Assembly: GCA_051294905.1 (NCBI GenBank)
Contig: CM119372.1
Location: 5,520,001 to 5,584,000, forward strand
DNA length: 64,000 bases
From: Botryllus schlosseri
Taxonomy: Eukaryota
Direction of reading: 5' to 3'
This document shows positions 1 to 64,000 of this stretch, piece by piece; position 1 is the stretch's first letter; each line of letters begins with the position of its first letter. The position numbers were made by a program, and so were the translations under genes. The notes beneath the pieces were generated by a model. The model had not been told where the DNA came from. It searched no databases and was given only the letters and a program-made list of their open reading frames with translations.

Positions 1-981
1 CACCCGACAGCGGAGTTGTGATTGTAGTATTCGTCAGGAGAAAATCGCTGACATTGATACCCAATTCCGAGAATGCGAAAAAGTGCATATATTGAGTTGA
101 GAGTTAGAAATATTTTGGAATTATTTGACTGGTGCGGCCCGCGAGTGGTCTGAATATTTGAATTCGACCCACAACGTCAGTTGAGTTTGACAACTCTGAG
201 CTACATGCTACATTCTCTTATTATCAGCCAAAATAGAGGATCAAATACGAAGCCTCGAGAAGATGAAAGAAATTGATATCGTAAAATACACTAGCCATCT
301 ATACACATCCGTGAGGATAGAATATATTTGTTCGATTTAAATCACCGTGTAATGTAAGGACAGAGCCGTCCAATAAACATCGATACGTTGCTATTAAATT
401 AATCTGCTACTACGACAACGCAAAGTGTGATCATTTCGTTTGCGGTCAGTGTATTTGTCATGTAACAATGTAGGATCAGTGAAACGTACAACCAGGGAAT
501 GGCTGGTTGCTCTCACAAGTTACAACGGCGTATCATGAATAATCCGAACAAGCACAAAATACATTGATTTAGTCGACACCGTTCACTTGATGACTTGAAA
601 TTGACTCGTAAATTTTGGTCCGAGTCACGAGTCAATCCACATTTTTGAAGTGCCGAGTCAAGTCAAGTCAAGTCATTTTTGCAAAGTGACTCGAGTCAAG
701 TCAAGTCATTCGAAAAAGTTGACTCGAGTCTGACTCGAGTCAAGTCATGACTCGAGTCATCCCAACACTGCCGAGTAATGTGTCATATATCAACGTTATA
801 TCATGTGTATGGACTCGGCGTTGTTGGTATTGTAATAGCATATCAATAGTGCCCTATGAAGTAATGGTCACATTAATGCATCTGCTCTTAGTTGGAGTGA
901 CATCTTGAATGCCATTGGATTTGGTTGACATCATCGTTAAATTGGAACTGCACCTAACTAACGACAATGTGAATCCAGCAG

Positions 982-1248
982 ATGATCTTTCATTTACCGG
1001 GGATAATGAGACTGGATGTAAAATTATTCCGCTTGGCTCTGCCGGAAGTGTGTTGTGTCGGTCAGCATCAAACCAAGATGTAACATGGTGGCATGACGGA
1101 ACGCGGGTGTCTGAGTATGCTCCAGGGAAGCCTGTTCAACAATTGGATGGTGGATTATACTTTTACAACTTCGCGACTAAGGAAGATTCTGGCGATTACT
1201 ACTGCAAGTCACAAAATGATGAGAAATTACTGAAAGTCTATATTGTGG
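982..1248 (+). CDS. Unit A Ig-domain exon (I-set/C2-like), phase 1-1; leader exon not found in window
   Basis: ctaac branch-like motif, then ccagcag|ATGAT acceptor; GTGG|gtaagt donor; 267 nt. Encodes DDLSFTG..GCKIIPLG..VLC..VTWWHD..EDSGDYYC..KVYIV with B-strand Cys, C-strand Trp and DxGxYxC. Paralogous to 7780, 30304 and 58587. Confidence 0.85.
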
Positions 1249-1671
1249 GTAAGTGATCAGATGTGGGCTTTGGGGTTGCGGAGGACTCGTAATATGCAAG
1301 TTGAAATGGAAATGCATATTACAGTTGTAAAATATATTTCCCGAACTTCACCATTTCCAAGTAAGTTGTCGGCGACGAGCCGAAATTACAAGTTCCATGT
1401 GCAAAAGCGAACCCAATCACTTTCGAAGTGCATATTATAAAATTGTATCTTTCAAAAAGGGATAGCAAAGTTTCTTATGGCCAAATAGAGTTGATAGTTG
1501 ATAGAGTTGTCATGAAAATTTGATCGGTATTTAAAGTTCTAGAGTTCTAGATATCCGTGCCAGACAATGAGCAATATAATCAATTAAACATGTCTGCGAT
1601 GAATTCGAACGGGTCATATTATGGGGTATAGGCCTTCAAATATAATAAGAACATTTCAATTTCGCTCACAG

Positions 1672-1752
1672 AGAATACGACAGTTGATTTCTGTGCTGCT
1701 AATTCATTGGAAACGGTTACTCATCCTACTACCGCTATTTCGACAGCAGCAG
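1672..1752 (+). CDS. Unit A Thr/Ser-rich stalk exon (ENTTVDFCAANSLETVTHPTTAISTAA)
   Basis: ttcgctcacag| acceptor, GCAG|gtagta donor, 81 nt, phase 1-1; homologous to the other four stalk exons. Confidence 0.7.
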
Positions 1753-3179
1753 GTAGTATTGCGCGGATTCATTAAATTGGCCACGGTTAAAATATTAGGC
1801 CTGTATATTTGTGTGGTGCCATGCATCAATAGTATGAACGTCACTTGCGTGTGTGTGGGTTGGTGCTGTGGCGATTAACTATCGTTAACAATTTGTTTCA
1901 CAACGGGCCATGTTGAAGTCAAAAATACCCTTTTTGATCGCCATTGCTGCTTGGTTTATCACCCTATGGGTGGCAGAAGACTAACGTTTTTTTTTCTGGC
2001 GAAGTGCTGTTTCGGCCCTGAACTGATGTCGTAGTTTTCGCAGTGGCTTGGTAATAAAAGCTTGGGGACTTCATGCATAAAACAAAAACAAAATAAAAAA
2101 ACAACAACAATAATAATAATGAAATCTTGTCTTGAACAAGGGCCATTTTTGAAACAGGCTTGACAATTACATTAAACATGGCCGCCACCACTTCATGAAA
2201 AAGCTTCCTTACCTTTACATCCCTACGCGACGCCTTGATGTAAATTTGATTATTACAATGTTTTGACAAAATTATATGCATGAGTTAATGCATGGTACAT
2301 TCATTGCACATATCGATGTAAGCGAGGTGAGCGTCTGGCTCAGTCGGTAACACAATCTGTATCTAGCATGAAACCGTCGACAAGGAATTTGAAATATTGT
2401 GAACATTATCCAGTCATTCTTGGGGCAAGTTTTTGTTGCAGTCAAATCCGTAAAAAGTTGCACTTATTTTTCACAAAAGTTGCAGTGAGAATTTGCATTT
2501 ATTTTTCACAAATGTTGCACTAAAAGTTGCATTTTGGACAATTTCTTTGACGTTGTAAGGGTATGAGATACTCTCATGCTAATCGATCCGTATCCAAGGC
2601 ACTGCAGCATAACTCAGTGTTGGCGACTTCGACTTCAACAAAATCAATAGCCTGAAAAAATTGACCAGGTGAATATATAATTTTGGGCGGTCTAGCCTGA
2701 ATGTACGTCGATTTAAACGACAGTGAAATAATCAAGTGATCTATTTACAGATAGTGCCAAATATTTCCAGTAAAAGTTGTATGAAAAATTTGCAGTAATT
2801 TTCATGAAAATCAAAAAAGTTGCATGAAAAAATGGAGATAATTTGCCAAAAATTGCAATGTGAGATTCCTCATAACAGCTTAAAACACCATGCTACATAA
2901 CTTCTAAGTATTGAGGAAACTGCCGGAAGCTGTAAAACCAAAGTTGCAAAAGTTGCAAAAGTTTGCCCTAGGTATTATACATCACTGCCATGTGTGTATG
3001 TATGGATGCATGTATGTATGGAATCCTGACTTTAATTGTCGAGATTGAATCGCTCACTCTAAATTATTAATAATATTAATATTATTAATTAAATTTCTAA
3101 ATTTCTTACCAAACAAGGTATTGCAATTGTAAAGTTATTAGCGGACAAGTATATTATTTAACATATTTTATTTCATACC

Positions 3180-3340
3180 ATGCTGACGGTAAGTTGCTTT
3201 TATTCATCATGAAGCCTTCCGAAGATTTTCTCCATCCGTAAATAAATATTATTACGATACAGCATGTCACAGAACATATGATTTAAGAATTGAAACCAAT
3301 GTTGTTGACTGGATAATATCTCTATTTGATTATCTGCTTC
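3180..3340 (+). promoter_or_regulatory. Conserved putative promoter/5'UTR module shared by units B, C (about 27690-27861) and D (about 41870-42034)
   Basis: Collinear shared blocks (caYcaWgaagcc..cgaag, ttgaaacc, gatta..tct) immediately upstream of each leader ATG; function inferred from position only. Confidence 0.45.
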
Positions 3341-3413
3341 ATGAAGGTCATCACCAGCGACACAATAGTCATAGCCATCATAACAATCCTATCACGTCAC
3401 GCCCTTGCCCAAG
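3341..3413 (+). CDS. Unit B signal-peptide exon (MKVITSDTIVIAIITILSRHALAQ)
   Basis: ATG, hydrophobic core, ALA-Q cleavage-like site, CAAG|gttact phase-1 donor; paralogs at 27862 and 42035. Confidence 0.8.
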
Positions 3414-4573
3414 GTTACTGACTTGATATATAATAAATATGTGAGGGATCGACCACATACCAGTCCGAGATCGAGAAACAGAAGACAAATAATATTAGTT
3501 TGAAACTGCAGTCTTCCAGAAATTTGAACGGCAAAAAGAATCAATCCAGACTGATCTGCAGTCGCACTGAATGTATAATGGTCGTGCCCGTGGCGTAGGA
3601 GTATATGATGCCACCCTGACTTTCGTTGAAAATGGCACCCTAACTAGACTGCAGCATATTTTGCAATAGTTTCATGTTCAAACAATTACACATAATGCGC
3701 TGTGTCTCAGAAGTTCGTTTGCTTGAGAAAGAAATCTATCCGTCAGACTTGTAAAAACTACCCATTTAGTTAGTTGATGTCAACTGACTAACGATTTTTG
3801 AGTAGTTATCGTTCTAGTTCTAGTTGCTGATTTTGAAAATTCAGTAGTTGTTGTTCTGGTTCTATGGCAGATTTTGAAACTTCAGTAGTTTTAGTTCTAG
3901 TTCTAGCTGCACATTAAAAAAAATAGTTGCCGAGCAACTAGAAAACACGTGTCGTCGTTTTGGGTGAATTAAGATGCCGGTGTTGAATGATTTTTATGCA
4001 ATGCGCTGCCATGGCACGCTCAGAGCCATCACTGCTAACAGTGGCGTAGCCAGCGGGTGGCTTTTTGGGGTTCGAATTTCTCCCATTTCAAACTCGAAAC
4101 CCTGTTCTTTTGAAATGTCGATTCAATGTCTGATATTTCCGATAAAAAAAATTAATGTGTGAACTATAGGAGAACGAAATCTAGTTCTGTCTGTACGGTT
4201 CTTAAACTTTAATGACTTAAGAATGACTACGTCACAGATGGGCAACTATTTTTCTGAGAATAACAGGCGCAGGATATACGTTGGCGAGCTAAGTCATGAT
4301 TTTGCGCTATATTCCGCGCTGTATTAATTTCTAATCATTTATAAATTGAAAGCAATGAAGTACATGGTAAGCACAAGCTTCTGGGTGGATGTGTTACTAT
4401 TAGGCAATTAGTAATTTAGAGTTAAAGTACAAAAATAATATTTATCCCAACTAATTATTCAAAACAAAGGCTTACAAGGAATATTGTTAAATCTTTTAAA
4501 TCACTCCAACCCCTAGACACGTCCTTCTATTAAGACACCAAAATGTATGGGATGTTACAGCTTGATCATTATC

Positions 4574-5460
4574 CAGTGTTGGGATCAAGTCACTACCTTC
4601 GAGTCACGAGTCATTTGAGTCATTGCAGATTTTGACTCGAGTCAAGTCAAGTCAATCGATTTTTGATGGTGACTCGAGTCAAGTCAAGTCACTCGATTTT
4701 TGGAGGTGACTCGAGTCAAGTCGAGTCAAGTCAAGTCAAGTCACAATTCAAGTCAAGTTGCCTTTTCGGCGTATCAGGCATGCTTACGTCATTGCATTTT
4801 GCTAGCTGTCTGAAATACATATTGCGTGGTTATTTATTCTGAGCCGATGAACGAATATAGAGTCAAATATACAAGCAAGAAGGCGCTGTATCGCTCACAT
4901 ATACCTAGAAATGCTAATTACATAGCCTCAGTTTAGTTACCAGCCAAAATAGAGACTATAGAAAAGCGAATAAATAAGATGTAATGCATTACCCATTAAC
5001 AAATTGATATGACAATATTCGAGCGTGCGCCAATGGTTGAGTACTATGTACACTATATTCGAATTCAATTTCAATAAAACAAGAGGTTTGGTTAATGCAC
5101 AAGAACAGAGAACAGAAATATCCATTTTGCGTAAGCTGTATGCTTCGATCACTTCATTTGTGGTTAATTTATTTGTGAGAGAACAATGGAGCTTCAGTAA
5201 AACGCACGATCATTGAATGATTGGTCGCTTTCACGGGTTAAACCAGCGTTTCGCGAACAATCCGACCATATGCAGGATAGAGTGTTTTCATCGACATCGA
5301 TTGCTTGATGACTGGAAATTGACTCGTGAATTTTGCTCCGAGTCACGAGTCAATCCGCATTTCTGATACGCCGAGTCAAGTCAAGTCAAGCCATTTTAGC
5401 AAAGTGACTCGAGTCAAGTCAAGTCATACGAAAAAGGTGACTCGAGTCATCCCAACACTG
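4574..5460. mobile_element. hAT-type MITE with GAGTC/AAGTC subterminal arrays
   Basis: TIR CAGTGTTGGGAT...ATCCCAACACTG, perfect 8-bp TSD TCATTATC; related partial copies at about 590-770 and 15790-16492. Confidence 0.9.
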
Positions 5461-7779
5461 TCATTATCCCGAGCGGTGTGTATAGCTTAGTAAAATCGTC
5501 CTGCCGTATTGGTAATTTCGCTAGCAGGATTTCCAAATTCGTCTTCTCGCAGCCTCAGCCGAATGACTGCGTGCTTATGTCATAATCCCGACTTAAATCA
5601 ACCCATGTTATATCGACTTTACTTTAAATATAGATTACGCTAGTAGCCAGGGATCGGCTACCCCTGGCACGCGTGCCAAAAGTGACACGCAATATGATTT
5701 TTCATGAGACGCTAAACGATTCGATGTGCGTTATTATAACTATGTTTCTTGCAAAAAATTGAAAGAAAAGTTTTCAAAATGGAAAAACTCGAAGGTGAAT
5801 CCAAATTAATTCGCAACATGAATGATAAGGACGTCTTTTGGAAGATATTTTATTTTTCATCAAAATTTTCTCTGCAGTTCTCGCGTATAGTCCGTATTTT
5901 CCCCGTGGACAGTAAAATGCCCAGGTCTGCCCTACGCTAATCTACAAGCCTTCAGGGAACCCGTAATTTTCAGTGAGTCACAAAACAAAAATCCACCACT
6001 GGTGTAGGCTACATACCATATGTGCTGTAATATGAAGGTATATACGAGTAAAGCTTGTCAGGCAGACTTGTACAAACTACCCATTTAATTAGTTGATAGT
6101 CAACTAAGTAACGGTTTTAGAGTAGTTCTAGATCTAGTTCTAGTTGCGGATTCTGAAAATTGGGTAGTTCTAGTTCTATTCCTAGTTGCGAGTTTTAAAA
6201 ATTGAATAGGCGTAGTTCTAGTTCTGGTTCTGGTTGCCCTTTTTGAAAATCTGGTAGTTTGTACAAGTTTGCTCACCGCCTCAACGTTAAGGCCAAAAAT
6301 AAAAGACAAAAAATGTAGAACAAACGTATATTAGGCAAATAAAAGATCAATAGCCGCATCAAAATAGAACTTTTCAAGCTTTCACCGAAACAAAATGAGC
6401 AAAAATATATTCCATATCATAACTTTGAACGTAGTCTCTGTTTATGAAATAATCGATAGAGCTGATAGCTGATCATCATTCATGGTAGAACGTAAGTTTA
6501 CTTCAGTATTTTGAGAAACTCCTCTCACAGCTCGCAATTGAATCAAGAATGGTAAGATAAAGTTTCAGACAAGGATATAAATAGCCATCTCTACGTGTTG
6601 CGTGCACTGTGCAGCCTCATTTTGCCGCCGCTTGCAGCCTGCCACACTGGCGCAGAGCCAGAATGAATCGCCAAGTGACTGCTACGCCACTGGGTCGTGG
6701 ATCCTATCTGCCGATGAGGTCAGCGCAAGATTTGAAATGCCGGGATACGGAATCATGAATCGAGCTTAGATCAAATTCGATACTAGACTCAACACGTAAA
6801 GGCCAAAGTTTGTTGCTCATGTATAGGAGACGGTCGGCTTCACATTTCGTCCACACCGACATTCTCATCTTCACAGAACAGCACCAATTCTAGATTGGGG
6901 GCCATTCTATAAGTTGGCAGATCAAGAATCATAATAAGAAATATCGACCTGGTGTAAATGACGATAATAGTCGAGGCAACACGAATACCAAAGCCACAAC
7001 GACAGAACGGCAGATGAGATATTTTTCATTGAATCGAATATATATATGCAATCTTTACATTTTTGAGTGAATTTGTCATTGCGACTGGACGAAATATCTC
7101 CTATGTATCACGGTAACTTAATATATTTTGGCAAACGTTAGTAAAGGAAAATATATATACTGTCTTCAGTCATTTTGTGTTATAGTCCAAAGTAGCCACT
7201 TTCGATCAACAGCGAAACTATTGTGACCCCCCGACCAAATCTAAAATATTGGGAAGCACGGGCTTAAAGTTTACCGAATACTCTGTCATACTGTGCTACA
7301 ACATTTTAGGTTTCATAAAATATTTCATTAAAAATATTGCTCTGTTGCTGTTATACGCTCACCAAATGTTCTCCAATGGAGATCAAAATTTGATTAGCTT
7401 TATCGGGAAAAATCCTGAAAAGATGAAGGAATTATGATATCAGAATTGGATTCAGCCACTTAATAGTAACATGAATCAATCATTAAAATTTGGGGCAAAA
7501 CTTTTTTGAAATTTGTGGACCAGTGTAATTTATGCATCGGCTTAGTGTAGTTGTTATAACATATATATAGAACCCAGGGATTTCTGGAAATCCCTGATAG
7601 AACCAGGTGGTTGCATTGATCACATTGGTACATCTGATCTCAGTTTGAGAGACATGTTCCAATTTTAGTATGTGTACTGCCGAAGCGAGTTTGAGAGCCA
7701 TGTTGATTACATTTTAATTCGCTTGATATCGTCGCTTAATTGTAACTGCACCTAACAGCTGGCAATGTGTACCTGACAG

Positions 7780-8049
7780 ATGATATTTCGTTTTCCGGGG
7801 AGGATGATGGTGGATGTAAAATTGTTGCGCTTGGAGATAGTGGACACAATACGCAGTGTCTGTCAGCATCACACCAACATGTAGCGTGGTGGCATGACGA
7901 CACGCGCGTGTCCGAGTATAACTCAGGGGAATCTGTTCGACAACTGGAAGGTCGGATTTACTTTTACTACTTCGCGACTGTCGACGATTCTGGTGATTAC
8001 TACTGCAAATCTGATTCAGATGAAAAGCTATTGCAAGTCTACATTGTAA
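7780..8049 (+). CDS. Unit B Ig-domain exon
   Basis: ctaac..ctgacag|ATGAT acceptor, GTAA|gtaagt donor, 270 nt, phase 1-1; TQC..VAWWHD..DDSGDYYC motifs. Confidence 0.9.
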
Positions 8050-8762
8050 GTAAGTAAATAGGTGAGACTCCATTCTAAAGTTTGTTTAAATTTTGAACGA
8101 CACCAGACGTTAAGCGTGCTGGAACTAGAGTTGCATTTGAAACAGAAAATCAATTTAAAACAAACATGCATAATACATAATGGATTAACATTAACAATTG
8201 AAAATATAGGGTGAATATAGTTCCTTTGTACAGTACAGTACAGTAATTGTTGAACCGACCATTCTGAGGGTTTCAATTATCCCATATCGTATCCATCGGC
8301 TATATCTGGTTGTAATTGTCCGCAGGCCCAAACAACATGTTATGCCAAAGGGGGCATAAGGGGAGCGAAAATGTTAGAACGTCCAGTGAGATATATTTAA
8401 TTATAATGGCCATGAAGACGACTTTTCTGCATATGACATGAAGAAATGGTCAACGCAAGCCGGTTTTCCGAGCACCTATTAGTAAATTTATTTTTAGGGT
8501 CAATTCAAGAGCGATCAGAGTTGGGCGAATAAATGTCACGTTTATATATCCTCATTTTCGGATCCATAAATAATGGGAGGGGGGGTTGGGGGCGAGAATT
8601 TGTGTCTAGCTTGATAATGCGGCGATGAGTCGAAAAAGGTTGGGAACCACTGATTTAAACGAAATGATTTAAATAACCATTTGCTTTAAATGCAACCCTA
8701 AAGCTGGAACACGCTTTCAAAGAATTGGGGAGCGTTATCACTAATTTCACTGTCACTCACAG

Positions 8763-8849
8763 ATGTAACGGAGACTTCTACAGAGGAATTGTGTACTAAT
8801 GATGCTGATACTTCTACTGGCGCTACTACTGCTATTTGGACACACGCAG
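8763..8849 (+). CDS. Unit B stalk exon (NVTETSTEELCTNDADTSTGATTAIWTHA)
   Basis: cactcacag| acceptor, GCAG|gtatta donor, 87 nt, phase 1-1, Thr-rich. Confidence 0.75.
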
Positions 8850-9912
8850 GTATTATTGTGTGAATTCAGTGTATTAGTCACGGTGATCAATGTTAGAGCT
8901 ATATGTAACAGCCAACAATACATTCAATGAGATACCACATTGAAATCAAATACACCCTCATTCAAAGCCATATTTGCCGCAGCATTTGACTGCATATAAG
9001 TTGTGTTGCTGCAAACGTCGAATATTTTATGCGACTTATTCCCTTTTCTGCAATATATGCACGGCTGTAACCAAGTCACAAGGTTCCGATTCACAAGTCA
9101 ATTTTACTTTCATGGTTTTGACTCGAGTCAAATCGAGTCATTTTCAATTCAGCAACGAGTCAAATCGGAGTCAAAGTCAGGAAGCAATGGGTCGAGTCAT
9201 AGTCATGTAGCAGGCCTGGGCAAAGTCCGGCCCGCGGAGCTATTCTGTGCGACCCGCGTAAGGTTGCTTGAAATTGAAAATATAAAACCTACTTTTTAAT
9301 GTTGTTGCGTGGACTAAAACCATAGGATGTATAAACTGAACCGGAAATTCGTGTACTATAAAGCCTGTTTATTAACATGCCGCGACCACGCAGCCTATAT
9401 GCGTACCTCATATCGGTAGTTCAGATTCAAAGTAAAGTCAATGTAGCAAATTATGCCGTTATAGTTATTAAATTCACAAGAAGTCACCAATCCGTCTTTG
9501 TTGCCATTGTCACATTACGCATTACACGGTCTGTGTTTCAAATTGATATGTGATGCGTTTCCAAATCCTGAGTTCGTGAAACAAGTCAATCAGTGCCCGT
9601 GATTTCTATTGGTAAATCACCATACATACAGGATGGCAAAAATATGAAGCCAAAAGTTCAAATTCAAAGAAGGTTCGGAGGACTGAATATTTGTTTACTA
9701 CCCGTCTTTTAGTCGTTAAGTGCTGAGCACGTCGCCGTGTTTAAGAAGTATAATTTAAGTTGGTTCTATGACAAAAAACGAAAACATTTAGGCTACACTT
9801 GATTAAGGGACGGCGAATTTCGGAATAACGGCAAGCTTGGCTCAACAGCAAGGCCATTTCGGCAAGATGCACACTTTTAGGAAACCAGCTACCAAGACAA
9901 TAAGTTTTATGG

Positions 9913-10354
9913 CAGTGTTTCCCAACCGGGGGGGGGGGGGGGGATTTTGAAATTTTTAGGGGGTAATCTGGCCTAATTATTTTAGGGGTAGAAATTAGAA
10001 CGTAGAAATTAGTTCATTACAATTGTATGTTTCTTTGGCGGATTTCAAGCTAGCTGTATGTTTAAATGCCTTCCGTAGATATCACACCCCCTGAAAAAGT
10101 GAGGCTCGCGAGACGATTTCGATGGGTCCGCAACAGCCTCTCGACCAAATTGCTACTAAGCAGGAAAACGTCAAGCCGAATTCAGCACAAGGTCGCTAGT
10201 GAAATTGATTTTTCAAGCCAACATATGAGCTAACGTGAAAACATACCGTACCAAATTCACCGACTCAACTCAAGTCCATAGCAAGCGGAGTTGGTTATTT
10301 TAGCTCAAATATCGGCCAAGGGGGGCACGAGACGAAAAAGCCTGGGAACCACTG
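9913..10354. mobile_element. hAT-type MITE inserted in an older hAT remnant (about 9211-10375)
   Basis: TIR CAGTGTTTCCCA...TGGGAACCACTG; TSD TTTTATGG/CTTTATGG. Confidence 0.7.
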
Positions 10355-11029
10355 CTTTATGGTATCCCCAGGACCATAACTTCAGTGGTTTATTGAATTG
10401 GGCATTACCGCCATTACCGCGCCACTGCGCTTCAAGATATATAAGAAGTTCAGGCCAACACGGGATTCCGAGAAGGCACTGCAATTGCAACTGCTGATCA
10501 AATTAACTGAGTAAAGGGAAAAAAGCTCGCCAGCGAAAAAAAACCTTGGCCGAGTAGGACTGCCCTTATGTTGACCGAAAACCACGTTGTCCAATTGTCC
10601 ATTCTTCCGACGCGGCACAGAAGTCAATGAGTGGCGCTTTGTCAGGTGTCGGATCCTGTCTGCTATACAGTAAATCTGGCTCGGACTAGACAAACCGTTG
10701 CGTATCAAATCTTTTTTTGATCTCAAATTCAAGCAGTCCAAACGAATTATACTGAAACAGCTTGTTCAGAATAAAGGCATGTAAATGGTGAGATTAGCAA
10801 GATTGCTTGTTCGTCCAATAACAGTTGAATGGAGGAAGAAATAGCAGTCACAGAGCAATATAAAGGTAAACGCGAACGGACGATGCGACAATTTAATCAA
10901 CCAATCATTAAATCAAACATGACCATTAAGAGTTGTAGAGGAGAATATCGGAATGTAACTAAAAACATGACTCGTCGAAACACTCCCCCACTTGACCGAC
11001 TATGATCGGTCAACAGATTCTTTAATAAT

Positions 11030-13466
11030 CTATCCAACTTCAAAAGACGAACGGATCGACGTAGAATTACCGCCGAACCCGCTAATGTCGGGACAATCGC
11101 TTTTAATCGGTGATAGCTTCAATGAAGCTAGATCACGAGTTACAAAGCTCTTCTGGGAAAAAGAGTCAAACGCGATTCTAACCGGTTTACCATCACCATT
11201 GTGGTTGATCCGTCCCAGCGTAGTAGGAAATAATGTGTTTGAATCTAAATCCCGCAATGCAGAGGTGGCAACGTCAGTAGTTGTTACCATACACTTGGAG
11301 TCGATCGATGGTTCCGTAGAAACGTGCAGCAATTTGTGGTGGGTTTTCCCACAACCAGCGGCGGTACAACGCTCCTTGCATTGATGAAAGTGTTTCGGGT
11401 GGCCTTTGTGTCCTTTCGGTGCTAAGCATCTAAAACACACTTTCCCAGGCTTCAAAACCAAGTCAGCCAATCGCTGGGCTGAAGTCAATTTCAAGAATCT
11501 GGAACAATCTTTCAATAGATGAGGTTTGGAGCAGTAGGCACAAGATAATGGAACAAATTGAATGACGAGAGACTGGACTGAAAACGATTGATCAGGCTTC
11601 TCGGTATCACAACTAACCCGTTCATCTCTATGCTGCGACTTATCACAAGTATAAGCAGAGCGGCTTCCATCACGCGACTTATATCCAGATTCCATCGTCA
11701 CCAACTCGGATGTTAGAAACTCAAACAAATGATCAGAATCAGGAACCTCATCGGCTTCGATCAAGGGACTAGTTTTCGTGATCCAACGTTCATGCAACGT
11801 ATACCCGGCAACTCTGGGACTCTAGTACCTGCGTAAAGAGTTGGTCCCGAAAGACGTCATACTGCGATAGAATAGCCCTTTTAGCAGCAGCGGCATCGAG
11901 AATTCGTCGGACTTCGTCGATCTTAATTCGATTCTCACCTTGCAGCAAGTCTTCGATGTGATTTCTTACTATAGCTTGCTTCTTCCCGTGCCTTTTTAAT
12001 AACGGCATCCACTGCAGGCTCATAATTCGCGGCCGTTGAGGGGAAACCATCGAGAAGGCCGGATGACGATCCTTCAAGAGCCGCCTTTAAATACGAGATT
12101 TTGTAGAACCGACTGAACTTTGGATTCTTATGAACAAGCGGCTCGAACGACTACCAAAAGGCAGGAAAGGTCAAAATGTCACCATTGAATGTAGGCGGCA
12201 CTATTCCACTGGGGAGAGAACCGGCGGCTTTGTCAGCTTCCTCAGCAGCTTCAAGTGATGAAGACTTGGATTTGGCAAGAGGAATGTGAACAAAATAAAT
12301 CTATTTTGATCTTTTCTTGCCATCAATGATCTCGGTCTTCAAATCACTATCGTCAAGCTGGTCTATTTTTGAATCCACGAATGTCTTAAGATCGGTCATC
12401 GCTATTTCTACCGACTGTATAAAGACATTGATTTCTTCTACGGAGGTGGAATGCGTATGTTTCTTTTCTAGAGCTTGCAAATAATCCCAGAGTTCGGCAT
12501 TCATGCGTCTGAATTTCCTTAAAATAACCGCAGGTCGACACGAATCTCCAATGTTTGCCGATGGATGGTTGGCGGGCTTCTTGACAGAGTCTTTCAAGAA
12601 CTCGCCCAAGTTGAGTAGGCTTACCATATTTTGGAAATCTAAAAAGAGGACACTTTTTCAGAAGTTTGAGACTTACAAAACCAGAGAAAAATTCTCAAAA
12701 ACCGGTGAATTATTCCCACTTTGTGATCGGTTGACTAAAAAAAAGGTCATCTTACCGCTCAGAGCTCAAAAATACCGTTTTTCTCTCCACATTGCTAGAT
12801 GGATGACTAAAAAAAAAAGGTCAACTTTTCGCTCAGAGCTAAAATCACCGTTTTTTACTCCGAAATACCAGCCGGAGCGTCACTTCTGTGCTAATTTACG
12901 GCATATCACTCGCAATTTGCTCCAAATCTGACCTAAATTTTCAAAAGAAAGGACAAAATCTCAAAACAGAGGACAAAAGGGCGTCCTCCGAGGACACTTT
13001 CAAAAAAGTCAAAAAAGAGGACAAATCCTCTTAAAAGAGGACGTATGGTAACCTTAAAGTTGAATTGGTCTTTCATTAACTCCTGGCGAATTTCTTTCAG
13101 GTTCAGTTGAAACCGTTTTTCGCTTTTATCACGAACTTGTGCCTGTATTCTTTCGGCTTCCTCACGATCCAGCACCTGTCTCTGCTTGAGCTCTTCGAGC
13201 TGCAACTGAAACTTGCGGTCGGCAGCTTCACGATCTAATTGCTGTTGCTGACGATCGAGATCCTGCTGATGCTTCATCATCTGGAAAAGCATAAACAGCT
13301 CAGATGGACTCTCAGTGGTAGCTGGAGAGGAGGACTTCTGCTTGGTTTTCTGTGAAGGCTTGGTCAAATCACGGATTTTCCTTAATCGCTCCGTTAATAC
13401 CGCCTTGCTCCCACTTGTAGTTTCGCCAAGATCTTGTAATTCGGATCGTAAATCGTCGACCGTCAT
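11030..13466 (-). pseudogene. BEL gag-protease pseudogene with N-terminal SAP-like motif, broken by stops, frameshifts and a MITE
   Basis: ORFs 12933-13466 (MTVDDLRSELQDLGETTSGSKAVLTERLRK), 12301-12627, 11790-12077 and 11030-11797 (CAYC..H..C, CFRC..H..C, C...CGKTHHKLLH). Confidence 0.8.
12616..13056. mobile_element. hAT MITE (TAGGCTTACCATA TIR, AAAAGAGGAC repeats) inserted in BEL gag
   Basis: TSD AAGTTGAG/AAGTTGAA; removing it restores the gag frame; same family at 39610-40028 and partially at 42856-43140. Confidence 0.88.
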
Positions 13467-14441
13467 CTTAGCTAATGACTTCCAAGTCGGTGCTAGGGTT
13501 CTAGGGTGCTAGAGACTCGCGGGAATCCGTTGGTGACTTCACAATAGACATCACTCAAAAGTATGGAAACTATATAAGTATTAGCAGATTTAGTGCCAAG
13601 CAGAGTCGATCGATCTTCGTTGGGCAGCAAGAGTCTTGAATGTAGACTAATACCATACGGTGCCTGAATTGAAGAGCGTATCGAAGATATCGGCTTTAAA
13701 TGGGCTTCTTGGGAATTGTTCCGACGCGTCACTGAAGTCAATGAGTGGCGCTTTGTCAGGTGTCGGATCCTGTCTGCTGTACACTAAATCTGGCTCGGAC
13801 TAGACAAACCGTTGCGTATCAAATCTTCTTCTGATCTTAAATTCAAGCAGTCCAAACGAATTATACTGAAACGGCTTGTTCAGAATAAAGACATGTAAAT
13901 GGTGGGATTCGCAAGATTGCTTGTTCGTCCGATAACAGTTGAATGGAGGAAGAAATAGAAGTCACAGAGCAATATAAAGGTAAACGCGAACGGACGATGC
14001 GACAATTCAATCAACCAATCATTAAATCAAACAAGACAATTAAGAGTTGTCGAGGAGAATAACGAAATAACATAATATCTTTGAGTATACGAGATTTGAA
14101 AGTCTGACCAACGTAGTTGAGAATTCATTTCTTACAATCGAACGCTGGTGTTATATCGAAAGTTATCATTCTGTAAACATAAGGATTGATACATTGATGT
14201 GACATATGTAATAGTTGATCATGACTTGATTATTAAATTATTCGCGTTAATTAGACCCGACGTTGTGGTAAAGGTTATTATGACAGCAACGAACGTTTCA
14301 CTACCATGGTTATTAACATGTTGAGTTGTAAAACTATACTTGTCTGAAATGTTCTTGATTGGAAAATTATTCCACCTTGGTACAAATTACTCTGCGTATC
14401 GCGGATATCAGAAAATATTTTACAAATGTAATTGTTTCCAG

Positions 14442-14577
14442 TTACCAAGACTAAAGATGAAACAACAAATTCGTTTGCTGGTCAACAACCGGTACAATAC
14501 ATTATTGTCAGAATCTGTGACAGTGAATTGAAACATACGAACCTTACACAGTACGAAAAAATCACTTTGGACTCCGG
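14442..14577 (+). CDS. Possible additional unit B ectodomain exon (VTKTKDETTNSFAGQQPVQYIIVRICDSELKHTNLTQYEKITLDS)
   Basis: tgtttccag| acceptor, open in phase 1, in non-repetitive sequence. The donor (GG|gtggcg) is weak and there is no paralog in the window. Confidence 0.3.
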
Positions 14578-17411
14578 GTGGCGTCATTTAATCCGTGTTA
14601 AACTATGTTCACACTCTCTGTCGAATGCGCGAAATGTAAAACATTACGAGGCTACACTCTAAGACTTTGATCAGCAAACAAGAAAATAGAGCTATATGCT
14701 TGTTGGATGGATCCTATTCAACCGACCTTGGTTAATAAAAAACTCATAACAATAATAAAATTACAGTATGTGCTACACTGAAATCCACAAAAATGTGTTT
14801 GTATTGCTGTTCATAGTAGTGATATCGATTTGAACCTCCAGAATAATTGTCATCATCTAACCAAACTCCTCACCTGCTCCCAGACGGCATAGTTGCGTCA
14901 CAATACCAAACTCCGTTACGATGCAACATTCGAAGCTGATTTTGGGGGGTTCCAGGACCACGAGCAGAATAGAATTTATATTTTCGCAATTAATACCGCG
15001 ATAGCTTTCGATTGATACCCGTTTTATCAATTTTAATGCTTGGCAAGCCGGTAAAAAATTACCGCCAAATTGCCTTTGACCAAAGGGAAAGTGCGACGTA
15101 GACCTCTTTCACTGAGCCGTGAGATTTGCTTGTGTACACACCTTATAGGACACTATGCTGTGCTCAATCAACTCACGGTGCAATCCCTAATTAACATTTC
15201 AATGTGTTCGATAAGCCTGGTACCCCAAATTTACCAATATATCAATTCATCAGGGCTGAGTAGGTGATGAGATAGCGTCGTTGTTCAACTGTGTGACCTA
15301 TTTTATCTCGATATTAAATTCATGCGGACCGCGGCATCTACGAAATTTGAAAAGTGGCCCACGACCCGTTTTGAGTTGGCGTCCCCTGGCTAAGCGGTGT
15401 CTTACAAAAGCCTACAAGTGTGCCGTGCTACAAGTCGGCGGTTACGGAATCAAAAATTAGAAATATCGGTCTGGTGTAAATGACCATTGTAGTCTACCAA
15501 CACCATGATTACCACAAACGATATTAGGGTTGAGTACATCATAAATGCCGATAATGCAAGTCTTCTCGCTTCGACGAACTTACGTGCAAGCTCCACTCGC
15601 ACGCTGCGCATACAAATAACATACAGTCACTAAAATTTGACGTAGTAAGCAAGTAGTGGGGTATCTCGGCAGACTGTAGCCGCGGGCCACATTATCATAT
15701 AAGACGGAAAACTGTCCGCATGCCGGACAAAATCCCTTCGCTGGCCGGATCCGGCCCGCGGGCCGTATGTTGCCCACCCCTGGTGTAACCCGTGAGAGTG
15801 ACCAATCATCCAGTGATCGTGCGTTTTACTGAGCCTCCATTGTTCTCCCACTAATAAATTGACCGCTAACGAAGTGATCGAAGCTTACAGTTTACGCTGA
15901 CGTAAACTAGCAGAGTAAAGTAATTATATAGCAAAATGTCTATTACTGTTCTCTGTCATTACCTGAACCAAACTTCTTGTTTTATTGAAATTGAATTCGA
16001 ACATAGTCCTCAACCATTGGCGCATGCTAGAATTATATCATATCAATTTGTAAATGAGTGATGTATTGCATCTTATCAATTCGTTTCTCCATTCTCTATT
16101 TTGGCTGGTAACTATAAGCTGAGGCTATGCTATTACTTACGTAGTTTAGCATTTCTACGTATATGTGACCGATGCAGCGCCTTCTTGCGTGTATATTTAA
16201 CTTCATATTCTTTCATCGGTTCAGAATCAATGACCACTCAATCTGTATTTCAGACAGCTAGCAAAATGCAATAACGTAAGCATGCCTCATAGTTCGAAAA
16301 GGCAACTTGACTTGAAATGTGACTTGACTCGTGACTTGACTTGACGTGACTCGAGTCACCTCCAAAAATCTAGTGACTTGACTTGACACGAGTCACCTTC
16401 GAAAATCGATTTACTTTACTTGACTCGAGTCAAAATGTGCAATGACTCGAAATGACTCGTGACTCGAAGGTAGTGACTTGATCCCAACGCTGATAGTACG
16501 TAGATATAGATCATCGGTACGGAATGAATGTTCTGATGATGATGACCGCCGACCGTAAAAATGCCACATGACGATGTGGTCCTGGTTAAAGATATTTTTG
16601 GTCCGTATATGACAGCAGTTCGAAGCCTATTTCGTCAAAGGAGCTGTAATCACCATATATTTTCAATTGGAAATATGAATCCACGATGACGTCATATTTA
16701 ATATGCATGACGTCAAGGCTTAGAAAAAACAAAAACAAAAAATACACGTTTTAAACAAGGGCCTTGTTTTAAATATGTTCGTTTTAAATTGATTTTTGTT
16801 TAAACACAACCCGAGCTGTGTAGCTTTTTTCATTCATTGCAATTTTCACGTCAATTTCTGGTTCAAATTCTTTGCAATTCAACTTCTAGCCACTCCATGC
16901 ATGGCGCTGGCAGCACTAAACGAGCGTGCACCTTGCAGATCTCAAAAATTTTGCTTGCTGTAATACATAAGTTTGTTCGAAATAACCAGATTTGCATTGT
17001 GTGTGTAGTTATGCCAGCCTACACTGCTACACAGGGCAGCATTAACAAAATGCTGCCAGTTTATGTATTCATGGTTTATTCCTTGTAGAAATTAGTAGGA
17101 ATGGTGCAAACCTTTGTAAGATTCTGATTGGCATACTGAATACGTTCGCACCATCCCTAAAAATTGGTACCTCCTCAGATTGACTACTTGCCGACGACCA
17201 TACTGCAAAAGTGAAATCAACAACTCTCCGGCAGACGCAGTCGATGATTGCCAATAATTTGTGATACGCTTACACGTTCTAAAGGCACTTTTTGTCGGAT
17301 GATTCGGACATGAAGTGTCGGATAACGAAGCTCTAACGTTTATATATTTGCAGAAACCGGCGGAACACTCGGGAATTCAAAAGAAGAATTTAATATTGGT
17401 ATGCTCTAAAT

Positions 17412-18185
17412 CAGGGGTCGCCAACTCAAAACGGGTCGCGGGCCACTTTTCAAATTTCGTAGTGGCCGCGGGCCGCATGAAGTCACTGTCGATATAAAGT
17501 AGGCAAACACGTTTTAAAACTCTACGTCAGTACAACACTGTGCTACCTAACATAGGAGATGGCGATAGTGACCACAAAAGAAGTAATATTTTATTAAACA
17601 AATGAAAATACAACAAAAGATCACTGTCACCAATTTCATTTTATTTTGTACCTGGAACGCTTTTGGGGGGCTGGGGAGATACGTTACTAGCTGAAAAACT
17701 ATCTCCTCGTAAAGCTTGATCTTGTGGAGGAGTCCTAAGCCAGTGGTTCTCAAACCTTTTTAGATATGCCCCCTTTATGATACTGAAAATTTGGTCCCCT
17801 CCCCCTTATCGTCATATCACAAAATGCATCCATAATGCTAGCAAACGGATAGTTTGAGAGAATGTTGATGAGAGATATCTATAATATGAATTCAGGACTA
17901 TAGCCTACACAGAGCAATAACTATAACCATGAATTCGAGGTAAATCGCGCCGAGCGCGAAACATTTTCAGTTGACCACAGCTCCGCGCCCCCTTCAGATG
18001 CTTTGACGCCTCCACAAGGGGAAGTGCCCCCCAGTTTCAGAACCACAGCCCTAAGCCGTTTTCTATTCGTCTCAATCTTGGCAGTGTTTCGGCCATTGCA
18101 CGTCAATTTCAGCATTTCCAAATGTTTTCTTAGCTTTCTTCCGAAATCTCAAATCAAGTTGCGGGCCGCGTGTTGGTGACCCCTG
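17412..18185. mobile_element. hAT MITE (CAGGGGTC TIR) containing nested MITE 17741-18048
   Basis: Perfect TSD CTCTAAAT; inner element CAGTGGTTCT...AGAACCACAG with TSD TCCTAAGC/CCCTAAGC. Confidence 0.85.
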
Positions 18186-18199
18186 CTCTAAATCATAAC

Positions 18200-18471
18200 G
18201 AGCGAGATCGTGCAATGGTTGTGCGCCCGGCTTCTCGATCGGTAGGTCGTGGGTTCGATCCCCGGCCGGGTCAGACCAAAGACTCTAAAAACTGGTATCC
18301 ACGGCTATCCTGCTAGGCGCTCAGCAATCACGGATAGCATGGAGGAGAAAAAAACCGGGGGGTGCAGACTAGATGACCTTACTAAAAAGGCCGTATCGCA
18401 TCTCCGTCGTCAAAGCATCTCGATGGCGCAGGCGAAAAAGAATACCATGTCTCTCTCTCTCTCTCTCTCTC
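18200..18471 (+). mobile_element. tRNA-derived SINE with (TC)n tail
   Basis: A-box-like head, B-box GGTTCGATCCC, central GGTCAGACCAAAGACTCTAAAAACTGGT..CTGCTAGGCGCTCAGCA resembling conserved animal SINE core domains (from memory), microsatellite tail. Confidence 0.75.
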
Positions 18472-18610
18472 ATGCATATATTACGGAAAATAACGTACCG
18501 TGAATTCGCACCGTGCATTATTTCCAAAATCCAATCGTAGCGCTAAAAGCATGTACGTACCGTAAGGTATCAGTTCCTTGCCTGTAATCCCCGGTTCCCT
18601 TTCATTGCAG

Positions 18611-18692
18611 TGGTGCTAATTGCGATTCCTGTGACATTGATATTGGTGATAGTACCGTTGAGTCTATTGGTCGCGTGGTGTCTCAGTCTCAG
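18611..18692 (+). CDS. Unit B transmembrane exon (VVLIAIPVTLILVIVPLSLLVAWCLSLR)
   Basis: ttccctttcattgcag| acceptor, CAG|gtaact donor; phase 1 in, phase 2 out; about 25 uncharged, mostly hydrophobic residues. Phases match the stalk exon upstream and the tail exon downstream. Confidence 0.8.
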
Positions 18693-18837
18693 GTAACTTT
18701 TGCATAGCGACATGAAGAATATGATATAGTGTAAAATGGGGGGAAATATTTTACAGACGCAAAACTCATGAACAAACCTCTGATCGATCATGCTCAAGGT
18801 GTGTATACTTTATATTTATTTGCTATTACCTCTATAC

Positions 18838-20018
18838 CAGTGGTTCTCAAACTTTTCAAAAAATTCTCAAAGCAGTCCCTTGAGAATTTTTTACAGGACT
18901 GGGACTTACGGTGTCAATATGACAGGTGTAGGCCTAGTCGACATGCAACTCTACTATCGTCAATCATATTAAACTGGTTCAAATTCGCATTCAACCACCG
19001 AAGACGGTGGTCTTTGCCCCCATAGGGTGATCAACCCAATCTCTGGGAACGAATCCTTCTGACCCCTGTTAATTCCAACACTACCATTTATACAACCGAT
19101 TACCAAACGGAATTACGCGATTCGCGAACGAACCGAAATAGCTAACGGCAAACGCAAGACCTATTAATTTGTTTCTATCTGCTTAGTACGCACCAACCAG
19201 TGTTACGAATATTAGTATGCAGCTATTTTCTTGTCGCGTGAAACGCGAATATCTTTTCAACAAAAAAATAATTGCTTTGTCGAAGCATATGCTTATTTCG
19301 TGAACTCAAGTAATGATTGTCGCTACGCGAAAGATATTGCAATCGCTCACACGCACCAGACTGGACGAAAGGAAAAAGTCCTTTTCAATTTGCATTCCAT
19401 TTCCAACACGGAGAGCATCATTTTCTTCCTAGAGTCGCATTTCTTCCGCGCAGGGCTTAGATCAGCACTATTCGATGCTTCAACATATCAATTTCGAATA
19501 TTCCGGAGAACATTCGGTGATAATGTTGGGCCACGATTTTATCGCTAGTGATCTTTTCGACAGCGCTGTCGTAAAGTTGCATGTTGGCCAAACCTTCACA
19601 TGTCTTGCTGTGTCCTGGCGCGGAAATTGTCAGCGCCGAAATGCGGATGATGCCCTCGCAGGCTTGGCTCGGCTAAAGTATTTCAAGCGATGCTTTCATA
19701 ATTGAGAATACATGTGGACTTATTTCAGAATAAATATGCGTGTTTTGTTCGGGGGTGGGTATAATACGCATAATAAAATCATGGAATGAAGTGACAATGA
19801 AGCACGCCTCAATTCGGCACCAAACTACTCTACTTTATGTTGAATAACGATACAATATCTGGCCACCATCGAGTTCGTTCTAAAAACAAGTTGCCTGAAA
19901 TTTTTATATTCCAATGTTCTTTTTCTGGATTGTTTGATTTTTTGGAACGTGCTTCGCGGTCCTCAAAAATTATGTCGCGGACCCAACAAGACTGTGGACT
20001 CCAGTCTGAGAACCACTA
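18838..20018. mobile_element. Non-autonomous hAT (Charlie-like) element; diverged related copy at about 20640-21668
   Basis: TIR CAGTGGTTCTCA...TGAGAACCACTA, TSD CTCTATAC/GTCTATAC; about 1 kb of diverged direct similarity to 20640-21668. Confidence 0.7.
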
Positions 20019-21765
20019 GTCTATACCGATTTTCCTGGTCAATGACCAGTAGAGCTGTTCAAAAACGACTATTTTTACAAATATTACTGGATAATTGATT
20101 AAATAGTTAGGTTACCTAAAAACTCCGCAAACCAATTTGGGCTCAATTCCTACCTAGTGGCGTTGCTATAAGAGTAAAAAGTTTTGGATTTATTCAATAA
20201 AAAATAGACGTTTTTTCAAATTTTACTGGTTACCCCATGGAATTGTTACATTGTCTGAAAAAACAATGCACAACAAATTTGATTTAAAAGGAACCAGTAT
20301 AATCGAAGTTATGTATTTTAAAATTTGAGATTTCAAATCATGGTATTTACGGTGGGTAGTCCAATAAAAAATAACTAAAGAATTTGCCACTGTAAATACT
20401 ATTTTTTCCAAATCCGAAATTCTGTTCTCCGATAACTCTGTTTGCACTGGTTGGAATTGTACCAAATTTGTTGTGCATCGTTTTTTCGGACAACGTAACA
20501 ATTTCAATACGTTTGATACCATAGTGGTAATTCGACAGGTGTAGCCGATTTTTGGGACCAGCTCGGCTATGTTTGTTTGCGTTTTTGAGAACGAAACTTT
20601 AATATCATGAATCACATCCATCCGGTTCGAATTCTCTTTCAACCCCCGGAAACGTTGGTCTTGGCATAATCTCTGGGGGAAGAACCCTTCATACTCATTT
20701 TATCTATACGAGTAACTTGATCATTAGCCTTTATAAATCCGATTCACAAATGGTATTACGAGATTCACGAACGAGCCGAAAGATAGCTAACGGCAATCGC
20801 AAAACATATTAATCTGTATCCCTCGTCTTAGTAAGCACAAGCCAGGGTGCAGTGACTTTCTTGTCGCGCGAAGCACGAATCTAGGAGAGTGAATTTTGTC
20901 AATACGAATAGTTGCGTTGTTGAAGGATGTTGTTATTTCGGGAACTCAGGTATTATTTTCGCTGCCCGAAAGATATTGGAATCGCTCACGCGTACCAGAC
21001 TAAACTAAAGGAAAAATTCCTTTTCAATTCGCATTTCAACACCAGGAGCATTATTTTCCTCTCCGAAGCGCATTTGTAGCGCGGGGCTTAGATTAGGACT
21101 ATCGGGTTCCGGGTATTTCGGTGCCTGAACATATCAATATCGAAGGTTCCACCCAACATGCGATGATAATTTTGGGACATGGCTTTATTACGAAAGGCGA
21201 CGTTCTTCTGGTGACGTTGCATGTTTGCCAAACCTGTATATGTCATGGTGTGTGCTGGCGTGGAAATGGTCAGCGCCAAAATGCCCGTGATGCACCCGAA
21301 GGTCTACCTCCTCCAGTGATGCTCTCATGATTGCGAATACAGGTAAAGCTATTGTAAAAATATGCGTATTCGTTTAGGGAGTGGGTATAGGCTACGCGAA
21401 ATAAAACCAATAAACACATATAGTGACAGTAAAGTAGGTGAAGCGCGATTAAAAGCGCATATTTCTGCACCAAAATAGCCTACTCTATTTTCTGTTGATT
21501 ACCGATATCGTGTCGAGCCACAATGGAGTTTGGTTTAAAAATAAGTTCCCTGAACTTTCTTTCTATTATTTTTTCTGGATCATTTGAATTCTTGGAACGT
21601 GCATCGCGGTCCTAGAAAATATCTCGCTGACCCAACAAGGACCTGTGACCACAGTTTGAGAATGACCCCTCTATGCCATAAATACGAAACGAACATAGCG
21701 CAATAAAGTTGTAGATAAAGCGATGAGTTTAGTTATTTATTTCTACACTTTCTTACCTGCTGCAG

Positions 21766-21910
21766 AATGGTTGACACACACGACTGTGATTACGAGTATC
21801 CGAGTAACAATGGATGTATGATGTATGAAACAAGTCTGCAGACGGATTGCCAACAGGCGGCATATGATAATCCGACGAACAAATTAGCTGAAGCTGCACA
21901 CTATGAGTAA
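21766..21910 (+). CDS. Unit B terminal cytoplasmic exon (MVDTHDCDYEYPSNNGCMMYETSLQTDCQQAAYDNPTNKLAEAAHYE*)
   Basis: Pyrimidine-rich tract and ctgcag| acceptor; phase 2 completes AG|A (Arg) with the TM exon; five Tyr in acidic contexts; TAA stop. Confidence 0.75.
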
Positions 21911-24420
21911 GTTAGACTCGCTATTTCATGCAGACTCATTTAAACAACGGCTTTCTCGGTCTGCATGCCGATCATGCTATACAGCGGAGAGAGGAATAAC
22001 CATATAGCCATTATTGACCCATAAAGATGCAACAAACTTTGACCCTATACTAAGGATAGGCGTTTTCCCGTGGCAGTAACATGGGTAATGTAGAGATTTC
22101 ATGACTATCTCCATCGCTAGTGGAAAATGTTTATCGAGCTGATCCTATCTCGAAAGGAACCATGACTATAAGATATTCCTAACACTAAAAGTAATTCGGT
22201 TACAGAGATATTCACGTTCTGAAAGAAGGGTCATCAAAAGGAAGCGAACGAGTGACGGATGAAAGGAGAAAGACCGATACCGGGTAGATATCTATCAGCG
22301 TTTCGAAAATCATGAAATAGCCTGCTGATAAATTTGTATTATAGAATTCGAGATACGACGACTGCTTATGCAGAGTACGAAAAGCCAGAACTTCACGTAT
22401 ATATGGGCATAGATACTGGTGTTTACGCCGACAGTGACTGATCACAGTCGTGGACAAGCGTCAATTCGCCTTACATTTTGTCCTGACATGAAATATATTT
22501 CGAAACACGGTGATTATGACCTTCCTTCGTAGTTGATGACTAACGATGCAACAGCTGCTAAGAGATGTTAGCACAAAATACTCCGCTAGCTGAGGTGCGC
22601 CAGACACAAAACAGATAAAACACGAGGCACGGTTACTGTAGCTGTCACAGACGGCAGTGTAGCACACATCTGCTACAATGTAGGTTATATGTAGTAATAG
22701 TAAGGAAGTGTCATGTTATCGCACGTATCGGTTAACCGTCACAAAATATTTTCCTCGTGGAACCACATTACCTTTACCATCAAGGTGGGGTAATAATGGA
22801 GAGCTGCATATGGGCGTTGGCGAGCGTGAAAGGGGCGCTGGCAACGAAATGGGCGATTGGGGGATGTTGACTACAAATTGGGGCGGTAGGCGGAGGCTGA
22901 GAGAAAATGGGGTGATGGAGGTTTAGGCGGCAACTGCTGTGTAGTGTTGAAGCGATTGATAATAAAATAGCAAAATATGCAGTGAAAACTGAAAAATCGG
23001 TTGTCAAGGCAATTTATGGTCGATCCAGGCGACGGTCTATTCAAGCGGCAGTACTGGAAGATTCGATTGTTACTTAACAATATATAGCCTATACTATAGC
23101 CTTCACTGTTTTTTTCGAGTAATACTTTGTGTATACAAGTTTCTAATTGTAGAAGCAGAACACCCTCACAGACTTACATAGGCTACATATGCACCCAAAT
23201 CGTGAGTAATATTGTTAGAAAAAGTTATTGGGTCTCGCTTAACAGTCGCGCGGAGCACGAAAATATTTTCAACCTCACGACTGAATGAATTTTGAAGGTA
23301 ATATTGGTGGTTTCACAAATCTTACTTGCAACTATTTATCCATTATAAGCCAACGTGATCATATTAACCGATAGAGCTGATGGAGGGAGTGTCTTCGAAA
23401 ATTTTGGTCACAAAATTAATGATGATGCATCTTCCGTTTTTTTTAATCACTTTGTTGCATCATGTTATTTCTTGACCTCCCAGCAGGATTGTCAGTATAG
23501 CCAATATATATTGGAATCTCTCAAACTTACTGAAAAACCGTCATTCGTGAGACGCACACGATTCCCACTTGGTATTTCTTTTTGGAGCGCATAGCTTTCC
23601 TATGCGTTTCGCATTTGTACGATGGTGCTCAGATTGCAAGGACACTATTACATTAAAAACGAAAAATTCAAGTCGCCCTGAATCAAGTTAAGCGTGGAGA
23701 AAATTTTCAAGTCGAATTTACGGCCGCCAGCACACGCTAATATAAATATGTGTAGACGGCCGTATAATTAGAATTACGATTTTACTGATCAACGCGGCCG
23801 TAGACCCTACGTCCGCAGGTTGGCCACCCATGGCCTAATCGAAATAAGAATGAGCAATGCTGCAACGTATTGGAGATGCTAAATAATAATCAGCACTCGA
23901 GGTTGCCGGACCACCATCTAACATGGTGGTTTTCGAACTCGACCCTATGGCTACGCCCCTGCGGTTATGTACACTGCGCTATTTATAAGCTTCTGGAAGG
24001 ATGTACCAATTCAAAATTACGCAGCCATCGTGGCGGTATCCACGAATATCACTATATATCTGACAGATATCGCATGCTGAGCACATGTTAACACCAGCAT
24101 GTTCTACTGCAAAAGGAACCAAAAGGTTCAATATCAGCCGTTAAATGACGAGAATAAACATTTGCTGATGACATCACAAAAAGAATGTCATTTACAGGCT
24201 GCGTACGCAGTTAAGATGAACATTGTGCGATATTGCACATCCTGTCAACCTGTTCTGAAGTATGAACTTGCCTATTTATTAAGATAGCCAGTTAAAGGTC
24301 TATTGTAATGCGAATCTGGTACACCCCTGTACAGTGTACACCCAATGCGAGTGGTACACCCTTAAAACATTATGGTACACCCTGGTGTGTACGATACATC
24401 CGGTTAAAGAACCAGCTATC

Positions 24421-25467
24421 AAGTTATCACACAAATTGAAGGGTACCTATAAAATCTGACATGTGGCAATATGAACGGCGGTATCATCATAATGATGGAA
24501 CAATGGCGTATACGGATTTGAACACTGACATATGATAGAACGTAGATATAACTCTGTCCATGCCCAATTTTATGTAGATCCGTCGCCAAAAACGTGTCCA
24601 AAATAGATAACTATGAATTAGCGCTTGTAATATTTCAACCAAACACGCGAGAAGCTCTCGTGTTACGATGAGCGCAGTCTCGGAAACAAACTTTTGTGAT
24701 AAATATCCACGATATCCCTAGACGAAGCTTGTAGAGCCCCTTATTCGTGACAAATATTGCAGCTATAGCATATGTACTTCCGGTGTAACACAACGCCGAC
24801 TTGTAGAAAAAATTAGGACATTTTGGCGAATCGCGTGTATGAGAATTGCCACGAAATCGCAAAAAGCTCTCGTTTTACAATGAGCGCAGTTCCGGAAACA
24901 AACATTTGTCACGATTAAGGTTCTGTACAAGCTTCGTCTAGGGATATCGTGGATATTTATCATAAATATTAGTTTCCAGAACTGCGCTCATTGTAAAACG
25001 AGAGTTTTTCGCGATTTCGTGGCAATTCTCATATACGCGATTCGCCAAAATGTCCTAATTTTTTCTGTAAGTCGGCGTTGTGTTACACCGGAAGTACATT
25101 TGCTATAGCTGCAATATTTGTCACAAATAAGGGGCTCTACAAGCTTCGTCTAGGGATATCGTGGACATTTATCACAAAAGTTTGTTTCCGGAACTACGCT
25201 CACCGTAACACGAGAGCTTCTCGCGTATTTGGTTGAAATATTACAAGATCTAATTCATAGAAAGTTATCTATTTTGGACACGTTTTTGGCGACGGATCTA
25301 CATAAAATTTGGTGTGGACAGAGTTATATCTACGTTCTATCATATGTCAGTGTTCAAATCCGGATACGCAATCCGGATACGCCATTGTTCCATCATTGTG
25401 ATGATACCACCGTTCATGTTCCCGCATTTCAGATTTAGTGAGTACCCTTCAATTCGTGTGATAACTT
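24421..25467. repeat. About 1.05-kb foldback (long inverted repeat) element
   Basis: 24421-24900 is the near reverse complement of about 24975-25467 (AAGTTATCACAC...GTGTGATAACTT), with internal sub-repeats. Confidence 0.9.
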
Positions 25468-27861
25468 CCCTCAGTTGATTAAAGAGCCTTGCTCTAGAGT
25501 CTAGAAAAACTATAGAAAAGCCTTATGTTCTTAACAGGCTCACGCCTCTCTTGCGGCTGTAACCGTACTGTACTACGTAATATCGGGTATAAGCTGACGC
25601 AACCATTGCACTTACAATTGTACTTACACAGCCTTGATTTTGAAACGGATGTTAATTGTTTAATCATTGGTTCGAATGACATCATACTGATGCAAAATAC
25701 AGATATTAATAAGAGGAACACAAACTATAATTTACTGTACAAGTGTCAGAAGGAGGTGCATTGCAACGTTTCTTCCCGTCAATAGTCGACGGTCCGCGAC
25801 TCCGCGAGTTCTTGAAGTAAATTCCGTAGTTCATCAGAACCAACCAGAAGTTGTCTTCCTCTACCTACACATTTCAGATGTTGGTGGTATACGTTTCTTG
25901 AAAATTTGATTGGAGATGTGGCATTGCGCACCAGTAGGACGAGTGATGACGCCATTCCCATGATTTTCAAAATTCGCGGGGCACTAAGAGAATGACACTT
26001 GCTTTCCGGCTATGACCAAGGTTAATGAAGTAGCGCATCATCATCTTAGCATAATGGCCAAGAAGACGGTTGTGATTAGGGTTGCATTTAAAACAAAAAT
26101 CTATTTGAACCAAAAATGTTTAAAACAAGGCCTTTGTTTAAAACAAGTTTTTTATTTTATATTTTATCAAGTCATGACGTCACGAATATTCGATTGTGAC
26201 GTCATAGTGGGTTGACATTGACGATTGAAAACATAGGGTCAATATAGCTCCTTTGACGAAATGTCTGTAGGCCTACTACAACTGTTCAACCGACAATTCT
26301 GAGGCTTCCAACCATCCCATATCGATATACGTCGGCTAAATCGGGTGGTATTATCCGCAGGCTCATACAACATATTTTTTTGAAAATATTTACACAATTA
26401 TGGCATAATTTTACAATTTAAAAAACACAATTTTTTTAAAAGGCTTTTGTTTAAAACCCTGTTTAACACAAGTTTTAAACAAACCTTTCAAACAATCAAT
26501 TGTTTTAAATGGAACCCTACTTGTGATATGACCTCAATATAATCGACGGAGTCACTAGCTGGTAATTAACTTGCTGCCGCCGTCCTATTCAGTTGCGCAA
26601 ACAAGCTGCTCTCATCGCTGTATTCAATATGCAAACAATGAGATGCGAGGAAGTGAAAGCAAATCACCTACTTGGATCAAGACCCCTACGTGCATTTACA
26701 ACAGCACATTGTACAATGTACATTTATACAATCATGTACCCGACAACAGCGCAATGGTATAATGACTAAGGCAGATTGATGAAGCTAGATTCATTGGTGC
26801 ATATCTACGGTAACAAGGTTGACAAAGTACGCTTCAATCTGAGATTTCAGTGCACAGAAGGGACAATTGATTAGATACCATTATGGCACAGTAGATATGA
26901 AAAGTCAATGTCTCAACCAGTATTGCGTAATGATAATCACTGGGGACTCGGTCAGTTATAGATGTGCTGCTATCGATGTTAAGAATTTGATTCGGGTATA
27001 GCAGATGATGTTTTAAAATGACTCGTACATACATTAGTTTGTGGCTAAAATCATTTGTACTGTATCAGCACGGTGACAAGAACAGCAGCGATACAATGAC
27101 AATAATAATGGAACAGTCATCTCTTTGTCGTTGGCATTGACTATATAATGGAAAACTTGAATTGGTTGGTTTGCGTTACCTTACCTTCTGTATATGTTAT
27201 TCATATTCGATATCCCAATCCCCTTTCCAAAGAAAAGCTTTTTGCTCTGATATCCTTACGCGAAGCTTTGGTGTAAATTTGCTTCGAACAAAGCTTGGAT
27301 AGGATAATGAAAATATATGCGAGGTTAAATGTATCTTACTTCATACATACTGATTTTATCGAAGTGAACGCCTGAAGTTTAGTCGGTAACAAAATCTGTA
27401 CTGCGCATGCGCATCAAACCACGTTCAAGGTTTTTGAAATATCGTGGATAGTATTCAGATACATCACTCTCATTCCATATGCTTCGAAACATGCCCGGAA
27501 TCCTTACTTCGACCATCGAGATGCACTCGTTGGCTATTACACTTTTAGTAGAGCATTGAAACGTAACTCGGGGTTGTATTCTACGTACCGTAGGCCAGCA
27601 AAAGGGTTCAGAGTATATTCGTGAAAGGGAACAATCTTTCGACATGTAGTTGTTATCGGAAAAATATAATATTCAACATGTCCATTACATTTTATGCGAT
27701 TATTACGATAAGTTGCCTTTGTTCACCAAGAAGCCCCCGAAGATTTTCTGCATCTCCAAATACCTGTTAATATTATAGATTTCGTCACAGAAGATATGCA
27801 TTAGGAATTGAAACCGATGCTGTTGACTTGAAAATATTTATATTGGATTATTATCTGCGGC

Positions 27862-27934
27862 ATGAAGCCCAACGCCAGCACTGTCCTTATCACAGCTATT
27901 ATAACAGTCCTATCACGTCACGTCCTTGCTCAAG
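27862..27934 (+). CDS. Unit C signal-peptide exon (MKPNASTVLITAIITVLSRHVLAQ)
   Basis: 73 nt like leader B; CAAG|gttagt donor; conserved upstream region. Confidence 0.82.
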
Positions 27935-28223
27935 GTTAGTGCAATGAGGTATATAATAATATTAATATGTGAGGGATCGACGTCCATTCACGCTGATAGT
28001 GACAGTGAATGTATAATGGTGTGGATCTTAGCTTCCCATGAGTTTGGCGTAAGATATGAAATAACGATATTCGAGATCAGGAATCGAGCTTTGATCAAAT
28101 TCGATACTCTATTTGTTGTGATTGGTATTCATGGTGTTGGTCCACTATAGTGGCCATTTGCACAAGGCCTGTTTCCTTCTATCTTCATTCCGTTTTTGCC
28201 GGTAACGCGTAAAGGCTTATAGC

Positions 28224-28746
28224 TGGGGCTGGGCAAAATCGAGTACCTGAGAGATTCCATTCTGAATCACGAAATATGCTTCAAGTTGGGTCGAGTAATC
28301 GGGTATCACTCATTATGACGTCATAACAGAATTAAATACGTCAAAATTCAAATATACGCCATTTATGCCACCACAAAGAATATAATGCCTGGTATCAATC
28401 TCATAAAAGATACTTTGATATTTTTTCGACCATACCTATTTCCTTCCACTTGGTGACAATGTTGTGGGTCCATCATGACTTCGGAAATGTGCTACGTCCA
28501 GCAACCTTCGTAGCTTTGGACTATATGTTTCGTAAGCTATGATACTGCCAAGCAAGGTTTCAAGACTTGAACAGTGAAAATTAGTATCGAAACCATAATT
28601 CTCGTTGATAAATTAACTTTCAGTGGCGAGAACTGAGAAGCGTAATAATTCAGTACTCCAAAAAATTTCTTTTACTACTCGACTCGAATCATTAAAATTA
28701 ATACTCGATTCAGATTCGAGTACTCGAATCATTGTGCCCAGCCCTA
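28224..28746. mobile_element. hAT MITE (TAGGGCTGGGCA TIR, TACTCGA motifs) in unit C intron 1
   Basis: TIRs present, TSD CTTATAGC/CGTATAGC; inverted relative at 51633-57100. Confidence 0.8.
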
Positions 28747-29104
28747 CGTATAGCTCGTTGCTCATCTATGGGAGGCGGTCGGACACATATTTAATCCATA
28801 CTGACATGTTCATTGTTCATCTTCACAAAACAGCAGATGAGATATTGCTCATGGAATCGAATATATATGTATAAAATATCTCTAATAATTTCTATGTGGT
28901 AGAGCTAAGACACTATCTGTTGTTTACTATTGTTATATACTTGCGGTAGTGGTCAGGAGCTGAGTGCTCTTACGTTTTTTTTGGAAGTAACGAAGTAGGT
29001 TTATCCTGCTTGCACTGTTTACTTCAACGGTTATGTATGTTGACTTCTTTCACTTCTACTTAATAGTTTTCAGGTAAAACTGCTTAATTTTTGGACTTTG
29101 GATG

Positions 29105-29706
29105 CAGGGTTGTAATGACTCGAGTCATGACTCGACCTGAGTCAGACTCGAGTCACGATTTTCTGATGACTCGACTTGACTCGAGTCATTTTCTCCAAAT
29201 ACGGAAATGACTAGACTCGACTCGAGTCAATCTGTGTACTGACTCGACTTGGACTCGAGTCATCGCGCATAACTCGAACCAAGTCATATGACTCGAGACT
29301 CAGACAGCCAAGACCGACATTTTATTCTAATTTTGAAGAATAGAAAGGTAATTACACTATCGTGATTTCATCTATTGGTACTGGTACTTGAAAATGCGAC
29401 CAGAAACTGCTAAAAGTGAGGAAAATTAGCATATTATAAATTCGAACCATTCGATATCACCAAACAGAGTTATAAAAAGTGGCTTTAACAAGACGTACTT
29501 TAACTGGAAACTGAGCAGTCAACACAATGACTTGGACTCGGACTCGAGTCACAATACCATGACTCGGACTCGACCCTCTGCTCGATGACTTGGACTCGGA
29601 CTTGACTCGGTGGTGAATTGAAAATGACTCGACTTGACTTGAGTCAAAACTATAAAAGTGAGATTGACTTGTGACTCGGAACCATGTGACTTGGTTCACA
29701 ACCCTG
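29105..29706. mobile_element. hAT MITE (CAGGGTTG TIR, GACTC arrays)
   Basis: Perfect TSD TTTGGATG; relatives at 53529-54086 and partially at about 9060-9205. Confidence 0.9.
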
Positions 29707-30303
29707 TTTGGATGTTGTAAAGTAGAAAATAGTTATGGGACATGTTTCCATCACGTTTTTGAGTGCAATTGTTATGATGACTTGGTGAAATAGCCCCTTC
29801 ATCTGTGTAACTAAATGTATTCTCTCACATTGCACAAATCCGTCATGTCAATAGTGAATATCCTCCCAACAATTTCGGAAGTGGTCAACTCCGCGGTGAC
29901 CACTTAATGTATTTGCGACTTCTCGAACTAATCTACCTTTGGAAACTAATTACTTGAATTCTTTTCAAATGTTCATTTTTTACTTCAACTTGAAGAAGGT
30001 GTGATATATCTTGGACATCTCTACTTCTACTTGAAATAGAGTAGAAATTTACTGTGTTTATTCTACTGTTACTACGACTATTCCTTTGAACATTTCTAGA
30101 TATACTTGTTGTTAATTAAATACGTTATGCATGGACTGCATGCGGGTATTTAGTATTACAAATACATAAGGCCCTATGGTTGCAGTGGTCGCGTTGTTGC
30201 GTCAGATCTCAGTTTGAGTAAAACACTTGAATTCATTTGGATTAGCTAGATATCACCACTAAATTGGAACTACAACTAACAACTGGCATTGTGTACCCAA
30301 CAG

Positions 30304-30570
30304 ATGAGCTTTCGTTTTGTGGCGACGATGGTGATGGATGTAAAATTATTCCGCTTGGCACTAGAAGCAATGTGACATGCATGTCTGCATCAGAGAAAGG
30401 TGTGACGTGGTGGCATGACAGAATGCGTGTGTCTGTGTCTCCGTTGCCGCGACCTGTTCGACAAATTGATGGTCAATTGCACTTTTACATCTCCGCGACT
30501 GTTGAAGATTCTGGTGATTACTACTGCAGATCTTTAACAGGAAAAAAACTATTGCAAGTCTACATTGTGA
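30304..30570 (+). CDS. Unit C Ig-domain exon
   Basis: ctaac..cccaacag|ATGAG acceptor, GTGA|gtaagt donor, 267 nt (same length as A); VTC..VTWWHD..EDSGDYYC. Confidence 0.88.
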
Positions 30571-30743
30571 GTAAGTAAATAGGAAATACTCCCTTTTATA
30601 GTTTATAGAAATTTTGAATAGCACAGACGTTCAGCATTATAAACAATCAAGCATATTTGTGATGACTACTGAACGAGTACTCGTTTAGAACGGGCTTTCA
30701 AACAATTTAGGAACAACTTCACTATTTTAACTGTCACCAACAG

Positions 30744-30833
30744 ACGTGACCGAGGATACGGCAGAGGAATTGTGTAATACTGATCCAATGGAATGGTCTA
30801 CTGGTGCTACTACAGCTATTTCGACATCCGCAG
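30744..30833 (+). CDS. Unit C stalk exon 1 (NVTEDTAEELCNTDPMEWSTGATTAISTSA)
   Basis: caccaacag| acceptor, GCAG|gtatta donor, 90 nt, phase 1-1. Confidence 0.72.
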
Positions 30834-31499
30834 GTATTATTGTGTGAGTTCATTATATAGGTCACGATGATCAGGCGTACATATAGCTGTATACCGTGTG
30901 TGGGCGTGTTGGGTAGTATATGGACGAGCAGGAGGATGGGGGTTGGGGGTTGGTGCTGTGGTAGTACACTCCCGCCAAAATATATACAAATAGGTTCATA
31001 TTGAATGTCAATTTCGCTCCAACCTTTGAATATATATATATGTTGGGTTGTTAAAAATATCGATTGTGTTATGAGTTGTCATTTCTGCAGTAATTGATTG
31101 GACATGGTTCTAATTAGAGGGGACAGATGTGGTTAACAACGACATGACGCTTTTCGCAATATGGTTTACCGACAACCTGTAGCATGGTCCACCTGTACAT
31201 TATACACGCACCAGACTAGTGCTGGATACAGAGATGCGATCCCAGAAAGGTTCTGGCTCGTGTGAACACTTGTTTATCAAATGAGTTATATGGGAGCACG
31301 AATTTGAACACGAGCATATGACGTCCCGCGACGTCTCATTGGTAATTTCGAACACCTTGCATACTTTGTTATGACATTTTTAACGGTACCAGACGATGAG
31401 CATTATGAGTAAGTAGGAATATTTGGGATGGATAGAAACGAGTTGTTCTATAAAGCAGGCTTTCAATCAATTTTGGAAAATTCTAACTTTCGCTCACAG

Positions 31500-31589
31500 A
31501 TATATCCGAGAGAACGACGTTGGATTTGCATACTACTGATCCTTTGGAACCGTTTACTAGTTCCGCAACTGCCATTTCCAGACCCGCAA
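31500..31589 (+). CDS. Unit C stalk exon 2 (DISERTTLDLHTTDPLEPFTSSATAISRPA)
   Basis: ttcgctcacag| acceptor as in stalk A, GCAA|gtatta donor, 90 nt; the Cys position is His. Confidence 0.6.
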
Positions 31590-34497
31590 GTATTATTGTA
31601 TGTATTCATTAAATTAGTCACGATGATAAAGACGATAAAGGCTTAAAATATATGTTTATATATGGGCGCTATACTTGTATGTTTATTTGTGTGTGTGTGT
31701 GTGTGTTTGCGTGTGCTGTGTTGGTGTTCCGCCAGCAATATGCGAGATGGGACAATATTGAAGACAAATGTGGAATATTCGTTGATTGAACGCCATTTTT
31801 ATTCTTACCGTCGACTATGTTTCAGTATAAGCATGTTCCAAATGTCGAAGATGATATACTGAATTTAGTTCATTATGATGTTCGTATAGGCCAGCGGTTC
31901 ATAACCTTTTTTCCTGCAGCACCCCCTTTCGAAAATTGCCTGGGTCTGGCGCCCACCATCTTTTAGGAACAGTCGTAAAAGCAAGGGGTAAGAGATCGAG
32001 GTCTATGGTCGGTCTTTTCGAGTTGGAATCTCACTATTGGAAATAGTTAGAATCGCGCCCGAGGACCACTAGACTTGTTACCGCTATGATAATTGTACGT
32101 GTTATATTTGGGATCAAATCAAGGTTGTGATATCAACCATTCGGTACGGGCTCATACCATCTGGTCGATTAACTTTAACATGAATGTATTCCAAAAAAAG
32201 TATATAACGTTCATGTAAGGTTGCGGGTCACAGCACGAAAAGTATCATCCTTTATGACACGAAGAAGAAATATTTTGTAAATTCAAGTTTTGTAGTTCTC
32301 AAATACAAATATATCTAGTTAATTATTTTGATCAAAGCTTCAAAGCATCTTTAATGTAGAAAGGGCCCTCAAGCGCACTCGTAAAAATGGTACAATGCCT
32401 CTTTCCGTTCGCTGCGGGATAAATTACCTTGTTCATAACCATTCGTGGCAAATAATCCAAGGTAGCGTGATTGTAATATTTTAACGAGCAATTGGCGAAC
32501 CAAAATACGCGCTACCAATATTACATAAAATATAATAAACCATTGCATACATGGAAACATGTTGCAAACATGGCCGAAATAAATTTCGCGCATAGCTCGA
32601 CGAAATATTTCGACATTTGACGGATTTTGTCTTATGTTAATTTGCAATGAGAACTCGGGGATATATAAAACTGTTGTTCTACTACCATAGGCGCCGCCTT
32701 TTATTTTTGTACGAGGTGGCGAAGTCTTGTGACGTCATAATTGTGCCATGTCAATGACGTCATCGTCGCACTAAAACGCACTTTACTACATGCCGCTGGT
32801 GTGCGTGCAGCGTTAAACGATTCGCGTTTTACGTTACGTTACGTTTTAATACCGGCCCTGCACTCATTATTATCAAACCATGCAGTCGAGTGATTAAGTG
32901 GAATCTTAAAACGGTACGATCATTCGTCGATCATCAACGATGTAACGAACAAAAATCAGAATTTACGTCACTGAGAATTTGGAGTTTGTTATTAACGCGC
33001 AATGCGTCGTGTGAGTAACGAAATGCACTACGCACTGGGCTGGCAAGTTCGCAAGTAACACACGACAACTCTCGAATATGAGGTTCCAAACAGACAATAA
33101 TGATGATTACAAACGCGAAATCGCGCAGCCAATCAGCAATTGTCTCTTGCGGTTTCTGACTTCGCGTTGAGAAGCTCGCATCGCGGCAATTGTTTGCAGA
33201 TTAAAACAGTGATTTTAGCGGCATTGGTGCATTTCTCGATTTACGTTCGCTAAGCATTTTCGGAGTACATCCAGGCGCGTAGCAAACCAGTGGGGTTTTG
33301 GGAAACCCCCTCCTTAAAACGCAAAACCCCGTCTTTTTCAAATGAGCGCTCTGATGCTAATACTCGGTTGCAATTCAGTCGTATTATCAGTGTCACGCGC
33401 GGCCTACGAAAGGCGTGTCGGCAATAAGCGAGATTCGTTCGCACGCATTGCACTGAACAGTGAACTTGAACATGCACAATGTAACGCGACACGATCTCCC
33501 GCTGAGATAATTGCGAAATTAGGTCATTCATTGCCCAGCGCTCGGCAATTGTTGCTAGCCTTATTTATCGCGTCACCTACAAGCCTAATTCCGTTGGCTT
33601 CAATAATCGCATCTGCAATAGGCCAGGTGCGCAGTGCGCACGATATCATCGTTGGCTTACAAAATCGCATCGGCATTGGCTTGGTGCATACGATATCATC
33701 ACTGGCCTACACAATCGCATCTGCAATAGGCCTAGTACGAAACATATCGCTAGCCTAACTACCGCGTCTCGGGCCTACCATGATGCTTTGGCTCCTACTT
33801 CCCGATCATTTGGATAAAATGCCGTTAAGTATATGCTGATTAGCGATTCAGATTAAAGACTATTATCTCCAAACTGAATGACATCGAATGTCCGCAAACA
33901 TGTGCGACGCGTGCGTACATGCGTAATTGATTTCCGCTAATACTTGAACATAACTATCAGAAGCTGTGTGTCAAGGCTTGAGTTATAAAAGAGGTGAGGT
34001 TTGAACCACCTGAAATCGGCGTCATTATAGCACATATTCCATAAAAACTCGTACATTTTGACTAGCGCAAATCGTCGCCAAGGCTACATAAGACGTAGGA
34101 TGCATTAATAAGCGCGCGTATTTAATTGTTCGACGTGTTGATAAGCGCGCGTATTTAATTGTTCACGACCGATAAGGGAGTCGCTAGTTAACATCACTTC
34201 CGGACTCGTCGATAATACGATGATATCGTGCACACCAGGCAGAAGCCGCCAATGCAGATGCGATTGCGCAGAAAAGCTATGATATAGTTTGAACTGGGCC
34301 TACTGCAGATACGATTGTTCAAGCCAGCGGAATCAGGCTTGTTCGAGATACGATCAATCAGGCTGGCGACGATTGCCACGCGCACGGCAATGACTGACCT
34401 AATTTCACGACCATGTCAGCGGGATATCATCACTGACTCTTCGCGCTAATTGAAAACTTGCCTCTCGCAAATCGGCCGCACGGAACACCGATAACAC

Positions 34498-37400
34498 AAT
34501 AGACACTTACGTGACCTTTGACACGAACCAATCAGGTTGCAGTAGGATGTAAACAAAGAACAAGGCCGGGCAAGCTTACTATGACCGCTTATGGAAAAGG
34601 GTTGAAAAATGAAGGTTTTTAGCAAAATTACATGGAATTGGGAATAGCTGGCTTTGGTGAATGGTAGTAACGTAGAGCTAGTATGTATTTGCAGTGTTCT
34701 AACCTACAATAAACATGGCTGGTGGCAAGCACTCATCAGCATGGTATGTCCAAATGAATGGATTTCTGACAACTTTTCGGATGAAGCAACTATTGCTGTA
34801 TTATCCTTAGTCCTTAGTCGTATACTATAGGATTGTCGTACCGAATAGCATGTATTAGATTAATCTTGAGTCAGGATATGTGGGTTGGCGTTACATGCGT
34901 TCTATTTATGGAATCGTATATAGTACAGTCTACAGTCTGCATAATTATCTAGCAAATTACCGTTACACTGGACACTTGTCTGCATATTCAATGATCATAT
35001 TAATATGATATATGTTTTGGCAATATGATCCGTTCCCAGTTGAAATCGTCATTTTCTGTTCTAGCTCATGTAGATTGAATCAATCAGGACAAATGCCGGA
35101 TAAACACTGTGCTAATAGCCTGTGTAACTTGTAGATGGCTACTCGGACCGTTCCTGGTGGGCGCTTGTACCTTTCCCAGAGCCAATAACATGCATGGAAG
35201 AATGTAAAATCCGGATAAAGGCATGTGGACTTCCTTGTAGTCATCTGAATTCTTATTTTATTAATAAAATGACATATCTATTATTGTACCAAAAATATTG
35301 AATCGTGACATAATTTAGATGAAACAATTCTGTGTTTCAAAATGAGTCCAATCCGAAATGCAGTCACAGTTGATGCCACAATCGACTTGGTGTGTGTCTC
35401 GTTTTATTCCACTCCAGTTTTGCTGCTTGATGGTGTTTAATGGATTGAAATTGTTGAGAGCAATATATTCAATAATGAGATGAATAGTTGAAATTGGTAG
35501 CGGTGATACGTTGCATGAGTCGGACGAGTACGCCTTGATAGGTGCCTGCACAGCAGTGTTACTCTGTAAAATAAACATATTATATATATTTTGCAGGCTT
35601 GATAATGAAGCTGCAGAAAGAGGAAGTCGATGGATAAAACGCAAGAAAATCAAATTTCTGGAAGAAGTAGAAGCACAAAACAGGAAACTCGTCCAGGAAA
35701 ATTACAAATTGACGGACAATTATTGCTAGTGAAGTTCAGTTCTCAGAGGAGCATCATAATGTCAAAAGATGCGGAGAAGCTGAAATTTTATGCTAGACTA
35801 CAATAAATTCTTTCTGAATTGCCCGACTTATCCTACTGACGTCAAATTTATAGTATTGCTGTAAGCATAGTAATAAACCATTGGGTCAACCGTATGTAAC
35901 TTCTTCATTAAATTTCGATTTGGCCATGTAGGCCTAAATATGTGGTTATTAAAAATGCACCATTTTCATTCATTCATGATTTCTCAAAACTAGAATGATT
36001 ATTGACGGTCAATAAATCACATACAACTTTGAAAGGATTGATGGATTGTGGTACACTTACTTTTGTGCAGGAACTGTTCACAGGGACCATTTCAGATCGA
36101 AATATTAGTGAAATATGTGGATTCGACAAGAAATGTGAGAAAATGATGGAGTTCAGCTATGGTGAACCAGGAAATGCTATCATGGCAGAAAAGGGATTCA
36201 CCATTGAGTCTGAAATCAAGTTGAATCTAGATTTAAATATTCCTGCACATGATTTGGCACACCGTCAAATGCCTGAGCCAGACTGTTCCACAACAAGAAA
36301 GATGGCGAGACAACGTATTCATATTGAACAGCTGATCGGAAGAATCAAGGAGTATAAAATTTTGGCTGGTGTCATACTATGCAGCATTGTCTATCAACTA
36401 ACCAAATATGGACTAATTGCTTACTCTAATTCAAGATTGAAAATTAGCAATCAATGATGCAACATATTCAGCAATTGTGAAAATTCAGTTCCATTGTGAA
36501 TATCGTAATGCCTAATAATAGCATGCTACGGATCGTAATTGCGCGGTGCCATGGTCAATGTGTACCAACAGTGCATGTCTATTCATACTATATTCCAGTG
36601 GTGTGCATTGAAGCTCATTTACATGCCCAATTTGTAAAATGAACAATTCTCTAGGTGAAAATTTTCTAGGATTATTTGTGTTTGGTGGAATGTTATAAAA
36701 CTGAAGACACCAGATACACCAAAATCTACCTCGAGGCAGGAGTTGATCGGTTGCGAGTACGGTCGAGAGATTGCTTGTCAATCATGGTTACAATATCTAT
36801 TGCAGGAGTCTCTGACAAAATGTCTTTTTCCTTACTTACCCTGTCTTACAAGTGCAAGACGAATCAATAATGGATTTTCTGAGAATGTGTATTTCCATTG
36901 AGTGTGATATCTCACTTTTCTGCAAGTTGCGATAACATTGGCTGTTCACTAGAATATTGCTTCAACAAAGAGTGGATTGTCTCCTCAATCTTTGTCCCTA
37001 AGTCGTGTACGTAGCGCTCCATGAAATACTTCGTATCTTTCTCCGCGGTGTTAGAAGAAGATGCTGTTCCACTCAAATCCAGAAATTCGATAGAATCTCC
37101 ATAATAGCTTTCAAGTTTCATAATCAATACACCAAAATTGTGATGTGTGGCAGCAGCTGTATTTTATAGCATATATTTCTGAACATGAGATATGCTTGAA
37201 AATTTCGCTCGAGACCTGGAGCCTATGATATCGTCAAAATATGCATTACCACAATCCTATAGTATAGTATAAAACAATCGTCTCTTAATCCGAAAAGTTG
37301 TCAAAAATCCATGCATTTGGACACAGCACGCTGATGCGTACTTGCCACCATTCATGTTCATCCTAGACTAAAAGCTGCAACTACATACTGGCTCTACGTT

Positions 37401-37560
37401 ATTACTATTCATTAAGGCCAGTCATCCCCAATTCAACGTAATTTTGCTTAAAACCTTTATTTTTCAACCTTTTCCCATAAGAGCTCGCCCGGCCTTGTTC
37501 TTTGTTTACATCCTGCTGCAACCTGATTGGTTCGTGTCAAAGGTCACGTAAGTGTCTATT
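34498..37560 (+). mobile_element. Decayed ISL2EU/PIF-Harbinger-type DNA transposon
   Basis: Imperfect TIRs of about 330 bp starting AATAGACACTTACGTGACC; THAP-like remnant near 35095-35230; DDE_Tnp_4-like ORF at 36002-36457. Confidence 0.75.
36002..36457 (+). pseudogene. DDE_Tnp_4 (Harbinger/ISL2EU-like) transposase fragment
   Basis: KSHTTLKGL..TFV..FTGTISD..PGNAIMAEKGFTI..LNIP..ARQRIHIEQLIGRIKEYKIL; the catalytic ADKGF reads AEKGF. Confidence 0.8.
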
Positions 37561-39344
37561 ATTGAATTGGAACTGAATATTGGAGTTACAATGGTCACTT
37601 CAAAATGACGGGGTTTCGCGTTTCAAACAGGGGGATTCGGACCCCTTGGCTACGCGCCTGGAACACGCGCCCGGAACACGCACGTATCAAAAACGAAGAC
37701 GTCTCTAACGAGGTCGCATCGATTCGCCTGATTACTAATTACTGGTCACAAACAACTTGGGCGCTTCAGCATTTCGTACGAGGTGGCCGCCACTTCGTAA
37801 ATATGGTGACGAGGTGGCTGCGCCACCTCGTAACCTCGTAAGTCGGCGCCTATGTCTACTACTATATAATCATACTGCACCTTCTACTGCGGCGCCATTC
37901 TTCAGCGCCACCCATATCGCCCCCTGAGCCCAGCACCCCCCATATCGCCCCCTGAGCGTTTCCGCCCCCTTCAAAATCCAAATCGCAAAGGTTAAGAAAC
38001 ACTGATATAGGCAATCTATTTTTTTTGGAAATAATTCCGGACCTGCGAAAACGCTGCAATTAGCGAAACCCGCGAGAGAAGAATCCAAAATTGAAACGAA
38101 TAAACAAGTATAATCATAAGTCCGGTTGCGAGGAAATGCTGAAAAGTTGACAATTGCAGAGGAGGAAAATTGAAATGAATTAACAAAAAAAAGATAAACA
38201 ATCGATATAAACAATGAACATTCAATAATTCATCTCGAAATCAATGAGCAGAAGTTTCAGATTTCAGAAGGAAATTTCAACAATATTTGTGTAAACAGAA
38301 AAACAGGTCGTGCGCATGGATAAAATCAAGTTTCAAGCAGCTCGCTACATCAATCTATTATATTTTTATAATGCAGCGGGTTGCATCATGGACTCATTAT
38401 ATAGAAAATACTGGTGAAGTCATAATAAAAACCGCGCAAGGAAATGGCTAATTGTGAGGTCCAAGTCAAGTACATCATGATATTATCAATTGAATTTCAT
38501 TGTAATTCAACTTATAAAAATCCAACTAATAACAGTCGTAGTGCATTTTCAAGTAGGATTCCTTATGTATTTGTGAATGGCATGCTGTAGGAAAACTCTA
38601 GAACGGTCATAGGTTTTTAACGGGGCACATCTCTCAAGATTCGAGGGGCGCTATAAATTCATTTACTTCCTCGTTATATCACGTTATATCATTGTTAATA
38701 AAGTAGTTTATCATCATCATAGCATAATGATTAAGAAGACAGTTGTGATATCACCTTACTAATCGGCAGTCACTGTAGGTGACGCAACCACGTCACTTAC
38801 AATTTTATACTTACAAGCACAATCATTGGCATAATGTTAAAACGGCATTGTTCAATCGTTGGTTTCAAGGACTTGATACTGGTGCAAAAGACAATATTAA
38901 TAAGAGGAAACATAAATTATATTTCTTTGTACAAGTGGCAGAAGAAAGTGCATTGCAACGTTTCTTCCCTTAATAGCCGTGGGATCTCGCGTTCTTGAAA
39001 TGAATTCCGTAGTTTATCAGAAGTTGCCTACCCCTGGCGTAAAGTCTCAAACCACGTGCATACACCTGCACCATTTTGAATAGAACACCTCTTCTTCCGT
39101 AGAATTGGCATGGTTGGCGGTATGCGGTACGTGAATATTTGATTAGAGATATGAGATTTCGTAACGACTGGACGAGAGATAACGCCATTTCCACATTCGT
39201 CAGAATTCGAGAGGCACTATACCAAGTAATTTACTTCCTGGTTATACTATAGATTTTTACCTTAGTTATCTATAGTTATACCATTGTTACCGAAGTAGCG
39301 AATCATCATCATAGCATAATGAGCAAGAACACGGTTGTTGTGGT

Positions 39345-40045
39345 TGTTGTTTGTGGTATTCGTGGTGTTTTTCGACTACTATGGTAACTTACACCAGGCC
39401 AAATTTCTTCACTTTTATTCCGTAGATGCCGGCTTGTAAGCACGGCCCGCTTCAAGGCTTCTATAAGACACCGCCCGCTTACACGGATGAGCTGGCGCGT
39501 AGGAGCCTAGATAAACCTCAAATGCTTGGGTAGGGATTATGGAGTCGACATCGGTCGGACTCTAGCCCATAATCCGTTGGTGTCGCAGCTGTGGATTATA
39601 CCACTAGGCTAGGCTTACCATATTTTGGAAATGTAAAAAGAGGACACTTTTTCAGAAATTTCAGACATGCAAAACTGGAGAAGAATTCTCAAAAACCAGT
39701 AAATTTTTACCACTTCGTGATCGGTTGACTAAAAAAAAAACACTTCCGCTCAGAGCTCAAAATAACGTTTTTCTCTCCACATTGCCAGGTGGATGACTAA
39801 AAAAAGGTCTTCTTTTCGCTCAGAGCTAAAATCACCGCTTTTCCCTCCGAAATATCCGCCGGAGCTTCACTTCAGCGCTAATTTGCGGCAATTTCCTCTA
39901 AATCTGACCTAGATTTTCAAAAAAGAGGACAAAATCTCAAAAAAGAGGACAAAAGGGCGTCCTCCGAGGACACTTTCAAAAAAGTCAAAAAAGAGGACAA
40001 ATCCTCAAGAGGACGTATGGTAAGCCTACACTAGGCTATCTCGCC
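39345..40045 (-). mobile_element. tRNA-derived SINE (family 2) interrupted by hAT MITE 39610-40028
   Basis: Minus-strand head GGCGAGATAGCCTAGTGGT and ACAAC/AAAC tail; MITE flanked by perfect TSD CACTAGGC; another copy at about 49087-49324; 3' fragments at about 15390, 44450 and 46210. Confidence 0.75.
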
Positions 40046-42034
40046 GGAAGAAGACGTCCGTGATATCACCTTGCTCATCGGTGGAGTCACTATAGCTCGT
40101 AATTAACTTGCTATCGCCGTTCCATTCGTTTGCGCAACAAGTTGCTCTGCACACTATGTCTCATCCAAGTAATGAATATATGCAAACAATGAGATGCGAG
40201 AAAGTGAAAGCAAATGACTGCTTCGATAAACACTTCGCGACGTGCATATACAACAGTACATTGTACAATGTACATTTATACAATCATGTACCCGGCCACA
40301 GCACAATGGTACAGTGACTAAGGCAGATTGATGAAGCTAGATTGATTGGTGCATATCTGAGGTAACAAGGTTGACAAAGTACGCTTCAATATGAGATGCC
40401 AATACTCAGAACGTACTATAGATTAGATACCAATCTGGCACAGTATATATGACAAGTCATTTTGCAGTGTGCAGTGCATTGTGCATTGCGTATACAATGA
40501 CAATCACCTGGAAATTGGTCAGTCAGATATATCGGCATCGATGTTAAGAATTGGATTTGGGAATAGCCTATAACATGTCAGAGGAAGTTTCAAAACGAGT
40601 CTATTTCGGAAGGACTTTAGTACAGTAGATCTTAACTAGTGTGAGGGGTCGGATTAAGACATGGATCGGGAGCCTTTTTCGTCAAAAGAGCCATGTTTAC
40701 CCTATATTTTTAATTCTCGACGTCACTTAACTGAGACGTCAAATTAAAGTGCCGGGACGTCATGGATAAAAACAAACAAAAAATAAACAATAGAAATCAT
40801 GTTTTAAACGAAGCCCATGTTTCGAATATGTTTGTTTTCAGTTGATTTTTGTTTTCAATGTAACCCTAAATACAACAATAACGGAGCATCAGTTACAATT
40901 TCTTTTGCTGTTGCTGTTTGCATTGACTATTTACTCGGAAAACTTGATCGATTGGCTTGTGTTTCTTACATGCAATATGTTATGTACTTTCGACATATCC
41001 GCCAACACTCCACGGAAAAACGTTTTGCTCTGATATCCCTACGCGACGCCTTGGTTTAAATTTGATTCCCGCAACGTTTTGACAATATATTATACACGAG
41101 TTAATGGCAGGGGTCGTGTATTCAAAACGGGTCTAGGGCCACTTTTCAAATTTTGTACAGGCAGCGGGCCGCATGAATTCAATATCTATATAAAATAGGC
41201 CAAATATATTAACAAACACGTTTTCAAAACATACGGCTAGTAGTACAACGCTGTGCTCTCCAACATTGGCGACGGGCATAGTTACCACAATAAAAATAAT
41301 ATCTTATTAAAGAAATATAAATGCAAAAACAAATGTGAAGAATAGTGATGTTGTGAGAGAGAATAGCTTATTTTGAACAACAACAACAATAATATTTAGA
41401 AACTGAAATATATTTTAGCATTACAAAACGCTTTACTGAGCGCTCTTTCGAAATGTGAAATCAGGCCGCGGGCCGCAAAATATGACCTCGGGGGCCGCAT
41501 GCGTGCACCCCTGAGTTATTGTATGGTACATTGCACATATCGATATCAGCGATGTATGCACATCTGACTCAGTCAGTCACAAAATCTCTATCTCGCGGAG
41601 CCTTGGACAAGGCATTTGAAATATTGTTAACATTATCCAGTTTTTATACGTCACTGTCACGCCATGCTTCGAAACATGTCTGTGTCGGGAACCTGACTTT
41701 GACTTTCGAGATGGAATAGCTCACTAATAAATTTATGATAAATAATTAAAGACTTAACTGCTGTTTGTATTTTAGGCCTAAAACGTTTCAGAATTTCTTA
41801 CCATACAAATTCTTGCGACATTTATAGTTGTTTTCGGAAAAGTATGATAATCAACATTTTCATTTCATTTCATGCGATGTTGTCGGTATATTCCTTTTGT
41901 TCACCATGAAGCCTTTCGAAGGTGTTCTCCATCCGTGAATAATTGTTAATATGATACATCTTGTCATAGACGATATGAATTAGGTATTGAAACCAACGCT
42001 GTGGACCGGATAATATCTATTGATTATCTACTCC

Positions 42035-42092
42035 ATGAAGCCCGTAACCGGCGGTAACATTATCACAGCTATCATGACAATCCTTGCTCAAG
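42035..42092 (+). CDS. Unit D signal-peptide exon (MKPVTGGNIITAIMTILAQ), 15-nt in-frame deletion relative to B and C
   Basis: Homologous to leaders B and C; CAAG|gttagt donor; downstream intron (42481-42580) matches the one after leader B. Confidence 0.75.
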
Positions 42093-42132
42093 GTTAGTGA
42101 ATTGATATAGGAAAAATATATGTGGGCTATAT

Positions 42133-42441
42133 CAGTGGTTCTCAACCGCCGGTCCGCGATGACTTTCCAGCCGGTCCGCGAGGTATATTACAATTTTATG
42201 GCAATTTTACCTCGATTCCGCAGACTCGCTACGGTAAAATCACAGGAATGCCTTCATGAACATAATCAATTACGATCAAAATCCTAAACATGTCTCTCTC
42301 TAGCTAGCATCATATACTTGGAAAAATCCGTTGCATCCTTCACTTTTTCTATTGATTTCTAATTTTGAAAGTACACCGGTCCGCCAAATATTTTTTTGAA
42401 ATTTTGCCGGTCCGCGAGGTGAAAAAGGTTGAGAACCACTG
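42133..42441. mobile_element. hAT MITE 40 bp downstream of the leader D donor
   Basis: TIR CAGTGGTTCTCAACC, perfect TSD GGCTATAT. Confidence 0.9.
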
Positions 42442-43960
42442 GGCTATATTGAATATATATAAAGACAGACCTATATAATAAATGTGATAGGGATCGACAG
42501 CATACCAATCCGAGATCGAAACAGACGAAAACAAATCTTATTCTGAATGTGTGGTATTCAAGACATATGACCGACGTGAAGTGTCAATTTAGGCTGATCT
42601 ATAACCGCAGTATAATAGGGGCAGTGCGACAAGTTGACAGATCCAGAATCATATTAAGAATTACACTCGACAACAGAAAATCTCAAATTTTCTCGTAGCA
42701 ATAAATTAATATTGGGATATGCATTAGTGAAGTTCATAGATGCAACTCCTGTTATTAACTCAAATTAGCTTGAAGTCATCTGCAGGAAAGTCCTCTTGTA
42801 CGATTCTGATGGGGACAGATTCGCAATAGGCTGATGGCAGTAATTAGTAATAATGTTAGGCTTACCATATTTTGGAAATCTAAAAAGAGGAGACTTTTTC
42901 AGAAATTTGAGACTTGCAAAACCGGAGAAGAATTCTCAAAAACTGGTGAATTTTTCCCACTTTGTGATCGGTTGACAAAAAAAAAAAAAAAGGTCATCTT
43001 TCCGCCCTGAGCTAAAATAACCGTTTTTCACTCCGAAATACCCGCCGGAGCCTCAGTTCTGTGCTAATTTACGGCATATCACTCGCAATTTGCTCTAAAT
43101 CTGACCTAAATTTTCAAAAAAGAGGACAAAATCTCAAAAAGCTGCAATTGGAATTTCAGGGGAATGGGTAATTGGCTGTAAAGCAGAGTCAATGTTGAGG
43201 AAGTGCTATGACTTCTTGCTTTTGTTCCATTCTTACCTCTCATGTAAAAAGATCAATCAGCATGGTGGCTCTTTGGATCACACAAAACTACGGGTATTAC
43301 AAATTGCATCATTTAGACCAGGGGTCAACAACCTTTTCTGCACCCAAGGGCTACTTCTTGGGTACTGATTGAAACGATGGGCTACCATTCCCTCCCGCGG
43401 TTTACCCACACCAGACTGAATCTCCACTTTAATATTCATAGCACTGGGCAGGAATCACATTGCGGTCAAGACAGTCTTGTAAAATCAAAACATTTCGTTT
43501 CAACTATAGCTACCCATTAACATTTTTTAAAGAAATTATGAAATACTTCGAACCATGCTTGTATACGGGGCCGAAACAGGACTTCATCAGCCCCCCCGCA
43601 ATAAACATTGGTGTTTGCCCCCATAGGATCATAAACCCCCTTGCCGACGTTTTGCCACTACCAGTAAGGCACGTTCTTCTGCCTGTGAAGGATTGTATAT
43701 AGTCGCGTCGAGAGCGATTTTTTTTTATTATTTAGGTCAGGTGCGGGCAACTTGTCCAATCGGCGGGCCGGATATAGGAAAGTTAGGTGTTTGGCGGGCC
43801 GCATTGCTGAATTGATACATTATTCGCCCATTTATACACATATGCAAGGAATAAATCGTATTTAATGGATGAATTTTAACGACAGCAATGTAACTTCAAA
43901 GCCATTTCTCGCCAATAATGACGAAGACAATGTGGATTTCAGAACAGCATTGTCATATAG

Positions 43961-46014
43961 CAGGGGCGGGCAACTTCTTCAGTCGGCGGGCCGGATATAG
44001 GAAAATTAAGTACTTGGCGGGCCGGATTGCTGAATCGATATATATATATGTATACATTATTCGTCCTTTTATCCACATAAGGAATAAATCGTATTTAATG
44101 AATGTATTTCAACGACAGCAATGTCATTTCACAGCCATTTCTCTCCGATGATGACGAAGACAATGTGGATTTGAGAATAGCATTGTCATACAGGCGCCAC
44201 CATGTCTGGTTCTCTCTGATCAATCAACACACGGTGCAATCCTTAATGAAGATTTCCAGGCTTTCGATAAGTTCAGTACCCCAAATTTACAAAGATATCA
44301 ATTCATTAGGGTTGAGTAGGTGGCGAGTTAGCGTCGTTGTTCAACTGTATATGGCCTAATAAATATTGATATTGAATTCATGCGGCCTACGTCCTCTACG
44401 AAATTTGAATAGTGGCCCGCGACCCGTTTTGAGTTGGCAACCACTGGCATAAGCGGTGCCTAGAAGTGTGCCATGCTACATGTCGGCAGTTACGGAATCA
44501 AAAATAAGAAATGTCAGCCTGGTGTAAATGACCATTGTAGCAGACCTGGACAACTAGATAATTCTAGTTGTCTAATTTCACTAAATTACAACAAAATGCC
44601 AGTAATCTAATTTTAATCTGATTTGTAAAATGTTTCTATCCTCTGATTCTAATTCTAATCTAATTTGTAAAATGTTCATTCGCTCTAATTTTAATTCTAA
44701 TCTAATTTATTGTTTTCCCGAAAATGCCTCTTTGTCCGAGGCATTTTGCAGCGAGTTAACAAGAATGTCCCTATCGCGCAGGGAAATCCAGTGCCAAGCT
44801 AAGCCATCATCGCCTTCGTACATCCATAGTAGGTATTGTGCTAGCATAGTAGGTTGTTGTCTGCGAACAACATTCTAGTTTTTAAAACTTTACTACGTTA
44901 GTACAACGCCGTGCTGACTAACATGGGCGATGCTCATGGTTACTACAAAAGAAGTAATATTTTATTAAAGTAGTACCGATAGAACAAGAAATATCATAAT
45001 CATAAACGTCAGTTTATTTTGAACTTTGAGCTGCACACGATACCCGGCAACACTTTCCAGCGACGAATGAATCAATGTTGGGACTATGCAGACATGTTAC
45101 TTGCTGAAAGACTATCTCCTCCTAAAGATTGATCTTGTGGAACGTCCTTTGCATTTTTCTGATGTCTCGTTCTTGGAAATGTCTGGACTATTGCACGTCA
45201 AGGCAATATGCTTATTGATTTCAGCTTACTCTCCATCGTTGGTATGCTGTTGCCATCGGCGAAGCCGTTTCAGCTAGTGTGGAATCGTGTTTTTGGGCAC
45301 AGGCGAATAGCTTATTTTGAAACAACAACAATAATAATTTGAAACTGAAAACAATTGTAGCATTTCAAAATGCTTTACTTCTCGTCCTTCCAAAATCACA
45401 AGTCGGATCGCCTGCCGCGATTGCGGTGACCCCTGGTAATGTACAAAACGGGCCAAGCTTGGTGTACATACGTTAACCATTCTCATGGCTATGGGAATGC
45501 ACTGTGATTTGATATGTCCTGATTTTTGCTGTATTCACAATTTCATTCAATTTCCCCGTTTTTGAGAATTCTGTATTCTAATTCTAATCTAATTCGGAAA
45601 ACAACTATGTAGCTCTAATTCTAATTCTAATCTAATTTGGAAAAAGCTGTGTAGCTCTAATTCTAGTTCTAATCTAATTTGGAAAAGCTGAAAATTATCT
45701 AGTTGTCCACGTCTGCATTGTAGTCGACAAACACCATGATTACCACAAACAACATTAGGGTTGAGTACATCTTAAATGCCGATGATGCAAGTCTTCTAGC
45801 TTCGACGGACTTACGCGTAAGATCCACTCTCACACGCTGCGTATATAATAACACACAGTCAATAAAATTGAACCTAGTAAGCAAGTAGTGGGGAATCTCG
45901 GCAGACTGGGGCCGCGGGCCACATTATCATGTAAGACGGAAAACAGTCCGCGGGCTGGACAAAATCCCTTCGCGGGTCGGATCCGGCCCGTGGGCCGTAT
46001 GTTGCCCGCCCCTG
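43961..46014. mobile_element. Composite hAT MITE (CAGGGGCGGGCAAC TIR) inserted in a copy of itself (starting about 43738); contains MITE 44541-45715
   Basis: TSD TCATATAG/TCATACAG; inner element CAGACCTGGACAACTAG..CTAGTTGTCCACGTCTG with perfect TSD CATTGTAG and CTAAT arrays. Confidence 0.85.
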
Positions 46015-46488
46015 TCATACAGGCTCCACCATGTCTGCTTCTCTCTGATCAATAAATACACTGTGCAGATTTCAAGGCGTAGTAGGTGACAAGATAGCGT
46101 GGTTGTTCAACTGTGTGGCCTATTTTGTCTCGATATTGAATTCATGCGGCTCGCGGCCTCGGAATTTGAAAGTGGCCCGCGACCCGTCTTGAGTTGGCGA
46201 CCCCTGGCATAAGCGGTGTCTTACAGAAAGCTAGAAGTGGACCGTGCTACAAGTAGACGGTTACGGAATCAAAAATAAGAAATATCAGCATGGTGTAAAT
46301 GACCATTGTAGTCGAAAAAATCATGACTACCACAATTACAGACATGGGGTGATTACTTTATGAATGTAATCGATTGCGATTACGATTTCTTCTGAATCAC
46401 GCGATTACGATTACGATTACGATTACAGCTAAATCAGGAAGTAGTCGATTACGATTACATTGGAAAAGTAATCACGATTACTCACGAT

Positions 46489-49400
46489 CAGACATGGGGT
46501 AATCGCGATTAGTAATCGTAATCGATTACGACGATTACAGCATTTTCAAGTAATCGTAATCGCAATCGATTACATTCGAAAAAAATCCGAAGTAATCGTA
46601 ATCGTAATCGACTACTTCCCATATTTAATCGATTTCTCTGTGAAAGAACGATTACTTTTTTATTTGTACAAGGACTATGACACAAACTGAACAAGTGAAC
46701 ATTTGTGAACAATGAAGAGATATTATACAAGATTCGTGATAGCACAAGGGTCTGATTTTCAAACGCCACTGCTCATTATTACGTCAGAAGCCGCAGTTAG
46801 CTTTGCGCGTCATTGCGTAAGAAGTATCCACAGTAAATAGATGTTCGATGTGCGTACGTCGTACACTAGTGTGATTGTTAGAACACCTGCCGTGCTTTAT
46901 ATCAGGTTATCAACACGTTCCACACGCCACTACCTTGCAGCAGTATAGTTTGTCTCCGCTCTGCCTAGTTTAAAACAGTACCTTATGTGTTGATGTTTAG
47001 TTATGCTTAGTTTAGGGTTACCATATTTTTGTGAAGCAAATTCCGGACATTCTTTAGCGCCCACTAGCGGATTTAAAAATGAGGTGACACATTGTCTGTC
47101 AATATGACGTCACACTAGCAAAGCATTGCCCATCGACTGTATACAGAAGTGGTAATGGTACGCGAAGGTGTTCCAGGTGGTACGCGAGAAGATTCTGTTT
47201 TTTTCGACCGAAGGGAGTTATTAGTTCAAGGGTTGATTCTGAGTTTTTCAAGCCGCCATCGTCGTGGTAAGGTCGTCGTTGTTGGTAGTGGCTATTCCAC
47301 CAGTGACGGCCTACGCCAGAGATCTAGTCGTAAATTGGGATTCTTACCTAACCAAATTCCGTTTTAATATATTTGACCACAAGAATTTCAAATGGATCCA
47401 CTACAGAAATCATATATAGCGCCCTAAAATGCACCTCAACACAATGGAAACATTTTTGACCGCCTTCAGCGTACTTATCTTATGTAGATGGTACGCGAGC
47501 ACTGCATAAAACCTCGAAATGGAACTTGGGAGAAAAAAGGTTGGGAACCACGAGCCACTGGTATACGGGAATACATTGGAACATAGGGCATTAATTAGGC
47601 CATCTGTAATGTGGGCTACTGTGATTGCTACTTGCTAGGGTCTGCAATAGATTTCTCCACAGTCCGGATGAAATTGTCTGACGGGCCGTGTCTGGCCTGT
47701 CGGGATTGTGTTTGACAGCCCTGCTATTCCGTTAGGTCGGTGCGGCTATCTGGTTATGTGTTTTAATCAGGTCCGAAACAACATTTTTCTACCCCCTTCC
47801 GCCGAATAAAAAAACACTGATCTTGGGCCCACCATAGGGTAGTCGACGTAACTTCTCGGGCACTTAGAATATGCATCTGGCTGTTAAATTTTTTGAATGA
47901 CTTCTGTCAATATTATTGATTCTTCCATATATTAGGCTACTATAAAATGCACCAGCAGGTATAGCACATCCGGTGATTTCCAACTTTTTTATGGTCGCGT
48001 CCGCATTTCCAACTTCAGAATGGTCCGTGGACTAGCTCCAAACTTGATAAGCTGATTACTAAAAAATCAGCTTGCCCAAACTTTCGGCATAGGAAGCTGA
48101 TTATACGTCCAACATCATCGCGATCCCCAGATAAAGGAAAACGACCTCAAGATTCGGAACCACTGTCTGTGGCCTTAACCAACTCTAGTAATATACCGTT
48201 TGCGATTACAATCAGACTTATTTCAGTAAACGATGGTTATTTATATTTATTTTGATTGGAAATTTGGCGAGGGTGTTGCCTGGTGCCCATACTGATATCA
48301 ATATACGTTGCATTAACTCGCGCGCGGCGCGAAGAAACAATCTTAAATAGCATAAATCTGCTTGAAAATAATATTGTTTATGTTGATTTACGAAAAAAAT
48401 TTAAGCCTACCTCAAACCTTCAAAATTCCGGACATTTAGGCATATTTTAGAAATTCTTCCCGGACGCAGATTTTTCAGTGAAATTCCGGACATGTCCGGG
48501 AAATTCCGGACGTATGGCAACCCTAGCTTAGTTAAACGCAGTTTGACCGTTGCTGCTTTGCGGGCAGTAGGCCTATCTAGTACGTACGGACACCGGACAA
48601 AGATTTGATATTTTGTACTCGTCAAATAAAACATTGGGGTTTCCACAACGAAGCAGTAAAATCAACAGCTGATGATATAGCCTATATATATAGGTATATC
48701 ATAACCAAGCCGTTTTTGCCGTTTCTCCTAACTGCAGCTTGCAGTATTAAGTTGATTAGGTTGAATGCAGAATTTTATGTTCGCTTCTTCTTGTTCTCAT
48801 ATGACACTACTTGAAACGGGCGCCAATCGTTATTTCACAATTATTTACTCAACATTGGGATCTACCGCCATGGCCATGTGCTGATACATCATGTTAGCGT
48901 GGGATGTAGCTGGAATCAGGACCAAAACAGCAATTCGTCCCCCAGTCCAAACGTTGGTCTTTGGCCCCATAGGGTGGCAATCTCAAGTTGAAGACTGAAT
49001 TTCGTCAATAATATTAGTAATTTCATTATATTACTCTTAGTTTTTAATCCTCTCTCAGCCCCCGATGGTCAAATCTACCTGTAGAGTTTGTTTGTTTGTG
49101 GTATTCATGGTGTTTGTCGACTACAACGGTCATTTACACCAGGCCGATTTTCTACATTTTTGATTCCGTATCATCCAACTTGTAGCACGGCCCACTTCTA
49201 GGCTTTTTGTAAGACACCGCTTACGCGGATGAGGAGGCCAGGAGGAGCCTAGGTAAACCTCCAACACTTTGGTAGGAACCATTGATGCTGCGGCCATGGA
49301 TTATACCACCACGCTATCTCGCCACACAGTTACGTACCAGTAGAGCTGAGGGCACGTAATTCATAATTCATATTATCTTGTTATAATTACTTTAGTGTAT

Positions 49401-50508
49401 GTTGTTAATTCGTGACCTCCGATTTGCTATATAATCAAAAGATATTGTAGTGGCTCAAACGTAGCAGACTAAAAGAAAAACTTTCGTGAGACGCACAAAC
49501 AAATTGTCATGTCTTATATCATGACTGCATGTCTAGCAACTCAAGTTGTAAATTGCTAGGGTCAGTGGCCACATTAACTACAATAGGACTTGAAAACAAT
49601 TTCATCATGGGCAAAAAAGCATTCATTCCGTCAATGCTGCCGTTTCACTTAACAATCAAGTCAAATATCCATTGGTTTGATGGTCAGATAGCGTTGTAAA
49701 ATGTGTTGTAACACCACTTGCTCTTAATTAAGTCCGATGATAAGCAAACTTAAATCTGAGTGCCCATCCAAACGCATTTGAGTGTGAGCATACTTTCTGA
49801 CGTGAGTTGAGTAACGAAATCGTTGCTGAGTAGAGAATCGTTACTCGACAGCAAAGGAATTGGTCTCCACCCTTAATTATAAACTCCAGTTTCCAAGCCA
49901 AGCAAGTGTAATTTTTAATATAAATTTTATGTTTGTTATAGATTTATTTTTTATTATTTTTGTTGGATTTTCCAACGTCAATGGGAGCTGCAAGTAGGCT
50001 AGCTGGGAGCCGTGGTTGGGAATCACTGATCTAGAGAGGATTTTCAAGTTAAATAGACCTCTCGAAAATACTCTATAACTATTTTGGTTTACGAAATACT
50101 TTTTGAGTCCCCTTCGAGCTCGCCCTCCACCCTATTGGGGAATTTGGGGTGCGGCAGTTATGGCCCTGGCAAGAATGCAAATCGTTGGGCGCGATAAATT
50201 GACCTCTATAAAAATGGGCAATAGGTACATTATGACGTAACAAGCAAATGACGCACCTTTTTTAAAGGGAGTTTTTTTTATCTCATTAGGCCTTTTCAGC
50301 GCAATCCATATATTGTCTTCCAGCATAGCTTCTAAGATGTAAAATAAATGTAATCGTGAGTAATCGTGATTATTTTTCCAATGTAATCGTAATCGTAATC
50401 GACTACTTCCTGATTTTGCTGTAATCGTAATCGTAATCGTAATCGCGTCATTAGGAAGTAATCGTAATCGCAATCGATTACATTCACGAAGTAATCACCC
50501 CATGTCTG
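46489..50508. mobile_element. Same-family GATTAC MITE in inverted orientation; contains element 47013-48525 and a SINE
   Basis: Perfect TSD CTCACGAT; inner TAGGGTTACCATA...TATGGCAACCCTA with perfect TSD GCTTAGTT. Confidence 0.88.
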
Positions 50509-51632
50509 CTCACGATTACATTTATTTTGTTTCTTAGAACTAATCTTAGAAGATATATTGTAAGACAATACGAAAGGGCATAAAAGGCATAATAAGATAA
50601 CAACTTTCTATATTCATAATACGTCATTTACCTGTTACATCATAATGTACCCAATGCCCAACTTTATAGGGGACTATTTATCGCACCCACCGATTTGCAT
50701 TCTTGCCAGGTCTGTAACTGCCGCACCCCAAACTCCCGAATAGGGTGGGGAGCGAGCTCGAAGGGGACTCAAAAGTATTTGTAAATTACAGAATATTTTC
50801 GAGAGATTTAATTACCTTGAAAAATTTCTCCGTGCTTTGCGATTTAATGTCTTTAGATAACTTGATTTTGAAATGCAAATGTGTATCTCACAAGAAAAAA
50901 AGCATGCTTAAGTTATAGGTATAGGCATTTCGGTGTCGGTCATTACCGCATCACGAGACACCAAAAGACATATGCAGTTTCGGCCAACATGCGACTCCAC
51001 GAAGTGTGCTACCGAGGCCGAAACTGTGGGTATGTGTCCATTGTCAATGACCGCGCTGGATGGGCGTGACGAATAGTCATGTCCTTCCAATCTGAGCCCC
51101 ACAATACAAATGCCACCGGGGCACCCACAGAGGAATGAAGACATGACAGTTTGTGTGTGCGTCTCACGAAAGTTTTAGTCTGCTACGTTTGGGTGACTGC
51201 AATATATTTTGATTATATAACAGATCGGAGGTCACGAATTAACAACATACAATAAAGCAAAACATAGCAGATGATATAATTATGAATTACGTGCCCCCAG
51301 CTCCACCGGTAAGTATGACAACCGGGGGTTGCAGAGGATTAAAAATGAATAGTAATATAATGCAATTGCCAATATTCTGACGAAATTCAATTGTCAACCT
51401 GAAAATTGACCACCCTATGAGGCTCAAGACCAACGTTTGGAGTGGGGGGCTGAATTGCTGCTTTTTCCTGATTCTAGCTACAACACAAGCTAGCATGGTG
51501 TATAAGCGGATGGCTACGGCGACAGGTCCAAAGTTTTAGTATAGAATTGCGAAATAACGATTGGCACCCGTTTCAGGTAGAGTCATATGAGAAAAAGATA
51601 AAATGAACATAAAATTCTGCCTTCCACCTAAT

Positions 51633-54600
51633 TAGGGCTGGGCACAATGATTCGAGTACTCGAATCTGAATCGAGTATTAATTTTAATGATTCGAGTCGA
51701 GTAGTTAATGACGATTTTTTTCGAGTACTGAAATTAGACGTTCCTTGTCACTGCAAGCTGATTTGCCAACGAAAATTGTAGTTTCGATACCATTTTCCAC
51801 TCTGAAGCCTTGAAACCTTGATTGGCCTATCGCAGCATACGTAAAATATAGTACAAAGCTACGAACGTTCCTGGAAACAGGGCATGGTATGGTATGGTAT
51901 GGTATGGAACGAGAATTTTCCATACTCCATACTTGCCTTACTCGCTCCATACCATACTTGCAATTTTCCATACCATACCAACATTGTTCCATACCATACT
52001 TGATACATATTCCATACTTTCAAATACTAAAATATCGTAAGTATATTTCCTTTTCTGGCACCTATATTATTGATATTTCGGATGTCAATATTGCTTAAAC
52101 TAGCCATGATGTGAATCTAATTCCTGGTAATAGTTTTACAGAGTCTGTTTTGGTGAGGTTTAGTCCACGGTGGTGTGGTGCTGTGTAAGTCTACTCTATA
52201 GCTTCCGCGAGCAAAATGAGATAGTCAGCAGATTGTTATCTAGGACCGTCCATAAAAGGGTCAGGAAACATACGGCCCGCGACGAGATTTTGTCCGGCCC
52301 GTGGACAGTTTCCCGTCTTACATGATAATGTGGCCTGCGGCCCCAGTCAGCCGAGATTCCCCACCACTTCCTTAAACGTAAAATTTTAGTGACTGCGTAT
52401 GTAATTGTATAGGTGCGAGAGTGGAGCTTACGCGTAAGTTCGTCGAAGCGAGAAGACTTGCATTATCGGCATTTATGATGTACTCAACCCTATATCTTGG
52501 TGAATTTTGGGTACCAGAGTTATGAAACGCTTTGAAATCTTAATTAATCAGAGAGAAGCAAACATGGCTACGCCTGTATGACAATGCTGCTTTCAAATCC
52601 ACATTGTATTATCATTATCGGCGAGAAATGGTTTTGAAGCGACATTGCTGTCGATAAAATACATTCATTAAATACGATTTATTCCTTGTATATATATACG
52701 CGAATAATGTAACCATTCAGCAATCCGGCTTGCCAAGTACTTAATTTTCCTATATCCGGCCCACCGACTGGCGAGGTTGCCCGCCCCTGCTCCATAAGAA
52801 TATCATCGCATTTCCGCTACATTGGCATGATGCACATGCAAGTTTGAAGTAAATACTCGCAAAATAATTTATAATATAGGCGCACCCATAAAATACCCCA
52901 GCTAACAGGCTATCAGTACTGCAGCGATCTGCGTGATTATCAGTACAGCATGTGATTGGAGTGGCGAGAATTTCAAACTATGTCACCCCAATACCTAATT
53001 TATAATCCTAATAATAGAGCGTTTGAAATATGACCAATAAGATATCTCGGTATGTAAATAGTGTAAATGTGCGGAGCGGACAATGTTTCAGAAGAAATGT
53101 AATCATCAATCGCATTGAGCAATTAGTACAGTGGTTCCCAACCTTTTTCATCTCGTGCCTCCCTTGACCGAAATTTAAGTCCAAATTCCCCCCTTAGGAG
53201 AAATCTGCCCGATGATTAAAAAAGGTCATTTTTACCGCTCAAACACCTGTCGACTGAGAGAATAAGACGGGCGGTACCGAGTGTTTGTTTCTAGCAGGGC
53301 TGTAACAACACTTTGGAGACAATGGTCTTGGTCCCAATCAAACAAATTCTGGAAGGCTTGACTCAACAGACCCCCACATACTTCCATTTGTGTTTTCGGC
53401 TTACCATGCACCAATCGCTAATATAACTGCTGTGAAAAATCAGTATCCATAAATTTACTGGTCTCGCGATTTTTTTTCTCAAGTTTGCGTATGCATTTGG
53501 TCAATAATATTAGTACTTTCATATATAGCAGGGTTGACCAGACTCGAGTCACCATTTTCTGATTACTCGACGTGACTCAAATTATGGAAACGACTCGACT
53601 CGACTTGAGACAATCTGTGTATTGACTCGACTTGGACTCGAGTCATTCTGCATGACTCGAACCAAGCCATATGACTCGAGACTATAAGACGGCCAAGACC
53701 GACATTTCATTGTAATTTCGAAGAACAGTAAAGTGACCACCCAATTGGAATTTCGTCTATTGATCCTGGTTCTTGAAACTGCGACAAGAAACTGCTCAAA
53801 GTGAGGAAAATTAGTATATTATAAATTCAAATCATTCAATATCACCAAACAGAGTTGTAAAAAGTGGGCTTAACAAGACTTCAACTGGAAACTGAGCCGT
53901 CAACACAATGACTTGGACTCGGACTCAAGTCATAATACCATGACTCGAACCCGACCCTCTGCTTGGTGACTTGGACTCGGACTTGACTCAATGGTGAATT
54001 GAAAATGACTCGACTTGACTCGAGTCAAAACTATGAAAGTGAGATTGACTTGTGACTCGGAGCCTCGTAACTTGGTTGCAGCTCTGAGATATAACATGCA
54101 CGTGATCAGATTTCCTGCTGGAGCTCGTTGATATTTAGGACACCCATTACGTTTCGGCAACATTGCACCAAGCTTAACATGCCTTTTTTGATCGGGTAGC
54201 TGTTCACTAAGAATAAAGCAAGGCTAGCGATATCTTTGACTTGAATCGATGACGTTGGAATATTTTGTCACTGTCTGAAAATGTTGACTTGAAAATATAA
54301 GATAAATACTTTCACCGGAGGCCTTGTGATAGATTCGGCACGAAATTTTCTCGCTTAGTAATATTTGATTGAGAGGCCGTCGCTGGCCTACAAAATTGTC
54401 CGGCGAACTGCAGCACATCTGAACTAGTTAAAAAAAACAAGGGGGCATTTGTATGTGGAAAAGAGATTTCAAATAGCATTTGAACATACTTTCATCAAAT
54501 AAAAACAGCTATAAGGAGCATACGTTCGGATATAACTGGTTGACTACATGACAGTTCGGACATGAACAATTTGAGAAATCTGTTACAAGTCTAAAGCGGA

Positions 54601-57100
54601 ATTCCTCCCTAAAAATTGCAAAATTCCCCCCAAGGGGGGAATTCCTCCCCGGTTGGGAACCACTGAATTAGTACGTTGCATCATGATTGCTTGTGAGCTG
54701 TCGTCACTCAAGGAATGAAGTATAGTTGGAGTTGCCTACATTGCCAATTATTGCGTCACATGATAGACTATGCTCGGAGACGTCATCTCTAGACTCAATA
54801 GAATATCAGATCAACATTACTGTTGTCATTATTATATCACAAAATCATGTCATTTCAAGTGCTCCTAAAACCGTTGCACAAGCGCGTATTTGTACCTATA
54901 CATCGTTTAATAGTTCACGCACGTTCACACATAACAAAAGTGATCGTATTGAGTTAGCAGCGACGATTCATGAAGCTTGCACAGATCACGATAAAATACC
55001 AAAGTATGGAAATGTCGTTCCATACCATAGATTAAAATCTTCCATTCCATACCATACTTGCATTCTTCCATATTCCATACCAAAATATCGATCCATACCA
55101 TACCATACTTCCATACCATACCATACCATACCATGCCCTGCCTGGAAATAACATATTTCCGAAGTCATGGTCGTCCCACAACATTGTCACGAGGTGCAAC
55201 GAAATCGGTATGGTCGGAAAAGCACCAAAGCATATTTGCCAGACATGGGGTAATCGCGATTAGTAATCGTAATCGATTACGACGATTACAGCATTTTCAA
55301 GTAATCGTAATCGCAATCGATTACATTCGAAAAAATTCCGAAGTAATCGTAATCGTAATCGACTACTTCCCATATCTAATCGATTTCTTTGTGAAAGAAC
55401 GGTTACTTTTTATTTGTACAAGGACTATGAAATGAACTGAATATTCGAGAACAAGGAAGAGATGTTATACCAGTTACGTGATAGCACAAACGTCTGATTT
55501 TCAAATGTCATTGCCCATTATTACGTCAGAGGTAGCCTATTAGCTTTGCTAGTCATTGCGTACCACAGTAAATAGATATTCGATGTACCTACATTAGTGT
55601 GATTGTAAGAACAGCCGCTGTGCTGTTTATCAGCTTATCAACACGTCTCACACGCCATAGTACCCTGCAGCAGGATAATTAATCACCACTTTTCCTAGTT
55701 TAAAATGGTCAGATTTACGTCTGGTATCTTTTTATAATTACTTTAGTGTATGTTGTTAATTCAAGGCCTCCGGTCTGTTATATAACCAAAAGACATTGTT
55801 GTATCCCAAACGTAGCAGACTAAAAGAAAAAAAAACTTTTGTGAGACGCACACACAAATTGTCATGTCTTTAATGTTCTGTGGGTGCCCGGGAGTGGCAT
55901 TTGCATTGTGGATACAGATTGGAAGGACCAGACTATTAGTCACGACCACCAAGCGCGGCTATTGACAATGGGCACATACCCTAAGTTTCGGCCAAGGTCT
56001 TTCTTTAGTAGCACACTTCGTGAAGTCGCGTGTTGGTCGAAACTGCATGTGTGTCGTGGCACGGTATTGACTGGAACCTAAATGCCCATTACTATAAATT
56101 AGGGGTGCTTTTAGAACAAAATCAATTTAAAGCAAACATGTTTAAAAGAAGGCCCTTGTTTAAAACATGTTTTTTATTGATTTATTTTTTAAGCCATGAC
56201 GTCACGAATGTGGATTGACATTGACAATTGAAAATATAGGGGAAATATAGCTCCTTTGACGAAATATCTTTAATATAATTGTTGAACCGACTATTTTGAG
56301 GGGTTCCAACCCTCCTATATCGATGTATGTCGGCTACATCGGGTGGCAATTGTCCGTAGGCTCATACAGCATGTTTTTTCGAAAGCATTTACACAAATAT
56401 GGCATAATTTTACAACTTGAAAAAACACAATTTTTAAGTTATTTAAATCTCTCAAAAATACTCTATGATTTATGTAGGTTTACGAAATACTTTTGAGTCC
56501 CCTTCTAGCTCGCTCCCCGCCCTATTGGGAAATTTGGGATTGGCACTGGGCAGTCATGAACCTGGCAAGAATGCAAATCGTTGGGTGCGATAAATCGTCC
56601 ACTATAAAAATGGGCATGGGCAATATGTACATTATGACGTAACAAGCAAATGACGCAGCTTTTTAAAGGAAGTTTGTTATCTCATTAGGCGTTTTCAGCG
56701 CAATCCATATATTGTCTTCCAATAAAAATTCTAACATGCAAAATAAATGTAATCGTGAGTAATCGTGATTACTTTTCCAATGTAATCGTAATCGTAATCG
56801 ACTACTTCCCGATTTTGCTGTAATCGTAATCGTAATCGTAATCGCGTCATTCAGAAGTAATCGTAATCGCAATCGATTACATTCATGAAGTAATCACCCT
56901 GATGTCACCTGAAGTAATCACCTGATGTGATGCATAACAGGCATTATATTTTTTGTGGTGGCATAAAAGATACCTATTTGAACTTGGACATCTTACATAC
57001 TGTTATGACGTCATGATTAGTGATACTCGATTACTCGACTCGACTCGAAGCATAATACGTGATTCAGAATCGAATCACCCAGGTACTCGAATTTGCCCTA
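51633..57100. mobile_element. TAGGGC-TIR hAT MITE containing 51878-55140 and 55240-56906
   Basis: Perfect TSD CACCTAAT; homologous to 28224-28746. Confidence 0.85.
51878..55140. mobile_element. (GGTAT)n-array hAT MITE containing 52256-52789 and 53129-54665
   Basis: TIR CAGGGCATGGTATGG, perfect TSD CCTGGAAA; inner 53129-54665 has perfect TSD AATTAGTA and itself contains 53529-54086. Confidence 0.9.
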
Positions 57101-58586
57101 CACCTAATACAGATAATGTAAGCTTCCATTACGAGAAACGGCAAACAGCGGCTCGGTTATGATATATATCAGCAGCTGTTGGTTTCTAATGCTTCATTGA
57201 GGAAATCGCAATGTTTATTTCATTTGTCGAGTACAAAATTTCAAATCATAGGTCTACTTCCCGTCAAGCAACAACGGTCGAGCTGCATGTAGGCTGACTA
57301 TATTAATATAACCAGACATCAATACATAAGTTACTATTTGAAACTGTAGGCAGAGTGGTGATTATTATCCTGCTGCGAGGTAATGGAGTCTGGAGTGTAT
57401 TGATAACCTGATATACAACATTGCCATCACACACTATTACATCGTATATCTATTTACAATGTGTGGATACTTCTTACGCAATGGTGAGTAAATCTAATGC
57501 TTCTGACGTAATAATGAGCAGTGTCGTTTGAAAATCAGACTTTTGTGCAATCACTGAACCTGATATAATACCTCTTCCTTGTTCACGAATGATCAGTTTA
57601 TGTCATAGTCCCGTAAAAATAAAAAGTAATCGTTCTTTCACAAAGAAATCGATTAAATATGGGAAGTAGTCGATTACGATTACGATTACTTCGGAATTTT
57701 CTCGAATGTAATCGATTGCGATTACGATTACTTGAAAATGCTGTAATCGTCGTAATCGATTATGATTACTAATCGCGATTACCCCATGTCTGCTTGCAAT
57801 ATTACTTACAAAAGTACAACAGTCACTTTATTAGTTTCATAAGAAAAACTACGAAATCTTCAGTCATTGGATTTTGTAAAGTAGAAAGTAGTTTGGCACC
57901 GTTCTGTCACATTTTTCAGTGGAATTGTCCTGGTGACTGGACAAAATAGCCCTGTACCACGTTAACTGAATACAGTTTCGAAGACGTTAGTTTTGGCAAA
58001 TATATAGTGCCGTCAGTCATTTGGCGTCAGTCCAAAGTAGCCACCTCCGATTAACAGCGAAACTTTTGCGCCCCCTCGACCAAATCTAAAAGATTGAGAA
58101 CCACGGGCTTCAAGTTTACCCAATAGGCTACTCTGTCATATTGTGCTACAACATACTAGGCTTCATCAAAAATTATTTTATAAAAATATTGGTCTGTTGC
58201 TGTCATACGCTCACCGAAAGTTCTCTAACGAAGATCCAAATTTGCTTCATTCATGAAATTCAGCAATATTCACAGCGAAAAATTCCGATATGATAAAGTA
58301 ATTATGAGCTCGGAATTGGATTCAGCAACCACTAAGTATCCTGTATCAATCATCAAAATTTTCGGCGCAAAACTTTTTGGAATTTTGTTGACCAATGTAA
58401 TTCATGCATCGACTTAGAGTAGTTGGTATAGCATATATAATAAGGGCCTATGGTTGTACTGGTGACATTGGTGAATCTGATCTCAGTTTAAGCCTTAATG
58501 GACATGTTGATTTCATTTTATTCGCTTGATCTCATCGTTTCTTTAATTTGAACTGCACTTAACAGCTGGCAATGTGTACTCGACAG

Positions 58587-58856
58587 ATGATCTTTCGTTT
58601 TCCGGGGAGGATGATAGTGGATGTAAAATTATTCCGCTTGGAGATAGTGAACACAATACGCAGTGTACGTCCGCATCACAACAAAATGTATCGTGGTGGC
58701 ATGAAGACACGCGGGTGTCCAAGTATACCTCAGGGGAAGCTGTTCAACAACTGGACGGTCGGATTTACTTTTACGACTACGCGACTGTCGACGATTCTGG
58801 TGATTACTACTGCAAATCTGATTCAGATGAAAAGCTATTGCAAGTCTACATTGTAA
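58587..58856 (+). CDS. Unit D Ig-domain exon (closest to unit B)
   Basis: ctcgacag|ATGAT acceptor, GTAA|gtaagt donor, 270 nt; 250/270 nt identical to exon B by manual alignment. Confidence 0.9.
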   Translation: MIFRFPGRMIVDVKLFRLEIVNTIRSVRPHHNKMYRGGMKTRGCPSIPQGKLFNNWTVGFTFTTTRLSTILVITTANLIQMKSYCKSTL

Positions 58857-58988
58857 GTAAGTAAATAGGACAGACCCCCTTTATATAAAGTTGAAATTTT
58901 TAACGGCACGAGAGGTTGAGCGTATTGGTATGGAACAGTCTTTCAAAGAATTTCGCTACATTTTCACTACTTTCACTGTCACTCACAG

Positions 58989-59075
58989 ATGTAACGGATA
59001 CGACGACAGAGGACTTGTGTGCTCCTGATGCTCATACGTTTACTGGTGCCACTACTGATGTTTCGACACACGCAG
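58989..59075 (+). CDS. Unit D stalk exon (NVTDTTTEDLCAPDAHTFTGATTDVSTHA)
   Basis: cactcacag| acceptor, GCAG|gtatta donor, 87 nt like stalk B. Confidence 0.75.
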
Positions 59076-59622
59076 GTATTATTGTGTGGATTCATTGTAT
59101 TAATCATGGTGATAAAGGTTGGGCGACATACAACAACCAAAATTATATTCAAAAAAAGACCTCATTGAAATCAAATATACCCTGATTGAACGCCATATTT
59201 ACTCCAGCCTTTGACTGCATCAAAGGTTGTGTTGCTGCAAATACCAAATATGTTATGCGACAACCCCTTTGGAAATTGGTCAAATTAGAGGACACAGATG
59301 TGTATGTGTACGTCCACGACATGACGATTTTCGTGAGAGTTTACCGACAACCTGTAGTTGTGCCAGACATAAGTCCTGGTGCGGACCACAGATGGTTTGG
59401 ATTCGTTTGAAAAGGAACGTTTATAAAAGGTTCATTGGGAACTTGACGTGAATACAAACATATGGCGTCACATTGCCAATTCCAAACGCTGCTAATTATG
59501 ATATGCTAGGGTTACCATATGTCCTCGTTTAGGAGCATTTTTCCTCATTTTTCATGTTATTTAAAATGTCCTCCGAGGACGCCTAAATGTCCTCATTTTT
59601 TGCAATTCATCATCCTGTAGAG

Positions 59623-62171
59623 CAGTGGTTCTTAACCTTGCCGCCAGCGCCCCCCAGGTGACGCTGTGAGGATTTCAGGGGGCGGAAACTATCAGGGGGC
59701 GATATAGGGGGCGGAAAGACTCAGGGGGCGCTAAGGGGGGCGGAAAGACTGAAAAAGTAATATGACATTTCAACACTGCAAATTGCTTATATAGTTGAAA
59801 TGAGTGCATATATGGTTGACCGAGGGTCAATTGGGTACAATCAAGATACTGTTATTGAAGTGTAACTGTGTTACGGCCTGCTAGTAATTTGATCTTTAGC
59901 ACGTCTTGCCTGGCATAATCATCTTTCCAGTTGCGTCATAATCTGCAGTGTCTGGTCTTATGTTGAGCTCAGTTGCTTTATACACAACGTTAGTTGCCTG
60001 TTATATGCCAGTGGAACAAATGGTAAACTACTGGAAACGTGAGGTGCCGAAATGTTTTGCATACGTTGGCGTATTTCTTCGTCATTACCAATTGAAAGTT
60101 AGTATATAAACTGTAGCATTGACTTATATTTATCACTGTTAGCTCAGTTGATTTAACTAATAATTACCAAATCTGAGATGAGTATTCAAAAGCGGAAATG
60201 CCGTCAATACGCGAAGGAATACCTAAAATATGGTGCAATTCCATCTTTGGACAATGAACAATTACCGATGTGTTTAATATGCGAGAAAACGTTTACGAAT
60301 GAAGGTATGAAGCCTTCCAGAATGATGGATCATTTGAAGACTAGGCATCCAGAAAAAGCCAACAAGGATATCGGATATTTTCGGATTCTGAAAGCAAAAT
60401 TTGAAAAACGTCTTACTGTTGGGTGTCTAATAAAGTTATCCAGAAAGGAAGTTGAGCAAGGACTTATTGTATCTTACAAAATATCAAAGCTCATTGCAAA
60501 ATGTGGATTATCGCACACCATTGGTGAGCGTCTCATTATACCAGCTGTTAAAGAAATCATCAGTACCATGATGAGCTATCAAAAAGATGTTACAAGTTCA
60601 ATTCCATTGAGTAATAGCACTGTGTCTTCCCGAATAGACGAAATGGCAAATGACGTTGAAAATAAACTCTGTAGTGAACTCAAAACAACGCAATTTTCCC
60701 TGCAACTTGACGAGACAACGCTACGCGATAACCAAGCTTTGATTATGGGCTATGTGCGCTATGTTAGCTCCACTTTTCAAATTGTAGAAGAGTTTCTGTT
60801 TGCGGAGCAATTAGAGGTCGACACCAAAGGCTCGACGATTTATAAGACAGTCGAAAATTTTTTCAAGCAGAAACATATCCCCATGTCGAATATCATTGCG
60901 TGTGCAACAGATGGCGCACCATCAATGGTTGGGGGGCATCGAAGATTCATTGCACATTTGAAAAGAGAAGTTCCTGACATATTCACGATACACTGCGTCA
61001 TTCACAGACAACAGCTAGCAGCAAAGCACCTCAGCGACAGAATACATGAGACCCTGCAGGTTGTTGTTAGAGCCGTGAACTAGATCAAAGCTCATTCATT
61101 GATTGACCGCATATTTCGCAAGCTTTGTCATGACAATGACGAAGAATTTGAGCGGCTCCTGCTTCATACAGAGGTCCGGTGGCTCTCAAAAAGCCACGCT
61201 TCTATGACCTTTTCGATTCTGTTATCGATTTCATCAACCTTAAAATTTTGGATCAGACAGTTAGCTCCGATTTGAAGAGCAGAAGGGCAGACGTCGCGTA
61301 TTTGTCCGAAATTTTCAGCAAGTTAAATGAGGTCAACAGGAAATTGCAAGGTACCAAGATGTGTCTCATCAAAGCAAAGGGAATTGTTATGGCATTCATT
61401 AGCAAATTGGATTTTTACCGGGCTTGTTTACTGAGGCATGATTTGACTCAATTTCCTAAATTGAAAGCCTTGCAAAGAAAACCAAATCGACGATTCACAT
61501 GTGACAGAGCCTGACTTAGACTGCTATTCGTGTCATTCGCAATCACTAAAAGAAGATCTGATGATCAGATTCATAGATCTCAAAGAGCTAAAGATACAAG
61601 AATGGGTAATAAATCCATTCAAATCTGAAGTAAACAATTGTGATGCTAGTGTAGCTGAAGAACTTATTGACTTGAAAAATGACTTTGAGAGTGAAGTGTT
61701 GTTTCAGCAGATTGGGTATGAAGATTTCTGGCCTAGGAAACAAGTTGAATATCCTCGTCTTTGGGATATAACCAAGGTATTGCTGTTAGCATTTCCGTCG
61801 TCATATCTGGTAAAGAAAGGCTTCAGTTCGGTATTGCATCTACTAACGAAGCAAAGAAATAAATTGCAAATATCTAGAAGAGGTGATCTGAGACTATGTC
61901 TATCTAGTATTGAGCCTGACATAGCTCAGTTCGCTAACTCACACCAAGCTGAAGGCAGTCACTAAAGACATTCCTCCTATTTCTGAATTGTGAATAAATT
62001 TCGTTTTGTAGAATTTCCTAATTGTATTAAGCTGTGTATTATGATATGCGGAATCCGATGCAGCTCCCAAGTATTGCGTATCATATTTTTTGCAGTCTTG
62101 ATAGTGCAGGGGTGTTAAAGTTTAGGGATCTGTAAAAAGGCCGCTTTGGCAGAAAAGTTTAAGAACCACGG
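59623..62171 (+). mobile_element. Buster/Charlie-type hAT transposon, near full length
   Basis: TIR CAGTGGTTCTTAACCT / AGTTTAAGAACCACGG; TSD CTGTAGAG/ATGTAGAA with central TA; G-rich subterminal repeats; transposase inside. Confidence 0.88.
60178..61965 (+). pseudogene. hAT Buster/ZBED5-like transposase pseudogene
   Basis: BED finger (CLIC..H....H), LDETT, ATDGAPSM, HCVIH, TEVRWLS and AFPSSYLV..GFS dimerisation motif; in-frame TAG at 61081 and frameshifts near 61190 and 61500. Confidence 0.92.
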
Positions 62172-64000
62172 ATGTAGAATGAAGATAACGAGCATCATGC
62201 GTCTGCTTTTAATCATAAATTCGCCTTGATCACACGAAATTTGTATCTTGGCGCGCACAATGATTGGAAATCGGCACGGTACCACTTCAGGGAGAGCCCT
62301 CTGAGGCTTTTTGACCAAAATGATAAACTGGTACTATATCCTTGCGTTAGTGAGCTACAACATAACTTCCTAATCGTACTATAGTGGATGATTTTGTATT
62401 AGCGTTCTGATGCACAACCCCGCATGTGGGTTATACAATATGGGTTGCTTTGTTCATAGTAGCCTAAATGCATTTTCATGTTAATAACTCGGTGCAATAT
62501 TCCCTCAATTTTGGCAAAATAAATCCAGTGTTAGCACAGGTCTAAACCACATTTTCAGTTGATTTACTAGTCGTACAAAGCAATGAAAAAGAAACTAATA
62601 GGCCTACTATCAACTTACCCGCCTCAACATTGTCAGAGGTGTAGACGCCACCCAGCAAACACCCGATATCCCATGGATTTACTGGTATGTCCTCAATTGT
62701 TCCAACTCATCCCACCTCCCACGGTTAGTTACTGAGGACCTGCTCAGTTTGTCACAAACTGGACGTCCAGTTATGTAACTCCAGATGACTTCCAGTGGAA
62801 GAAATTTTTAGAATATTCCTGTTCGCGTCACCAATGAATATTCCAGAGGATGTCATAGTAGTATGTCACCTGGATGCCACGTACACAGGAGTTCATCAGG
62901 ATGCCCCTACTTGGATATCGCTTTCATGGGGTCCAGCTGGCTTGTTGAAAATGGCATATTATCATTATTATTCCCCATGTGGGATGCACAATGCACATAT
63001 CGCGGACGAAATCGTAAGACATATAGGCTTATAGCCATTTATCAGTGTACTGGTTTTATGAAAATATATCGCAATCCTGCGTTGTATTGATTTGAATAAA
63101 TTGTTAATAAGCTGAATTATAAAGAGGCATATAGCTGGACCCATAAGCGTGCACAACTGCACAATTGTGCAGTGTGCACATCATGGCGAGATACGTGTTC
63201 TGAATATATATCCCGATATAGCGAAATACTGGAACAAATGTGCGCATCAATGTGAAATTGTGATGCAAGTGGCGGTATCACAACGCGATTCACTAAGGAT
63301 GATACGCCATGACTATTTGTAGCACACAGCACGTCTCTACAATCGCGACCCTATCGTGAAAACCAGACAGACATCTTCAAACCAGACAGCCTTCTTCCTT
63401 CTCCGTCACGTGTTACCTGCGCAGTCTAGCGCGACGGCGCGTGCATCTGACATTTGAATCTGAGTTGATATCTGTGTGACTGATGCGACGAGGTTCTTAG
63501 AGATAATGGACGCAGACAAAACAGTCATTGATTTGATTGAGAATCTGTACGAAGCAAAAACAGAAGAGTTGCTGTCTGTGTTTAGTGTTTGTTGATTCAG
63601 AAACTCTACCTGAACCGCTCCAACAGAGAAACAGTTTGAAATGGTAAGAGTTTTAATCTTTAGAATGATGCGTAATAGCGTAAATAGACCTAGCTATACC
63701 GTATACATTTCTTGTGAGCGTGATTTAGCTTCTCCTTTTTCGTTGATAGTTAGTGTTCAATATCGATATATGGTAGAACATTAAATTGTTTGCTGCGCCT
63801 CATTATTTCTTCGAATGCAGATACGCCATAGGCCTACTGTGAAGTGTGAATACGAATATGTTTGAAACGCCATAAACACCGATTTGCTGATTCATTCCAA
63901 TAGCAATGCTTTGCTGGTCGGTAGACTGAATGTTCCTCAAGATATTGATAAAAATATCTTGTGTATTTGCGTGGTCATATAGTAATTTATGTAATGAGGC

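Follow-up and report, generated by a model that had tools for sequence, protein, structure and literature searches.

Introduction

Among invertebrates, tunicates stand closest to the vertebrates; to our knowledge, their known recognition receptors are few (FF and FcoR) and without traceable ancestors. In the published description, FcoR has an Ig-Sushi-Ig-Ig-TM architecture and FF an Ig-Sushi architecture with three TM segments, and the two are encoded head-to-head as pairs, with 38 loci for FF and 56 for FcoR (PMC12582321). The same source describes FcoR tails with an ITIM or other YxxV/L motifs, a hemITAM or paired core motifs, an exchange of ectodomain and tail exons between FcoR/FF genes, and alternative splicing that modifies the tail (PMC12582321). 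Secreted and membrane neighbour genes are reported for Botryllus fuhc (PMC3691228).

The window analysed here is a stretch of 64,000 nt of Botryllus schlosseri CM119372.1 (5,520,001-5,584,000); positions outside it are also given in window coordinates. It contains four co-oriented units of one Ig family (A, B, C and D) and is, judged from its sequence, a plausible recognition-receptor locus. The reading that we favour, and hold to be somewhat probable, is that of a lineage-restricted family of eight single-Ig genes, in which the downstream units would encode membrane receptors and the upstream units soluble proteins, with functions in ligand binding and signalling.

Organization of the locus

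In each unit a conserved 5' flank precedes a signal-peptide leader exon, a single Ig exon and either one Thr-rich stalk exon or two (Table 1). An earlier note on this DNA had described four co-oriented units of Ig and Thr-rich stalk exons with conserved splice sites and phases, and this description holds: the Ig exons are open and have ag/gtaagt edges, the stalk exons have canonical splice sites, both kinds are of phase 1-1, and the limits of the feature that it had drawn (982 and 59075) are exact exon edges. The note had also placed a leader in each of the four units; all four have one, but only three of these lie in the window. The ATG, the open frame and the G/gt donor of the leader exon are kept in 7/7 aligned copies, and the leaders of two further units, E1 and E2, are likewise preceded by stretches homologous to the 5' flank of unit B.

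Two other leader candidates were rejected. A conserved block directly upstream of the Ig exons (ATGCAT...) has neither a hydrophobic core nor a common open frame. The other frame of the stalk exon (8799-8849) is Leu-rich and signal-like, but it has an ATG in just two of four units and a donor of phase 0 against the phase-1 Ig acceptor, and the exon sits downstream of the Ig exon.

Table 1. Exons and flanks of units A to D (window coordinates; / marks an exon boundary within a donor sequence)
Feature	Position	Strand	Description
Unit A leader exon	-5161..-5092	+	5.2 kb outside window
Unit A Ig exon	982..1248	+	267 nt, phase 1-1, open frame, ag/gtaagt edges
Unit A stalk exon	1672..1752	+	81 nt, phase 1-1, Thr-rich, one Cys
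Unit B leader 5' flank	2168..3340	+	conserved; putatively promoter-like
Unit B leader exon	3341..3413	+	ATG, hydrophobic core, donor AAG/gttac, phase 1
Unit B Ig exon	7780..8049	+	270 nt, phase 1-1, open frame, ag/gtaagt edges
Unit B stalk exon	8763..8849	+	87 nt, phase 1-1, one Cys
TM exon (sole one in window)	18611..18692	+	82 nt, phase 1 to 2, hydrophobic score 3.06, ag/gt edges
Small exon after B-block TM exon	18757..18798	+	putative, phase 2-2 in B
Putative last coding exon of B	18897..18975	+	4 Tyr; stop inside ATTAAA at 18968; open-frame model only
Unit C leader 5' flank	27233..27861	+	homologous to unit B's flank
Unit C leader exon	27862..27934	+	conserved signal-peptide leader
Unit C Ig exon	30304..30570	+	267 nt, phase 1-1, open frame, ag/gtaagt edges
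Unit C stalk exon 1	30744..30833	+	90 nt, phase 1-1, one Cys
Unit C stalk exon 2	31500..31589	+	90 nt, phase 1-1, His replaces Cys
Unit D leader 5' flank	40985..42034	+	homologous to unit B's flank
Unit D leader exon	42035..42092	+	58 nt; 15-nt deletion vs other leaders
Unit D Ig exon	58587..58856	+	270 nt, phase 1-1, open frame, ag/gtaagt edges
Unit D stalk exon	58989..59075	+	87 nt, phase 1-1, one Cys

Ig exons of the family were detected at eight places in the ~495 Mb genome, and two different protein queries agreed on the same eight. Seven are packed within 187 kb of one contig, all on the + strand, and the block map comprises three two-unit blocks: A,B, C,D and, outside the window, E1,E2. 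The eighth lies on another contig (C14), where leader, stalk and TM are not recognisable within the 16 kb covered. One set of TM and tail exons follows the second unit in each of the three blocks, and the four units therefore do not amount to four complete self-contained receptors. This departs from the earlier note, which had counted four single-Ig receptor units: only one TM exon lies in the window, and A and C have none of their own.

Ig exons and their relatives

The Ig exons of units A to D share 55-81% protein identity, and all four retain the Cys, the Trp and DSGDYYC. C27, W37 and SG-YYC (C76) are invariant in 9/9 aligned copies, in agreement with the IgSF signature of a B-strand Cys, a C-strand Trp and an F-strand D-x-G-x-Y-x-C motif with a spacing of ~50 residues; the domain is I/C2-like, with an additional N-terminal Cys. 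The curated Pfam Ig cut-off is reached by none of the four Ig exons in the window, the best being unit A with Ig_3 (23.6 bits against 30); Ig_5 is the top row for B and D (20.9 and 19.2 bits, cut-off 27.3). A profile of nine copies searched against PDB matched Ig domains (titin at 1.3e-8, also Fc-gamma RIII and IL-1R), with 64 Ig-type sequences at E<=0.01. Neighbours in an Atlas search were generic I-set/V-set clusters only, and AlphaFold2 modelled the Ig exon poorly (pLDDT 52).

A homolog search among 1.84 billion representatives gave 28 matches, one of them a 95-aa fragment with 58% identity and the remaining 27 generic multi-Ig proteins. The earlier note had left the family unassigned to a named gene, and none of the 28 is the one-to-one counterpart of a known gene. 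Hydractinia Alr proteins carry V-like domains of the Alr type in tandem and are extremely polymorphic between alleles; an Alr-type match was likewise not found among the 28. In a search for longer homologous proteins 0/36 candidates scored, and our literature search turned up no description of a tunicate single-Ig family with this architecture. The family appears to be lineage-restricted, no relatives having been found beyond the 95-aa fragment. Sushi domains were detected neither in the 128 window ORFs of at least 75 aa on both strands nor in the 59 ORFs on the + strand that are 50-74 aa long and have at least three Cys; therefore, the family is not Botryllus FF/FcoR.

Stalk exons and candidate soluble forms

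The stalk exons are rich in Thr, Ala and Ser and presumably O-glycosylated, and the first stalk exon of each unit has one Cys (6/6). Reading through the stalk donor of unit A adds seven residues before a TAA inside ATTAAA (1771-1776), and the second stalk exon of unit C is followed by a stop and ATTAAA at 31608, 19 nt past the donor. All three TM-less units (A, C and E1) have a poly(A) hexamer with a stop codon inside it at a distance of 19 nt from the end of the last stalk exon, a pattern that rests on three units, two of them sisters. The same hexamer is present at the homologous spot in none of the five other stalk exons, which must splice onward. This confinement to TM-less units suggests secreted/membrane pairs, and A, C and E1, after which no TM or tail exon was found, most likely encode soluble Ig-stalk proteins.

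Transmembrane and tail exons

The TM exons of the three blocks start at 18611, 88386 and 125458, and a conserved tail exon is present at 89078 in the C/D block and at 126132 in the E block. The acceptor of the small exon after the TM exon (attttacag/ACGC) is invariant in the three blocks and equally far from the TM exon in each, and the three TM peptides contain neither D nor E. The TM and tail exons of the C/D block lie 24 kb beyond the window end, the TM exon nearest to D being 29 kb downstream of it. A TM-like ORF at 72288 had been considered as D's anchor and was dropped for the TM/tail set at 88386-89186, which is homologous to that of E2. All conceptual joins are open, giving 209 aa for B and 196 aa for D. 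The proposal that B splices into a type I membrane protein agrees with its open join and TM exon, but the Tyr-rich tail once ascribed to it is an open-frame model only: the conserved tail exon has no homolog in B's block by blastn or tblastn at loose thresholds, and B's putative last exon has none in the other blocks. Scans for tRNA and Rfam families at 17.8-18.6 kb gave no match.

The tail of the C/D block (NIVLYDTV..DSYS..APYE) contains the canonical ITIM VLYDTV. The E-block tail is the same except for EIYDTV, in which position -2 does not fit an ITIM, and a canonical ITIM is present in one of the three blocks only. The tail tyrosines are spaced YDTV-13-YS. Over the last 22 tail codons, the two copies differ by three synonymous changes and one non-synonymous change, which indicates that the tail frame is coding. 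Between the TM and tail exons is a conserved exon of 22 nt, the inclusion of which would shift the frame to a short tail lacking tyrosine.

Clustered protocadherins and UGT1 genes have variable units with their own promoters, spliced to shared constant exons. A similar arrangement here, with the stalks of both units spliced to the shared TM and tail exons to give alternative ectodomains on one tail, would fit the one TM/tail set per two units (3/3 blocks), the separate 5' flanks and the compatible phases. However, the upstream unit would have to bypass both acceptors of the second unit (Ig 2, stalk 2), and the poly(A) hexamer follows the unit-1 stalks; we regard this arrangement as quite improbable.

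Transcript evidence

X1 is a contig data set, tentatively taken to be RNA. One X1 contig matches 7778-8044 over the Ig exon of unit B and carries 72 unlike letters, with the break at the acceptor; another begins to match at 18610, over the TM exon, after 29 unlike letters. These break-points at two acceptors (Ig B at 7778 and TM exon at 18610) are the extent of the splicing support. The start at 18610 differs from the 18607 expected from a stalk exon ending in GCAG, and the same contig reads through the next intron (64 nt), which would terminate the protein right behind the TM segment. A further X1 contig covers 1035-1252 of the unit A Ig exon. Eight X5 RNA reads fall on the stalk exon of B, and all eight over 8816 have G for A (Thr to Ala). 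In bulk RNA (X5, X7 and X9; positions 1-20000, ~6-13% sampled), unique depth on the exons is near zero, 98-99% of the placed reads are partial repeat matches, and none of the joints listed falls at a predicted exon edge. No RNA data set was listed as matching 700-9100, and an end-to-end transcript was seen for none of the units. What the data show directly are the exons with their phases and splice sites, the layout of the blocks, how the copies diverge and, in a single data set, that two of the acceptors are used.

The X1 contigs also bear on a second account of the blocks, in which each is one two-promoter gene: transcripts from the upstream promoter would join stalk 1 to Ig 2, giving a two-Ig membrane receptor, and the inner promoter would give a one-Ig form. 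X1 contigs in the introns of A and B (229-379, 6919-7152 and 7357-7508) are such as a long primary transcript would leave. The introns are all of phase 1, the A+B (324 aa) and C+D (350 aa) joins are open, and the two-unit layout recurs in 3/3 blocks; because the inner leader exon lacks an acceptor, the first one that stalk 1 would meet downstream is that of Ig 2. Against this, X1 depth is 0.12 in the A-stalk bin and ~5.9 for the Ig B contig, so the 72 unlike letters of that contig probably do not come from A's stalk. Stops and poly(A) hexamers directly follow the unit-1 stalks, and the inner units each retain their own conserved 5' flank and leader. A two-Ig receptor is, on this balance, unlikely.

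Divergence between copies

The earlier note had reported 267-nt Ig exons in A and C, 270-nt Ig exons in B and D, and intron homology between B and D, all of which were confirmed; the Ig exon of D has 92.6% DNA identity with that of B. The AB to CD block duplication that it had proposed stands for B and D. It does not extend to the upstream units: a tree of the Ig exons groups A with E2 (93/94) and C with E1 (93/92), and five of the eight copies have an Ig exon of 267 nt. All eight Ig exons are open with Cys, Trp and YYC intact, dN/dS is 0.3-1.0, and 19/28 pairs have a dS significantly above dN (p<0.05), the pairs being non-independent. Between B and D, 18 of the 20 differences change an amino acid, an excess that is not significant (binomial p=0.13). 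In the sole cross-individual comparison, with one other data set, 0/267 and 1/218 letters of the Ig exons differ, which is not as expected of a hyper-polymorphic allodeterminant, as far as one comparison goes.

The note had placed the locus among diversified, TE-rich IgSF clusters with Tyr-signalling tails; the cluster is indeed TE-rich, tandem and diverging, its complete members being type I membrane proteins with tyrosine motifs in a short tail, but small, at eight Ig exons. The reading that the family comprises polymorphic allorecognition determinants or receptors, in line with the note's proposal of a candidate allorecognition family, draws on the TE-rich tandem cluster, the ITIM-type tail, the exon exchange between copies suggested by tree against position, and the 18 amino-acid changes among the 20 B-D differences. 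Tunicates use clustered ITIM-bearing IgSF receptors in allorecognition (PMC12582321). However, there are only eight copies, with neither a Sushi domain nor a head-to-head partner gene, the Ig exons are near-identical in the other data set (0/267 and 1/218), and the excess of amino-acid changes is non-significant. We consider this reading very unlikely.

On the doubtful side, with somewhat more in its favour, is an ordinary adhesion or surface glycoprotein family of non-immune function (e.g. gamete, epithelial or neural recognition), or one of partly decaying copies. The mucin-like stalk, the low expression in bulk RNA and the dN/dS of the Ig exons agree with such a family, as do the loss of the conserved tail exon from B's block and the C14 copy with no recognisable leader, stalk or TM in 16 kb. 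Yet all eight Ig exons are intact with splice sites retained, dS exceeds dN in 19/28 pairs, and the tyrosine motifs are conserved between two blocks.

Proposed function

In the single-Ig receptor family that we favour, the downstream units (B, D and E2) would splice to the TM and cytoplasmic exons to give a type I membrane glycoprotein of ~200 aa. Its Ig domain would bind a ligand, the membrane form would signal by phosphorylation of tail tyrosines, and the secreted neighbour may serve as a soluble partner or decoy. ITIM inhibitory receptors recruit SHP-1/2 or SHIP through a phosphorylated (I/V/L/S)xYxx(I/V/L) motif, and the membrane form of the C/D block would probably act as an inhibitory receptor that recruits SH2 phosphatases. 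As the family diversified, blocks may have been duplicated and exons swapped between copies. The parts of this proposal that we infer are secretion, signalling, the binding of a ligand and any role in immunity.

A more detailed version, which we think rather unlikely, has each block as a soluble/membrane pair, or as one transcription unit with a choice between poly(A) addition and onward splicing, and the 22-nt exon as a frame switch. Skipping of this exon would give the ITIM-type tyrosine tail and inclusion the short Tyr-less tail, the TGA of which is kept in both blocks. If this version is true, one Ig module could be tuned between decoy, silent and inhibitory states.

If the favoured reading is true, the locus would add a further independent, lineage-restricted IgSF receptor family, with an ITIM-type tail, soluble partner genes and exon exchange, and another instance of the repeated invention of Ig-based receptor clusters. 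With eight copies and products of ~200 aa, it would be a small, tractable system for the study of secreted and membrane forms and of tail switching. An ordinary surface glycoprotein family would be of local interest only.

Comparison with known systems

CD3 chains have a CxxC stalk, an acidic TM residue and an ITAM (YxxL/I, 6-8 residues, YxxL/I). CD3 epsilon, gamma and delta (Pfam Ig_5, Ig_4) resemble the present family in having a small single Ig domain, a Cys stalk, a TM segment and a Tyr tail, but here there is one stalk Cys in place of CxxC, and both the acidic TM residue and the ITAM spacing are missing. Vertebrate single-Ig inhibitory receptors such as LAIR-1, and the clustered CD300, TREM and NITR families, resemble it in combining a single Ig domain and a stalk with a TM segment that lacks charged residues and a short (I/V/L/S)xYxx(I/V/L) tail, and in their tandem multigene locus; however, there is no sequence relationship to LAIR-1, CD300, TREM or NITR beyond the generic Ig fold, and the ITIM is canonical here in one block. 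The likenesses to CD300/TREM/NITR, to Alr and to fester are best taken as functional analogies, no defining feature of membership having been found.

Immunoglobulin mu chains are made in secreted or membrane form by poly(A) or splice choice. The likeness of the present blocks to mu and to fuhc, the latter as reported in PMC3691228, lies in the adjacency of TM-less and TM forms of related ectodomains and in the stop and poly(A) signal straight past the donor of the last ectodomain exon. They differ in that the two forms here have separate leaders and Ig exons and in that the poly(A) sites are putative.

FcoR and FF, as described in PMC12582321, share with this family their occurrence in tunicates and their nature as clustered, fast-diverging IgSF type I membrane proteins. 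Compared with FcoR tails, VLYDTV of the C/D block fits an ITIM, whereas EIYDTV of the E block does not, and B's tail differs. The present family is also distinct in architecture, a single Ig domain being followed by a stalk and a lone TM segment, in its eight copies, and in its one TM exon per block as against the three TM segments of FF (PMC12582321). Finally, all seven clustered units are encoded on the + strand, in contrast to the head-to-head FF/FcoR pairs (PMC12582321), and the TM and tail exons are common to two units.

Ig exons and unit structure

The window is eukaryotic, repeat-full and approximately 40% G+C, and spans positions 5520001-5584000 of contig C2 in an assembly of 495.5 Mb in 219 contigs. 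Its + strand carries four open frames of 103-115 amino acids (units A-D), with 59-63% identity to the first and 48 invariant columns. When aligned with their flanks, all four Ig exons have the same acceptor and donor (cag/ATGA and /gtaagt, the slash marking the exon edge). The Ig exon lengths reported in the earlier note are borne out by the measured exons, and the limits of the cluster that it proposed (982 and 59075) are exact exon edges. Thr/Ser/Ala-rich stalk exons lie 0.2-0.7 kb downstream of each Ig exon.

The B-strand Cys, the C-strand Trp, an SGDYYC motif and an additional Cys close to the N terminus are invariant in all nine aligned Ig copies. Pfam gives only sub-threshold Ig rows for exons A-D (0/4 at cut-off; best Ig_3, 23.6 bits against 30), and the CD3-epsilon-type Ig_5 is the top row for B (20.9 bits) and D (19.2 bits; cut-off 27.3). 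Against solved structures, a nine-copy profile matches 64 sequences at E<=0.01, including titin Ig domains (1.3e-8), Fc-gamma RIII, IL-1R and CD3 gamma/epsilon (E 3.3e-4), and the Atlas neighbours of the Ig exon are I-set/V-set clusters. The AlphaFold2 model, built on a 9-row alignment, is poor (pLDDT 52).

A conserved leader exon type, MK(P)...AIITxLSRHxLAQ/G, was recovered at three sites in the window by scanning for the combination of ATG, hydrophobic core and phase-1 donor. The leader of A was located by homology 5.2 kb upstream, so that the four leader, Ig and stalk units originally described do exist, with shared splice sites and phases, but one of the leaders is outside the window. Homologues also precede both Ig exons of the downstream pair E1 and E2, and the ATG, frame and G/gt donor are kept in 7/7 aligned leaders. 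Because approximately 1.2 kb upstream of every leader is homologous between units, this flank reads as a putative promoter region belonging to each unit. There is in addition one orphan leader, with an intact ATG and donor and no family Ig exon in the next 52 kb.

The approximately 160 nt before Ig exons A-D (826-981, 7600-7779, 30145-30303 and 58428-58586) are 66-74% alike between copies, compared with 59% (maximum 62%) for 30 random pairs, whereas the intron downstream of the Ig exons lacks this conservation. Two further candidates for a leader were discarded. One, a short stretch beginning with ATG in this pre-Ig block, lacks both a hydrophobic core and a common frame. The other, a second, Leu-rich reading frame of the stalk exon, has an ATG in only two of the four units and the wrong phase, and is a by-product of ACT/GCT-rich codons.

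Coordinates of exons, blocks and repeats (window coordinates unless another piece is named)
Feature	Position	Strand	Remarks
Leader exon A	L017 (extra genomic piece) 4839-4907		5.2 kb upstream of window
Leader exon B	3341-3413	+
Leader exon C	27862-27934	+
Leader exon D	42035-42092	+
Orphan leader exon	L012 (extra genomic piece) 5070-5138		window coordinate 135069
Ig exon A	982-1248	+	267 nt, phase 1 both sides
Ig exon B	7780-8049	+	270 nt, phase 1 both sides
Ig exon C	30304-30570	+	267 nt, phase 1 both sides
Ig exon D	58587-58856	+	270 nt, phase 1 both sides
Eighth Ig exon	L005 (extra genomic piece) 1504-1770	-	on C14, another contig
Stalk exon A	1672-1752	+	phase 1-1, one Cys
Stalk exon B	8763-8849	+	phase 1-1, one Cys
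Stalk exon C, first	30744-30833	+	phase 1-1, one Cys
Stalk exon C, second copy	31500-31589	+	His replaces Cys
Stalk exon D	58989-59075	+	phase 1-1, one Cys
Block 1 (A, B), TM exon	18611-18692	+	phase 1 to phase 2; reads VVLIAIPVTLILVIVPLSLLVAWCLSL; block within window except leader of A
B putative tail	18757-18798 + 18897-18975	+	open-frame model; stop inside ATTAAA
Block 2 (C, D), TM and tail exons	from 88386 and 89078		TM and tail outside window; tail reads NIVLYDTVALESTTGQCNDSYSLPRKSEHPVAPYE
Block 3 (E1, E2), TM and tail exons	from 125458 and 126132		tail reads KSEIYDTVELESKTGQCNDSYSPPRKSEHPVAPYE
LTR-type retroelement	10601-14068		in stalk-to-TM intron of B
Its direct terminal repeats	10601-10954 / 13715-14068		354 nt, 94% identical
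Its SAP-domain ORF	12936-13508	-	Pfam E 1.5e-8
Transposase remnants	35999-36454, 60157-61965		in C-D unit introns and downstream of D
Direct duplication	18947-20012 / 20595-21662		1.1 kb, 68% identical; past TM exon of B
Short palindromic repeat	24646-25239		past TM exon of B

Three blocks with one transmembrane exon each

Hydropathy and splice-aware scans of the 64-kb window detected only one transmembrane (TM) exon. When 253 kb around the window was fetched and all exon types were mapped, three blocks with the same order emerged, leader-Ig-stalk twice and then a TM exon; no TM or tail exon was found after A, C or E1 in this map. The four units in the window do not make up four complete genes.

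In blocks 2 and 3, the tail exons have a phase 2 acceptor that fits the TM exon directly. Their last 22 codons differ by three synonymous changes and one non-synonymous change, so the frame is coding. VLYDTV in the block 2 tail matches the ITIM consensus, and EIYDTV in block 3 fails at position -2. No homologue of these tail exons was found in the block of B, where the TM exon is divergent. The description of B as a type I membrane protein with a Tyr-rich tail is upheld as to its open conceptual join (209 aa) and TM exon, but its tail is only an open-frame model. The corresponding join for D is also open (196 aa).

After the TM exon lies an exon of 22 nt whose acceptor (attttacag/ACGC) is invariant in 3/3 blocks; in blocks 2 and 3 it begins in phase 2 and ends in phase 0. 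Including this exon would yield a short, Tyr-less tail that stops at a TGA kept in these two blocks, and skipping it would yield the tyrosine tail.

Several repeats are interspersed with these exons. The minus-strand ORFs of the retroelement include a SAP-domain protein, and the transposase remnants comprise DDE_Tnp_4 (PIF/Harbinger type, E 6.5e-16) and a zf-BED/hAT-like ORF series. The 1.1-kb duplication and the palindromic repeat are probably repeat elements.

Products of the upstream units

At the homologous spot 19 nt past the donor of the last stalk, A and C have ATTAAA and E1 has AATAAA, and in all three the TAA of a seven-residue stalk read-through falls within the hexamer. In contrast, the five stalks that have to splice onward (the first stalks of C and E1, and those of B, D and E2) have ATTATA, ATTATA, AGTGTA, ATTGTA or a diverged sequence. 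The hexamer is therefore present in 3/3 TM-less last stalks versus 0/5 onward-spliced ones, C/E1 and B/D being sister copies. From this pattern of stop and hexamer we infer that A, C and E1 would give secreted, TM-less products. It is also possible that upstream and downstream units are joined as a two-Ig isoform, for which the A+B (324 aa) and C+D (350 aa) joins are open, or that paired units have a shared-constant-exon arrangement.

Transcription

RNA data for window positions 1-20000 were drawn from three bulk runs (X5, X7 and X9, 6-13% of each read) and X1, an older contig set of uncertain kind, guessed to be RNA. Each bulk run gave 1890-3120 placed reads, which are mostly repeat matches, since 98-99% run on into unlike sequence. 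The sole clean exon signal is eight X5 reads on the stalk exon of B, all with G for A at position 8816 (Thr to Ala).

One low-depth X1 contig fits Ig A at 1035-1252 with one other letter, entering the intron by 4 nt. Another fits Ig B at 7778-8044 with no other letters, followed by 72 non-fitting letters, and so breaks at the acceptor. A third has 29 unlike letters before fitting 18610-18771, breaking at the TM acceptor and reading through the 64-nt intron after the TM exon; further contigs are intronic. These break-points, in a set of uncertain kind, support use of the two predicted acceptors. Ig B is probably joined to its own leader and not to the stalk of A, because X1 depth over the latter is only 0.12.

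Outside the exons, the highest repeat-derived RNA depth in X9 is over part of the retroelement (12674-13340). Just upstream of the TM exon, a piece of approximately 60 nt (18223-18283) collects hundreds of partial reads in every bulk run (depth 15-76); these reads share a continuation that is unlike the window, and the piece occurs in some abundant RNA or repeat as well. Neither ARAGORN nor Rfam gave a hit at 17.8-18.6 kb.

Evolution of the copies

The Ig copies are constrained yet fast-changing: 8/8 family Ig exons are intact, dN/dS is 0.30-0.99 in 27 pairs, and dS is greater than dN (p<0.05) in 19/28 pairs, which are not independent. Ig exons B and D differ at 20/270 nt (18 non-synonymous and 2 synonymous) and are 92.6% identical, versus 75-87% for the flanking introns. 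Synonymous sites in this pair are much better conserved than the flanking non-coding columns (94/544 differ; Fisher p=0.003), and the replacement excess itself does not reach significance (p=0.13). These values might be explained by a conversion confined to the exon, with amino-acid change afterwards.

The Ig-exon tree supports (B,D) at 100/99, (C,E1) at 93/92 and (A,E2) at 93/94. The proposed duplication of an AB block into CD is consistent with the first pairing, but not with the grouping of A with E2 and C with E1. Because these pairings conflict with the stalk, TM and tail exons, which link block 2 with block 3, Ig exons have been exchanged between positions.

Family size and relatives

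Searches with two different Ig exons as queries agree on eight matching places in the genome, seven of them on the contig of the window (5.521-5.707 Mb, all + strand) and one on C14. The C14 exon is intact with good splice sites. In the 16 kb fetched there, neither a leader nor a stalk, TM or tail exon could be recognised, so it may represent either a single exon moved by transposition or a gene that has diverged strongly.

A HMMER search of 1.84 billion representatives gave 28 matches at E<=0.001. One of them, 58% identical, is a fragment of 95 aa encoded by a single exon on a Logan contig of 1.2 kb, and the other 27 are multi-Ig proteins of 584-7608 aa (22-49% identity) whose similarity is that of Ig domains in general. 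When longer proteins were sought with a word-indexed search, 0/36 candidates scored. With such results from both searches, in which only single exons were queries, no orthologue of a named gene was found.

Comparison with known receptor families

The nearest described tunicate families are Botryllus FF, with Ig-Sushi and three TM segments, and FcoR, with Ig-Sushi-Ig-Ig-TM and ITIM, hemITAM or core YxxV motifs (PMC12582321). On paper the window family works in a similar manner, but it lacks their defining features: the window family has one Ig domain, all of its units are co-oriented and it has no Sushi domain, none having been found in 187 window ORFs scanned. CD3-type features are likewise absent. 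With vertebrate single-Ig inhibitory receptors, the likeness is a functional one. The immune or allorecognition role suggested in the earlier note is possible but unsupported. Literature searches returned no paper on a single-Ig tunicate family of this build. The window family is a real and new IgSF receptor family of small size, and its layout of two units per anchor is unusual.

Follow-up and report, generated by a model that had tools for sequence, protein, structure and literature searches.

The question raised by this locus of the colonial tunicate Botryllus schlosseri is what, if anything, is made by receptor-like units whose leader, immunoglobulin (Ig) and stalk exons are intact and which are followed by no exon for a transmembrane (TM) segment or a cytoplasmic tail. 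The window, that is the whole stretch of DNA first described, comprises 64,000 nucleotides (assembly GCA_051294905.1, contig CM119372.1, forward strand positions 5,520,001 to 5,584,000), and its numbering is continued here into the neighbouring DNA. The locus is a cluster of small one-Ig-domain receptor genes in which anchor-less and membrane units alternate (Table 1). Three times a TM-less unit lies immediately 5' of a TM-bearing one, as A-B, C-D and E-F, the third pair being located 50 kb past the window end. The boundaries given in a preliminary description of this DNA (end of stalk A at 1752, leader B at 3341, TM exon of B at 18611, end of the second stalk of C, C2, at 31589, leader D at 42035) proved right, as did its claim that every ectodomain exon is entered and left in phase 1; this holds for leader, Ig, stalk and 45-nt exons alike, and the TM exon is entered in phase 1 too. 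Its exon model of unit B placed the TM exon correctly and was incomplete, as it overlooked the 45-nt exon at 17354-17398, which is revealed by RNA reads and has counterparts 5' of the D and F TM exons. It had suggested seeking a TM/tail paralogue beyond position 64000, and the TM exon of D lies 24 kb past the window end. Conservation makes a cag|AT acceptor the most probable start of the Ig exons (A 982, B 7780, C 30304, D 58587).

Table 1. Exons and intervening regions of units A to D, in window numbering.
Feature	Position	Strand	Remarks
Unit A leader	-5161..-5092		5.1 kb before window start
Unit A Ig exon	982..1248	+	phase 1 in and out; open frame, cag acceptor, gtaagt donor
Unit A stalk exon	1672..1752	+	one Cys; weak donor CAG|gtagta
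Unit A read-through tail	1753..1776	+	7 codons; TAA 1773-1775 within ATTAAA 1771-1776; GT-rich DNA after
A-to-B spacer	1777..3340	+	repeat and DNA homologous to upstream regions of leaders C and D
Unit B leader (signal peptide) exon	3341..3413	+	
Unit B Ig exon	7780..8049	+	alternative start 7759, also in frame; donor from RNA joint 8049>8763, acceptor predicted from family conservation
Unit B stalk exon	8763..8849	+	RNA joints 8049>8763 and 8849>17354
Unit B 45-nt membrane-proximal exon	17354..17398	+	phase 1 in and out; RNA joint
Unit B TM exon	18611..18692	+	phase 1 in, phase 2 out
Unit B juxtamembrane exon	18757..18798	+	
Unit B first tail exon	21766..21906	+	Tyr-rich
Unit B last coding exon with stop	22345..22441	+	closes open 278-codon frame
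Unit C leader exon	27862..27934	+	
Unit C Ig exon	30304..30570	+	
Unit C stalk 1 (C1)	30744..30833	+	with Cys; no poly(A) hexamer after
Unit C stalk 2 (C2)	31500..31589	+	no Cys; donor weakened to CAA|gtatta
Unit C read-through tail	31590..31613	+	TAA 31610-31612 within ATTAAA 31608-31613; (TG)n tract after
C-to-D spacer	31614..42034	+	transposon remains and DNA homologous to leader C upstream region
Unit D leader exon	42035..42092	+	
Unit D Ig exon	58587..58856	+	
Unit D stalk exon	58989..59075	+	
Unit D 45-nt-type, TM and juxtamembrane exons	~87.07, 88.39 and 88.5 kb		outside window

The lack of a TM or tail exon in 1753-3340 and 31590-42034, as claimed in the preliminary description, is confirmed by searches both with and without homology. 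In the gaps after A and C tblastn with the six exon peptides of B found no TM or tail exon, and comparison of the gaps with the constant regions of B, D and F and with an orphan constant set termed Z (blastn and tblastx) returned matches only to transposon or microsatellite sequence. A strict homology-free scan of 254 kb for TM-type exons, which recovered all four known TM exons and two other places, found none in the gaps. Private TM exons of A and C, the discovery of which was said to contradict the earlier interpretation, are thus found in neither gap by homology search or by strict scan, and the gap after E is likewise devoid of TM, juxtamembrane and tail exons by the same two approaches. 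What the gaps do contain is what had been described, transposable elements and duplicated upstream DNA, the latter recognisable because it is homologous to the DNA that precedes leaders B, C and D; a Harbinger-type DDE open reading frame is located at 35999-36454 inside the C-to-D gap.

But what happens to a transcript that runs past the last stalk of such a unit? Translation of the read-through yields the peptides that had been predicted (A ..AAGSIARIH*, C1 ..SAGIIV*, C2 ..PASIIVCIH*). A canonical poly(A) hexamer is present within 200 nt past the stalk donor wherever the stalk is the last of a TM-less unit (A, C2 and E2, three of three), and within 200 nt of none of the eight remaining stalks (B, C1, D, X, E1, F, G and H), at a background frequency of 1.53 hexamers per kb; since the copies are related, the pattern represents about two independent lineages (A; C2/E2), and a Fisher test at the level of lineages would be non-significant. 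In A, C2 and E2 the hexamer stands at an offset of 19 nt from the weak donor and overlaps the read-through stop each time. The sole difference between the hexamers of C2 and E2 is that between ATTAAA and AATAAA, the poly(A) signal having these two canonical forms. The stalk donors of the TM-less units still begin with GT, and that of E2 is identical to the donor of B, which is used in vivo, so that onward splicing could still take place.

On this arrangement we base the reading that we tentatively favour, namely that A, C and E are secreted Ig-stalk paralogues of the neighbouring one-Ig receptors. They would be intact paralogues with a promoter each, derived by partial duplication of leader, Ig and stalk, and their products would lack a membrane anchor. 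Transcription would most likely stop shortly past the last stalk exon, with read-through of its weak donor; after 7 codons the frame would then reach the TAA that belongs to the ATTAAA or AATAAA poly(A) signal, with GT-rich DNA beyond. The predicted product is secreted, with a length of about 146 residues for A and about 180 for C, and has a single Ig domain between the signal peptide and a stalk that is rich in Thr and Ser and carries a free Cys. Poly(A) site use, secretion and a role of A, C and E as decoys or partners are what we infer here. A secreted Ig plus stalk had also been considered in the preliminary description, and it gains support at the level of sequence, both from the stop codon inside the hexamer in A, C2 and E2 and from the intact frames and splice sites discussed below.

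Four of the 24 listed RNA runs were examined over A-B, each sampled at 6-13%. Unit B is spliced from Ig to stalk to 45-nt exon in one of the four (X4), in which the joints 8049>8763 and 8849>17354 are each covered by 5 reads (the latter reported as 8845>17350, 'cut +4', with GT..AG ends) and the bin of the B Ig exon has a depth of about 4.3; at the TM exon of B the local depth is swamped by a repeat. Ig A has depth 0 in all four runs, and the bin containing stalk A has depth 0 in three of them, with about 2 reads somewhere in the bin in X6. No joint involving A is among the 15 of 54 RNA joints listed and, given the zero depth of Ig A and the near-zero stalk A bin, hidden A joints are very unlikely. 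B is spliced while A has no coverage and is therefore transcribed without A.

Are A and C then partial duplicates without a product, silent or dying, in a cluster whose turnover is fast and leaves gene pieces of every kind? We regard this as unlikely without being far-fetched. The RNA runs, in which B is detected and A virtually is not, would fit such relics, and the cluster does contain other orphans: the TM/juxtamembrane/tail set Z, located 5' of leader A and preceded for 25 kb by neither Ig nor stalk nor leader exon; a lone stalk exon at ~83.97 kb (window numbering); a leader at 135069 with no Ig exon for 52 kb; and F's copy of the 45-nt exon, which has lost its AG acceptor. Moreover, dN/dS over 21 pairs is 0.32-0.78 and thus moderately below 1, and the Ig exons of C and E (pN 0.21, pS 0.31) are no better conserved than the flanking introns (non-coding difference about 0.16-0.20), which together indicate that constraint on the protein sequence is weak.

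However, several features of the sequence argue against plain decay of A and C. In both units the frame stays open when leader, Ig and stalk exons are joined by coordinate, none of the 7 coding exons is broken, and neither a splice dinucleotide nor a start codon has been lost; the same is true of E. C and E are collinear across leader, Ig and both stalks at 76-84% identity; the TM-less two-stalk layout is hence older than their split, and both copies have remained intact. In a drift simulation at the flanking non-coding rate, which assumes one third of indels to be in frame and takes the TM-less state as old (for A an assumption only), the chance that frame, splice dinucleotides and ATG are all kept is 2e-5 for the C-E path, and simulations of the same type give 5e-3 for half of that path and 1.4e-3 for A's half path. 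The earlier argument that the intact Ig frames of A and C speak against simple decay is thus borne out by frames, splice sites and simulation. Changes at core as compared to variable positions number 2/33 and 10/58 in A, 4/33 and 19/58 in C and 6/33 and 21/58 in E, so that the core is avoided about as it is in the TM-linked members B (2/35 and 7/56) and F (11/44 and 18/48). The poly(A) hexamer is retained in all three TM-less units as well, and the silence of A is a matter of four lightly sampled runs of the 24. As an alternative keeper of the open frames, gene conversion from working paralogues could be considered.

A second alternative, which we consider slightly less likely still, is that the last stalk donor of A or C is spliced into the next unit, either to its Ig exon to give a two-Ig receptor or to its 45-nt/TM exons as a shared constant region. 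All junctions would be in frame, given phase 1 throughout including entry into the TM exon, the stalk donors are retained, that of E2 being the one B uses in vivo, and each of the three TM-less units directly precedes a TM-bearing one. U1 snRNP suppresses nearby poly(A) sites, and a signal close to a 5' splice site permits a choice between splicing and cleavage; with the signal 19 nt past the 5' splice site, splicing into the neighbour could alternate with the secreted form. The preliminary description had put forward both the shared constant exons and the two-Ig receptor and named A-to-B junction reads as the telling observation, but there are none among the joints listed, no listed joint leaves A at all, and with A lacking coverage in four runs and B spliced alone in one, in X4, neither version finds support. 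In addition, B, C and D retain leader exons of their own together with homologous upstream DNA, an A transcript could reach the constant exons only by passing over the Ig and stalk exons of B, two exons with working acceptors, and at least four constant sets exist, one of them without an upstream cassette. Finally, the hexamers adjoining the donors would cut such transcripts short.

A mixture of secretion and onward splicing is conceivable but improbable. Here, a TM-less unit would be a switchable cassette in which recognition of the weak stalk donor competes with cleavage at the poly(A) signal 19 nt further on. Where cleavage wins, the secreted Ig-stalk protein would be made; where the donor wins, an in-frame join to the neighbour's Ig or 45-nt/TM exons would produce a membrane receptor with a different or doubled Ig head. 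That A and C have overlooked private anchors, be it highly divergent TM exons or a lipid anchor signal, is very improbable: units G and H, with Ig and stalk intact and no nearby TM exon recognised by homology or strict scan, suggest that anchors of this family can evade these searches, and a looser scan gives 12 overlapping hydrophobic candidates for the A gap and 22 for the C gap, but these were rejected as having the acceptor within the stalk donor, as (TG)n microsatellite read as Cys-Val or as repeat copies, the A gap is just 1.6 kb long and filled by the post-stalk module, a repeat and DNA homologous to leader-upstream regions, and read-through tails of 7 residues are too short for a lipid-anchor signal.

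In clustered protocadherins and UGT1A, tandem variable first exons lie upstream of TM-proximal or cytoplasmic exons. The present cluster resembles them in its tandem units with upstream DNA of their own and in its phase-compatible junctions, and differs in having 3-4 exons per unit with working internal acceptors. A single shared constant set of this type was rejected, as the TM/tail sets number at least four (Z, B, D and F) and lie dispersed among the units. Variable units lacking a 3' acceptor were rejected too, as RNA shows the stalk acceptor of B in use and the Ig exon of B included in the transcript; unlike such units, all eight Ig exons of the family have a conserved acceptor. In the immunoglobulin heavy chain (mu-s/mu-m), poly(A) site choice determines whether the secreted or the membrane form is made. 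This case and intronic polyadenylation in general share with the TM-less units a poly(A) signal located just past a 5' splice site and 5' of membrane exons. Genes of the mu-s/mu-m type, however, make both forms from one transcription unit, whereas a TM-less unit is followed by the next gene's promoter without any membrane exon in between. Truncated secreted decoys of the intronic-polyadenylation type are represented by DAF-2B and soluble PD-L1, as described in PMC13421766 and PMC6877088, respectively.

The closest likeness to the preferred reading of A, C and E as secreted paralogues is offered by LILRA3, which PMC10679719 presents as the soluble exception among the LILRs. Like it, A and C are tandem-cluster paralogues with signal peptide and Ig exons and without TM and cytoplasmic parts, and their sequence combines intact ectodomain exons, no TM or tail exons and a stop with a poly(A) signal. 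Different from LILRA3, they carry one Ig domain plus a stalk, have no sequence relation to LILRs and are known from genes alone, and the TM-less form recurs three times, each directly 5' of a membrane-bound unit.

One 250-kb stretch displays how a receptor cluster grows by partial duplication, into membrane receptors, anchor-less copies that acquired or kept the ending with the stop inside the poly(A) signal, an orphan constant set and orphan exons. If expressed, the anchor-less copies would be natural soluble counterparts of their membrane neighbours, as decoys or as disulfide partners through the stalk Cys, and soluble counterparts are a recurring theme among immune-type receptor families. 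If they instead splice into their neighbours, they would provide a rare case of cassette choice in an Ig receptor, and a switchable cassette, if true, would mean that a receptor family restricted to one lineage unites the secreted/membrane switch of the antibody heavy chain with a choice of cassettes like that of the protocadherins.

With one Ig domain, a Cys-bearing stalk, a TM segment and a tail with a Tyr motif, unit B is laid out like a chain of the CD3/CD79 type, and there are weak Pfam matches to Ig_5 and Ig_4, the Ig models of CD3 epsilon and delta (Ig_5 20.5 bits, cut-off 27.3). Yet only one Yxx[IL] is visible by eye in the tail of B, and there is no paired ITAM, which would require two Yxx[LI] spaced by 6-12 residues; the TM exon of B has no evident charged residue. 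With Ig_4 and Ig_5 below cut-off and no ITAM in the tail of B, membership in this type was rejected.

The family is new and unannotated, and it is of a known kind, that of soluble paralogues within an Ig receptor cluster. The genome contains eight Ig exons of the family, all open, with the Cys-Trp-Cys core and the DSGDYYC motif, and all retain a cag acceptor and a gta/gtg donor. Invariant in the eight copies are C33, W43, D79, Y80, Y81 and C82, in agreement with a D-x-G-x-Y-x-C type motif. Against the Pfam Ig models all four window copies stay under the gathering cut-off (best Ig_3, 24.1 bits as compared to 30), a word-based search of 5.8 billion proteins gave no match to the family, and the AlphaFold2 model built from the 8-sequence alignment, at a mean pLDDT of 43.8, was too poor for a structure search. 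Among 1.8 billion representatives searched with a profile, the sole clear relative is one 95-residue fragment. The family profile reaches 256 proteins at E <= 0.001 and 8 at E <= 1e-30, known Ig-repeat proteins among them, and the best 150 of these 256 matches are mostly long proteins with several matched stretches each. The nearest ESM Atlas clusters contain V-set, I-set or ig families.

Units A and C of this immunoglobulin (Ig) receptor cluster reach the next leader without a transmembrane (TM) or tail exon, as the preliminary description had claimed, and that observation is here confirmed and extended. With the exons of unit B as tblastn queries, leader, Ig and stalk matches were obtained for every unit; matches to the TM, juxtamembrane and tail exons were lacking both in 1753-3340 (stalk A to leader B) and in 31590-42034 (the second stalk of C, C2, to leader D). 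The constant sets of TM, juxtamembrane and tail exons are of two types, one represented by B and by Z, an orphan set upstream of leader A, the other by D and F; when all four were compared by blastn and tblastx with the gaps that follow A, C and E (E and F are units outside the window), only transposon and (TG)n matches were returned. A strict homology-free scan of the plus strand over 254 kb (YAG acceptor, phase 1 in and phase 2 out, GTR donor, 19-residue hydropathy of at least 2.4) recovered 4/4 known TM exons; its other matches were an artefact of a tandem repeat (3806-3884) and one exon-like stretch (151333-151417), with zero matches in the three gaps. The gap candidates of a looser scan (12 for A and 22 for C, counting overlapping entries) were rejected, as their acceptors lay within the stalk donor or they were microsatellite-coded or situated in repeat copies. 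The gaps hold, as had also been described, transposon remains and DNA homologous to stretches upstream of other leaders.

Past position 64000, where the preliminary description had proposed looking, TM/tail paralogs are indeed present, in D and in F. Unit E has the layout of C, with a leader, an Ig exon, two stalks and no TM exon; F starts 2.8 kb after it and has leader, Ig, stalk and TM exons. There are thus three such pairs, each a TM-less unit with a TM-bearing one immediately downstream. C and E are collinear; across leader, Ig and the two stalks they are 76-84% identical, the longest block having 14 gaps per 1035 nt, and therefore the TM-less two-stalk layout predates their split. The Z set (G000:C2 ~5505540-5510620; window -14460 to -9380) is of B type and comprises TM, juxtamembrane, duplicated tail and last exons, all open; the preceding 25 kb yielded no leader, Ig or stalk exon, and the interval between Z's last exon and leader A is collinear with the one between the last exon of B and leader C.

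Features of the Ig receptor cluster (window numbering)
Feature	Position	Strand	Remark
A leader	5.1 kb before window start
A Ig exon	982-1248	+
A stalk exon	1672-1752	+
B leader exon	3341-3413	+
B Ig exon	7780-8049	+
B stalk exon	8763-8849	+
B 45-nt exon	17354-17398	+	found from RNA
B TM exon	18611-18692	+	phase 1 in, phase 2 out
B juxtamembrane exon	18757-18798	+
B tail exon	21766-21906	+
B last exon	22345-22441	+	with stop
C leader	27862-27934	+
C Ig exon	30304-30570	+
C stalk C1	30744-30833	+
C stalk C2	31500-31589	+
Harbinger-type DDE ORF (DDE_Tnp_4)	35999-36454		transposon remnant in C-D spacer
D 45-nt exon copy	~87.07 kb		downstream of window
D TM exon	88386-88452		downstream of window
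D juxtamembrane exon	~88.5 kb		downstream of window
Ig copies E, F, G	50-123 kb past window end	same as window units
Ig copy H	contig C14		not on the window's contig

Unit B is the complete member: its eight coding exons join into an open 278-codon frame to the stop, and leader, Ig, stalk and 45-nt exons are alike in phase 1. The 45-nt exon had been overlooked in the preliminary exon set and was revealed by RNA joints of run X4. RNA reads of four of 24 listed runs (X4, X6, X7, X8), each sampled to ~6-13%, were mapped on 900-20899. Among indexed runs none was listed as matching 900-9000; a small run from 2015 contained 0.15 of the words. In X4 the joint 8049>8763 has 5 reads with 5 distinct starts and the joint 8849>17354 has 5 reads (given as 8845>17350; cut +4, with GT..AG ends). 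Both joints are seen in X4 only, and the B Ig bin reaches a depth of ~4.3 there and below 1 in the other three runs. Over Ig A (bin 900-1566) the depth is 0 in 4/4 runs, and over stalk A it is 0 in three of the four, X6 having 0.35 on one strand, or ~2 reads of unknown position. In X4, A is thus at least several-fold below B, and since B is spliced and covered while A is empty, B is transcribed and spliced without A. Of the 54 RNA joints 15 are listed; as an exon without reads cannot take part in a joint, joints from A among the rest are very unlikely.

What would the TM-less units then produce? We aligned the stalk modules and scanned the 200 nt downstream of each of the 11 stalk donors for AATAAA/ATTAAA, whose background is 1.53 per kb. 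The hexamer is present downstream of A, C2 and E2, precisely the stalks with which the three TM-less units end, in each case at offset 19 and containing the TAA of the read-through frame, and within 200 nt it follows none (0/8) of the stalks of B, C1, D, X (a lone stalk exon), E1, F, G and H. Between the sister copies C2 and E2 the hexamer differs by a single change that converts one canonical form into the other, and GT-rich DNA lies downstream of all three. Striking when counted as 3/3 vs 0/8, the pattern is suggestive once shared descent, which leaves ~2 independent positive lineages, is taken into account. Tentatively, A, C and E may be secreted Ig-stalk paralogues, a reading that fits their anatomy, their hexamers and their intactness and that no read of the four runs supports. 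The preliminary interpretation is thereby partly supported, in its secreted arm alone; its other arm, shared constant exons, finds no support, there being no read in its favour and B being transcribed on its own.

Alternatively, A, C and E might be silent relics, which we consider rather doubtful. This would match the missing RNA of A and a cluster rich in orphan pieces, but it fits poorly with the intactness of the units. Frames are open and splice sites intact in A and C, and in C and E alike no frame, acceptor, donor or start codon has been lost. In a drift simulation at the rate of the flanking non-coding DNA, which treats 1/3 of indels as frame-preserving and takes the TM-less state to be old (in the case of A purely by assumption), the chance of intactness was 2e-5 over the whole C-E path, 5e-3 over half that path and 1.4e-3 over the half path of A. 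Replacements in A, C and E, moreover, spare positions that do not vary among the other five copies, to about the extent seen in controls. The earlier argument from the intact Ig frames of A and C against simple decay is upheld by these results. On the other side stand dN/dS ratios of 0.32 to 0.78 over 21 pairs of seven Ig copies (B was left out for an anchor motif mismatch). The Ig exon is no better conserved between C and E than the units' own introns, which fits a fast-evolving binding domain but equally weak constraint, and gene conversion could help to keep the frames open.

It is unlikely that A and C splice from their stalks into the neighbouring unit. The phases are compatible and the stalk donors survive; such splicing would, however, demand that working acceptors be skipped or a second Ig be added, the adjacent poly(A) signals oppose it, and B is independently transcribed, with zero reads in favour of a junction. 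A mixed switch between cleavage and splicing at the TM-less units, the boldest of the readings, is less probable still, and that A and C possess private anchors which were missed is very improbable.

Antibody mu chains obtain their secreted form (mu-s as opposed to mu-m) from a poly(A) site before the membrane exons. The nearest mechanism to the secreted reading is that of truncated secreted receptors from a poly(A) site ahead of membrane exons, and the nearest known kind is LILRA3, a soluble paralogue within a membrane Ig-receptor cluster (PMC13421766 and PMC6877088, and PMC10679719, respectively). Two features that define a protocadherin-type locus fail here: instead of a single shared constant set there are at least four (Z, B, D, F), interleaved, and instead of acceptor-less units there is a B stalk whose acceptor is used in RNA. 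The layout of B resembles that of CD3/CD79 chains, yet its Pfam matches are sub-cut-off and a paired ITAM is absent.

The window (G000:C2:5520001-5584000 of a 495 Mb eukaryotic genome; G+C ~40%, GT-AG introns, abundant transposon remains) holds four of the genome's eight Ig-domain exon copies. Each of the eight has an open frame, and 24 positions are invariant among them, the Cys-Trp-Cys core and a DSGDYYC motif included; they also have in common a conserved cag acceptor, with a ctaac-like branch site ahead, and a strong gtaagt-type donor. In Pfam they score below cut-offs only (top model Ig_3, 24.1 bits vs 30). Among the matches listed, a profile of the eight retrieves long multi-Ig proteins and, as sole clear relative, an unnamed 95-residue fragment; word-based protein searches, 'near' for Ig A and 'longer' for Ig B, gave no match, the nearest ESM Atlas clusters are generic Ig only, and the domain model (pLDDT 43.8) is too poor for fold comparison. 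The family is new and unannotated, but familiar in kind.

Several isolated pieces accompany the units. X, of C2 type (~83970-84050; G000:C2 ~5603970-5604050), sits between the stalk and TM exons of D, carries a 12-nt in-frame deletion and reads CTTAAA at the hexamer position. A decayed Ig exon candidate 2.2 kb upstream of it (81715-81816; G000:C2 5601715-5601816) was dropped as a control, being a single tblastn match (E 0.13) that contains an internal stop and lacks a blastn counterpart. F's copy of the 45-nt exon (G000:C2 ~5645240, window ~125240) has lost its AG acceptor, so that F probably skips it. In unit H (G000:C14 ~9476790-9477510, minus strand) the Ig exon is intact and the stalk exon is of unit-G type; neither a leader nor a TM exon was recognised within 30 kb. 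A further leader exon at 135069 (G000:C2 5655069), with no Ig exon over the next 52 kb, and the TM-like exon at 151333-151417 (G000:C2 5671333), 16 kb downstream and with matching phases, may be another rearranged member.

The high RNA depth over 12.2-13.6 kb and over 17.6-18.9 kb is repeat-derived. Over the former it reaches ~79 per strand (X8), and many reads continue into other sequence. Direct repeats of 354 nt at 10601-10954 and 13715-14068, 94% alike, bracket ~2.8 kb with minus-strand ORFs, one of which (12936-13508) has a SAP domain, and 10601-14068 looks like an LTR-type element in B's long intron. Just upstream of B's TM exon lies a repeat (18202-18461) whose other copies in the region are 89% identical. 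RNA reads in the thousands match 18214-18283 alone and then run into other sequence, and some of them start with a template-switch-like prefix. The repeat resembles a SINE and seems to be highly expressed; ARAGORN found no tRNA in 18100-18500. Suspected inverted ends around 17412-18185 were unconfirmed by the repeat finder. B's juxtamembrane-tail intron contains a tandem duplication (18947-20012 / 20595-21662, 68% identity) and a minus-strand ORF of 158 codons (20226-20699) with no Pfam match. A zf-BED (hAT-like) transposon ORF lies at 60157-61080, past D's stalk exon.
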